Below are positions 1 to 64,000 of a DNA stretch of 64,000 nt, piece after piece; the first letter of the stretch is position 1; each line of letters opens with the position of its first letter. The notes below the pieces were generated by a model. The model made no database searches. It was not told where the DNA came from and saw nothing but the letters and a program-made list of their open reading frames with translations. The translations under genes were made by a program, and so were the position numbers. This stretch comes from Protoeuglena noctilucae (Eukaryota): positions 310,001 to 374,000 of the forward strand of contig OY253680.1 of the NCBI GenBank assembly GCA_958009085.1, given 5' to 3'.

Positions 1-26
1 GCCCGCCCCTCTCCACTCCTCCGTAG

Positions 27-1540
27 TGCGCGTCATGAGGGGCAGCTCGTCCTCGACTTGGGCAATCTGATGGCGTTCGACCCGGCCCCCGTCGATGTCC
101 AGGCTTTGCGAGAGGACCCAGACGCTTTCCTCCACAGCCTCACCACCTCCATCACCCAGGTCAGCTCTCTCTCTGACAGATTTCGACCCCGCACACCCGC
201 GCTCCTTGCATACGCTTTGATTGGAGATCGAGGGCTTGCCGGCTGTGGATGCCCGGTGCGCCTGCAGTGCCCGACGCTCTCTCGCCTCTTCCCGCGCGCA
301 GTCCCTGTTCCACGAAGTGTTCGCGCTTCCGAGCGAGCCGGTGGACGTTGGCATGGGCCGCATGGCGACGCTGCCCGCCCCGACCACGCCGTTGCCACGC
401 GAGCTGCCGCTCCCCAAGCCCCGGCCCCCGACCAAGTGGGAGAAGTTCGCGCAGATGAAGGGCATTCAGAAGCGCAAGCGGTCCAAGCTCGTGCTCGACG
501 AGAACTCTGGGGAGTATAAGCGCCGGCACGGGTACAAGCGAGCGGGACACCTGGCGGACATCGCGGTCATCGACGCCAAGCCGACGGACAAGCCCGGGTT
601 TGATCCCTTCGCGGAGATGGAGAAGGAGAAGCGCGAGAGGCTCAAGAAGAACGTGAAGCAGCAGCACGCGAACCTCAAGGTTAGCGCACAGCGGCACGCG
701 TGGCGGATGTATGATGGCGCCGGGCGTGGTCGGGGGTGATGGCGCGGGGGCTCTGGGGAACTTGGGAGCCGAACACATGCAACACAACTGCGCTCTCCTT
801 TCTCCTCGCTTTGCAGAGGACGGCGAAGGAGGCGGGGAAGGCGGCGCTTCCCGCCGCGGTCCGGCTGACGGCGGGGGCGCTGGCGGAGGAGGGGAGGGGC
901 AAGCGCACAAAGCGCAAGGAGCTGGCCCCGGAGATCGCGTCCGCGTCGTTGCAGGCGGGGGTGAGCACGGCATCGATGGGGAAGTTCGACCGACGCCTGC
1001 GGGGCGAGAAGGAGGGCGAGCGGCAGCACAAGGCCGTGGTGTCGAAGCGGCGCAAGTTCCTGCCCGTGTCCGACCGGACGGGAGCGGAGCGGAAGGCGGT
1101 GGCGGGGGTGGTGGGGCGCATCGTGCGGGAGCGGGCGGACGACATCCTCGACATCGACCGGGCGGTGGGGCGTGTCGAGCAGGCGGCGCGGCATGCCAGG
1201 ACAGACGAGAAGCTGCGAGGGGCCCGGGAGGGCGGGGCGGGCAAGGTGAGGGCCTTTGCTCGTTTGCTGGGTGTTTGGGGCTGCAAGGGTGCTGCCGGTC
1301 GCTGCGCGGGGGGCTGTGCCAAGTGAGCTCTTTCCGCCGCCGCAGAAGGGGAAGCGCGCCAAGGGCAGTGCCAAGGGCAGTGCCAACGGGACCGTCAAGG
1401 GGGCCACGGGGGTCAAGGGGGGGAAGGTGAAGAAGGGGGGTGCGAAGAAGGCGGGCGGTGGTGGGCCTGGGAAGGCCAAGCCGGGCGGGAAGGGCGTCAA
1501 GAGTGTCAAGGGTCGCGCAGGCGGCAAGGGACGCAAGTGA
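27..1540 (+). CDS. RRS1: Ribosome biogenesis regulatory protein RRS1 (5' end lies outside the window)
   Basis: Exons approx 27-159, 302-679, 817-1245 and 1346-1540. Motifs DLGNLMAFDP, LPRELPLPKPRPPTKWEKFA, RRHGYKRA and STASMGKFD; Lys-rich tail. Confidence 0.93.
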
Positions 1541-2245
1541 AGACGAGCGATGGAGGACAGGCTCGCTTGCGGCGCGGAACCGGCGGAAGGCCATCCGTCA
1601 CATCACTGGCAGGGCTTCTCGGCCCTTTCCTGGTGTCGTGCGCGGTCCCCAAGGCCTCTATCTCGACGTCAACCTTTGCTGCATGGATTTAAGTCATTCG
1701 CGACAACTCACGTGTCGACGGCGGCTCTCCACGACGCGAAACGGTCCCCCGGGCCTCGGTCGTCGCCTCTATCGAAATGTCGACGAAATTTCCCATTCCT
1801 TGGATCACAAACAAGCGGGGTGAGGCGTCGAGCGAGAAGGACGGGCCGCGCTCGAGACGGCGGTAGTCTCGGGGCTTGCGACGCTCACAAGGGGCCGCCT
1901 TGGGGCCTCCCCGCGAGCTAGACCCTCTCAATTATGACGTTTGGTGACGATGCGCATGAGGCGAGCATGCGGGAGGCTCCCACGCCGCCGTGCGGGGGTG
2001 CGAACTATGGCCCCTTTCGGGCCGGCGCAGGGCGCGCGGCGGTGGCTTCCCGCGCCCGCTGAAGGCGCTCGCGTCGCTGTTGCTACGTCGTGGCTCTCCT
2101 GTTGCCGTTTCCGGTGTAAAATATCCCGCCCGCCCGCCCAACGGCCGGTGTTGATGCTGCGCACCCGGAGAAAAGCAGGCCGCGGGCGGGAACGGATGCG
2201 CGTGGCCTGGCACGCGACCTGCCCGTCTACCGTCCGTGTGTGCAG

Positions 2246-3317
2246 CTCAGGAGATCATGACGTGGAAGGACCCCAAGGCCTCGGCCGCGTTCCTGGGGGT
2301 CTGCACGGTCGTGTTTGCCGTGCAGCGGTACTACGGTGCCCTCGCTCCAGCCGTCTACACGCAGGCGCGTGCGCAGTTCCATCAGCGTGTCCCTCCGCAT
2401 AGCTGCCCGCCGCGCCGTGGCTCGGGGGCGCTCGCGTCGCGGTCACCGGCCGGTTGTCACATCATGCCCATCGGACCGCTGCCCCGCCCGCAGGCGGCGT
2501 GCGTTTTGATCGTCGCCATGTGGGGCTGGGCGGCCCTCTCGCGCTCGCTGAACCGCCGGGGCCTGGTGCCGCCGCCCACGTTCTTGGAGGCGGTGGATGA
2601 GAAGGACGCGGGGGAAGTTTGGAGGGCGGTGGTGGTGCAGATCAACAAGGTCCTCGCCTTCGTCAAGAAGCTCTATCTCGGAGACGACTTTGCGCGATCG
2701 GCGACCACGGTCGCCGTCCTCTTCGGCGCCTCTCACCTCCTGCGCGTGGTGCACCTCACCACACTGCTCTACCTGGCAGTCCTCTTCTGCATGGCGTGGC
2801 CCACCCTGTACACCAAGGTGACGGGCGATTGCCAACGTCTTGCTATCATCGTTTGTTCGACAAGCATCGCTGCGGCTGAGAGACGCCACCCTGTTTGCTA
2901 AACGGCAGCAACGCGCCCGTCGCTTCGCTTCTCTCCCACCGCAGTGCCCCTCGCCTGCAGCTCCCGCGCAGTCGCTAGCTACCAAACCACGGCCTTGTTC
3001 CAACCCCGCGTGTCGCTGTGATGCTCGCAGAACAAGAGGCAGATCGACGACGTGTGGGGCAAGGTGCAGGGGCAGAGGCAGGCGATGCTCGACAAGGTGC
3101 AGGAGCGGGCCAGGGGCGTTGCCTCCAGGTATCCGGCACGATCCGAGCCTCCGGCATCGGGCGGGAGCGCCCAGGGGTCGTTGCGAGACTCGCCCAGGGT
3201 GAGGGCCAGGCATGGTGGTTGCTTGTCGGCAGCCGTGACTGTTATGGGATACGTGAGAGGATGCAGAACGCTTTGTTGAGTCCTCCCTCGCAGCCAAAGG
3301 CGAAGAAGGACCAGTGA
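2246..3317 (+). CDS. Reticulon-like protein (first exon unresolved, upstream of 2246)
   Basis: IMTWKDPKASAAFL start of a reticulon domain, two long hydrophobic hairpins, PTLYTK|NKRQID, and a C-terminal ER-retrieval KKDQ* after intron 3199-3293. Confidence 0.82.
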
Positions 3318-3632
3318 GGACGGCTGAGCATGCGCACACCCTGTATGCGTATGCTGCCCTTAGCCCAGCAGCGCGGGGCTGGCGAACGAATGGCGCGGCA
3401 CTGGCTCGGGTGGCTGTCCGCTCAACACGGCTCCCTCATGCAACTGGGTCTCGCCAGCTGATGCGGCGCTGCAATGGCCGCAGTCGACGTGTGTGGATGC
3501 GCTTACTGTGCGCCACACATACGTGCGCCGTGCCGCCATTGCTCTGCTTCGGAATCTAAGAGGCCGAGAGCTCCGCCGCTGCGTCGTCAGTTCCCCTTTC
3601 CCTTGCACCACACATCAGACCATTGATGCCCT

Positions 3633-3665
3633 TGCACAACCCACGCCCTTGCAACCCACGCCCTT
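3633..3665. repeat. Short imperfect tandem duplication (caacccacgccctt x2)
   Basis: Read directly between reticulon and DNAJC21. Confidence 0.5.
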
Positions 3666-3867
3666 TCCCAGAGCTAGGCGGAGCCGCACGCCGGCTGAGA
3701 CCCGTCTTGTTTGAATGCATGGCCAGGTCAACGCCACCCCGCAAGCAAGCAGGTTGAATGATAGGAGCCTGGCAGCGGGTACAAAGTCGTCGCTCAAGGC
3801 AAGCCCAGTCACTCAGTCGCACTCGGTGGCAGAGGCGCCACGCTTGGCCCCTCACAAGCCACGCCCA

Positions 3868-6800
3868 CTAGCCCTTCTTGATTGCCGCGTGTCCCGTTTT
3901 CTCAATGTGCTGGAATAGCTTGGACCTGCTGGGGAACGTCGACCCACACACCTTGCACACCGCTGCCTGCTCCGACTGCGATACCAGAGGGTGGGACACC
4001 ATCCCAATGACGTATCATCTTTCATTCTACAAAAGCACATCTCAATAACAGTACTATCTCTCATTCTGCGCCAGCTATGTAACAAAGCTTTGTTACATAC
4101 CTGCACACCCGACCCGCTACCCTCTCCATCCTTCCTCACCTGCTGTTTGGCCTGCTTCCGCTCCCGTCGCAGCTGCTTCTTGCTCGCCGCCGCCCCAGGG
4201 TTCGCCCCCGCAGTCTCCGCCCCTTCCCCATCCACCTCGCCACCCTCCACCCCACCCTCGCCACCCGCACCCTTCGGCCCCGACCCTCCAGGCGCCGCCT
4301 TCCCGCCCCCACGCTTCCCTCGGCCGCGCCCTCGCTTCGATGAGCCGAGATCCCACTCCCCGCCCTCCTCCTCCGCCCCCACGCCAACCCCAGCCCCATC
4401 GCCACCCTCCCACCCCTGCCCTCGCCCGCCCCTCCCTTGTCCCCGCCCCCCGCGCCCCCGCCCCCCCACCGCAGCCGCCATCCTTCTCAGCATCTCCCCA
4501 TCCGACAACTCACTGCTCTCCTCGCTACCCTCACCACCCCCGTCACTCTTGCCATCCTCACTCTCAGCCCTGCCCTTCCCAACGCCCCCCTTGGCCCCTC
4601 CCCGCCGCGCCCCTCCCATCATGCGCAAAAGAGCATCTTCTTCCGAGTCCGACTGACTGCCAGAATTACTCCCCTCGGACTCTGAACCTCTCTGGCTCCC
4701 CTCACCCTCGCCCTCACTTTCACTCCCGCTGCCGCTCTCACTGCTCTCGCTGTCGCTGCCCTCCCCACTCCCGCTGCCACTGTCGCTGTCGCTCCCGCTC
4801 TCCCCCGTGCTGTCATTGCCAGAAACCTCCCCCGACTCCCCATCGCTCGAAGACCCCGACGACCGCGACTGCGACCCCTCGCTCGCACTGCCAGTTCCGC
4901 TGCCAGACTCGTTGTCAGATCCACTCCCCGAAGAGACGCCTGACGACAAATCGTTCGCCAAATCCTTATCCTCCTCCTCATCACCCAGCTCATCGTCAAC
5001 GCGCCCCTCCCTTGCCCCATCACCCGCCCCCTCCACCCCCACAGCCCACTCCCCCCTCATGCGACGCTCAGCCTTTCTCTCTTTTTTCTTCTGCCGCTTG
5101 CTCCCTGGCCCCGCCCCCGCTCTAGCCCCGTCGCCCCTCCCAGCCCCCGTCCCTGCCCCCGCCCCAGTCCCGGTGGTGCCTGCCCCGTCCAACCCCAGCT
5201 CGCCCAGTTGGTCCAGAAGGTCCATTGCCTCCTCCCTGCGTGCCCAGCAGAGAGACAAATGTCCACCCCAGGCCAAACATGCACTTGCCACCCCTTCCAG
5301 CCCTCCCACCCATCCCTCACCACTCTACGCACCCCTATGCACCCCTCCGACCCATCCCTTGCCACTTTGCATGCCTTCGCCACCCCACCCATCCCTCACC
5401 GCTGGAGCTGGGCCTTCAGTTCTGTCAGCGCCTTCTGGTGTGCCTTGGACGCCTCGTGGTTCCTCTTGGCGCCCTCGGACTTGAACACCTTGTCACACAC
5501 CACGCACTCCCACACCTCCGCACGCAACTCCTCCCCTAGGCTGTCGTCAGACGACCCTGTCGATGACCCCACGTCCTCACCCGCCTCCGCCGCCAACCTG
5601 GAAAGAGAACACAGGCGTCCGTGCTCTGGCTTGCAAACTGGCGACAACGCGGCACTCGCAGCAACTGCACATATCGCAATTACCCCACAGCAGTACTGTA
5701 CTGCACAGCAGCAAGTGCCGTGCTTTGCAAGAACCACAGCACCCATGCCCCCCTCTCTGTCACCTGCGTGCTTCTTCCTGCTGCCTCTGCCACTCCGCGG
5801 CCCTCCTCTTCGCCTCCTCCCGCTCCCTCTGCCGCCTGGCCTCCTCCTCCGCCGCCGCCTGCCGCCTGGCCTCCTCCACCGCCACCTTGCGCTCCATCAC
5901 ACGCTTGTCCCGACGCTTCACGAACTGCACCAGCTGCCGCACCACGTCGTTGAACTCGCGACGCTGGGGGGACGACGAGGAGCGATGCGATGAGATGATG
6001 AGGCAAGGGGCTACGCATGAGCAGTCACAATGTGTTGTGTGTCCTGGCCTCTGCTCTCTTTCTATAGCTTTGCCAGCCCTGGGATTCTCTGTCTCAAAAC
6101 ACATCCTTCCCTCTCTTTCCAACCCCACCTTCGTCTTGCGAGCCTTGGCGTTCTCCCTCTCCATGCCCCGCCGCTGGAAGCGGTTGACGGCGCTGGGCGT
6201 GTGGTATTGGTCCGCCCAGCTGAAGTCCTTCGCCGTCGAGAAGTCGCCCCACCAGTCGTAAAAGGCCTTAACCTGGGGCCATGGCGTGGCGTACCAGCCA
6301 AAGCCGGGGATGCCGTCGGGGGGCATACCCGGCCCGCCGTCCTTCTGTGCAGCATACGCCTCACGCTCCTGCTCGGCCAGCTGCGGGGGCGGCAGCGACG
6401 CGATGTTCGCGACACGGCGCGGCGGATAGGGCGCCGGCTTGCGTGGAAGAGCTCGCAGAGCAGCGCTGTGACCCTCACGTCAAAGCCCTGCGAGCCCCAG
6501 GCGATGCTGCTGCCCTCGAGGCTTAGCCGCAGGGGGCCCGCACCTTCGTGAAAACCTCGTTAAAGACGAAATAAAAGCCGCGGGGGCCGTCTGTGTATCC
6601 CTGATAGCACGTGGAGCTGAAGTACTGGTAGAGGTCCGGCTCGGAGGGAGGCGCCTGGGGCGACGCGGCTGTATCGAAGCCGGTGCCGCCGGCCTGATGC
6701 CGCGATCCCGAGCGGAGAATGGCGTCCCTGTGGCTGTCGTACCACGCGCGCTCGTGCTTGTCTGCGGGGCACGGCGGACTCTGCCGGCTGCCGTGCTGCA

Positions 6801-7019
6801 GGCAGCAGCCTTGGCGCCGCGGTTCGAGGCGCGCGTCCGTGCCACCTCACCGGACAAGACCTCGTATGCGTTGCAGATCTCCTTGAACGTGTCAGCCGCG
6901 CGCTCGTCGTCCGGGTTCTTGTCCGGGTGCCACCGCAGGGCTAACTTGCGGTAAGCCTTCTTGATGTCGGTGTCCGAGGCATCGGGCTCAATCCCAAGGA
7001 CCTCGTAGTGACACCGCAT
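3868..7019 (-). CDS. DNAJC21: DnaJ co-chaperone of the JJJ1/DNAJC21 family
   Basis: MRCHYEVLG...WHPDKN J-domain and [19 protein letters not shown]2H2 fingers [23 protein letters not shown] and terminal [26 protein letters not shown] at 3868-3870. Confidence 0.92.
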
Positions 7020-7624
7020 CGCGGCTTGCGGCCGGCAGGATCCGGCACAGCCTCGACAGAGGCAAGAAAGCAACAGGCACGCGACCTAGGGCGAACAGGG
7101 CTCACGTGGTGGGACCACCGACTTCCACGATCGACGACGCGGTCGTTGCCGAATCTATGGGGGCTTGCGGGCCACAGGAGCTAAGAGATAAGTCTGGCGG
7201 GAGTCCAGCGATGTCACTGCAGGAGCCCCTGAGTCGCAAACCTCTTCGGCGCTCCCCTCTCTGCATCTGTAGCTCATCTGCATGCTGCATATTACCGTGG
7301 TCCGCGAAAGCAACCGGCTGTATAAGCGCACGAAGGCGACTGATTCCCCAGGTGTGAGCCTGCATCGCAGCAAAGTGGGGCGTGGAAGCTACCAACGCGT
7401 TCCTATCTTGTTCAACGTGACGTTCACGTGGCGCAGCGCGTCGCCCGCGGCGCGCAGCCTGTGCGAACTCGCGCGTCGCATGTCGCAGCTGCAGCGCCCC
7501 GCGAGAGCGATGTGCGCCTGTCCGACGCCCGCAGGGGACTCCCTAGGTACGGTCCAGGTGTCCGAAGCCGCGAGGTCGTAGCTGAAGCCTTGTCGGGCGC
7601 CGCGGGGGCTGGGCACACGGAGGG

Positions 7625-8104
7625 ATGGACCTCACGCAGCAAGTCAAGAATGCCATCGCGACGGCTGAGCTAACGAAGCCGCGCAAGCCGTTCATCTCCG
7701 AGGACAAGGACGTGCGAGCACACATGCAGGCGAGCGCCCCCCAAACCTCTGCCTCTGCCTAAACGTTCCTCGCGCCCGGTTGGGATGGCGAAACAGTGGG
7801 GCAGGCTGGCGCGCATTGGATCAAAGCTACACGCTTAGCCTTTCCCTGTCGCTGCAGGCCCTGCAGCAGCTCTCCAACGGCAAGCCCGTGCCATACGGCT
7901 CGACGCTTCGCATTGTCGTGCATGAGGGGTCGCGGGCACCGCTGCAGCCCGCCCAGAAGGCGAGTGTCTGGCAGCTGGCCGCTGCGGCAACGGAGCTGAG
8001 GCGATGCAGCATACAACAACACCGTTCAGCACTCCGCACGCCTGCAGACGTCGAGTCACCCGGGGTACATCCGCAACGAGCTGGGGCGCTTCTTCACCTC
8101 GTGA
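7625..8104 (+). CDS. CFAP276: Ciliary microtubule inner protein FAP276/CFAP276-like, 87 aa
   Basis: Exons 7625-7729, 7858-7959 and 8048-8104 give MDLTQQVKN...MQ|ALQQLSNGKPVPYGSTLRIVVHEG...QK|TSSHPGYIRNELGRFFTS*. This resembles Chlamydomonas FAP276 as I recall it. Both introns are GC-AG. Confidence 0.85.
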
Positions 8105-8246
8105 TAGGGAGGCAGAACGGGTACCTGATGGAAATTCCAAAGCCGCTGGCAAGAGGGTTTGCTGAAGCAGACCCATCCATGCGTTGTCCCCTGCTAGTTT
8201 CATTGAAGAGTCTACATGCAACTACACCTACACCCTCACGGCGCGT

Positions 8247-9124
8247 TCACTGTCTGCCGGGCGGCGCCCACGCCTGGACCTTCTTCCAGCTCAAGCGCTT
8301 GTCCCCGTTCATCAGGTGCCCCTTGGGCCGGTAGGGCGTGAGGGGGTCGTACCCCTGCTTGTCCACGTGGAAGAAGGGCTTCTGCGTGGGAAGGGAAGAG
8401 ATCAAGACAACGTGACGTGTGACGGCGATCTCTCGACCGAGTTAACCCGCAAGAGAGGCAGCTTGGGGAAGCGCCCAAAGATGCCACGCTCACCGGCCAC
8501 TGGGAGGGCAGGTCGTCCGTCATGTGGTGTAGCCACGCGTGCCACTCGGGCGCCACCATCGAGGGGTCGTAGTCGCCGTACGACTGCATCGCCCGCGGCC
8601 CGTAGATGACGACACGATCTCGGTTCATCTGCGCAGCAGGGCAGACGGGCGCCGGGTCAGCGAACGCACCGTTTCGGCACACATCCGTGCACATCAATGC
8701 GCCTAAGCAAGCGCAAGGAGTTCTGGAGACGCGCGGCGCCGCGCCGGCCGCGCACCAAGGTGCTTCCCGGGTCGCGCTGGTAGTACTTGTTCCCCAGGTG
8801 GTCCGTGCCGACCAGTTTGTACCCCGACGAATGAATGACTCCCGCCTGCGGAAGCACGTCACAGGCGCCCGCGTCTCGCGCTCCGTCGCGCTGGAAAAGC
8901 CTTGCGTTCCCCCGCCCACCCTCGCGCGCACTTGGCGTCCTAGCGCCCGCCATTCGGGCCCCCGCAGCCCGCCAGTCGAGAGAGCTCGCCTGAAGAAGAC
9001 TGCCGTCCAGCAGCGTGAGGCCCGTCCGCAGCTCAGCGGAGTCCACCGTCCTGGCGACAGCCGTGGTGTCCACCTTCGGGTTCAGCGCCTTGGCCATCTC
9101 GGCCAGGCGCTTCAAAAAAGCCAT
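8247..9124 (-). CDS. NDUFA12: Complex I subunit NDUFA12 (B17.2)
   Basis: LVGTDHLGNKYY, RDRVVIY, YDPSMVAPEWHAWLHH and YRPKGH...KKVQAWAPP; 4 exons. Confidence 0.93.
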
Positions 9125-9522
9125 CCCGCCACCACCAGCCCGCTCCTCGTCCAACCGGCCGCGGCCAGCGTGAGAACAGCCCCTATCGCCCTCGCCACTG
9201 GCCAGCAGAGACTCTGGATCGAGCGGTTCAAAGGTAGAAGCCTTTGCCGTGTTCTGGGGACGGCAGGGTGCGCGGCTGAGTGAATGGCAACGTTCAGCGA
9301 TGGCGTGTCGGTGCAGGAATGGTCGCTGGAGCGAGATGATCCGGCTTCCTCAAGCATCCGCCATCCAGACATGATGGCGTGAATGGTCTGCTGCTTCCCT
9401 GCATCTGGTACGGCTCCGCATCGCCTGGAAGCCATGTGACGATCGGAGTGCTTGGTAGCTGCCCGGTCCCCGCATATCCGACGACCTTGCGTTCTCCATT
9501 GGGAGCACTGGTCGGCGCCAAG

Positions 9523-12500
9523 ATGGAGGGCGCCGGTGCGGACGCGCACCACGCGCTGAGCGTGGCGCAGCGTGCCGAGCAGGCACGTCGTCGACGCCCA
9601 GCCGGCACCTACGAGGTGCACCAGGACTTCCGCATGTACATGGAGAACAAGGTTGCCAAGCTGCGCGAACAGATGGAGCGGGACAGGCGGGAGCTCGGCT
9701 TGACAGGCGAGGAAGGGCAGGTGCTCACGGCGACCCCCACGGGGGGGCGATTGGCCCGTCTGCCTGTGATGACCGACGAGCATCCGTTCCTTCGCAGTGG
9801 AAAGCGACGTATTCGCAGGCGTGTGCGTGCACGTCAACGGCCACACGGTGCCCTCGCACCAGCAGATACGTCTGCTCATGCTGCAGCACTGCGGCATGTT
9901 TGAGAATTACTTCGACTCGGGCGTCGTCACCCACGTCGTCTGCGCTCACCTCCCGGACGGTGCGCGTGGGACCCTTGGCACGGCCAGCCTTGTCGCGTCA
10001 TCAAACTTGCGTGTGTCGCGCTTGCTGGGACTGCTGCCCACTTCGCTCTGCTCTCCCCGCAGTCAAGCTGAAGCAGTACGCCCAGGCTCGGTCCCCGCCC
10101 ACCATCGTCCGGCCAGAGTGGGTTGTGGAGTCGGTGGCTGCGGGCAGACTCCTCCCCGTCGACCGCTACCAGTTGCAGCGGATCGAGCACCAGCCAGGGC
10201 AGCCCCAGCTCTTCAAGCTTTTGGCAGAGAGGCCCAGGGGGGCCAGGGAGGTACAGCACGAAGCACGTTGGGAAGGCCAACGTGCCGAGGCGGCTGATGA
10301 AGACGGGGAAGGGGGGCAAGGCATCCGGGAGGGTGTGGATGGGGCGAGCGAGTGGGGTGGGTGGGAGGACGACGGGGATGGTGGCGCTGGGGAGCCAGAG
10401 GAGGGTGATGGTACACCAGATGAGTATGATGACGAGGGCAGCGTGTGGCTGGGCGATGACGGGGCAGCTGAGCCAGCTCTGGAAGGCGATGGGGTGTTTG
10501 GCGACAACCACGGTGGCGAGGGCGCCGGTGACTTTGCAGCAAACGACGATGACGGTGGGGATGGTGGCAATGGGGCTGGCGACGGTGGGGAAGGTGTGTG
10601 TGACGGCATCGGACCGGTGGGGCCGTCGGGTGCCGGGGAAGTCTCCGCCCTGTCGCTCTTGGGTCGCCCCTTCCGTGCTTGGGAGGACCCACCGTGGCTG
10701 GCTCCTAAGGCAGAGCCCCGATTCCCACCAGAAGAGCTGCAGAGGATGAGACGAGAGGCCCTGCAAGATCCGAGGTACCAGAGGGCCCTTCGCGTGGCAC
10801 AGGCGAGTGGGAAGCTGTTCGCTCGTGTTGGGTGCTTGCCTTAGGTCCGCTTCATGTTTCGTGGTGCAATGCACAGCCTTGGTTCGACTTCCTGGTGGGG
10901 CACATGTGGTCTCGCCAGGCATTGATCTGGCTGCTGGCGTCGCCGCTGCCGACCGTCAACCGTCCCCGTCACACCTCCCTGCTCCCGCTCAGGAGGCGCG
11001 GGCGGCGTGCGAGGTGCTGCACATGGCGCCGCGTTCGTCTAAGGAGGACCCTCGCTTCGTGGAGACGTATTTCAAAGCATCACGGCTCAGCTTCATTGGG
11101 TCTTGGAAGTCGAGAATCGAGGCGAGGCACTGTGATGGGGGGATACATGTGACACCCACCCATCCTGGGTGTAAGGATGTTGAGACCCCGAGTCGACTGA
11201 CACTGGCACTGTTAACTGTCGAGACAAGGAAGCTTCTGCCCATGACTGCCATCCACGCCATCCACACCCGCAGACCCTGACCCTCTCCCTCCTGCCCTCC
11301 GCGCCCGTCCCGTCCCCCTCGGGACCCCGCACCGTTGTCCACATCGACATGGACTGCTTCTTCGCATCAGTCGCATGCGCGGGGAGGCCCGACCTCCAGG
11401 GCTTCCCCGTGGCCGTGTCGCACTCGGCCAGCGCAACGGGGACCGCGGTGAGTGTGTTGGGGGCAGGGGTGCTTGAGAGGTGGGGGTGACTGGGATGAAA
11501 GGTGGCTGATGGACGGGGTGTGTTGGGGGCAGGAGTGCTTGGGGCGGGGTTGGTGTACTGGGACGGTGCTTGGGGTGACACTGCAGCAACTATGCAAGGA
11601 GGGCCCTGGCCATGCATCCTCGGTTCATGCCGAGATGGCCAGACCGGGAGTGACAAGAGCAATGCCGTATCTGCTGTGCAATGTGTGAGATCACGCAACG
11701 CTGCCCCATCCCATCCCCCAGGACATCTCATCTGCCAACTACGCGGCGCGGGCGTTTGGGGTGCGCGCCAACATGTGGATGAGAGAGGCCAAGGAACTCT
11801 GCCCGCACCTGATCGTCATGCCGTATGAGTTTGACCGGTACCACGCCGCATCGGAGCAAGTCTACCGCGTCCTCATGGTGAGTCATTGTTTGCAGCAAGC
11901 GAGTGTCGGGCATAGACGGTGTGCAGCCCTTGCAGCACAAGCAATAAGTGACAGCAAGTATATCTGCCACAGTAAGTATATCTGCCAACTGTGCCTGCCA
12001 ACTGTGCTGCATACCCTCACACCCGACCCTGTGGCCTGTGACACCGCAGCGGGTGTCCGCGGCGGTGCAGCCCATGTCCTGCGATGAGGCAGTGCTAGAC
12101 ATCACGGGACTAGGGGACCCATGGGAGATATGCGCACGTCTGCGCGCGGAGATTGAGGCACGCACGCAGTGCACCGCGTCCTGTGGCGTTGGGCCCAACA
12201 TCCTCCTTGCACGCATCGCCACGCGCCGGGCCAAGCCCAACGGGTGCGACGGGGGGTGTGCACGTGCTTATGAGCGACAGGGCTCGACACAGCGCATGTA
12301 CTGGCTATCTTTGCCCTTGTTGCCCTCGCAGGGTGGCCGTGATGACGATGGACGAGGCACCAGCCGCACTGGCACCGCTCCCCGTCACAGAGCTCCCAGG
12401 AGTAGGGTATGCCACGCGCCAGAAACTGGAGCGGGCGGGGCTCGCCACGTGCGGCGACGTGCAGCGCGTGGGACTGGCGGACATCCAGCGAGTGCTGGGT

Positions 12501-14435
12501 GAGGCGGATGACGATGGCGGGGGCCGCAACGCACCACCCGCATCGCTCACAGCAGTACAGTACTGCTGTCCGGGGCGCACTCTCGTGCTGTCCCGTGCCA
12601 CCCTGAGCCCCGCTGTGTGACGCAGGGGCCAAAGCAGGGGAGCAGGTGTGGGCGCATGCGCGGGGGATGGACGGGCGTCGCGTGGTGGGCCCCGCTCCTC
12701 GCAAATCCATCGGCGCGGAGGTCAACTGGGGCGTGCGGTTCGCGGGGGAGGGGGACGCGAGGGACTTTGTAGCAAAGGTGGCGCAAGAGGTGAGCCCGAC
12801 TTAGCCAAGCTTGCCACCCCCGCATCTGCCGCCATGTCATATGCAGCGACCCCACCCCTCTCTCCATCATCCCCTCCCATCATATCAGCAGTCACCACCA
12901 CCGCCTCCCGCTTCCGCCCCCGCAGCTGGCGACACGCATGGACCAAGCCAACGTGACAGGCCGCACCCTCACCGTCAAAGTCCTCCGGCGAGCCCCGGGG
13001 GCCCCCGAGCCCGCCAAGTCTCTGGGCCATGGCCACTGCACAGCGCATTCCCGTTCCACGACCTTCCCTGCACCCGTACGCGCCGCCCAGGACATCGCTG
13101 AGGCAGCCTGGCCGGTCCTGCGGGCCCTGAACGTGCCCTGGGCAGAGATTCGCGGATTCGGCCTCGCGTTCACTCGATTGGAGCTTGCGGATGGGCCACA
13201 GAGCGACGAAGGTGGCAGAGCGGCGGTGGGGCCGGGCGGACTGCGGTTGCGTGTACCGGCGGGGGTGGCAGTGACTGACAACCCCATCCTTGCCGCACTG
13301 CGCGCGCACCGGACTGCCCGTGATGCGTCGCCTTCGCCGCTGCCGTCGCCGCTACCATCACCGCTACCCTCGCCGACCCGGCAGGACGGCGCAAGGGTGG
13401 CGTCAGGGAGTGGGCGATCGGCGGGGGCCGACCGAGGCAGGCGTGGTGTTACACACGCGACGATAGACGTGGGGACAGAGACAGCGCTGCGGTCGCGGTC
13501 GCCGTCTCCTCTTGTTGGTCGTGGGAAGAGGCAGGCCAGCTCACCCGCCACTGTCGGCACAGGCAAGGCGCAGGGCCGGGCTAAGCGGGCGCGGGCTGGG
13601 ACCCCACCGTCGCCTCTCACAGCAGCCGGGGGGCCGGGACGCGAAGCCGCGGGTGCTGAACGGAGCGGGGCGGGGGCAGGGGCCCTGGCGGGGTCTGGCG
13701 ACGCGGTGGCTGGCGATGACAGCAGGGAGGGGTTCCTGCCGCCTGTGTCTCAATTGGACCCGGATGTGATCGATGCACTGCCTCTGGAGGTCAAGCGGGA
13801 CTTGGAGAGGGCGTACGGGGCGCGGCTGGACACGTTGGGGAGGCGGGCGGGGCGCAAGGCAGGGGCGGAGGGGGACGGGGCTGGGGCTGGGGCGCTGCAG
13901 GGGTCGGGCGTACCGAGGCGGCTGGTGGGGGTGCGGCGCCGGCGCGGGGAGGCACGGCCGAGCGGGGGAGGCGCCCCTGGGCTTGACAGTGGGGCGGGGC
14001 AGCTGTTGGGGCAGGGGCGGGAGGGGTCCCGACGGGCATTGGAGCTGTGTGTGGGCGGCAAGGGGTCGTGTGGGGTTGGCGCCATGGGCGGTACGGACTT
14101 GGTGGGCCTGGTGGACGCAATGGCGACGGCGGGGATGAAAGACTCTGCTCTCGCCTGCGAGCTGCTGTGGCAGGCCGTGGTGGATGTTGGTGAGTCGGGG
14201 GGAGGTGGTGGTGGGGGCGCACGAGGGCTGATCACTGTAGGAAAGGTGCTCTGACTGTGCTGTGAATATTCCACTGCCATACATCCCGTGTGCCTGTGCC
14301 CGCGCAGTGGATGAGGACCTGGAGGCTTGTGCGGCTCTGGTGCGCCGATTGGACTGCGACCTGGGCTCCAGCCACCACCTCACCGCGAGAGTGCGGCAAC
14401 TGGTGGAGGGCGTGTACGGAGCCGGCCTGTTATGA
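9523..14435 (+). CDS. REV1: Y-family DNA polymerase REV1
   Basis: BRCT (FAGVCVHVNGHT...VRPEWVVES), SRLSFIGSWK, HIDMDCFFASV, SANYAARAFG, SCDEA, RKSIGAEVNWGVRF, UBM-like DVIDALPLEVKRDL and C-terminal VRQLVEGVYGAGLL*. Confidence 0.95.
11956..11987. repeat. Short direct repeat aagtatatctgcca x2 in a REV1 intron
   Basis: Read directly. Confidence 0.55.
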
Positions 14436-14672
14436 GAGTTTCTCGTGCAATTTATCTTGCTACGAAGAGTGTGTCGTTGTTCCATTCCAATGCACAGCCA
14501 CAGCGGACATCGCAGAGTAACGCCTCACCCTTACGGACGATTGCTATCGCTTTCCTGTCTCCCCCTGTGCCCTTGCTTGTGGTTGATACGGCAAGCAAAG
14601 ACTTCCCTTACTCCCATAGCCATCCATGTCTGCACGCTGTCCATTGAAAGCAAGCGCGTGCTCCAGCACCCC

Positions 14673-16169
14673 TCACACCAGGACCCCCGCATCCCCGGGC
14701 ATGACTTTAGCAATGAAGTGGTCCTTGGTGTCACGATACTCCTCACAGAGGTCACTGGCAGGCACGTAATCCACCAGAAACCCCGCAGCCTCGAGCGCTG
14801 TGAAGAACTCGCCCTCCCCGCGCCCACGCAACTGCACAGGAGATCAAGCAGCACCACGTTCGTTCGGTTCAAGGGGGTCAAAGAGACGGCGAGGGACGAG
14901 CCTGGGGCTGAAAGCACGTGGTTTAGAAGAGATGTAAGGCTAGGGTTTCACCTTGTAAGAGAAGAAGGCGACCGTGTGGGGAGCACACACCATCCGCAGC
15001 GTCTCAATCAGCGCACCGTACGTTTCACGGAGGTACACCACGTCCGCGCCCACCACCACCTCAGGTCGCCCATTGTACCGATCCGCAGGCCTCGCTCCCT
15101 TCTCTCCCACAGTAGAGGGAGGGGTACCCTCTATGACTGGTCCCCTTGCAGGCTCTTCTTCCAATCCCGTCTCCTTTGGGGCATCCCCAGCAGAGGGAGG
15201 GGTGCCCTCCCTGACGTGCCTCCTTGCTGACTCCACTTCTGCCCCGCCATGCCCCCTCCCCGTGCCCAATTCACCCACAGTCCCATCTGCATCCCTTGAG
15301 CCCTCCCCCTGCCCAGCAGCACCCTCCACGCCCCTCAACCCCTCCCTCTCCCCGCTCTCAGCCCCACCCGCTTCGGCCCCATCTGCTCCCCCCCCCTCGC
15401 TCTCCACCACCCCGTCCACTCTCCCACCCCAGCGACACAGGATGTCTGCCACGCCCCGCCCCCACCAGTACACTTCCACCGCGCACGTCCCCGGGCGCGT
15501 CGCGTCGCGTGAGAGGACGCCGTTGCTCTCTGCATTCTCCCTGGCGAGCCCGTACACGTGAGGCAGGTCCATCTGCATCACCCGTGCTCCTGCCCGCGCC
15601 AACGCGATGCCCACCAGCCCGGTCCCGCAGCCCAGCTCCAGCACGGGGACGTCCACCCAGGCACCCAGAGGGCGCACCCTGCAGCCGTGAGCGCAGTGGC
15701 GTCTACGCACGCAGCAATGCGATGGCTGCGACCGGCCCTGGGTTGCAGTCTCGCCTCAGGAGATACTCTACGAGGAGGAACGCTCCTGGCCACGTGACGA
15801 GCCCTACGTTCTGCAGGCCCTCCTTCCGACCAATCTCATCGCCCTCGCTCTCCCGCCGCGCGCGCTTGCCAGGCCGGGGTGCCCCCTCTTCCACCTCAGG
15901 CCCCCAGCTTCGGGCGACGTCGGCATTGCTCGCGCCGCTGGGGCCAGCCCCGCTGTTTTTCGCGTCCTGCCGCACGTCGACGGTGACGTTGCCGTCGAAG
16001 CAGAACGTGCGCAGCTCGGCACACCTGTGCGTGCCTGCGTGGAGGATGTCTGGGAGGTTTTGAGTTTGCACCGCCAGCCAGCTCCCCCGTTCGCGCAGCG
16101 CATGAGGGGAAATCCGCCACCTGCTCGCAGATAGCTGAAAGGAACGATCTCTGTGCCCGTCACCGCCAT
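14673..16169 (-). CDS. METTL21-like (family 16) SAM-dependent lysine methyltransferase
   Basis: VGLVTWPGAFLLVEYL, VLELGCGTGLVGI and VVGADVVY; contains a long Gly/Glu insertion. Confidence 0.87.
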
Positions 16170-16658
16170 CCCGTCGTCGTCGATGGTCACCAAGTATCGA
16201 AATACTGGCCGCCAACATGCGCGGATCGCTCCCTGGCGGGGACGCGGCCTCCCAGGGTACTCCCGTCTGTTTCTGACCGACCATGGGACGCCGTAAGCTC
16301 TCGCCCGCGCACCGGCGGGGCATATCGCGACATACCATCCTCCTCCTCGTCGTTGAACCTCTCATCCTGCCCGTCATCTGCGCCACTGCGGTCTACCTGC
16401 GCAGCGGTAGCTGGGTCTCGGGTCTTCGTCGACACCGCCCCAACGCCGGCACCCTCGCGCTCGTCAGCCGAGCTGCTGAAACTTTGTGTGACTAAGATGA
16501 CGATGGAGGTGGGGAGCGCCGCCTAGAGGGGCGGGCGTGCAGTTACACGCGGTGTGGAACTGCACCGTGCTTCGCTGCTCAGCCCGTCGTAGAGCGGTCG
16601 CGAGGCACTCAAAGCGACACGCTCAGCAGCCGGTGTGTTTATGCTCACACACAGGATC

Positions 16659-17819
16659 ATGTCGGAGACAGTTGGAAGATGGTGCCGGCCTCCGCAGCCC
16701 GCCATCGCACTCCATCGTCCGCCGCGCGCCCCGCCGTGCGCCTGGCCTCTTTTGGCGCGACAAACGAGCATGCGTCCCTCTGTAACAGCGTCAAGTACGG
16801 ATATGGTAACTGCAATAACCCAGTCTGCCGGTATTGGCATCCAAAAGAAGCGGGAGCCGTGGTGGGCAACGGCCGCGTGTACAAGCTCCGCCCCCTGCAC
16901 CATCCGGACCATCCCCACTTCCGAGGCATCGTGGTCTGCCGAGGTGGCGACGAGTGCAAGGGTTTGCAATGCAAGTTCGCCCACCCCGACCCCGCCGAGG
17001 ACAACGTGGCCGCAACCGCCGCCCGAGTGTACGAGAGCCACGTCCGGTGGCTCCAGGCGCACCTCGCTTCGACGAACGAGCTCGCCCGGTGCCGCTTCTG
17101 CAACCGAGACGTCTTTGACCGGTACCTCCCGTCGCACGAGGGCTACTGCTTTGGGGCAGGAGCCCATGCGCACGCGCATGCATACGAGGACCGCTCCAGC
17201 TGCGGTGGGCTCGACCAGCTCCTCCCGGCAGAGAACCAGGGACACCCTGCCCCTCCGCCGGCTTCGGTGTGGGCTGACGGCTCCAGCACTCCCGGGTCGA
17301 CCCACGCTCTCCAGGCCCCTGCGCGGGGCTCCCCGGACACAGTCGTTGCCAAGCCCGCCCTCCCGGCGTGGGCCCCGCTGACGGCCCTGTCGAGCCCGGC
17401 GCTGACCAACGACGCATCCCGCCCCCGCGAGTCGAGGTGAGCTTCTGATGTTGGGCTAGCCTCTGCCATTGGCCAAGTGCAGTTTGGGTGGCCGACCCAA
17501 CGCCGCCCTTGCCATCCGCAGCGTCGCGACGTTGGACGTCTCGCGCGTGGACACGGCCCCCTCCAAGAGCACCTCGACGATCGAGCGCGCCATGTTTGCG
17601 CTCCGCGCTTTCTGCGGCGAGGAGCTGCGCAAGGCCAAGGAGGAGCTTTCTGGCATCGAGGAGGAGGAGCGTCGGCTGGGAGAAGCGTTGAACGCCGTGC
17701 CGCTGCACTTGCTGCCCGGCGATGTGCTGCAGACCGTCGAGGAGGCGGCCAAGGAACTGGCCGCCAGGAAAGCCGAGGTCACGGGCAGAATCACGCAGCT
17801 CGCGCAGGCCCATGCGTAG
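16659..17819 (+). CDS. Zinc-finger protein (2x CCCH-like plus C2HC-like) with C-terminal coiled coil
   Basis: Exons approx 16659-16681, 16789-17436 and 17522-17819. Motifs CVKYGYGNCNNPVCRYWH, CRGGDECKGLQCKFAH and CRFCNRDVFDRYLPSHEGYC. Confidence 0.65.
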
Positions 17820-18470
17820 GCGGCCGTTTAACTTGCGATGCGAGCCCGCTGACGATGGGAATGAAAGCATGGATGATGAGCTGCGGGGGCAGAGTTTTTT
17901 GAAAGGATCGCTTACTTGCGTGCTGCGCGTGCCAGGCACATCCAGGCATGCCCTGCCTGAAACCTCGGGCTGGATCGCTATAAGCCGTCGCGAGGGCCTC
18001 CAGCTTGACAAACCCACCAACTTCACACAAGCCGCATCGCCATACAAGCGAAACAAAACTTTTTCAGAAGCAAACCCGCACCACTCTACCCTCCAAGTCA
18101 CAGCGGTGAGTCTCGTTCGTGTGTGCTACACGGGCTTGCTGCGGAGCGCTTTCTCACAACCCCTCACCACCTGGCTCTCGCTTCGCCCGCAGAGCCACTA
18201 ACATCTTGTAAACAACCAAGCGAGACCGATCCCTCCCACTCAGCAGTCACAGCGGTGATTCCTCGCTCCCTGCAGCCCTGTCCGCCTGCGGTTCGTCGCA
18301 CATTGTCATCCTTGACGCGGGTAGCTCTGCTCCGGGGTCCCTTCGGCCCCAGTGACGCTGCCCCGCGATTGTGCTTCGCGGGCGTGCTACGGGGCGCGTT
18401 TGAGCGACCGCTCACCACCCGGCGCTTTCTTTCCCCACTCCACTGAAGCCTTCGTCATCTTATAAACATC

Positions 18471-18866
18471 ATGAACCACTCAACCGACGGCGCTACGGAG
18501 GCCGCTGGCGCTCCCTCTCGCGGGGAGCCGCCAAGCGGACCGTGCGCCCGGGAGCTCTCGCTGCGCAAGCGGATGTGCGCTCGCATCCGCGCCGTGCTTA
18601 GAATGGCCATCTACAGACGAGCCAGTAACTTGCGCTCGATGTTCCAATGGCATGCGTTTTGGTCCCCGAGGCACAAATGCCACGCGCTCGAGCGTGCCAC
18701 GGTTCAGCTGCAGAGCTTGCGCGAATCCGAGGCTGTGCTTGGCCGCGAAATTAGGAGGCTTGACGCGCTGTGCCGCGCCCTCCACGAAGAGAGGCGGCGA
18801 GCCCGCGATGACCAATGCATTGGCACTCCTCAGCAGCACGAAGTGACAGCCAGTCATGAGGGTTGA
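18471..18866 (+). CDS. Possible hypothetical protein with a short coiled coil
   Basis: 131-aa ATG ORF preceded by a TATAAA-like sequence; no recognisable family. Confidence 0.3.
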   Translation: MNHSTDGATEAAGAPSRGEPPSGPCARELSLRKRMCARIRAVLRMAIYRRASNLRSMFQWHAFWSPRHKCHALERATVQLQSLRESEAVLGREIRRLDALCRALHEERRRARDDQCIGTPQQHEVTASHEG

Positions 18867-19066
18867 AGAAAAACTGCTGCCTCACACTTCAGTATCGGCC
18901 AGCGCACACCGCAACGTGAAGAGGACAGGCTGGTCGCCTTGCCCAAAGTGCCCTAGCTCGGCGTCAGTGACCTGTCGCTCATCAGTGAGCTCACCTGCCA
19001 TCTAACGACCAGGACTGCCCCATCTTGTGCACGCCTACCCACATCCAATCTGCAGATACCCGCGGG

Positions 19067-21657
<2,591 letters not shown>

Positions 21658-22122
21658 TGCATAAAACGAGGCCTCGTTCGGATTCCAGATCCCGAGACGC
21701 CTGGGAACTACTGATGATGCGATACAGTGGCGCCGCTGCACGATGCGTGATGTTGGCTGCATAGCATGCCTTTCAATTACGCCTTGTACTGCGCTGGTAG
21801 TGGGGCGAGGCCGTCGTAGCCGCCTCGCTTAGGAAATGGCGGCGGTGGAAGGGACGAGAGTTGGCGAGAAAGCAAGTGCATGATGAGAAGGGCAGAGGGA
21901 CAGAGGGACGTGGATGCAACAGGCAAGGTGACGAGCAGGGCAGCCAGCGTCCACTTTGCCTCCGCCTGCCTCGCAAAACACTCGGGGCAGCCAAAACGCG
22001 AGGGCCCTCTGGCCAGCTGCGCTGTGTCGAAAACGCAACGCCCTGACGGACTGCCACTTGCTCCCAAAAGCGTTGCTGAGCTTCTAAAGGACGAGGCCGC
22101 ATGTGACGCCCCGGCTGTGCAG

Positions 22123-23171
22123 TCATCCGCTCGTGAAGATGGTGCTGAGCCTTTCGAGGACGAGGTCGCACGTAACGCAGGTCACCGCCACGCCCAGCAC
22201 GTCCATGACGACCTGGATGGTCGTGCCGGCGTTGGCGGGGTCCACGCCCGACTTGGCCAGGGCAAAGGGCAGCGTAGTGCCCAGGGCGATGCTCGTGACG
22301 ACGATGGCAAAGAGGGACTGCAGGGACGCGAAGCAGTACCAGTTAACGGCACACACCGTTCGATACTCTGCATAGCACATGCACACTCGTCTGGGAAAAG
22401 CGTATGGCGAACAGCATGGCATATACAGATACTGTTCGATGACTTGCAAAGCACAGGACGTTTCTGCGGAAGCGACTCGCCATGGAGATGGCGCACGCAT
22501 CCCGTACGTCTCCCTGGGTCAGCCACACCCGCAGGAACCCTGCTGCCGACAGCACTGACCCCAGGACTAGAGCCACGACCACCTGCTGCCTCAGCGCCAC
22601 CAGCATGTCCCGCAGTCTGCGGACAGAGATGCAGAGGAGAGGTGTGAACATGTACAACGACTGGTAGGGCAACTGCTTGCGAACCACATCCTTCGCACCC
22701 GTGCGAGAAGGCCTGTCATCATACAGCTCTGTGTGGCCAGCCCTCTCACCGAGGCTTGTAGCGCCCCGTGGCCAGCCCCCGGATGATCTTGATGGCGGAC
22801 TGGTTGCCCGCATTGCCCCCGGCCCCGACCAGCATGGTCAGGAAGAGGGTGATGACCAGGTGGTCCCGCACGAGGTCTTCGTACTTCTCAAGCACCAAGC
22901 TGCTGGACGACTGCAGGACCAGGAGGCCGAGGAGCCAGCGGCCGCAGTCCCAGGCCTCTGCGAGAGATCGCACGTCGCGCGCGGAGAGAAATCCGGGCAG
23001 GGATGAGAAGGGCGCGGTGGGGTCGACGGGGGAGCACGGAGCCAGGTCCGCGCCGTCGTCGGGAGGCGGGGCGGAGGCTTGCGGCGTCACCACACGCTCC
23101 GCACGACTGCTGCCGGCAGCGACCACGCGCCTCGCGACCTGCGCAGTCCGCACATTGACGGGGCACGTCAT
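22123..23171 (-). CDS. MgtE-type divalent cation (Mg2+) transporter, membrane domain only, putative transit peptide
   Basis: LFLTMLVGAGGNAGNQS and GVDPANAGTTIQVVMDVLG. Confidence 0.85.
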
Positions 23172-23802
23172 GCGCGTGCCCGCCAACGCCTTCCCTGGAC
23201 ACGGCAGTCCCAAACATGGTGTCCGTGCGTTACTTCGATCACTAATAAGAAGTGGAACGAAGCGTTTCCCGAAAACGGACCACTCACCGTAGGGCAAGAG
23301 CAACACGGCCTCCCTCGCTCCGAGTCGACGGGGGAATTGGGGACGTCGTGAGAAAGCGAAACATGTTGGATGAGTCGGACACGGGCTGTCATGCCATGAG
23401 ATGCCGTGCCGGGCGTCCCTGGCCTGCGCAAGGCATGCCCCGCTGGGCACAGTCCCAGCATGGCTGCTGCGCGTCCCCGCGCGCCACGGGAGACCCGGGC
23501 TTCTAATCCGAGTAACAGGATGCTATCGAGGTGCTTGCGACCGTCCGTGGGGGTCTGGAGTGGTTCAGGCACGCGCAAACACGGCCCTGGGCTTCATCAG
23601 TGCACCAACGGAAGGTCACGCCTCGGAAGCGGGCGATTCAGACAGCTGATATGCCGAAGCGACCATGACCTGGCGCGTTTGTGCGACCGTGGGGCACGCA
23701 CGCTCGCTCCGTTGCGCCGCCAGTCCTTGCTAGAAAACGTTCAATCGCAGCGAAGCTATCATCCGGCAAACCTCTAGCCCAATGCATTCCACGCCCCGCA
23801 TC

Positions 23803-26800
23803 TCAGGGCGGCCGGCCCCTCGGATCCCCGCTCCCCCGTTCGACCAGGGACCCGCTCCCACCCCCTGCCACCAGTCGACTCCGTGCCATGCTCAGCAGCG
23901 CGTGGCCCGCCGACGCCCGCGCCTCAATCGACGCTGAGTCCGTGCCGCTCGCCTCGCCCGGCAACGGCGCGGTCACCACCCTGAGCACAGCAAGGATCAG
24001 GCCCGACGTCAGGATGCAGACCACGTGTAAAACACACAGACCACCTTAAAGCAGTTGGTCATGTCATGGCCTGAGCTCACCCCGCTTCGCGCAGCTGCTC
24101 GTCCATGCGCCGCTCCCACTCCGCCCGCCCCGGCCACAGCGCCTCCCCGGCATTGTGGTCCGCCCCACTCAGCCCCTCTGGGTCCCTCGGGGCATGAGAA
24201 GCACCCTCATGCGATGCCACCTGCCCATGGCCAGCCCCCGCGCTGCCGCCTCCCTCACCACCCGCGACACACGCACCCACACCCACACCCACACCCACCG
24301 CAGCCCCACCCCGGCCCTCTTGCAGCGGCACGCCCGCCGCAGTCCGCACATCGCTCGCCCCGCCCCAGGCACTAGCCCCTGGGTAACTTGGTCCCCTGTG
24401 GTTCTGCAACCCGTCAGGGTATGCCCTCACAATCTGGTCGTCGCCGTTCTGCCATAACCCCAGGCGCGGGGGCATCATCATGGAGGATGCACCCGCCAGC
24501 ATCGCGGGTGGCAAGGGGTAGCCCCCGGGTAAGTAGGCCCCGCCCTCCGGGACTGGCCCCGCCTCCGCCGCCATTTCGGCCCCGGAGTGGCCCCGGCCAT
24601 CCGCCGCCCAGGAGGGAGCGCCGGAAGGCACGCCCTCGCCTCGCGGGCGCCCGTCCCACCCTGCAGGCACAGCCGTAGCCTTGCTCTCTCGCATGCCAAC
24701 CGAGCCATACGTCACCAGGAAAGCTCTGCATGTACCTCCACCGATACATGTCTGCGTCTCTGACACTCCAAGCGCAGTCGCACGCGTCCTCACCTGCCAG
24801 GTCGGCGCCCGCTGCCGTCCTGGCCATGTGCCCCAGGGCAGCCGCCGCGGGTCCCTCCGGGTGCCAGAACGGGTACTCGGCCGCGAACGTGACGAGGGAT
24901 CGCTCCAGCTTGCCGTGCCGCGACCGCATGCCGTCGGCGGCGTGCCAGGGCGAGCCCCAGTTGGCGTTGCCGTGCCGGCGCAGGTCGAAGGCCCCGAAGG
25001 CGCACACGTCCCCCACGCCCTCCACCGTCACCGTGCTCGCCTGGATGAACCGAGAGATGTCCTCGGCACGCTGCGGGGTGGGGTGATGAAGGGTCGACTT
25101 CGCCGTCAGGGATGGGGCGAAGGAGGGCAGCGTGTTGGGTCATGCCGTCTCAGCCGATCGCCTATCATCGAAGATGCCTTACAATCCCCGGTGCTACTTG
25201 CAGTCATTATGCCGCAGGGCACGCCCAGCCAAGCGTCAGCATGGTGCAGCCGGGGCAGCTGCAACACTCGCCTGTGGCAGGGACAGTGCCAGGACGATGG
25301 GGGTCACGAGCGTCGAGATGAGCTCCTCCGCAAAGGCCATCAGGCGCAGCGGAAAGAGGGACGATATCTCGTCGTGCACCTCCTGTGTGTGCCCCCGGCC
25401 GCGCCACCGGCGGGGGAAGAAGCGCAGGTGGGCAGCCAGCACCTGCAGCACGCCCTCTGCAGGGAGATAGACAAGGGCCCAAGCGTCAGGAGCATGGCGG
25501 GGAGCGACGGGCCTGCGCCACTCTGCCAGACCCGCCTCCCGTGACGCGCTCTCTTGCCGCACTCGCACGCACGGGGTGGCAGTGCCAAAGAACCCACCAG
25601 AGAGCACAAGGGTCATTTCCGCACGCACACCTGGATCGAACATGCGCTCCTCGTCGTCCACCATGGCCCGCGTGACGGCCAGGACGATCCCAAAGGTGGC
25701 GGCCCACCACACAAGGTTGCGGCCCCACAGAGCCCGCTCCAGGAGCACTTCGTCGAGGACAGCCACGAAGAGGAGGACAGCAGCGAAGGAGCCGAAGATG
25801 AAGGAGAGCAAGCGGGCCCTGGGGTGTGGCAGGGGGAGTTGGGTGGGGCGGGTAGATTGGTTGGAAGGGCACAGAGTGGGAAGCAAAGCGGAGCAACAGG
25901 CGGGCCTGTGACCATGCCTACGTGCATGTCACCTACCTGGTTGTGAAGCAAACAAAGCGCGCAAGGGGTGAGCTACATGAAGTGGGGCGCGGGGTGCGCG
26001 GGGTGCGTGTCGCTCACCAGTGCGTGAGGCCTGGGGACTTGAACTGCCCCAGGTACTTGACGGCAGCCTTGGAGGAGCTGACGAGGCGGTTCTGGAGCTG
26101 ATGGGGCAGCTCGTTGAACTCCCGGAACGACCAGTGCGCGGTGGGCGACTGCGGGCGGGAGGCAGGGGACGCGAGTGCATCAGACGCGGGGCGTCGGTGC
26201 CGTCACAGACACAGGGGTCAGGGGTCAGGGATTAGCTCGGTCTGTAGTGATGTAAGTAAGATTAGGGAACAAAAGGGCACGGGCTTGTGCCCGCGATATG
26301 CCTCAGCAACATAGGGATGTGTGGCCAGTCACAGATGCCGCACGCCTCGCGCCACCCACAGCTTACCCAGGTGCGTTCCCCGGCGGAGGACGGGTGGTGG
26401 TAGAATCGCTCCGCGTTGCCCAGGAAGTGGTACATGAGGAGGTAGACGGCGACGAAGGGGGACAGGAACAAGGACAGGGCGGCCGCGGCCCGCATGCGCC
26501 GTCGCAGGGCGGGGGGGTCCAGCGCCTCGCGTCGGAGGCGAAAGGAGTGGGGGTCGAAGGCCGGGTCGAGGATGGTGGAGAAGAGGGACCAGACGAGGGT
26601 CTGGGTGATGAGGGGGCGGCGGGGGAAGGGGCGGAACGGCACGGTCAGGGACAGGACGCCCACGTTGAGCATGGCCACCAGGTAGTTGTCCTTGCGCATG
26701 ATGCGCTGCACGATGTCGTGCGCCGTCAGGTCCTGCGGGAGAGCACGGGAGACCGCGTCGTCTCGGCTGGGTGACGAGCGGAGGACTTGGCAACCGTGCT

Positions 26801-27881
26801 GCACAGGCTCGCCTTGACCACGCAGAGGCGCGTGTTGCGTTGCAGGAGGATGACGCGGCGCAGGAGCTCGGCCCATGTGATGGTCACCATCTGCCGCTCC
26901 GAGATGCCCATCCTGCGTGGCACAGCACGCGTGACGCACTCCGTGCGACAAGTAACAGGACCCCTCCTTCGTTGTTGCTTCGGAAGCACGGTAACGTGAC
27001 CCTGTTCCTCGCATCCCAGCCCCACACGCACCTGTTGGCCACCACCTCGTGGACCTCCAGCGCCCCCACAATGTCGAGCACCGCGTGGGCCGCCTGCCAG
27101 ACCCAAATGGCGGAGAAGATGACGAGGTAGACGGTGGCGGCCGTCAGGTAGGCCCCCGAGTGGAACTTCCACGGACTGGCGTGGATCATGAAGGAGATGT
27201 CACAGGAACCCTGGCGCAGGCACGGGTTCTGCGGGGCAGGGTCGAGATTACGCGCGGTTGCGGAAGAGCTTCGCCGCCGCCGTCGGCGCGTGTCGATTGT
27301 CTGCGCGCGTACCTTCAGCTGGGACCAGTCGACGAAGAGGAGGAGGAACCCGGAGAACAGGATGATGAAGGCCAGGCGGAGCACGGACGTGACGCGCTCG
27401 GTGACGAGGACGCCGAGGCCCCCGGACCGCCAGTACATGTACATGCGCGTGAAGAACCGGTCCAAGTTCGATATGGCGCCCATCTCCCACCTGCGAGTGC
27501 CGTGGCTCGGGAGCACGACTCGGGGCCCACCAACTACGGGCCGCGAGGTCGCGGAGGATGCTTCCGTCAGCGCAGCCTACTGCGCGTATACGTCTGACAT
27601 CAAGACGGTACCCGGCGAAGGGAAGGTCGCGTCAAACACCTCGACAGAGGATCGGCATGGGCGCGCTGGACGGTGGGCATCAAAACGCGGACACGCAAGC
27701 AGGTTCCCGAGCTCCCGCACCTCTCCTCCAGACCAACGAGATCTGGAGCGCCATTGTCGACGTCATCGAGCTTCGGGAGGCCGTAGGCCTGGCTCCCGGA
27801 CGTCGTGCCCGAATCCCACGGCAGGTCCTCGCCCTGCCGCCAGAGCAGGGGCTCTCGGTGCTGCTGCCCAGCCCCGTTCAT
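23803..27881 (-). CDS. ATG9: Autophagy-related protein 9
   Basis: ISNLDRFFTRMY, LCVVK|DLTAHDIVQRIMRKDNY, FRELNEL, VEGVGDVCAF and HGKLERSLVTF; start codon approximate. Confidence 0.95.
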
Positions 27882-28517
27882 CCATACCGCGTCTCCCTCT
27901 TTCACGCGCCCAAACCCTCCGCCGAAACCACGCTGCAGTGGCCCGGGACAGTCGCTCTAGGGCAGCGGCCGCGGGCGTCGTCGCTGACGCCGCGCCAGCC
28001 TGTCGACCCGGACTGAGAGACACAAAGACGATTATTGAACGCAGTGCCGCTCCGAGAAACGGGAATTCTCCACTCGCGACGCTGGAAAAGCGGTCGGACG
28101 TCCCCAGAGTCCCGAAGGCGAGCCCGAACCGAGATCAACAACGCGCCGGTCGATTGAAAGACCAAAGTGTCGCGACAGGTGGAACGTGGCCGCGGGTCGT
28201 GAGCATAAAACGCCAAAATTTTCGTGTAGGTGAGCGAGGGGCTTTCTCGCAGGGACCCACGCCGCTGTGCGCATCGTGAGCGAAATTCATGGCTTGCGTC
28301 GCTTTCTCTGTCAAGCGTCAGCTGCACAGGGTCCAACTGGGGTCCCCATCCGCCCAGTCGTCGCTCCGTTCGTTGCGCGCGCATCCGTACGCATAGCTTG
28401 AGGTGAACTGGGCCCTGTGGACTCCGGCGTCCTGCGGGCCGAGGGGCAGCGTGGGACGGGCCTTTGCTGCTCGGCGCGACGCCTCTGGCCGTGGCCTCGT
28501 GGTAGCGTGCGGGAGCG

Positions 28518-29741
28518 ATGGAGGAAGAGATCATTTACAACCTCATTCCCCGCCCTGAGAATGTGGCGTCAAGGCCTCCCCGGTACCGCTCCAAGGTAGG
28601 CCACGCACCGGTACATGTCGGCCGACATCCCCGCGTGCCCGCGGGTCCGCGGAGCCCCCCCCCGGTGGCGGAGCGTTGCCGAGTAGAGCATGTATTATGC
28701 GCGGTCCCATCCCGGAACGCGGCCCCTTCGCCCGGCCCCGCAGCACGCGGGGACATATGCGGCGCGGCCGGTTGACATGGGGGCGCCCAAGCGGCACGCC
28801 GCGACGATGGGGAAGCCGGCCGGCGCGGTTCAGCCCGACCCGCACCAGTTCACCAAGAGCCACGCGCGTGACGTGCGCCTGCCCAGCCCCAAAGCCCCGA
28901 CGCAGCCTAAGGAGAAGCGCAACCCGCCCGTCCCCAAGCGCGACGAGAAGCCCGTCATGGGCCTGGTGTCGTCCAAGAACTTCATCACGACCAACGCGAT
29001 CGAGGCTATCCTGAGCCAGGCGCGCAACCGGCCCACGGAGGAGGCCCGCTGGACCGACCGCCAGGTGGGGGCCACCGCGAGTCCGAACCCCGCGCGAGGC
29101 GGCCGCCGGCACCCCGCGGCGATCTCCATGCGCTCTGCTACGCACCGCAGGGCTTTGGGGAGGTCCCCAAGTACCTCAAGCGCAATAAGCAGGCGCTGGA
29201 CGCGGAGAAGCGGCGCGTGGAGGAGTATATGGCGCTGCGCGAAGAGCAGGTGGGGCCGGAACAGAGGAACACATGCTGAGCAGTTGTAGTGGGACCAGCG
29301 TCTGCGGCCTGCCCGCCAACGGCGGGCCCGTCATGTTTGCCCGCGTCGCGTTTTGCATGTTGGTCACGTTAGCGAGCGTCCCTCGGTCGATGTGCCCCAG
29401 GAGCTGAAGGACGCGGGCGTGGTGCGGAGCATCTCCCGGGAGGAGCGCGATCAGATCCTGCGCCACCTCAAGCTCAAGTGGGCCTCCGTGAACACGGCGT
29501 ACCAGAAGATGACCTTCACGCTGGACACCCCGGCCAAGCAGGTGAGCGTCGGCCGCATGGCACGTGGCGAGCCACGCAAGGGCGGTTGAAATGGGGCTAC
29601 CTCTGCGGTGTCCCTGACACCGCACTCCCTGCGCTGTGCATTCAGAAGCGCAAGGAGCAGTACGAGGCGGAGCTGTCGGAGATCGAGCGAGACATCCGCA
29701 TGCTCGAGCGGGGCGAGAGCATCCTTGTCGTGGAGGACTAG
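28518..29741 (+). CDS. ENKUR: Enkurin (FAP106), ciliary inner protein
   Basis: MEEEIIYNLIP, PRYRSK, KNFITTNAIEAI, FGKVPKYL and LKLKWASVNTAYQKMTF. Confidence 0.92.
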
Positions 29742-29868
29742 AGGCACAGGGCATGTCGTGCCGATGCTTTGCTGGCCCTTCACACCAGGGGCCGCCGCCT
29801 AGCGGCGTACGAGTTGCCTCGATATAGATAGCGTGGCTCCGTGACTGACGCCGACCACCGGTCACCGG

Positions 29869-30579
29869 TCACTTGGTGCCGAGGGGCCCATCCTTGTGAA
29901 GAGACCATTCGTCCCCGCTCAGCGCCCACGGCATCCCGAGGCACAAGCTGGTCTTCTGCATCATCTTGCGCACCTCCGTCGCCCCCTCCCCGCGGTTCCG
30001 ATGGGCCTCGAGGATGGCGCCTTGGTCGTCATGCCCCGGCTTGTGCCCGACCTCCTCGAACTTCATCCGCCACCGGTGCTGCAGGACCGCATTGCGCTCG
30101 GTGGCCGGGCTCGCGGTGTTGGGGCCCACGTCGCCGTAGCTCAGGTGGCCCTTCACGGTGACGACCTTTGCCGCGGGGATCGACGGCATCCCCGAGCTGG
30201 ACGCCTGCGAAAGCGGGGGTGGGAACATTGCAAACGAGCAGGCACTCGTCGGAGAGCAGCACACGCATGGAGAACACGTGGTGCGTCGCTGCTGCCTCAC
30301 CCTGGCGTGGCTGGCCAGGCGCGCCTCCTCCTCTGTCAACACCTTGTCGGTGCGCGTGGGCCGCCACGCCCGATCCTCGGATTGCATGGTGCTCGTGACG
30401 CCCACGCTGGACTGGAGGACCGCCTTCTGGGTCAGGAAAGCCTGCCGCATCACAGCAGCCTGGTTGGCGGCGGCGTAGGCCTGGTCATTGTGCTGCGGGT
30501 CCACCACGCGGTGTGAGCGGACCGGCCGCATGTAGTCGTCGTTCATGATGGACGACATGCTGGATGAGCCTGCCTGCAT
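29869..30579 (-). CDS. Hypothetical protein (2 exons, intron approx 30205-30300)
   Basis: Protein-like composition, coding-like codon usage and a GT-AG intron; no family recognised. Confidence 0.6.
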   Translation of the reverse strand: MQAGSSSMSSIMNDDYMRPVRSHRVVDPQHNDQAYAAANQAAVMRQAFLTQKAVLQSSVGVTSTMQSEDRAWRPTRTDKVLTEEEARLASHARVRQQRRTTCSPCVCCSPTSACSFAMFPPPLSQASSSGMPSIPAAKVVTVKGHLSYGDVGPNTASPATERNAVLQHRWRMKFEEVGHKPGHDDQGAILEAHRNRGEGATEVRKMMQKTSLCLGMPWALSGDEWSLHKDGPLGTK

Positions 30580-31457
30580 CTTGTTCGACCTCCCCTGGCG
30601 TGCTGCATCGGCAGCGGCCTGCGGCAGAGAGCAGTGGGAGCAGTGGGACGTACCAGTGCAGTGGCACCCACAACCAGGGCTGGCGATGAGGATAGCGAGG
30701 CACGCTTGGACTGGGTTTTAAAGAGTCACCTGGAGGAGCTCGAGGTGGTCTTGAGCCCCAATGCGCACGTCGTTGGACGCCCGGGCGCCCTCGCATGGCT
30801 CCGCGAACACAAAGCTTTGGGCATTCATGTTCTTGCGTCTGCGCACGGAGATGCGGAGCGTGAGCAATCGTTCAAAGCGATAAAATCGCCTCACATCCTT
30901 GAATGCGCGCCCGTGGCGCACGAGCTCGGGACGACATGGCCTTGGTGTCTCGCATGGGGGCCTGCGGCTAGGCGCGCGTTTGCAACTACCGACACACCTC
31001 GGGCTGCCATCTGGCTGTGTCATGGCTGCTTCGTGGGCCAGCGTAGGCGCAGGGCAAGTTTGACCTTTCTTTGTGCACCCGGTGCCCCAGTCTGTGTCTC
31101 CTGAGCAAACTGCGCAGTTTGCTGCCCTATGCGAGGGACGAATGAGTGAATATCCGGACAAGTTCTCGAAGCCGCTTGTTCTTTTCACAGTGAGGATTGG
31201 GGAGGGCCCCTGCGCCAGTAGCGGCGCGTGGCATGCGGAGTCTCAGACCCCAGAAAATGCCAAGCGGGGGACCTGAGTAGGTCAGGGTTAGCCTGAGTAG
31301 CGGCAAAGCGGAGGAGGAGCGCGGTAGGAGTGCCAAGGTCCGGGCTGAAGCCGGGCGGCCCCAGAGGAGGCTGGGGTTGAGGTGCTGGTATGGGCTGCAG
31401 GCAACGGGGCAACGGGGCTACGTGTTCACACCCACGCGTCGTGCCTGCCTCAAGGCA

Positions 31458-32221
31458 TCAGGCGCTGCCTATCAGGGGCTTAACCACCGAGTACGCTGCC
31501 GAGCCCCACATCGCAATCAGGACAGCCACCATCGCCATGCCGTAAAGAAGGGGGCCTTTCAGGTCATCAAAATATCGCTCATCCTGAGCATCTTTCTCCG
31601 TCAGCTTCCGGTCCCGCCGGCGGAACTGCACGGAGCTGTACACCGCCAACAAGATGGATGTGCCCAGGGCTACGAGCCCCACAAGTTTGGCGTACATCGT
31701 CGTGTTGTTGGCCTGATGTTGCTGCAGGAGCAAAGGATGTAAGAATAGGTCTCTCGGCGTATTCCAGCGTAGCAAACACGGAGTTTCGGGCATCCAAGCG
31801 TCTGCGCCCTCCTGAGTCCTCACCGTGACGTGGGCGGCGAGGCCCAGCGTGCCCGCAGCGATGGCGCCGAGGAAGGCGCACGCGTCCAGCCATCGCAGGA
31901 ACGTCCGCTCGTTCGAGAAGTAAGCCTTCCCTTCGCCCTTGCGGAAGTGCCGCGTCTCCTGCAAAGCAACGAGGTATTGCTCCTCGCCCAGCGCCTCCCG
32001 TCGCACTCTAACGCCTCTCACGGCTGCTGATGCGATGAAAGGAAGATTACGCGGCTCAAGGGGGGGCTAGGTAGCAGCCAAGACGAGGAATGCTGCGTTG
32101 CAATGGAATGCAGACAGTGGGGCGCCCCCGCATGCCGCAAGGGCCCCACCTGCGGTCTCGCGGCCAGCATGCCGTCCGTTGGGCGGATCTCCGCCCCCTC
32201 CGCAGCCCCCGACGCCGCCAT
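31458..32221 (-). CDS. VTC1: VTC1-like DUF202 membrane protein (polyphosphate/VTC complex)
   Basis: KAYFSNERTFLRWL followed by three TM segments, and FDDLKGP. Confidence 0.8.
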
Positions 32222-32411
32222 CGCTTGGCACACGTGTGCTTTTCTGTTAACGGCTCAGTCCTTCTAAGTGTATGCCGTTGAGGGTCCGTGTCTACCGAGC
32301 AGTGGACTTTGAAGAACAGTAGCGACGCGCAGACTGCCGATTCAGGGCTCGGCGGGCGGGTTTGGCCGCCGCGTGGCGCGTGGGGCGCGTGCCAGCGACA
32401 CCCCTCTAAAG

Positions 32412-33187
32412 CTAGCGGCCCGGCGTGATCTCCCTCATGAGAGCCGGGTCCTGTCCCTTGGCAGCGCGGACATACGGGAGGACACGGGCGATGCTCTCGG
32501 CGAAGCGCATGCCGGGGTCCCGCCGGACGATGTTCACCAGCTCAAACGTCACCGTCTTGCTGCCCCTGCGCCTCTGCAGAGAGAACGCAACGAGCGCGAT
32601 GCCGACTTCGACGCGGCTACAGCTGCGGCCGCATGAGCAGGGGCCGCGCTGCACGTTAGGCCTCGCCTTCCCCAGAGGCCGAATCTGGACGATATCCCCG
32701 ACCTCGCAGGCGTCCATCGGGTCGTGCGCGTAGTACTTCTTCGCCCGAGGCACGGCGAAATGCAGCCGGGCGTCCCAGACCCTGTTGTTCTTGGCCACCA
32801 CAATGGTGCGTTCCATCCGGTTGGAAATGACCCGCCCCGTCACCAGCGCCTTCTCTTGCGCCCCCTGGCCCGTCCCATAGTTCAAGACGTTGTGGTATAT
32901 CCGTGGAAACCGGGCGAGGAAGCCCCTGCGACGATGGAGCGACCGTGGCGGTCACGCCGCACGGTTGCGTGGCAGAGGCCACCCCCTCCCGCCTCGCCAG
33001 AGCGCGCAACAACTCCTCCCGCTCGCCTGACGTCTTGCTCCCCACGCATGAACCCCCACATCATGGATGCAAAGTCCGGCTGCCCGCCCAGCCGCCCCGT
33101 TTGGCTCGTCGAGGCCGCCGCCTGCGCTGCCGGCTCAGCCGCGGTGGCGAAGCCACGCGCGGCATTCACGGCCATCCGACACGCCAT
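32412..33187 (-). CDS. MRPS17: Ribosomal protein uS17, probably mitochondrial
   Basis: GRVISNRMERTIVV...KKYYAHD...CEVGDIVQIRP; presequence-like N-terminus (AARGFATAA). Both introns are GC-AG. Confidence 0.85.
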
Positions 33188-33608
33188 GGCGAGACGCCGG
33201 CGACGCGAGCCACTCAGAATCCCGACTGCAATGCCTTTCCCACAAAAACGGATGGCCAGGATCGACGACAAGCGCTTATCGATCGCTCTGCAGAGGGACA
33301 CGGGGGCGCCTGCGAGCGATGCCACCGCAGCATGCGCGCCGCGTGGGGAAAGGCGAGCGTGGCACAACAATCTCGCGCATCCGCCAGTGGGAAGCCAGAG
33401 CGGCACGCACTCAGGCACTGGTGATTGATAGGACGACGCGTACCGTCCCACACCGCCATCTGCAGCGCCAAAAGATCGCTGAACCGCAAGAGCTCGTTTC
33501 TCTCGAGCAAATCAACGCGTATCGTCGCGCAGCCGCTCCAGATCCCCGCGTGCGAGCGCCGCACTGATCGCATCCAGGGGTTTGGCGCGTGAGGATCCGT
33601 CAGCAACC

Positions 33609-34859
33609 ATGGCGGACGGCAGCGATCTCCAGATTGTCATGGGGGTCCTGCGGTGAGCGCGGCGTTTTCAATTTCGCCCTGCTCCGCCCCGCATGCCCTC
33701 TTGGCGCCGGACTCTTCTGCTTAATTGAGCTGCTGCAGTCATGAGATCGCTGGCGTAGGCGTCCTGGCTTAGAAGCACTTCAAGAGACTCCGCCCGCCCC
33801 GCGCCTCTGCAGGCGTCTCGACTCGTCAATCGTGCAACTGGTGGACTTCGCCTCGCACACCGCTCAGTACGACTTTGATCCAGAAACGAAGACGTGGAAC
33901 CGAGTGGGCGTGGAGGGGCCTCTGTACGTGGTGAAGCGATCGGTCGTGCCGAGCACGCAGCTCATCATCACCAACCGCAAGGTCCGTGGCCGCCGGCGTG
34001 CGCGAGACACGCACCGCGCGTGGATCTTGGTCCCTGCGCCGCGCCTGCCACCCTGGCCAGCCCTGCCCGCTCCTGGACACAGTCGGCGACCAACCTGGTG
34101 GAGAGCCTGACCGCCACTTTCAAAATTGAGAACAACCCGCCTTACCTGATGTACAAGAACGAGTCGGGCGTCCGCGGGATCTGGTTCCATCAGCGGGAGG
34201 ACTACGACCGCATCGCCCCGCTGTGCGAACAGGTGGGCGGCGCGTTGCACGGCACGGTGGCTGGCTCATGACCCAGGCCTCCACCCCGAGCGGGGCCCAC
34301 TCTTACACTCTCGATGTACTCCTCGGGCCCGCAGATTGTCGCTACCATCCGCAGCGAGGGCGACCGCCCCCTGCGCCTCCCCGAGCCGCCTCAGCCCCCC
34401 CCGGCTGCCTTCGAGCCCCCTGCCCCGGCCATGACCTCGGCACCGATGGACGAACTCATCCGGCGCCTCCAGGCTCCCGGCATGAGCATCAGCGGCAGCC
34501 AGATGCTCGGCCCCGCCCCGGCGACCCCCACGGCCCCCCCGGCCCCGCCCCCTCGCGGCCCGGCCCCCAGCGAAGGCGGCCCCTACGCCCCGGACAGGGT
34601 CGGGAGCGTTTCTGGTGCCATGCTGCTGCAGCGCCTGCAGGTCAGCCAGGTCTCGGGCGCCCCTTCGGCCGCGCCGCACGAGGCCCAGGGTCCGGGTGTG
34701 ACCCCCCAGGCCGCACGACCCGCGGAGGGTGGCCCGGGGCGGCCCGACAGCCGGCCGGTGCGTGTGGGGCGCGAGCACATTCGCCGGGCCATCCTCCAGC
34801 TGGTCGGCCAGGACGAGTTCCTGGATATGCTCGCGGACGCGATCTCCCGGCAGCTGTAG
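33609..34859 (+). CDS. DCP1: mRNA decapping protein DCP1
   Basis: WNRVGVEGPLYVVKR, LIITNRK, YLMYKN..VRGIWF, and a C-terminal trimerisation-like helix. Confidence 0.92.
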
Positions 34860-35024
34860 CGACCCCGTCCTCTCCTCTTAAGGAGGTACGCTGCCCAGCT
34901 AGGAGCAAATGGTGCTGTTGAACAGGTCCGATCCTCAAACGTCCGTCCTACGCAAGTGTCAGATAGACAGCAGCTGAGTTGCAACAGCAGCACACGTAGC
35001 TACCACACACATCACATGACATGC

Positions 35025-37415
35025 CTACATGCCTAGCCATGCGCCCCCCGTGGCCCTGCCTCTGCCGGCGAGGGACAACGACCCATCCTCTCGCTCCCCG
35101 CTCCACCGGGCCCTCCGACTCCCCTCCGGCCCCCGCCCCGTCCTACCCCACTGCCCCCGCGGCGCCCGGTCCCCAGCGCCACCCTCCCTCTCAGACCCGT
35201 CCCCTTCCTCCTCATCCTCCGACCCCTCCACCAACCCCGCGTCGTCAAACGCCGCCAGCGCCCCCAGTGCCCCGCACGCCCGCGCCACTTGCTCCGGAAA
35301 CTCGCTCCATGGGTCGTACTGCACCGAGCCCCCCGCAGAGACCCCCAGTCCCACACGCTCCAGGCTCAGCGTCTGCTGCATGCTCAGCGGCAGCACGCCC
35401 CCGCGGCACAGGTGGGCCACCATCTGCCCCAGGAGGGGCGCCAAGGCCAGGCTTGTGTCCGGGGGAGCCTGCGGCGCCTGGCAGGGGCAGCAGACCACGA
35501 AGCGGCCCTCCTCCAGGAACGGGTGCGCGCCCAGGAGGGGCCTGCCGTCCAAGGAAAGGTTGTAGAGGGTGGCGCGGGGCGGGGCGCGCGCCATGCCGGT
35601 CCCGCCCGGGAAGGGCTCGAGTGCGGGGAGGACGCCGCGGGCGAGGGCGGCAACGTGGAGCATCGAGGCCTCGTAGCGGGCCCGCGTAAGCCACGCGTCC
35701 GCGGGCGGCAGGCGGTCGCCCATCTCGAGGCTCATGCGCTGCCCACGGGGGCCCGCTGCCTTGCGGAGCAGCCAGGCGCGCCGGTCCACCACCGCAGAGA
35801 GCTTGGCCTTGCTGCCGGCCCTCGGGGGCAGCAAATACCACCCATACATGGCCCCTTCCAGGTCCAGGGGGGGAGGCACGGCCTCCAGGGACCCCGGACG
35901 GCCCTTGGCGGCGCGGAGGCGCTCTGCGGTGGGAGCAGAGACACTGTGTTGCCTCATCTGTCAAAGAACCACCCACTCTCACGACACAGCCTGTCGCGGA
36001 CAGGGCTCCGAAGCACTCACCCTCGTGGAAGCGGAGCCCCAGGGGGTCATGGAACATGACGAGCGGGTGGTTGGCGCCGGCCCCGCGCATGGAGAGGCGC
36101 TTGCAGGGCACAGGCTCGGCCAGGATACCGCTCGCGCTCACGCCGAATGTCTCGAGGACGGCGCGCGTCCACGGCCCCACCGCCAGCACCAGCTGCTCCA
36201 CCTCCATGGCCTCCTCCTCCACACGCGTCTCGCCCTCACGCCCCAGCCGCAGCACGAAACGATCGCCCCGGTCCGTCCACCCCCGGAGCTCGAGGCCGGG
36301 CGTGATGTGCACCCCCCCGCGTATGGCGCGCGCCCGCAGTGCCTGCGTAGGTGGGCAGAGCGACAGCCGCGGTCTGCCTCTGGCAGACGTAGCTCGGGTG
36401 CACGCGACGTGCAGTGCCGTGTTGCGCGTCTCTCTGCATGGAGCGCAATGCTCACCTCGCGTGCCCGCACTGCGTCCACCACGAGGCCTCCCTTGTGGTA
36501 CAGGGCATGGTCAAACACCTCCAGGCGCAGGCTCGGGTGCAGGCGGGCCGCTCCGTTCCGGTCTACCACCTCCACCTTCACGCCCACCTGCTCACACACG
36601 TCCTGCGAAAACACGCACGCGCGCACATGCGGGTAGGGTAGGGTGGCAGAACAGCACGTGACGCCTCTGTGACTGAGTGGCAGCTAAGCTTTGTCCTGTG
36701 TGTCACACCTTGAGGCCCTCCACGCCCCCGAGCTCCTCCACCATCGCCCTGTCGGGCTGGCCCTCGAGCGCTCCCCCGTCAGAGCCCCACGCGCGTGGTA
36801 AGATGGGCGCGGAAGGCAGGCCTCCAGGACCGATGTCCACCGACCCTACCTCGGCCACGGCCCGGCTGTCCCACTCGCCCCACCAGGCGGTGGATTCGTT
36901 CAGCAGGTGCGCCATGAACGGGTCGAGCTGGGGCACGTGCACTGCGTACGTCCCCGTGCCGGAACGGGGAAGCGGCATCCCTGCGGTGAACGCGGTGGAA
37001 AGGTCCATCGACTTCGTGCGGGGGGGGGGAAGGGCGACTGGATGAGGCAAGGCGGCAGGGTACCACGCAGCACCTCACCCGAGAAAGCATGGTCGATGAC
37101 CAGCACTTGCTGGCCCTTCCTCGCCAGCTCCAGGGCCGCAGCGTACGCCTCGGTCGTCGCGCCGAGCACGGCAACGTCATAGCAGGCGGCGTTTCGGCGC
37201 ACGGCCCGACAGATGGCCGCGCGGGAACGTTCCGCCCGCCTCGCGCCTCGTCCGGCGCGGATGCGGCGAGCAGTCTCGGCGACCGCAGAGCGTCGCCCCA
37301 CGGCATGTGGGAGTGCGATACCGGAGGTCATCGCGGGGCCCGAGGCGTTGCGGGGGCCGCACGTCCACGCGAGCCCCTCGCTGGCCCATCCGCAGCAGGA
37401 GGTCGCGAGCGCCAT
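35025..37415 (-). CDS. FAD-dependent oxidoreductase-like protein (DAO/sarcosine oxidase fold)
   Basis: YDVAVLGATTEAYAAALELARKGQQVLVIDH, EQLVLAVGPW, LYNLSLDGRPLLGAHP and LAPLLGQMVA. Confidence 0.7.
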
Positions 37416-37825
37416 GGACAGTTGTCAATAAAGAGGGACGACGGCCGCGAGGTATCGCGCTCCCTGCGCCGTCGAGGCGCCCCCGACCGTTAAAAAGGCC
37501 CAAACCACCTTTCCGGGCGACGAACCGGTCGAATGCGGATCGGTGGACGTCGAATGACTGGCAACAGCAGCAGCCCTTGTCGTAAAATGCTCCGATACAT
37601 CTCCCCTGCGCGTGGTTTCACGGGCACCGACACCCACTCGCGGGCGCGGCGGTTTTCGTTGCCCGATTCGCCGAGGACCTCGCTATCGTGCGTTGACGAC
37701 CTCCTTGAGCACGCGTGGACGTCGTCGCGTTGCGCTCGACCTTTCAGCCAGCGGGGACCAGCTCGTGCGACGTGGGCGACTTGGAGTGCTTCGGTTGGAC
37801 CGAGCACGGCGCTTGCCACGCGCGC

Positions 37826-38512
37826 ATGGGGTGCTTGTCATCCAAGGGTGCCCCTTTAGGGTAGGCGCTATCCGTGCTGTCGTCGTGGCGCCACGCGTCG
37901 GATTAGCACGCGATGACGAGCGCTCCTCGCGCGTGTCCGCGCAGGGACCCGTCGACATCCCGTCCTGGGCGCTCGACGAGCGTCCGTCGCGATGTGAACT
38001 TGCATCCGACCTGGAGGAGCCCAACGCCTATCACGCGCGCCGAGCTGAACGCCATGCGCGAGGAGTTCTGGGATACGGCGCCAGCGTATGGGGGACAGAG
38101 GGCCATCTGGGATGCGTTGAAGGCGGCGTGCGAGATGAGCGACCCAGCCACAGCGAGGGCCATCCTGGACGCCGCAGGGGTGATTGTAAAGGCGAGGGCC
38201 GAAGCAAGGCGTTGTTCAAGTCACGCCATTCCCTAGCCAGGACCTCCCTGACACGAGGTTCTCGTCGCCGCGTTGCAGGACACGCTGAGCCAAGTGTACG
38301 ACGAGCGGGGCAACCTGTACAAGCTGCCACCGTACGTGCTGGCGGACCCGACCAACTTGATCGACGCTCCTCCAGCCAAGGGCGAGGCGGACGACGCACA
38401 GTCCGAGCGCTGCGCGCCCCCGCTGCGGCCCGAGCACGTTCCAAGCGGCATGGGGGACTCGAACGGGGAGCACCGGGGAGCACCCCCGCCGCACATTGTC
38501 GTTAGTCCATGA
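37826..38512 (+). CDS. Ubiquitin-binding domain protein (UBTD/DC-UbP N-terminal domain), lipidation motif MGCLSS
   Basis: MREEFWDTAPAYGGQRAIWDALKAA and YDERGNLYKLPPYVL. Confidence 0.9.
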
Positions 38513-39892
38513 CGGGGGCGGCCGCGCTGACCTCCGATAGGAAGCGCTGGAGTGGGTCCAGATACTGGCGCTTGAACAGCGGAATGTCTGCGGAGAGTAG
38601 CCAGGGCTCGCAATTCGCAGGTCGGGGGTGCATCACGACGGGTGCGCCGCGCGCCGTGCGGCGCCTCACCGTTGTGCCCCGCTCCCGTGAGCCGCACAAA
38701 CGTCTTGGGCTCCTCCAGAGCCTCGAAAAGCTGCTGTCCGAGCACAAAGGGCACGATGTCGTCGTTGGTGCCGTGCAGGACCAGCTTGGGCGTTCCAGCC
38801 ACCACATCCTTGCAGAAGGACAGCGTCGGGAAGCGCTCGGTCATGCAGTACTGCAAGCGAGAGCGTGGCGGCGTGGCAACGGTGCAACTACAAGCTGCAA
38901 CCGTATTGTGGTGCCCGCAAGGGCAGCGGAGGCACTGAGAGCCAGTGAAAGCGCCGCCCGCGCACCTTGACCGGGAGGAAGGGGTACAGAATTTGACCCG
39001 CGTCGGCGATGCTCGTGAAGGGGGCCTGGAGCACGAGCCCGTCGAACCTCCTCTTGGTGGCCATCCACGTGGCCACGGACGACCCGATGGACTCCCCGTA
39101 AAGGACCACCCGGTCCCCGCGAGGGATCACGCCGCCCTCACGAGCCCACGTGGCGACCGCCTCGCCGTCCAGGTACAGGCCGCGCTGGGAGGGCGCGCCG
39201 GAGGAGCCCCCGTACCCCCGGTAGTCGAAACACACGACGCCGCACCCCAGGCTCTCCTTCAGCATGTGGAACCAGGTCAGGCGGTCGTACCGGTCCCCCG
39301 CGTTGCCGTGCAAGATGATGAGCCAGGTGCGCCTGGGGCCAGAGAGGTGGCGGCGGACTGAGCCGACACACGGGGCAACACGCGCAGCACCCTGGCGGGT
39401 GCCCGGCATGTGCGGCCTCACTTGCTGTCGCCGCCCCTCCCCACGTTGCGCGGGGGTGGCGCCCACGCGTACCCCTGCAGCAGCTCGCCGTCTGCCGTCG
39501 TGACTTGCACGTCACGCACCCCCAAGAAGCCCTCCTTATGCAGCACGTCCTCCGTGGGGCAAGCCTGCGTGCGGAGGCGTGGGAAGCTCGTACGCATGCG
39601 AGGCACAAGCGGGCAGGAACCGACTGGCGCATGGGCCTGCGCTCGCCTGGGTGGAAGGGAAGAAGATGAGCTTCTTCTGGAACACGAAGGCGAGGACCAC
39701 GGCACCCACGTACAGCACGGCCGCCCCCTGGGCGCCGTACACGACGCTGGCCTTGGCGAAGCTCGCAGCCGCCTGCATGAACCGCCCAGCCGACGGCGGC
39801 TTGCCTTCCAGAACGCCACTGCGCACGGCGCCGTAGACGACGGACGCCATGCCGACATAGCGCGCCACCGTGAGGGCGGCGCGGAGCAGCAT
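38502..39892 (-). CDS. ABHD13/BEM46-like alpha/beta hydrolase
   Basis: FQKKLIFFP, HGNAG, DYRGYGGSSGAPSQRGL, GESIG, HGTNDDIVP and GAGHN. Confidence 0.9.
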
Positions 39893-40002
39893 TGTCTGCA
39901 CGCGGGGGGGGGGGGTGGCAGATGATGCAGCACGACCCTCCGGCGGACTGCACAGGGTACTAGCAGCAGGCCACGAGGCAAAAGAGGTCGCGTGCACTCA
40001 CG

Positions 40003-40446
40003 TCAGATGTCGAGCTGCGCGAGGATGCGCGTGAGCTCGTTGCTGGTGGTCTCCGTCTCCAGCAACTGGATCGCTCGTTCGAGGAGGCGTCGGCGGTGGC
40101 TGACGTACCTCGACGCGGCGGGGAGGACCTTGAGGCCCTCAAGCGCGGCCAAGAGACGCTCCCGATGCGCAAGGACCGTCTCCCCACGCGTGCGCGCCAC
40201 GCCGGTCCCACGTCCAGCCTTCGCCACGCGTCCCTGAGCTACCTACGTTGTGGAACGCGTGATCAGCATCGCGTCATGAAGCGGATTGAAGCGGATTTGC
40301 AGTGTACCTCTTGAGCTGCGCCTAACGCGTACCTTGGTGGGTGCAGGGGTCGATTTGCCACGCGCGCGCCTCTCAGGCAGCGACTTCCGAGTCGATGTCG
40401 AAGCAGATGGCTCGTCTTTCGTCCCGGACACTGTGGAAGTGTCCAT
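40003..40446 (-). CDS. Small hypothetical protein (2 exons)
   Basis: MDTST...PTK|GRVAK...LKVLPAASRYVSHRRRLLERAIQLL; phase-0 GT-AG intron approx 40234-40332. Confidence 0.6.
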
Positions 40447-40729
40447 CAGCCTCAGAGAGTTAACAATCCATCTCACTTTCCTCCACACGCAATGGATGCG
40501 GCCCAATCGTGTTGCTCCCAGGCCACTTGGAGGGCGGGGGGCATGCTGGACCGCATTGAGCGGCCGGGTCGCCCTGAAAGCGAGCGAAACCGCAAGCGCA
40601 TGCCAGATCGCGCCAGATTTCCGCGTGCCTCCGCCTAGGCTCTCCGCGCCATGCTTTGGGCACTGTCACGTGGCTGCCCGCACCTCCGCGGGCGGCTTCT
40701 CTCGCTAGGGTGACGGCTGGAGGCGAGCC

Positions 40730-43700
40730 ATGCCGGGCTCCGATAGCTACTCCGACGAGTCCTTTGAGGACTATGACGATGACTCCTTTGAGGAATTCGA
40801 CGAGAGCCCTGGCAATGCTACCAGTCCGCGTCCGCCGGCAGCCCGGCAGGCGGAGGTGAGCGCCCGGGACTTGTTGCGCGCGCAGCATCTGCGACATGTG
40901 GCAGCGCCTGCTTTGCCCCGGCGACGCTTTAATGTCAGCCTGACATGATCACGAACCCCGGGCCCGAGATCCCGACCGCCGGGCCGATGCGACGGGCAGC
41001 AAGGCATGCCTGCCCCGCTGCGCGCTGGCCGCAGGCGAACGGCCATGCCCAAGCCAGCATCGAGGACTCGCTAGTAGCTGCCATCCATGCGGAGAACCGC
41101 GCCATTCAGGAGCGCGCCCAGGCCAAGCAGAAGGCGAAACTCGAGGCAGCAAGGCCGCGCGATGCGCTGTCCGTGCAAGCCCAGCCGGGCCAAGCAGGTT
41201 GGTGCCCAGCCGAGGATGCGGACGACGAAGAAGAACGTCTCTTGTGTTCGCGCGGACCCCTCTCTTCTCGCCCACTCCTCGCAGGCGCCGTCAGCCTGTC
41301 TCTGCCCACGCGGGAGCAGCTTGGCCTTTCGGCTGCGGCCCTGCAACGTCGCGACGCGACTCTCGAGCGCTTCCGCCACCTGACGGCGGAGGCGGGGGTG
41401 AAGCTGGCGCCGACGGACCCCCGCACGCTGCTCAGCATGGAGCCCAAGTCGGAGGCGGACCTCAAGCGCCACGGTCACGGGCGGTTCGCGCCGACGAGGA
41501 GCAGGGACGCGGGGGTCACGGCGGGCGCGGTGACTGCGGAGAGCGGGGGGCAGACGGACGAGGTCGAGGGGGCCGAGGCGGAGGTGCAAGTGCCGGAGGA
41601 CAGCATGGGCGTGGGGCAGGCGGTGGCTGAGGCCAGGCCGGCCGCGGGGTTCAGAGGCGGGATGTCTGCGGACGATCCGTTGGAGTCGCCTGGGGTGAGC
41701 GGGGAGGTGTCGCGCCCGGGGCCAGATGCAGAGAGGCTGCGGAGCGCTGGGAGGGCCGAGGCGGGGCCTGCGACGGAACCAGCGGCGTGGCTGTCGGAGG
41801 CGGCGGAGGGCGTCAGGGTACGGCTGGCGGCCATGGTGCCCGAGGCGGCGGGCATCATCTGCCAGGTGGGTTTGCTGCACAAGGCAAGTGCAGGTGGTGT
41901 CTGGCGCTTGCCTGTCCATGCACGCCGCTCTCCGCCTTTTCGACGCAGCTTCTGGACGAAAGGGACGCTCGGCGGTCCCGCCTGCGCCCGCCAGCCGCCC
42001 TGGGCAAAGCGCCGCCCCGCGCCGCCTCCCCCGGGGACCTGCCGCCCCCGCTCCACACCCTGGGACCCGGCCCGGCGCTTTCGGGTCGTCCCATATCGTG
42101 CGTGTGCTTTGCGTCCCCCACCGCCCCCGCCGTGCTCGTCGTCGCGTACCGCCACACGCCGGCGGCCCAGACGAGCGTCGCCGAGCGTGGCTGGGGCTCC
42201 AAGGGCGTCCTGGCCGTGTGGGACCTGGCACGGCCGCAAGCCCCTCGCGCTATCCTTGTGTGCGAGGGGTCGCCCTCCGCCGTATGCTGGGCCGACCCGG
42301 ACGTGAGACTTTGAACACGGTGGCTCGCGCGCCGCTCTCGGGCAATCAAACGCCATCCGCGAGAGTCCTACCACTCCTTTCGCCCCACAGGGTCCGACGG
42401 TGGTGGTGGCTGGCATGGAGGAGGGCGGCCTGTGCTGCTGGGACCTGAGGGACGCGCCGGGCCTCGTGCGACCAGAGGCCCTGGACGGAGACGGCCGCGT
42501 GGTGCACGCCCTGCCCCCGGCTTTCTCCACGGAGGCCGCGCCGTGGGCCACGCACCACGCGGGGGTGGTGGGCCTGCGGAGTCTTGGGGGTGCGGGGACG
42601 CGGGGGAGCGGGGCAGTGACCCCGCTGAGGACGGCGGTGGGGGTCGGGGGCGAGATGGAGGGCGCGGCGGGGCACGTGGCGAGCGCGGACTCAAGCGGGC
42701 GCGTGTGCGTGTGGGCGGTGGTGGAGTCGGCACCGTCGCGTGCGGCGCGTGGGGCCCTGGGGCCTGGGCCCGGGAGAGAGGGCCAGGGCCCCTTCAGCGT
42801 CCTGCGCATGGAGGTCTTGCTCGCGGACGTCCCCCTGGGTCGGGAGGCGCTGTTCCGGTCGGCGAGGTCGGGGCCGGGGCACGACCGTCGCGACCTGGAC
42901 GCGGGGCCGGCAGGGGCGCGGCAGTGGGAGCTGTGCCATGGGATGGAGATGCGGGCGGGGGGTGAGGTGCTGGTGGCGGTGGCGTCGGGGCGGGTGCTGC
43001 GGGGAGCGACGTCGGGGCGCGTGGCGGTGCCCAAGGAGTTTGTGGGAGAGGAGGCGTGGGCGTCCGCGAGGCTCCGCGAGGGCGGGGGGCAGGTCGCGCG
43101 GGCCGAGTGCCGCGCCGTCGCATGCAGTACGGCGCTCCCGGGGGTCCTGGCTGCGGGGTACTCTGATGGATCCGTGGCCGTGTACAGCGACAGGCGAGGG
43201 TGGAGGGGTAGCGAGGGTTGGGCGAGTGGGGGTGCGCGGGGTTGCCGGCGCCCATGCCTCACGCTGCCATGTCGTGCTGTGCGAGAGTGCATACATGGCA
43301 GAGTCCCTCGCGCACGCAGGCACGCCACGCCGCGGCTGGTCTTCCCCGCCCAGGAACCCAGCGCTGTCCGGGCCCTGCAATGGTCCCCCGTCCTGCCGGG
43401 GGTGCTGTACGCCCTCAACAGCGCATCTGTGCTGCACGTCTTCGACCTGCTGGCCGACCGATCGCGGTGAGCATCGCTGTCCTTCGCTGCGGCAAACGTA
43501 CCTGAAGGTGTGGGCGACGCGGCTGAAAGCACCCTCCCGCCCCTGTGCAGGCCGGTCAAGTCCGTCCCGCTTCTCCGTGCCCGCGGCGCCGACAGCCAGG
43601 CTTACGCCACCACTCTCAGCGTGTCCAGGCGGGCAGCCCCAGCCACCGGGCAGGCGCTCGCCGTGCTCGCGGTGGGGATGACGGACGGGTCCTGTGAAAT

Positions 43701-43893
43701 CTCCGTGGTGAGTGGCGTGGTGACAACACTGCATATGCTTGGATGTGGCTTCGAGTACGAAGCCTGCAATTCGGTGTGTCGCCTCGCTCGGTCGCAGTTG
43801 CCAGGCGTGGAGGGGCGCCCTGACGCAGGGGCAGAGGCGGAGCAGGCCCTCGGGTATTTGCGGAAGGTGTCGGGGTCGCACCTCGTGACGTGA
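40730..43893 (+). CDS. WDR60: WD40 protein, dynein-2 intermediate chain WDR60/FAP163-like
   Basis: N-terminal YSDESFEDY, AIHAENR, VLAVWDL..P..ILVCEG, VAGMEEGGLCCWDLR, PAFST and LQWSP. Confidence 0.8.
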
Positions 43894-43984
43894 GGCGGTT
43901 TTGAAGGGTGTTTCATTTGCAACAATTCACAGCGCAAGAACGGAGTGTCCAAGCTTCTCCTGCCGGCTGGCTACCTAGAGATGG

Positions 43985-45532
43985 CTAGAGCACGGAGCGC
44001 AAGTGCGCCTCAAAAGCCTCCAGCGCAACTGGCATGCTCTGCCTGCCATAGCCGATCCGGAAGTGGCGGGCGTCTGTGAACTCTGCGTCGCCGTAGACGC
44101 TGGCCGGGAGCAGGAGCACCCCACTCGCTTCCACCAGCCGCGAGCAGAAGTCGTCAATGCCCCGGGGCCCCAGAGCCGCAGACGTGAGCTTAGGGAACGC
44201 CACGGTGCTCGCGGGGGGCCGCACCCATGCAAAGTGGTCGCGATACTTGTCGAAGAATCGGTCCAGCAGGTCCAGGTTGGCGCGGACGATGGCGAGCTTC
44301 TCGGCAAGGATGGCGTCGTGCCTCCGCAGCGCCATCAGGGCGAGCACCTGCGTGCAGGGGTTCAGCAGGTACACAGGCGGGTCACCAAGGCGAAGCTCAT
44401 CCGCATCAACGGCACCATCCACAGATTTGCGGAAGCTAACCCATAGGCTGACAGCCACAGTGGTGGCACTCATGGGCTGCCGGCCACCAGGCCCAGTCAC
44501 CTCCGAGGCGCAGCTGTTGCAGATGGTGGTGAAGTCCTTGAGCTCCAGAATCCGCTGCCGCAGCGCCGCGTCCCGGACCGCGAGCCACCCGATGCGCAGG
44601 CCCGGCATCCCCAGCGTCTTGCTGAGGCCCGAGAGACTGACCACATGGGGGCCCACGTCAGCACCCGCCGTCGGGCGCGTCCCAGGGTCGTGCTCGAGCG
44701 TCCGGTACATCTCGTCGCAGAAGAGCAGCGCGCCGGCGTCCCCAACGAGGGCCGCCACGCGCCTGAGGTCCTCCTCACGCAGTGTGGCGCCGGTCGGGTT
44801 GTGAGGCCAGTTCGTGGCCACGAGGGCCGGCTTGGGACCCTGGTGGACCAGCTCTTCCAGGTCATCCACAACGAAGCGCAGCTCGCCAGACGGCTCAGTC
44901 CTGAGGCGGGGATGCGGTGCAAAGGGGCTGTGGACCAGCGCCCTCTTTGAGTGCGAGAGAGTGCAGCGACGGATGGGGCCGCACCTCGGCCGCCAGAAGG
45001 ACACGGTGCAGCCGATGGACCTTGCCACATCGTAGAGGGACTGGTAGCCCGGGTAGGTCACGATGACGTGCTGGCCTGGCCTGAGGGCAGCCTGCATGGT
45101 GAGGAAGATGCCCTCTTCCGGGGCCAAGACAACCACCTCGTCTGGACCGACCCGGGTGTAGCGCTCGGAAATGGCGTCTCGCAGTGCAGGCAGGCCCTGC
45201 GTCTCGGTGTAGCCCAAGCGCAGCTCCGTCCAGCGCTGGAGGCTGTCCTCATCCGCTCCTGTCAATAGCTGCGTCGTGACAAGCGCGGTTTGCTTCATTG
45301 GCAGCGCTCGTGCCGACACGCATCTCTACCCGCTCCTGCGCACCTCTCGCATCGTATGGGGCTCGGGATCGGAGCAGCAAAGAAGGTGTCGTGCATGGAA
45401 CTCATACTTGGCGAAATATCGCTCGAGCGTGAAGGGCGGGAGAGGCTGGGCCCCGGCCGGCGTGCTCCTGGCCAAGTGCGTCGCGGAACGGGCCCTATTC
45501 ACCCCAGGAGTTAACAAACGCGGATTTTTCAT
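43985..45532 (-). CDS. Class I/II PLP-dependent aminotransferase
   Basis: FTLERYFAKYEF, LGYTETQGLPALR, NWPHNPTG, DEMY and SKTLGMPGLRIGW. Confidence 0.92.
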
Positions 45533-45802
45533 AGCTATTGCGTTTTGCAACGCCCCGCTCTTCATCTCTCCGGTCCCACCCGCCGCAGCCAACATCACTA
45601 CAAAAGTTTGGCGCCCACGCCCATCACACTCCACAAGAAGCGACCACGCGGCATGATGTAGACGTAGAGCGGGAGTCATAAACTGTGCACGATAGCTCTG
45701 AGCTAGTCAGAATCTCGCACTGACAGCGTCGTCCTGCCCGAGTCGGGCGTAGGGTCAAGCTGTCGGGACTCCCCGTCCAGGGATGACGGCCTGCAGGTAG
45801 CG

Positions 45803-46847
45803 TTAAGGTAGTGAGGGTTCTCTACCCGCCCTCTCCCGTCTTGAGTCCTCACTGGCAACAAAAAGAAAACGCGGCATCGCTCGCAGTGAGGCTCACTGCA
45901 CACAAGCCATCTGCCACGGACCCAGGCACGGCTCACCGGGTGACACAGGGGGGCGCCATGCACATGGCGTGGTTGAAGTCCATCGCCCAGAACTTGGAGT
46001 TCCCCGTCGCCCTGCGCGCAGACTTGGCGATCGATGCGTCAGCTCACCATGACGTGGCCCGGTGTCTAGCAAAGCAGAGCCCGCCTGCCGTGCGCCAATC
46101 CAAAACCCACCGCTTCTTCTCCGCCCCCATAATTTTGTGGCCGGTCCTGAGCTCAAAGAGCAGGACCTCCCCGCAGTGCCGGCATAAGTGGTTGTACTTC
46201 TCCTGCACCGCCGCCTCGAAGAACTCCTCGTTGCACCCGCAGCAGTGCCAGGGGCGGATGCGGCTCTTGGTGTGCTTGCGCGACGAGGGCTTGAAGACGG
46301 AGAACTCGCACTCGACAATGGAAAGGGCCCCGCCCTTCCCACGGCACTCGGGCCTGCCATGCAGCAGCTGCAGGGCGCGGAGTGGCGGGGGCGAGGAAGT
46401 GGAGGACGCGGAGTCGTTTCCAGGGCAGGGCAGGCGCGCATCATCCCCACGCAGCGCACCATGAGGGAGACGGGCGGCTCGGCAGGGACGAACGTGCTCT
46501 CCAGGGCCTTGCGCGCTTCGTTCCGGAACCGGTGGTGCCGCGAATCGACGTTCTCGACACCGTGGCCGTCAGGTATCGCGTAGGCATCGCCCACGAGGTC
46601 GCCAAACACGAGGGGCGGTTCTGGGGGATGCAGCCGCTCCGTCACTGCGCAAGAAACGGCCAGCAATTTTCCATCTGCCATTGCCATCCATTCGAAAGCG
46701 TTCCAGCCACCGTCAGGCAGCCCCCCGCCGCGTGCTGCCGCAGAGATGGGCCCGCAAGCGCATCTGCTCACCTGCTGGGAGTCTCCGCGCGGCCAGGGCG
46801 ATGCGCGAGAACAGCCAGATGCTTAAAAATGCTGGAAGGACCACCAT
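45803..46847 (-). CDS. Hypothetical Cys-rich protein, possible signal peptide
   Basis: Spliced model with hydrophobic N-terminus, WHCCGCNEEFF...LCRHCG and FWAMDFNHAMC; both ends uncertain. Confidence 0.5.
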
Positions 46848-48128
46848 GAGAACGGCAGCGACGAACGGGCAAAGCGGACGCCAAAGTTGCTATCCAGGCA
46901 GCGCCTCGCCCCCCTCCGAAAACCTGGCCGTGGCCGACGCACCTGGGCCGCGAGAGTGACGTTGTCTCCTTGGAGAATCGCCGCATTCACATTGGCGAAG
47001 CTCATGAACTGCGCAGGTTTCTCCCGTCTTTGCTCTGTCGACAACCTGATCTTCGATCTCGCATCGCATCTCCAGTGTCACAGCCAACTTACCTTCATGC
47101 TCACAGTAACCGCCTGATAGACGAGCGCCCACCACGCCCGCATGAGGGCCCAAAATCCCAGGGGCGCAGCACTCGCGCTCATGGCCGCCCCGCTATCCCT
47201 GCCCTGCCCACCAACGTCGAGAGGGAGGCTAAGCGCACATCACATCTAGACAGCGAGCCCCAGGTGACGCATCTTCCGTCGAAGGCTCAACGTTTGCTTT
47301 CCACCAGCTCCTTTCCAACAGGGAGCGCTCTGCTACGTACTCGCAGAGCTTGAGACATTTCTCAACTAGTGAGGATTCAAAGAGAAGACGGAACGTTCGC
47401 CAGGTCAGGGTAGGGTACACTCCGTGTCGCTGAAACGTCGGCCCTGCCCGGTCGCTCACTGTGTCCGGATCAGAAGACTAGCAAACTGCTGCAGTTTCCT
47501 GACCCCTTCCTCACAGCTGTTCCCCTTTCGCGACGAGACCATGCATCTTCAAAGTGCTATATGCATAGGAGAACCACAACAACTGTCCGCGTCGCAAGTC
47601 AGAGCGCTGCTGAGCCCAACGAGCCGTCGCTGGGGACCGGCGTGCTTGCGGCTTGCAGGAGGAGACAGAAGGGCACAAGGTCTGGGCGGGACGGAACGGG
47701 GGTCCATGGCGACTGGATGGAAACAAGGCGAGGCAAGGCCCGTCCGTCTCATCCCAGTGTCGGTAAGTGCTGGTAGGGGCCCGGGCGGAAATGACTGTGG
47801 GCCAGCCTGGAAAGTGGCCGCCCGGTTGGGCGTCGGGCGCTGTGTGTGCTACGTAGAGGTGCAAGAGCGCAGGAGAAGCTGGGCGACCCCAGGGAAAGGG
47901 CGCCTCGCGGGGGAGCTCGCCGGGCGGTCGTGACTGCGTCGTTGGGCGAGGCGGCAAAATGTGCGTCGAGATCGCAGGACTGCGCTCATCGTACCGCACT
48001 TTGCTGGATGTAGGCAGGGCACGCGCAGAAAGGGGCATCACGGCGCCCGCGGCACAGCTGGGACCTGAACTGCAGGATGCGGCGGGAAGGGGCGGTGGGT
48101 CCCGGGCCCGTGCTGCCGGCGGGGTCAG

Positions 48129-50034
48129 CTACTGACCGGGGACGACGGCGAGCCCGGGTGCGCGCACGGCGAGGCCCGCCGCAGCCGCCGACCCCGGGGC
48201 CATGGCCCAGGTGGGAGCGGTCAGCCCCGCCGGGAGGGCCGCGGGGCCCCGCGGCATTGGGGACGGAGAAAGGGGGAAAGACTGGCCCGCGGGAGACGCG
48301 TGGCCCGCGGCCGCGAAAGGGAGCGCGCCCGAGGCGAGCGGGGCCGAGAAGCCCGGCACCGGCGGCTGCGAGGCGCCTGCCAGTTGGATCTTGACGTTCT
48401 GCTGGTACGTGGCCACCATGTTGAGCAGCGCCTGCTGTGCGGCGTGGGGCGTCGAGAGCGTGACGAGGGCTGCGGGGGCGGGGGCGGGGGCGGCGTGAGG
48501 CGGGAAGGCACCGTAGGAGGCAGGGGCACACACCGACGTGGTCAGAGAGCATGGGCAGCCGCGCGCCGCGCTTTCACTCGCCTCCCTTGGTGCCGGCCAT
48601 CTCGGGGAAGAGCACCACGGACTGGATGGGCTGGAAGGCCCAGAAGAGCTGCGCGATCTCCGCTTCGGTCACAACCGGGCTCAGCTCGGACAGCAGGAGG
48701 CTCCGCATGGGCAGCGTGGGGTCCTGAGTCAGGCCCCTGCCCGCGGCGCCGTGGGGGAAGGCGGCCGCGGGGGCCGCGGCGGACAGCGGGAAGGGCTTGG
48801 GCCCGCCCATGGGGCCCCCCAGGCCCAGGGGCATCTGGAGCTGCGCGGCGCGGGCCGCGACGTCCATGCCGAAGGGCCCGGCTGGCTCCCCGGCCATGGG
48901 GCCCCCGTGGGGTACGCGCCGCCTGCGCTTGCGCAGGGGCACGCGGCAGGCCGCCAGTCGGACCATGAGGGGCAGGACGCCCCCCACGGGGACTTGGCCG
49001 TTGAGGCGCTCGATGGCCAGCATGGCCGTGGGCACGTCCGCCATCATGACCAGGCCCGACAGGCCCGGCGCGACGGCCTTCGAGGGCAGCACCCGGCACT
49101 GCAGCACCGGGCCGACCTGGCTGAAGTGCGTGCGGAGCGCACGGTCTGCGGGGGGCGAGCGAACAGGGCGGGGTTCGCTCAATCCGACGCCGGGCTTCCA
49201 CAGACGAGGCCAAGCCCAGCCACGCGGCGGGTGCTCACCGTTCCAAGTCTCAGGAATGTTGGACACGTAGAGGTTGCTGTGCTGCTCCAGCTCGGCGCCC
49301 TGCTGCATGGCGGCCAGGGCGCTCATCATCGAGTTGTCGGGGGCCTGGCCCAGTTGGTACGACGGGAAGAGCAGGCGCTGCAAGGGGGGTGGGGGGGAAG
49401 GTCGGGCCAGGTCGGGCCAGTGCAGGCGAGCTGGTCAGCACAGAGGGCCTGCCGGCGAGCGCGGCACCTGCCAATCGATGTCCACCGCGTTGCCTCCGTC
49501 GTGCATCGCATGGGCAGTGGGGGGGAGGGGCAGGCTGGGAACGCCGCCCGAGTGGACACCCCCCTGCTGGGGACGAGACACGGAGAGCAGTGGGTCAGCT
49601 AGCGGTCCCTCCCACGCAAGGTCTACGGGCATGCTCTCGGGTCGCCGCCTCACCCTGCCCTCCACGGCCTCCTCGCGGGCCGACGCGGCGCCCTTGTACG
49701 GCCACGCCACGTCCCCCTGCCCCGTGGGTGTGGTGCCGCGCGAGATGCCGCCGTCTGAGGCCTCCACAGGCTCCTGGTGCGAGGACAGCGGATGACCCGC
49801 GTGCCCGTCGCCGAAAATCTCCTTCCACGACGCGATGTTCAAATCTGCAGGGCCAGAGGCGCGAGGGGGCTCGCGCTCGTCTCGGCTGTGCGAGGCGGCG
49901 GGCCGGGCACTCGTCGGCGCGGAGGCGGACGGGCCCTCGCCTGTCAGCTCCGTCGACGCCTCCGAAGCATCGGCTGAATTGACTGCCGTCCCCGCGGACG
50001 AGTCCAGCGCAAAGTTGGACCACAGGCTGAACAT
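48129..50034 (-). CDS. RNA-binding protein with two RRMs
   Basis: NLYVSNIP...HFSQVGPVLQCRVL...AIERLNG; second, divergent RRM LLLSELSPVVTEAEIAQLF. Confidence 0.8.
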
Positions 50035-50881
50035 CCTCGCAGCGCTGCGGGGGGAGGAGGGGAGTTGGGGAGTGACGGCTCGCACTTCCCGCGCATGGTC
50101 GCGACGGCCGCGTCCACCGATCAAGACCGCCCAGCCGCGCGCCCGAGCGGCGCCGCGCGAGGCCCGAGGGAAAAGGCTCGCTGGTCCCCGTCAAACTCCG
50201 ACGGCGGGCGTCGCCAGGACGCGACGGCAGTCACACGCGCCCTAAACGAAGCGAAGAAATCGCCTGACGGGCGCCCCGACGGCCGAGCCCGCTCGAGCGG
50301 TCGCCGCGGGCGCTGACGCGCACCGGCTTGGAAATCCGACGCCCCGGCTCGGGGAGGGGCTCAGCGCGTCGGGAAGGCCCACCAGCACGATCATCGCGGG
50401 CAAACATAATCCGAAACGGGGGCCTGCCGCGCAAGGTCCGCCCAGCGAGCGCAGAAAGCCCAAGATGGGGACGACTGGCCCAGGGAGCGCGCTGACGCGT
50501 CCTCCCTCGCGCGCCCCGAGAATTCGACGCATCCACGACCCCCACGATGGGGAGGGATGGGGTCGCCGCGGGAGCCCGACCCAGTTTCGCCGTTCTCTCA
50601 CCTGCCACTTGTCCCGGGCGAAAGCCTCGCGCTCAGCGACGACACGTGGGTCGGGGAGGGCCTCGAGGGCCTCAATCTCAATCCCTCTGCCCCTGGTGGC
50701 CGAGCCCGGCGCGCCTGTGGGCCGGCAACCCGAGGTCGAGGACGAGGAGAAGGCGCACACCCGCGAAGTTTGCGGCTTGGCCGCGGGTGGCGGGGGCCAT
50801 GGACTCGGCGGTCGCGGCCGAGGTGCCAGTCACTGGCGTGTCACGAAGCTCAAGGGCGCCCGCGAGTGCAAGCGCCCTCCT

Positions 50882-53173
50882 ATGGCCGCGCCGATGGTGT
50901 CCCTGAGCGCCCGGATCGCAGGCGCACCCGGTTCCTCCCGCGCCCGCCGCATCGGCCCTGTCCGCGTCCTGCGCGCGACCGACAGAGATCCGGCCACCAT
51001 GACGATCCTGGGAAGGGTGAGTGGTCGTCGTGGTCCCCGCGCGCTCGCCCGCCAGGCGCGGGAGCCGGCCTTCGGCGCGCAGCCCCATCCGCGTGCCGCG
51101 CCCGCGTCCTGCGGCGCAGGCGTCGTCCCTGACGGTGCGGGAGGCGAAGGAGCTCATCGCCGAGCTTTGCCGGAACTTCTACTCGTGGGGATGGGTCAGC
51201 GGCACGGGGGGCGGCATCTCGATCAAGGCGGCCGATGGGAGGATCGTGATGGCCCCCTCGGGCGTCCAGAAGGAGCGCATGCAGCCCGAGGACATGTTCG
51301 TCTTGGACGCGACTGGCGCAGGTACGCGGTGGGCGGGGGAGAGGCGACAGGGCTGTGGCACATTCCATGCCGCGGCAGCGAGTGCCGACTGTGCCCATCG
51401 CCGCTCGGTGGCTCGCAGTGGTGGAGGAGCCGGCGCCCCTTTCGGGGAAGCCTCTGAAGTTGTCGGAGTGCGCGCCGCTCTTCATGTCCGCGTACGAGCT
51501 GCGGGGCGCGGGGGCCGTGATCCACTCGCATTCCGTCCACTCCGTGCTCGCCACGCTCCTGGACCCGTCTTCGTCCGAGTTCCGGGCCACCAACTTGGAG
51601 ATGATCAAGGGGATTGTGGGGCACACCTACTTCGGGGGCTGCGTGGTCCCCATCATCGAGAACACGGCCAGGTGGGGGTCACGTAGCAGCTGCGGGCGTG
51701 TTGAGGTCGCATGGCTTCTAGCCAGGTGATCCGAGTGGCCAACATACCCATGCCTTCGCCTACTCACCCAGGGAGTGCGAGCTGACGGAGCGCCTGCGCG
51801 CTGCCATCGAACTCTACCCCTCCGCAAACGCTGTGCTCGTGAGGCGGCACGGCGTGTACGTGTGGGGCGAGGACTGGATCAAGGCAAAGGTGGGAGAGGG
51901 TCGGTTTGAAAAAGGGCTTCTTGCTCCGAACGTAGATCCCTCGACCGGCAAGTCCCGCCCGCACGCACGCACAGACGCAAGCCGAGTGCTACGACTACCT
52001 CTTTGAGGCGGCGGTCAAGATGCACCAGCTCGGGATCAACGCGTCCGTGGCGCCCAAGTCGATCATCGATCCGGACGACATCATCCGCTGGAGCAAGCTG
52101 AGGCACGCGAACGGCGCGTCGAATGGCGAGGGCACCGCGGGGCCTGCCAAGCGCGCACGCACGAGCACTGTGGACGGGAAGGCGGTCAAGGCCGTGGTCC
52201 TCGACATCGAGGGCACCATTGCGCCCGTGCGCTTCGTCACGGAGGTCCTGTTCCCGTACGCGAGGGACCACGTGAGGGACCACCTCGAGGCGATGTTCGA
52301 CACGGGTGAGCGTGGCACGCGCATGCGGGTGCGTCTCTGGGCCTCTCTCTCGCAATGCCTCATGCGGCGTGTTTTCACTTTGGCCCGCAGCGGAGACCCA
52401 GGAGGACGTGGCGCGACTGAGGGCGCGGGCGTACGCTGACGTGCGGGAGGGCGTCGCCGGGGCGGTCCCCATCCCTGCGGGGCCGAAGGCGGCGATCGTG
52501 GACGCGTGCGTCGCTAACGTGCTGGCGATGATGGCGGTGGACCGGAAGGACACGGCGCTGAAGGTGCGCGGCCGGCATGCAGGCGTCGAGTCACGGGAGC
52601 TTTGGCGAGGTGCAGGGGAGGCAGGCGAACCTCTGCCGCGTGACGCACCCCGCAGACGTTCCAGGGCCACGTCTGGCGTGAGGGATACCGCAGCGGCAAG
52701 CTGGTGGGCAGCCTGTACCCTGACGTGGGTCCCAAGATCCAGGCCCTGCATGCCCAGGGCACCAAGGTCTACATCTACTCTTCGGGATCGCGGGAGGCCC
52801 AGCGCATGCTCATGGCCTTCTCCAACAGCGGGGATCTGCGCCCCTTCATCAGCGGCTTCTTCGACACGACTGTGGGGCCCAAGACGACCGCCTCTTCCTA
52901 CTCTGACATCGCCCTGACGCTTGGGCTGGACTCCCCACACCAGATCCTGTTCGCCACCGACAGCGTCAAGGTGCGATGCGCGAGGGTGCGGGGTGCTGCT
53001 GTGAGTGAGGGCAGCAGCGACAAGGTCCGCGGTGTGCGTCGTGGCTGCAGGAAGTCGCTGCTGCGCGGGAGGCGGGGTGGCAGGTCCTCTTTGCTGTCCG
53101 GGACGATGCCTCGGTGCCGGAGGGTCTGGGGGGCGTCGACGTTATCACGAGCCTGGACCAGCTGCCCCTTTAG
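50882..53173 (+). CDS. DEP1: Bifunctional methylthioribulose-1-P dehydratase/enolase-phosphatase E1 (methionine salvage)
   Basis: [27 protein letters not shown] and [14 protein letters not shown] part LDIEGT and [10 protein letters not shown]. Confidence 0.95.
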
Positions 53174-53271
53174 AGCTGCACGGCACCCGTCGATGGAAAT
53201 AAAAGCGATGACGAGCCACTAGCGACTTTGCAGCACCTTCGCTTGTTCAACGACACATGCAGGGCTGTTTG

Positions 53272-53882
53272 TCATGAACCGCTGTTGCCGTCCGCCTTGG
53301 CGAGCGCCGGCCAATGGCCCTTCCCCATGGCCGGGCAGCCAGTCCTGTCCTTGCACTCGTACGGCACCTCATGCGTGCCCATCACGCGTAGGCACTTGGG
53401 GCACATGGACACTTCCTGCGAAACGACACGGGGCGTGCCTTGAAAGTGATGTCATGCTCTGATGTCCGGCCCACTGGTGGAACGAGCGATGCGGCCGGAC
53501 CTTGACGGGTCGCACCCACTGCTTGTGCATCTTGAATCGCCTCTTCCATTGGCTCTGCTTCCACTTGGGGACGGCAAGCAGGATCGAGTCCCACAGGTCC
53601 GCCGCGCCGGGCATCGCCCACCATGGGCGCATCGAACTTGGCTCCATGCCTGCGAAGGGGGAATGTCAGGCGCCGGCTCCCGACAGAGCAGCGCAGAGTG
53701 TCGCCCCACAACGACACACCCGCTGCGATGTGCGATGGCGAGCACCCACCCTCCGCGCGGCCTTCCGCGGAGGCGCAGCTCGGCGACGGAACGTGAGATG
53801 ACTCAGATGCAAACGCGAGCTCCGGCGCGGCGAGCCGGGTCGCAGGCTGCCGGGGCACGAGCCCCAGCAGCCTCCGCAGCAT
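53272..53882 (-). CDS. MRPL32: Mitochondrial ribosomal protein bL32m
   Basis: SILLAVPKWKQS...|EVSMCPKC...H...C; presequence-like N-terminus. Confidence 0.8.
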
Positions 53883-54341
53883 TCCCCAGCGCACTGCCCG
53901 TTCTCTCGAGCGCGTGGCCCCTCCACGCGCTAGAAGAGAGTCTGACAGTCAGCAGAGATATCGAGGCGATCGGTCAGAGCCTCCGGATGGCCTGCAATCT
54001 GATGGTGTGTGCGAGCCGCGAGCCGGACTGGCCCCTGCAGATGTGGCCGCGATGTATCTATTTCCAGTGAGGCATCGCAAATCTCGTAATGCCACCCCAG
54101 GGTGGCGGTCAAAGCTGAGGAGGCCTCCAAACCCTACCGGTTGTGTCGACGACACGTGAGTTGTCGCGCGCTTGTGGAGCCCGGCAGGTCGAGCAAGCTC
54201 AGAACTTTCGCCGCAACCAGCGTGAATCGCGACTGTCGAGTCTATCCTTGCTTCAAACGGTCCTCAACACAACAGCGCGCCTTCGGCCGTAAAATCCCCA
54301 TTTCCGCAAAGCCTGATAGATACGATACACCCTGCTGAACG

Positions 54342-56076
54342 ATGTCGTTAGGATGGACCTCGCAGCGCTCTGTCAGCTCCAGCTGTGCTCCCGGGGGCCA
54401 GCTCAAGCCCAGCACGCGCGTGTGCGCCGCGCCGCGCCAGAACGTCGACCCTGCCGCCGTCGTCCGGGGGTCACAGCAGAACAACCGCGTGAACGGCGGG
54501 GTTGAGCTCGTGAGCAGGGCTTGGACGCACGAGACGCTGTGCCAGGTGCGCCCCTGCCCAGCCCTCCCAGCACTGGCAGGTGCGTGCTTCCTGCCCCCAG
54601 GATGCCCGCTATCGGGACTGGGACTTCTCGACCTCGATCGGTTTCGACGCCAGGGCGGGGTTCCTCCAGCAGCTGAGGGCCGGGGAGGCGCGGATGCGCA
54701 TGGCTGAGGCGGCCCTGCACGTGTGTGCCGAGGACGACGCTCTCGTCTCCAACTCTCCAGTAGCGCTGCCCGTGGAGTCCTTCCTCCAGTGCTTGGACGC
54801 CCTGGCCGATGGGCTCGCCGGGGACTTGCCCCGCAATGGGGGCCAGGAGGCACTGGAGCGCATCACTTAAGTTGTGCTGGGCCCAGCGGGCTTCCGACTT
54901 TCGAGCGAGAGCGGGGTTTCCAACATGCCCGACTCGAGGTAACCTCAGCGTGCTGCCGAGAGTGCGTGGTGTGTCTCTCGTCGATGCCGCACCTGGTGAC
55001 GATGTTACGACCTGTCCGTGTCCGTCGGCGCTTGCAGTGTCGTGGACCACCCAGGCGCCTGGGAGAAGCCAGCGCATTCATACCTCTCCAACGCGCTGAC
55101 GCGCAAGGTGGGCACTCGGGCCGTGCTGGCCATCATCTTGCAGGACGTGCTGCGGACGTTGCTCGTCCGCGGCACGATCGATTTCCTGGCTCGCGTCGAC
55201 CTGTCCTCGTCCCTGCCGACCCCGGTGGTGGTGCCCGGAATGACGCGGCAGCACGCCCTGTCCGCTGACGGCGCCGTGCTCAACACGTGCTCTGCCAGCC
55301 TCCTGGCCGAGGTCTTGACGGACCTCAAGAGGGCTTTCTGGCCCTTTGCCTGGGACTTTGGGGTGGATCACCCCGCCAGGGGCGGGCTGGGGTCCGCGGT
55401 GAGGCTGCTGAGGTGCCGGGCACCCCAGCCGTACCCCGTCAGCGGCGACGCATGCAGGAGGAGCATCACCGCTGTCCGAGTGGCCTTGCGCGCAGGGGGG
55501 CTTTCGAGCCGCGGCGGAGAGCGCGCTGGGCGGTCACGAAGACGCCACTGCCGAGGTCCTCTCTCGCTTCGCCAAGTACCGGCTCGAGCGGGGCGTGTTT
55601 ACGTCGACTGAGGCCGGCGACCTGCGCCGGGCGCTGCTGTCGGCGGAGCGCCTGGTGCTGGTGAGGGCGGACCACGCCCTGGAGCGGCGGGACTATGCCG
55701 TGGCGCTTCTCCACGCGGGCCGGCTGGGGGAGGCGAGGCTGGAGATGAGGACGTTTGCGGGCACGGCGGAGTTCTCCAAGCAGAGGTGAGCTCTGTGTGG
55801 GGCTGCGTGGCGGTTGGGGGCAGTGCTGCGTGTGGGGGTGCACTGCGTGTGGGGCCCGGGGGCTGGCCGTGACGGGACGTGTCGCGAAATGTTCAACCGC
55901 AGCATCACCGTGTGGGTCATGCTCGCAGCGCTCTAGACCAGCGCCTATGTGAGGACGTGTTGTCCCTCCTGCATGGGCTGGACGTGGAGGAGCCCTCCGA
56001 GCCCCTCTCGGTGGAAAGGGAGCTTGGCAGAGAGAGGCCGGCTCTCGCCCCCAAGGACCAGGCCATCCCCTGGTAA
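54342..56076 (+). CDS. SirB1/transglutaminase-core-like plus TPR protein; contains an in-frame TAA (possible pseudogene)
   Basis: AEAALHVCAED, SYLSNALTRKVG, DLKRAFW, DLRRALLSAERL and ERRDYAVALLH; TAA at 54868-54870. Confidence 0.75.
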
Positions 56077-56143
56077 TCCCCTCGCCGTGTCACAAGCACA
56101 ACGCTGAGGGAACGCCAGCCATGGCGCGGACCGACCGTTCGGC

Positions 56144-57491
56144 CTACTTGGTCGGGTTGGGGCGCGCCTCCTTGTAAATGCCAGCCTCTTCGGTCGCATA
56201 CACCGACACCACTCCCCCCTCCATCTCCTTGTTGATGCTCCGCAACGTTTCCTTGAGAGCGGTGTCGTCCGTCAGCCGACTCCCCAGCCGCCTCTTCGCC
56301 TCCCCTTGCACCTGCGCCAGTCGGGCGGCGGTGTAGCCCCGGAGGAGCAGGAACCCCACCTCTCCGCTGGCCAGCGTGATGACCAGCCCCCCCGCGTTGC
56401 TGCCCGTGACTTGGGCACGCAACGCCCCGCGCCCCTCCGAGCGACCCCGACCCTGGCGGCTCTTCTTGTTCCGTATCTGCCGCGCCCGGCGCTCGTCCCT
56501 GCGGCCGACATTTCACCAGGGAGCCGCGTCTCCCCGCTTTGTGCCCGCGCCCTCCCCAACAGATGCCAGGTAGCAACTGGGACGTGCGACGCACCTCTGG
56601 AGCCCCGACACGTCAACGCCCGGCTCTGGCGCCTTGAGAGGTTGGTCGGGCTTCACAGCCTTTCCAGAGAACTTGATCTGCCGCCCCGTCAGCGAGTCCG
56701 TCTTCTCTTCGTCCATCCCAAACGCCTGCCTCTTGTATACAAGCGAGCTAGCCCGGAGCCCCTCCTGCGCGTAGCCGTTAAAGGACTTGCTCAGATGGGC
56801 ACGTTCAACTCGGAAACCTCTTGCTCGCGAAGCACGGCGTAGGTGGTGCGACGCTTGGTCAGGGCAGGGCAGTTGCAGGCAGCCTCGCCTCTGTCTCGTC
56901 GGTGTACTTCTGCCCCGTGCCCTTGGGAGCCCGGCCCTTGTTCTGTCGGAGGACGCTGTGCGACCGCTGCCGGAAGTCCACCGGGGCAGGTGTTGGAGAG
57001 CTCGTCCCCACGTCGTCCCTGCCGGGGTGTACGGGGAGGGGGCGAGGGTGCCACCCGTGCTCCAGCGAGCAGCCCTGGCGCGCGGTAGCCTGAGCAGCAC
57101 GTCACCTGCTGGCCACGGTGCTCTTTTCCTGAAGTCGGGTAAGCCCGGAGCGTCGGGACGCCTCCCCTACCAGCTCCTCAAACTCGCTGCGCAGCGCAGC
57201 CTCGCGGTCCACCTCAGGTGGCAGCGACCGAAGGAGCTGCCCCTCCGACACCTCCCCAAAGCCGTTGAGCTCCAGCTGCTGGCGCAGCACCTCAGGGCGC
57301 TCCCCGATCATCGCGCCGAACTGCGCGTACGCCTCGAGATCAGCCGCCTCGAGACCAGCGGCCGATGGTCGTGCCGATGGTCGCTCCGGACCAGCTGCAG
57401 CTCGGGCATGGCCGCGCCGTCCGCACGCAGCGCGCGAGGATGTCGCATGGAGACGGACATGCAAAGTCAGCGCCGAGCTCATCGCGGCCAT
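56144..57491 (-). CDS. Hypothetical protein with putative transit peptide and C-terminal S1-like segment
   Basis: 4-exon model; RAQVTGSNAGGLVITLASGEVGFL resembles the S1 motif. Confidence 0.55.
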
Positions 57492-57825
57492 GGCCGGCCT
57501 GGCGAGCTGTGGCCAGCCACGCAAGTGGGCAAAGCGTCTCCCTGCGAAATGCAACCGAACCCGCGAGTGCCGCTCACGCCGATGTAGCTTTGCAAGTAGT
57601 GGCACCATTCCGCGGCATCGTCATGGCGTAAAAACGCGTGAGCGCCTGCGAGACGCGAACAGAAATGCGTGTCAGCGGTGGGTTGTAATTGGCGCGCGCT
57701 CTGCGCAACCCCTGCGCATTTTGGAGCACTCGCGTGCCTTGTGGTGAAGGTGACACGAGGCGACGGATCCCCTATCGACCGAGGATCGATAGGAGACATA
57801 GCTGGAAAGCTCGCGACGAGAACTC

Positions 57826-58490
57826 ATGCAGATGCTCGCCTGCAGCGCCCCGCTTGCTCATCGTCCCGGGACCGCGGTCCATCGGCCTCGGGCGGGCGCC
57901 GTCCTCGGCCCCCTGGGCGTCCACGCAGCATGGGCCACGCCACGCCACTCCAAGGGTCGCGGCGTCCGATGCAGGGCGGCAGGTGTGACGCGAGCCATCG
58001 CCTAAGCAGGGAGCGGGTGTTGCAACGCGCTATCGACAAGCGGACTCGTCCTCTCCCAGGCGGCGATGGCGTCGGCCTGGAGCCGGAACTGCGTCAAGCG
58101 ATCGACACGTTCGTCTCAGCAAACAAAATCGTCGTCTTCATGAAGGGGAACCGGCAGATGCCCCAGTGCGGCTTCTCCAACCGGGTTGTGCAGGTGGGTG
58201 GGCCAGAGCAGCGGTCCGACCGGGTTGTGCGGGAGAGCGCTGGCCCCTGGCCGCAGTTGCTGCCCCCGTCGTCCCGCCCGCAGATCCTCAACTCCATGGG
58301 CGTGCCCTATGAGACGGTGGACGTGCTCGCGGACGACAGGATTCGCACGGGCATGAAGGAGTACAGCATGTGGCCGACTTTCCCCCAGGTCTATATCGAT
58401 GGCGAGTTCTACGGCGGGTGCGACATTGTGACGGAGAAGTTCACGAGCGGGGAGCTCGCGGAGGACTTGGAGCGCGCTCTGAGCTCGTAG
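57826..58490 (+). CDS. Monothiol CGFS glutaredoxin (GRXS14-like, plastid)
   Basis: VFMKG...PQCGFS and KEYSMWPTFPQVYIDGEFYGGCDI; transit peptide. Confidence 0.93.
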
Positions 58491-58742
58491 CGCCGCAGCT
58501 CACAATGAAGTGCCGGCCGCCACTTCATCAGCTCCTCCCGTTTTCCAGCGCCGACACTGATACCCGGGCGACTGGCAGCCCGCCTGTGAACACGCGTAGG
58601 TCAGCTGTTTTGCGAGTTGCAAACGTCGCCGGCAGGGTGCTGCTGCGCCCGGAAGCACTTCAGCAAAAATGGCTCACACGCCCGGAGCTGTCTTCGCGTG
58701 GACCGCGAGGGACATCCAAGCCCGGGCGCCCAGCGAGAGCCT

Positions 58743-60910
58743 ATGTTTCCAAGGAGCGACTTGAAAGCATCTGCATGCTCTGGGGAAGGATCAGCCCGGG
58801 GAGAGGACGATGGTGCTCTCCGTGTCACGACCAGCCAGCTTCTGAGCGGTCTGAGCAGGAGCTGCGCCGAGCGATACACACATCTCGTCAAAGCCAAAGC
58901 CGACAAGCGGGAGCTGGACGAGGTCCGGGCGCAGGCGAGACCATACAGCAGGTTGAGCCTCGTGCGCCCCTCAAGGTCATGCTGAGCGACACGGGGCCCC
59001 TTGCACCCTGTTATGCAGCTCTCCAGACTTGTGGACGTTATTCGAAGCGCAGAGGGCGTTAACCACGGCATGTGGGAAGCTCGAGCGGGCAGCAGCACCC
59101 TCCGCGGAGTGGGGCTGGGGGACCTGAAGCGGCCCGCGGAATGCGTGAGAGTGGAGCGCAATCCCCTCTTTGAAGATAGCCCAGAACGGGTGAGGCTGCG
59201 GTTCGCGCGCTGACGGGCCGCGCGGCGCCATGTGCCGACTTATTGTTTAATCAACTCTCGGCAGGAGATTTCTACGGAGGAAGCGACTCCCGGCGTCCGC
59301 GGACGTCCAAGCACGTTAGGGGACAGGAACAACTGGCGGACGCCCCCGACGGTCCCAGCGGACCCGCCGCCTGCGACCCCCAGCGGCGCCCAGGACTTGG
59401 CGCACAAGGTGCTTGAGACCGCCATCCGGTTTCGCTCGCTCGTTGCGCTGCCGCGTTGCGTTGCACATCACGCACTAGTCTCCGGGATGCCTCAGGTCAG
59501 GATCCTGGAGGAGGGCCTGCACGGCCTCACTGACTGCGTCCTGCACTTTGCATCCATCCTCGGGGCCATGCGCGGGAGCCAGGTGGCGCAGAGCCGTGGG
59601 GAGGGCGTGCGTGACGCAGTCAAGGACCCCGTCACCGGGACCCAGCTCGAAGGTCACATCATTAGCTGCAGCGAAAGGCAGCGCGGTTCAAGCGGACCTG
59701 GGGCGATACCTGTCCACGTCCCCCTGCGTCTCGTCATGCAGAGATGGTCCAGAGCCGGATGGAGTGGAGAGTGTGTCAGCTGGAGGAGGACGTGCACACG
59801 ATCGCCAGCGTGGTGGCGAGGCAGGAGGCGGTGGTGGCGTCTTTGGCCGAGACCGTTGCTGCGAGGCTGGGGGCTGCGGCGGAGTCGTTTGGTCCAGGTG
59901 AGGGGTTGTAGACAGCTGTCATGGATGCGATCGGGGCTTACAAGTCTCACATGCTGTCAGGGAGCAGTGTTGCCCGCAGTGTCCCCAGCGTCACCCCCCG
60001 GTCGTCGGCTGTTCTCTAGCGACGTGGAGCGAGCGGACAGGTGACCCGAGATCTCTCGCTGCCGTGTTGCGTTTAGTGACGTGGATGACGCGGAAGTGAA
60101 AAGCTGACTTGTTCCTCTGCAGGGGCGGGTGGGAGGACGACGTCGCGTGGCTTCATCCCTTCCCTTCGCGCAACGGCTGGGGTGCCACAGGTGCCGCATG
60201 GTCATACCCACGCACAACGTCGTCCATCTACCCCGCCCCTTGCTGCACTTGACCACCTCCCCTGCACCGCCATGCAGGCGGTGTTGGCAGCGCGCCCTCG
60301 TCCACCTTTGCGGAGTTCCGCCAGTCAGTCTCCGAGCCTCCCATGTCTCCACGTGGCGACGCGACCTTTCCTCGTGGCGGCCTGGGCCCCTTCACGCGTC
60401 CCCACAGCTGCCCGCCGGGGGGCGAGCTCTGCGCTCAAGCACACATCGACGTCCACTTTCCACTGCCTGGGGAGGTCACGCAGGGGTGAGGCACCATGAG
60501 TGAACCCACACCTGCGATTCCTGGCCCGGGGCTCACCGCGGTGCGGCTCTCGCAGTTGCAGGACCAGCAATGGGGCCGACAACGGGCCAGTCGCTGAAGA
60601 TGGGAGCAGCAGTTTCTCTCAACTGGGCAGCAGACCTCGGGAGGTGCCGCGGCGACGGGGCAGCGCCAGTGGCGCCAGTGGCGGCGTTACCAGCGGGCTG
60701 CCTGTCCTGGACGGTCACAGTGCTGCTCGCGACATGTGCGTTCTGTGCCGGGGTGCCATCGAGGGTGCGTACTGCCCACCTGGCCGGGGTACCCCCGACG
60801 ACGAGGGGCGCGGGCGGTGGCTCCGCTCGTGGGACCTCTTCTCCTCTACCCCGGACATGTCCGAGTTTGTGAGCCTGGTGGACGAGGCGGATGCACTGGC
60901 CATCGATTGA
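58743..60910 (+). CDS. Hypothetical multi-exon coiled-coil protein
   Basis: A chain of about 8 exons can be spliced in frame (KADKRELDEV, VRILEEGLHGL, QLEEDVHTIASVV); no family recognised. Confidence 0.45.
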
Positions 60911-60999
60911 AGGCATCAATTGCACCGGCCATTCTGCTGAAACGGGCGGCAGGCGCGGCGGGGCAACACCGTCACAGCAGCAAGCAGGCAGCCCGTCGT

Positions 61000-63855
61000 C
61001 TACTGGCTCTTGACCTTGGCCTTCCAGGGCTGCGCACGGTCCCGGCACAGCACCGGCCGGGTGGTGGCCCGGGTGCCCAGGAGCCGCAGCGTGCCCAGCA
61101 CCACGGTGCCCAGGACGAGCGGCCCAATCACCCACTTCTGCGTGCCAGCGAGATGCCGGGGGACAGGTGGCAGTGCAAAAGGCATGGGACTGCATGGCGA
61201 CCGGGGCAATCATGCAAGCGCAGGTGCATTGCCCAGTAGCGCAGGGTCACCAGGGCCGCAGGCTCCTGCATCGTGGCCAGGGTGAGGGTCGACAGGCCCC
61301 GCGCAGCGTACACGCGCGTCGCCAGGTTCCAGGACCCGACGGCTACGAGGGCGGCCGCCAGCATCGCCGCCGTGGGCGCCATGCTCTTGGCGCCCAGCCC
61401 GGCGGGCGCGGGGGCCGTGGACCCGTAGCGCCCGAGCAGGAGGTCGAGGGCGTCCTGCTTGACACCGTCGCTGAAGGTGTTGAGGTAGTAGCGCGACAGC
61501 GACTTGTACCCGTCGTCCATGAAGCCCGAGAGGGACCGCTTGCCGGTGCGCACGAACCCCGACTGCGGGCGCGGGGCGGGCCCTGTCGTGAAGCAGAGCA
61601 GCCCCAGAGAGTCCTTCTCAAAGGCGCCAGGGAAGCGCGAGCGGCCGCCACCTTGAGGGCCCCTGTGCCCGCGTAGAGGCGCGAGACGGCGTCCCCGTGG
61701 TCGGCCCAGAGGTGCTTGACGTCGCGGAGGAGCGCGGGGAAGACGTCCTCCATCGCCGCGCCCATCTGGGCCACGGCGGGGCCCCCCTCGACACCCTTGC
61801 GGAGGAAGTCAGTGTTGGCGAGGAGGTTCTCGAGCGCGTGCACGGCCAGCATGGTCTGCACCACGTTGGTGCGGTCCAGGCTGTCGATGCAGTTGGTGCG
61901 GAACACCCCCGCCTGGTACGTGACCTTGGCCTTGCCCGCCTCCGTGCCCGGGGGCGCAGAGGCGCGCCTCGAGAAGGCGCCCATCTTGACGAATTCGGGA
62001 CGCACGCGCGCAAATAGCTTCTGGGGTACGCGGGGGAGGGGCTGAGCATGCGGCCTGGGGTGGGTTCGTGCTGGAGGGGCACGGTAGGCGCAACCAGGCT
62101 CACCTCCAGGTTGCCGTACTTGGTCGCGCCGCACTCCTTGTGGAAGTCGAAGTTGACTAACTGGAAGGCCGGGGAGCGCTTCTCGAAGTTGGCCGCCGCA
62201 GCCTTGTAAGCGTCCGACACCTTGCCCTCGCCTTTGCCCGGCTTTAACCCCGCCAGGTTGATGGCGACCACGCTCTGCGGCGGCGAGAAACAAGCAGGGT
62301 CCTGTGCACATCACACGTGTCGGCTGTGCGGCGCGTTAGGAGAGCGGGCACCCGCCCTGTGCGAGCAACGGCCAACCCCACGGACCTGGTACTTCTTGAT
62401 GAGACCCTGGGCGTGGGCGTCGAACGCCGCCTGGCTGAGGTCCGCGGGGGCGAACGCCCGCTTCGGCTTGTACATGAGGTTGGGGACCTCCGACCACAGC
62501 ACGGGCGCCGAGCCGCGAACCTGGAGGCGTAGGGTGGGAGTCATCAGGCGATCACTAGGTGGGGCACGGGTGCAGCAGCGTCGATGGTACGCAGCCGCGT
62601 TGAACAGCACCGGGGCCCTCGCCTGGACGAAGGAGCTGACGAGGTTCATGTCCCGGATCTCCACGATCATCTCGGACTCGACGTGGTTGGAAGCGTTGCC
62701 CTCCAGGTCCAGCCCACGCGACCAGTGGCGGGTCCCGGCCCGGCTGACGTCGCGCCGCGCCACCAGCGTCACCACGACCTCGGACGTCTGCAGGGGTTGC
62801 CCGGGTCGCGCAGCGTTGGTCTGCTAGGAGCGCCCGAGTTCATCCCAACGTGCCCAGGGGTCATGCCTTATCGCCAGGCGTACCTTGGACCCCGCCGCGA
62901 GGTTCTCGCTGATCTGGCCCACGAAGCCCTGCACCACGGCCACTCCGAAACCCAGGGCCCCCGCCTCCCGCAGGGGCTTCAGCAGGTGGTGGTTCCAGGT
63001 GAACTTGCCTGCGGGGCATGGTACGCAGTCAGGCTCAGTGAATGAATTGCGCGAGGGAGGTGCGGCAGTGGCCGGCCACAAAGTCACCCGTGGCACGTGC
63101 CGCCACGCCCTCCTTGCCCTCCCCCATGTCACGTGGCCCGAAGCACTTCGTGCTGTCGCCCTTCCCGGCCTTGTCCTGCTCTTGCATGGACGTCGTGAGG
63201 TCGTACGTGGGAGAGAAGAAGGTGTCCCTGCAGAGGAGAGCGGAGCTGTGGCCGTGGCGCTCGCCAAAGGGCGGAGCGGCACGCGACCCAAGGACGGCAG
63301 CGAGGGGCACCTCATCAGGAAGGACGTGTCCATGGCGCGGCGGAAGAGGCTCGCGATGGGATCCCCGGCAGAGGGGCCGTAGACGGCGACTTCGGTCACT
63401 TTGAGCAGAGGGTGGTCCCCGAGCAGCCCGACCTTGATGGCCTGCGAGCGCCGGGTGGCCCCGAGACTGCGCATCCACGCGACCACACTCGCGCACACCC
63501 CGCAGCCTCTGACAGCCGCGGGATTTGTGCATGCCGCGCACCTGGCGAATCACTGCCACCGCGCACCCATTCCGCAGCGGGAGGATGCCCAGGAGGCCGT
63601 GCACCGGGATCTCCGAGGTCGCCGACCCCACCGAGAACTTCTTGTCCGGCCGGAACGTCGCAGACGCCTGCGATCTCCCGCGGCGTCGAAGTTTGGGGCA
63701 GTCCCTCCAGAGACGGGCCGCGTCCGCCCGCCTGGCGCTGCGCAGCGCGACCAGCTCACCGATATCTTGCTCAAGTCAATGGAGAGCACATCTGCCTGCC
63801 CCGAGCCCTTTATCTCCACCACCCTGCCGTCCGTCCTCAGCGTGAAGCCTGCCAT
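61000..63855 (-). CDS. SAC1: SAC1 phosphoinositide phosphatase
   Basis: GTRHWSRGLD..GNASNHVESE, SFVQ|VRGSAP, FDFHKEC, RTNCIDSLDRTN, SRYYLNTFSDGVKQD, two TMs and a Lys-rich C-terminus. Confidence 0.95.
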
Positions 63856-64000
63856 GGCAGGATCTCGTCCCCCGTCCCTCGAACGTAGCTACACTCGGCT
63901 CACTCGTTTTCAAGGGAATTTATGAGAGGTGCTGGAGTCAGTCTAGGGCGCAGCGCCGGCCAAGTAGACCGCACAGGCGCTGGCCGCACTGCGTCAGAGG

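Follow-up and report, generated by a model that had tools for sequence, protein, structure and literature searches.

Within a window of 64,000 nt from Protoeuglena noctilucae (contig OY253680.1, positions 310,001 to 374,000, forward strand), introns of the GC-AG type account for between about one fifth and one third of the total. They are genuinely spliced, as RNA shows for six of the 15 introns proposed by a sequence-only reading of this DNA, and the occurrence of GC donors depends on donor context, being concentrated in donors that are otherwise perfect. An excess of GC-AG introns has already been published for GC-rich algae, of which this is a further example, without introners. The window, whose G+C of 66.6% falls in the Iwata-Gotoh class of about 64% or more, is intron rich (ca. 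4.4 introns per gene in our own gene models), and its closest named protein matches come from green algae and plants, with identities of only 40 to 60%.

Evidence for splicing at GC donors

Direct inspection of the 15 proposed introns (Table 1) bore out their near-fixed AG/GCGAG donor. Every one opens with GC and closes with CAG; 14 start with GCGAG (the one at 19347 has GCAAG), and 14 follow an exonic AG (22480 is preceded by TG). As RNA evidence we used contigs, not reads, from four metatranscriptome runs (X9, X10, X11, and X12; at most three samples of one study) aligned to positions 7500 to 27499, a span of 20 kb that contains 9 of the 15 introns, the other 6 lying outside. Among the 15 of 37 RNA joints assessed, 6 were GC-AG and 9 GT-AG. 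The former skip exactly six of the nine introns in this span, and within alignment ambiguity GC-AG was the only canonical placement for each of them. Introns 11122, 15679, and 19347 were absent among these 15 of 37 joints. A low-depth X10 contig (15618-15870) runs unspliced through 15679-15754, which says little because X10 contigs also enter GT-AG introns (24713-25015 and 26235-26482); contigs of this kind cannot measure intron retention.

Continuity of Pfam profiles supports two more of the proposed introns, 62521-62622 (Syja_N) and 38192-38278 (UBD), and for the remaining seven the evidence is frame logic. In a frame test of eight introns without RNA, exactly one phase codes on both flanks, and reading through leads to a stop or a frameshift in seven; the eighth, 32574-32666, is in frame and stop-free and may be retained as a 31-residue insert instead of being spliced. 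When frame-compatible donor and acceptor pairs within 60 nt were scored, leaving +1 and +2 unscored, the proposed pair was the best for all 15 introns, with the best GT alternative 3.1 to 17.6 nats worse.

It could be argued that the intervals are not introns, or that splicing starts at GT sites close by, and that AGGCGAG is simply common in a genome of such high GC. There are 38 copies of AGGCGAG in the window against 16.2 +/- 3.9 in shuffled sequences, so that about 16 would be expected by chance and the motif alone proves nothing; the GC-AG claim therefore rests on the RNA, Pfam, and frame evidence. The seven introns backed by frame logic, the contig reading through 15679-15754, and the two proposed introns that are in frame and stop-free also fit such an artifact. 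However, the motif excess is 2.3-fold (z 5.1), with none of 100 shuffles reaching 38, for none of the 15 introns does a GT alternative come within 3 nats, profiles continue across two introns, and GT-AG placement is impossible for the six skipped exactly in RNA contigs. For those six an artifact is refuted, and for the set as a whole we find it hardly credible.

Table 1. GC-AG introns of the window. Status: claimed, proposed in the sequence-only reading; additional, beyond the 15 of that reading.
Position	Strand	Length (nt)	Donor	Gene	Status	Evidence
2365..2493	+	129	cag/GCGCGT	reticulon	GC-AG, additional	Reticulon profile about 40 to 41 across; gene finder predicts
7730..7857	+	128	cag/GCGAGC	small gene (see text)	GC-AG	RNA joint in X9, X10, X11, X12; GC-AG only canonical placement
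7960..8047	+	88	aag/GCGAGT	same as 7730..7857	GC-AG	RNA joint in X9, X11, X12
8846..8989	-	144	cag/GCGAGC	NDUFA12	GC-AG	RNA joint in X9, X11, X12; NDUFA12 Pfam matches on downstream exons
9707..9797	+	91	cag/GCGAGG	REV1-like	predicted, additional	gene finder only; not among the 15 of 37 RNA joints listed
11122..11273	+	152	gag/GCGAGG	REV1-like	claimed	frame logic only; gene finder predicts; IMS domain begins in next exon
15679..15754	-	76	gag/GCGAGA	Methyltransf_16 (METTL21-like)	claimed	frame logic, read-through stop; best frame-compatible pair; one X10 contig unspliced
19347..19454	+	108	cag/GCAAGA	katanin p60	claimed	read-through stop; weakest site scores of the 15
22318..22480	-	163	atg/GCGAGT	MgtE family	GC-AG	RNA joint, ends CT..GC, in X9, X11, X12
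25071..25271	-	201	cag/GCGAGT	ATG9	GC-AG	RNA joint, ends CT..GC; ATG9 profile 449 to 451 across
26733..26812	-	80	aag/GCGAGC	ATG9	GC-AG	RNA joint; ATG9 profile 149 to 153 across
32574..32666	-	93	aag/GCGAGG	uS17	claimed	in frame, stop-free; Ribosomal_S17 profile 1-54 stops 3 residues before donor; best site pair
32926..33026	-	101	cag/GCGAGC	uS17	claimed	frame logic only: frame shifted, both flanks coding; gene finder predicts
38192..38278	+	87	aag/GCGAGG	UBTD-like	claimed	UBD (PF16455) profile 71 to 73 across; two read-through stops
39565..39646	-	82	cag/GCGAGC	alpha/beta-hydrolase	predicted, additional	gene finder only; strong site and flank scores
43194..43319	+	126	cag/GCGAGG		predicted, additional	gene finder only; in frame, stop-free
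48470..48581	-	112	gag/GCGAGT	RRM protein	claimed	frame logic, stop at read-through codon 3; gene finder predicts
49845..49940	-	96	cag/GCGAGG	RRM protein	predicted, additional	gene finder only; in frame, stop-free
56765..56888	-	124	gag/GCGAGG	no Pfam match	claimed	frame logic only; no GT alternative above -7.6
62521..62622	-	102	cag/GCGAGG	SAC1	claimed	in frame, stop-free; Syja_N profile 210 to 211 exactly at junction

The small plus-strand gene with the first two introns of the sequence-only reading, which that reading named FAP276, gave no Pfam match. In the katanin p60 gene, the KATNA1_MIT profile (5-54 of 64) stops one residue short of the exon end upstream of the intron, and our gene finder did not call this part of the gene. 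At 48470..48581, a weak RRM_1 match (3-33) stops 6 residues before the exon end, and a homologue on L002 aligns without a break over the spliced junction of the ATG9 intron 26733..26812. For one gene of the window, the protein database already includes a translation of the ORF without splicing.

Frequency and donor context of GC-AG introns

GC-AG introns make up 6 of the 18 RNA-supported introns (the 15 listed joints plus three GT-AG junctions from contig pieces and loose ends) and 30 of the 123 (24%) in a census by a custom gene finder trained on the same window. In a strict subset of the census they were 16 of 69, one of these 16 being a known false call. The share of over 10% given in the sequence-only reading was thus too low, our estimates being 22 to 33%. 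Decoy runs suggested 6 to 8 false calls per donor class in the census, and some errors could be located: a false GC donor at 26345 was chosen over the RNA-supported GT at 26366, the GC “introns” 12988-13384 and 13441-13625 are read through by an RNA contig, and at least one GT intron (44901-44984) was missed. As a class-level control, allowing GC donors raised the parse score from 1771 to 2124 (+353 nats), against 52 nats added by GG and 25 by GA decoy donors; with GC and GG both permitted, 29 GC and 7 GG donors were used. When only GT donors were allowed, 8 of 16 RNA-supported introns dropped out of the parse and genes were split. Without the gene finder, the excess over shuffles was 21.2 sites for AGGCGAG (z 5.1) and 9.2 for AGGTGAG (z 3.1).

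In the census, donors matching AG/G.GAG at all five positions comprised 20 GC and 13 GT, those matching at four 6 GC and 56 GT, and those matching at three or fewer 4 GC and 24 GT. The contrast between perfect (20:13) and other donors (10:80) had a Fisher p of 9e-8. The RNA-supported introns gave the same picture, with GC in 5 of 7 perfect and 1 of 10 other donors (p = 0.035; n = 17, the 18th, GT-AG 7352-7534, having come later). Matches to AG/G.GAG were more numerous in GC than in GT donors both in the RNA set (6 versus 11; Mann-Whitney p = 0.007) and in the census (30 versus 93; p = 4e-6), and the mean donor score without +1 and +2 was 5.0 for GC and 3.6 for GT. The +4 base of the census GC donors was A in 25 of 30 and C in 3. 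When +4 was mismatched, the excess found without the gene finder was 2.1 for C at +2 (z 0.2) and 24.4 for T (z 3.9).

The share of C at +2 in perfect donors was 20/33 = 0.61, the same as C/(C+T) in the intron interior (0.613 over 10,580 nt; binomial p = 1.0), while the 6/62 of donors matching at four positions departs from it (p = 3e-17). Across our estimates the share in perfect donors ranged over 0.61 to 0.70, indistinguishable from neutral; the interval around 20/33 is wide (roughly 0.42 to 0.77), and moderate selection may act at +2 even there. A stronger statement, which we advance only tentatively and hold to be rather doubtful, would be that C and U at +2 are functionally equivalent provided that the five remaining contacts with U1 all match, and that U is all but obligatory otherwise. 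None of the 123 predicted introns had a U12-like donor (RTATCC) or a TCCTTRAY branch box, and the acceptor was CAG in 118 of 120, so these GC-AG introns are best read as ordinary U2-type (major-spliceosome) introns.

Origin of the GC donors

The excess probably reflects GC-biased substitution at +2 that has built up in genuine U2-type introns where strong U1 pairing compensates. U1 snRNA would still recognize a donor with a C-A mismatch at +2, the compensation coming from -2A, -1G, +1G, +3G, +4A, and +5G, all at consensus, with an ordinary CAG acceptor. Substitution in the genome would be strongly biased toward GC (through mutation bias and/or biased gene conversion), as deduced from composition only, and a T>C change at +2 of an otherwise perfect donor would cost little or nothing. 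The position would then drift to the neutral intron composition, about 61% C, and in donors with any other mismatch selection would keep T. We infer this combination of drift and compensation, with a presumably unchanged U1, as the cause. One of the causes put forward in the sequence-only reading, a GC-biased drift from T to C at GTGAG donors, fits both the concentration of GC in perfect donors and the neutral C share; the variant U1, U6, or U1-C put forward beside it is not needed to explain the excess.

Nevertheless, a spliceosome with relaxed or altered recognition of +2 (through a variant U1 snRNA 5' end, a change in U1-C/U1-70K, a base modification, or a change in U6/Prp8) might handle C and U alike, the excess then reflecting the machinery and not mutation pressure alone. 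The match of the perfect-donor C share to neutral composition could be taken in this sense and, together with the very large population that we assume for this plankter, suggests essentially no fitness cost. In animals and plants the share of GC-AG introns remains at about 1% despite many strong donors, and such tolerance would exceed theirs. U1 snRNP proteins or base modifications have been proposed for other algae by Iwata and Gotoh (PMC3033335). However, a single other off-consensus position makes GC donors nearly disappear, and this strict context dependence argues against a variant U1, because a U1 that pairs with C would need no compensation elsewhere. For Aureococcus and both Micromonas, the U1 5' ends are reported to be canonical (PMC3033335). 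The 64-kb window itself says nothing on the machinery, a search for snRNA genes in it having given no Rfam match. We consider altered machinery unlikely.

Selection might instead keep GC donors as weaker sites that permit intron retention or regulated splicing. In Emiliania huxleyi, GC donors go together with high intron retention (PMC4028052), the window itself offering nothing in favor; the C share shows no surplus over the neutral expectation, and GC introns are spread over all kinds of housekeeping genes (NDUFA12, uS17, ATG9, and SAC1), which makes such a role improbable.

Comparison with other algae

The sequence-only reading put GC-AG at about 1% in most eukaryotes, and across 61 species the share is 1.3% (PMC3033335). 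The excess, which that reading presented as unusual, had already been described in GC-rich algae. Shares of 39.6% in Aureococcus anophagefferens and 7.7% in Chlorella sp. (Iwata and Gotoh 2011, PMC3033335), 14 to 17% in pelagophytes (bioRxiv 10.1101/2024.10.30.620910), and 22.2% in Micromonas pusilla CCMP1545 (Iwata and Gotoh 2011, PMC3033335; Verhelst et al. 2013, PMC3879977) have been reported, and 56 to 65% of donors are GC in Emiliania (Gephyrocapsa) huxleyi (Feldmesser et al. 2014, PMC4028052), where RNA-seq, ESTs, and RT-PCR validated them and where GC content is the explanation given by the authors. Abundance goes with a GC-rich genome in Aureococcus, M. pusilla, and Chlorella (PMC3033335), as well as in E. 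huxleyi (PMC4028052) and pelagophytes (bioRxiv 10.1101/2024.10.30.620910), and high GC had already been named as the likely cause.

In this window, P. noctilucae shares with Aureococcus, Chlorella, and the pelagophytes a high GC, a GC-AG share far above the usual 1%, and ordinary AG acceptors, but it belongs to another lineage, as its nearest proteins indicate, and its intron density contrasts with the 0.13 to 0.92 introns per gene of pelagophytes (bioRxiv 10.1101/2024.10.30.620910). As far as the reports on these algae describe their introns, the donor-context dependence and the match to neutral composition seen here are not among the features given. E. huxleyi is likewise a marine alga, with 65% GC and an acceptor that is almost always AG, but it is a haptophyte in which GC donors are the majority, whereas here GT predominates and GC donors are restricted to contexts that are otherwise perfect.

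The closest parallel in numbers is M. pusilla, a marine green alga with 65 to 66% GC and a nearly equal GC-AG share. Its GC donors ride on a repeated introner family, IE-A1, with donor AG/GYGCGT, 53% of whose elements have a GC donor (PMC3033335, PMC3879977). Intron-generating mobile elements could be suspected here too, and the gene at 3868-7019 holds five introns of 163 to 166 nt; these five, however, are all GT-AG. When the 123 predicted introns of the window were compared with one another by BLAST, all against all, only three trivial non-self matches of 18 to 21 nt and no repeated family came up, and ten introns of similar length aligned with a mean column identity of 35%. The introns here are thus unique sequences, with donor AG/GYGAG, and are about five times denser than the 0.91 per gene of M. 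pusilla CCMP1545 (PMC13213038, Table 1). The organism is not M. pusilla nor, judged by the introns of this window, is the mechanism the same, and introners in general are a very improbable source.

In animals and plants, GC donors have a stronger profile at the remaining positions than GT donors do. Those introns are also U2-type, with a distinct profile at the remaining donor positions; unlike them (about 1%), the GC-AG introns of this window are 20 to 30 times more frequent.

The practical consequence is that gene finders insisting on GT donors would get about one intron in four of this organism wrong. The few GC-rich algae in which GC-AG introns are abundant are joined by an intron-rich green alga without introners in the window analyzed, and it brings a quantitative pattern, with +2 of neutral composition where the donor is perfect and strictly T otherwise (6/62 C in four-of-five donors). 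This pattern is relevant to the “enigma” that Iwata and Gotoh described (2011, PMC3033335) and favors compensation plus GC pressure over altered snRNA. If the equivalence of C and U held genome-wide, and the population is very large, the spliceosome would impose no measurable cost on a +2 mismatch. To our knowledge, an all-or-none tolerance at +2 this sharp is not known in animals or plants. If true, it would offer a natural system for what sets +2 discrimination (U1-C, U6, Prp8, or snRNA modification), and selection coefficients on single splice-site contacts would be readable directly from composition.

Splice junctions of the proposed GC-AG introns

The window (64,000 bases, 0 N) has a G+C content of 66.6%. 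A reading made from sequence alone had listed 15 GC-AG introns in it, with a near-fixed donor, and a direct sequence check agreed: all 15 intervals open with GC and close with CAG, 14 have the donor GCGAG (the exception, at 19347, is GCAAG), and exonic AG precedes the donor in 14 (the exception, at 22480, follows TG). A run search showed that public marine-sample runs, both DNA and metatranscriptome, contain the window. Contigs from four RNA runs were aligned to positions 7500-27499, one third of the window, where nine of the 15 introns lie. These contigs come from at most three samples of a single study, and 15 of their 37 joints were examined, each being resolved within its stated alignment ambiguity. 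Six joints resolve solely as GC-AG, base-for-base at the proposed borders, so that GC rather than a nearby GT is used, and the remaining nine are GT-AG. Contig pieces and loose ends gave two further GT-AG junctions. One RNA loose end, present in three runs, matches 7319-7348 and points to a GT-AG intron in the 5' UTR of a small gene at 7.3-8.2 kb. The RNA-supported total is therefore 6 GC-AG among 18 introns (15 of 37 joints plus these three junctions).

Introns and genes of the window discussed in the text
Feature	Position	Strand	Type or basis
GC-AG intron	7730-7857		RNA contig joint
GC-AG intron	7960-8047		RNA contig joint
GC-AG intron	8846-8989		RNA contig joint
GC-AG intron	22318-22480		RNA contig joint
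GC-AG intron	25071-25271		RNA contig joint
GC-AG intron	26733-26812		RNA contig joint
GT-AG junction	17437-17521		RNA contig pieces / loose ends
GT-AG junction	27491-27720		RNA contig pieces / loose ends
GT-AG 5' UTR intron	7352-7534	+	183 nt, cag|GTGTGA
GC intron, Reticulon gene	2365-2493		cag|GCGCGT, Pfam continuity
DnaJ + zuotin-homology + C2H2-jaz gene	3868-7019	-	
Intron of DnaJ gene	3976-4139	-	predicted GT-AG
Intron of DnaJ gene	5236-5399	-	predicted GT-AG
Intron of DnaJ gene	5598-5763	-	predicted GT-AG
Intron of DnaJ gene	5964-6128	-	predicted GT-AG
Intron of DnaJ gene	6381-6543	-	predicted GT-AG
Enkurin-domain gene	28518-29741	+	three exons
Aminotransferase gene	43985-45325	-	ORF open throughout
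In-frame aminotransferase intron	44348-44500	-	GT-AG, 153 nt
In-frame aminotransferase intron	44901-44984	-	GT-AG, 84 nt

The proposed introns at 11122, 15679, and 19347 are absent among the 15 of 37 joints examined, and 15679-15754 is read through unspliced by one low-depth contig of metatranscriptome run X10. Unspliced contigs of this run enter or cross introns of either type (15618-15870, 24713-25015, 26235-26482, and 12549-12795). Since those at 24713-25015 and 26235-26482 enter GT-AG introns, X10 contains pre-mRNA or DNA, and its read-through is unusable against any intron, 15679-15754 included. A loose-end sequence at 10596 was not found anywhere in the window and gave no junction. Poly(A) loose ends mark plus-strand transcript termini at 14665 and 8221, and one contig (14307-14831) covers the 3' ends of REV1-like (+) and METTL21-like (-), a convergent gene pair whose transcripts thus appear to overlap or abut.

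Protein-level evidence was obtained by scanning exons singly against Pfam for profile continuity over the junctions. Across 62521-62622, Syja_N position 210 is the last residue of one exon and 211 the first of the next; the UBD profile passes from 71 to 73 over 38192-38278, and the ATG9 profile is unbroken over both GC introns of its gene. Metagenome contig L002 carries a distant ATG9 homologue that aligns without a break over the spliced 26733-26812 junction. Continuity was also found for a GC intron outside the original list, in the Reticulon gene. For the eight proposed introns without RNA, the two flanks both score positively for codons in exactly one phase, and read-through leads to a stop or frameshift in seven. 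In all 15, no frame-compatible donor-acceptor pair within 60 nt scores better than the proposed one; with +1 and +2 unscored, the closest GT alternative loses by 3.1 to 17.6 nats. Most gene names assigned earlier stood up to Pfam (NDUFA12, IMS for the REV1-like gene, Methyltransf_16, KATNA1_MIT with AAA, MgtE, ATG9, Ribosomal_S17, UBD, RRM_1, and Syja_N), while "FAP276" and "S1-like" had no Pfam match. The window also holds an enkurin-domain gene with continuous profile coordinates (1-26, 29-68, and 69-90), which together with katanin p60 suggests that the organism builds a flagellum and has a flagellate stage.

Frequency of GC donors in the window

To count donors, we used a purpose-written two-strand dynamic-programming gene finder, trained on the window itself, which scores codons by log-odds and splice sites by donor and acceptor weight matrices, with T and C at +2 neutral against background (a single-strand version had chained the window into a few giant genes). 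It predicted 28 genes and 123 introns (about 4.4 per gene), of which 31 were GC-AG. Its calls included 13 of the 15 proposed introns and 15 of the 16 that had RNA support by then. Among its errors, a false GC donor at 26345 was chosen over the RNA-supported GT at 26366, and two GC "introns" (12988-13384 and 13441-13625) were called where an RNA contig reads through both. With GT donors only, the parse scored 1771 and recovered 8 of 16 RNA introns; with GT and GC it scored 2124, compared to 1823 and 1797 when the decoys GG or GA replaced GC. When GC and GG were both allowed, 29 GC and 7 GG introns were called. This gain over the decoys shows that GC donors are a real class, with perhaps six to eight false calls. 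Once its identified errors were corrected and the two proposed introns that it had missed were included, GC donors made up 30 of 123 (24%); a strict subset gave 16 of 69, one of the 16 being a known false call. The earlier estimate of over 10% was thus right in direction and too low in magnitude, as seen in both the census and the RNA.

One error was revealed by homology. The aminotransferase gene is open throughout, and its unspliced 437-aa translation stands in the protein database (P0001). Aligned with a homologue from Micractinium, it has two insertions corresponding to in-frame, stop-free GT-AG introns, a type that ORF-based calling cannot see; the gene finder found the longer and missed the shorter. 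In the protein atlas, this aminotransferase fell in bacterial clusters only.

Seven introns of 163 to 166 nt raised the possibility of an introner origin, which was rejected because the introns lack sequence similarity and form no sequence family. The DnaJ gene has six predicted GT-AG introns, five of which fall in this length range and share no sequence similarity; only 9 of the 123 window introns measure 160 to 169 nt.

Donor context and its possible cause

GC is confined to donors whose match to AG|G.GAG is otherwise perfect, i.e., at all five positions other than +2. In the census there were 20 GC and 13 GT donors with five of five matches, 6 and 56 with four, and 4 and 24 with three or fewer (Fisher p = 9e-8). 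Among RNA-supported introns, GC accounted for 5 of 7 perfect and 1 of 10 other donors (p = 0.035; n = 17, the later-found 5' UTR intron being outside the tally). The motif AGGCGAG occurs 38 times on both strands against 16.2 +/- 3.9 in dinucleotide-preserving shuffles (16.8 +/- 4.1 in a repeat with 200 shuffles), a chance frequency that makes the motif alone no proof and calls for independent evidence at each site. Independently of the gene finder, the excess over shuffles was 21.2 for AGGCGAG (z 5.1) and 9.2 for AGGTGAG (z 3.1); when +4 was mismatched, the excess vanished for C (2.1, z 0.2) and persisted for T (24.4, z 3.9).

None of the 123 introns has U12-type features, and acceptors are CAG in 118 of 120. 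Phase does not distinguish GC from GT introns, and there is little difference in median length (118 nt for GC versus 106 nt for GT) or G+C (0.676 versus 0.653). On the simplest reading, the GC-AG introns belong to the ordinary major-spliceosome class. U1 would tolerate the C-A mismatch at +2 only where every remaining contact is paired; strong substitution pressure towards GC would then let +2 of perfect donors drift to neutral composition, while selection would hold T in all others. The C share at +2 of perfect donors, 0.61 in a small sample (20/33), equals the sense-strand C/(C+T) of intron interiors (0.613 over 10,580 nt). This match and the context rule support GC-biased T>C drift at strong donors, one of two causes originally put forward. 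The other, an altered U1, U6, or U1-C, keeps some weight, given that such exact agreement with neutral composition, for a planktonic organism assumed to have a large population, hints at very little cost (on only 20/33 donors). However, the data do not require it, since a U1 pairing with C would need no compensation at other donor positions. Compensation plus drift would gain support if U1 carried the canonical ACUUACCU and U6 the ACAGAGA box, and a change opposite +2 would support altered machinery; Rfam gave 0 matches in the window, hence no snRNA gene.

One metagenome scan for relatives yielded a contig at 45% GC (L001) and L002, and no close relative with orthologous introns. The ATG9 homologue on L002 (1700-6600, 62.8% GC, about 55 to 65% identity) has more numerous, differently placed introns and none at the position of 26733-26812; its eight readable donors all look GT by eye beside the alignment ends.

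GC-AG introns among GC-rich algae

Abundant GC-AG introns are confirmed, more strongly than first stated, within a 64-kb scope, from RNA contigs of one study over one third of the window and a census by a window-trained gene finder. Published GC-AG shares are 39.6% for Aureococcus, 22.2% for Micromonas pusilla, 7.7% for Chlorella sp., and 2.7% for Micromonas RCC299 (Iwata and Gotoh 2011, PMC3033335), 14 to 17% in two pelagophytes (2024 preprint, 10.1101/2024.10.30.620910), and, as GC donors, 56 to 65% in E. huxleyi (Feldmesser et al. 2014, PMC4028052). Unlike in M. pusilla, where the excess has been traced to IE-A1 introners (53% with GC donors, consensus AG|GYGCGT; Verhelst et al. 2013, PMC3879977), the window introns form no sequence family. 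The window comes from none of these organisms. Its about 4.4 introns per gene in gene-finder models contrast with less than one in Micromonas, Chloropicon, Pseudoscourfieldia, Ostreococcus, and Bathycoccus, the sequenced picoprasinophytes (PMC13213038, Table 1), and it differs from Emiliania in that its best named protein matches, at 40 to 60% identity, are green algae and plants (aminotransferase 40 to 45%, RRS1 55 to 60%), and in its gene density of about one per 2.2 kb. Nephroselmis pyriformis has 64.2% GC and 0.27 genes per kb (PMC12718437). A search on further green lineages (prasinophyte, Chlorophyta, Chloropicon, Prasinoderma, Pycnococcus, Pedinophyceae, and Tetraselmis), covering openly available main texts, gave no report of a GC-AG excess among the matches listed.

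The window is thus a further case of a known pattern, that of abundant GC-AG introns in GC-rich algae, here without introners among the window introns. In Iwata and Gotoh (PMC3033335), GC-AG is linked to G+C, U1 5' ends are canonical, and the origin is called an enigma; the clean donor-context rule found here bears on that puzzle of GC-AG origin in GC-rich algae.
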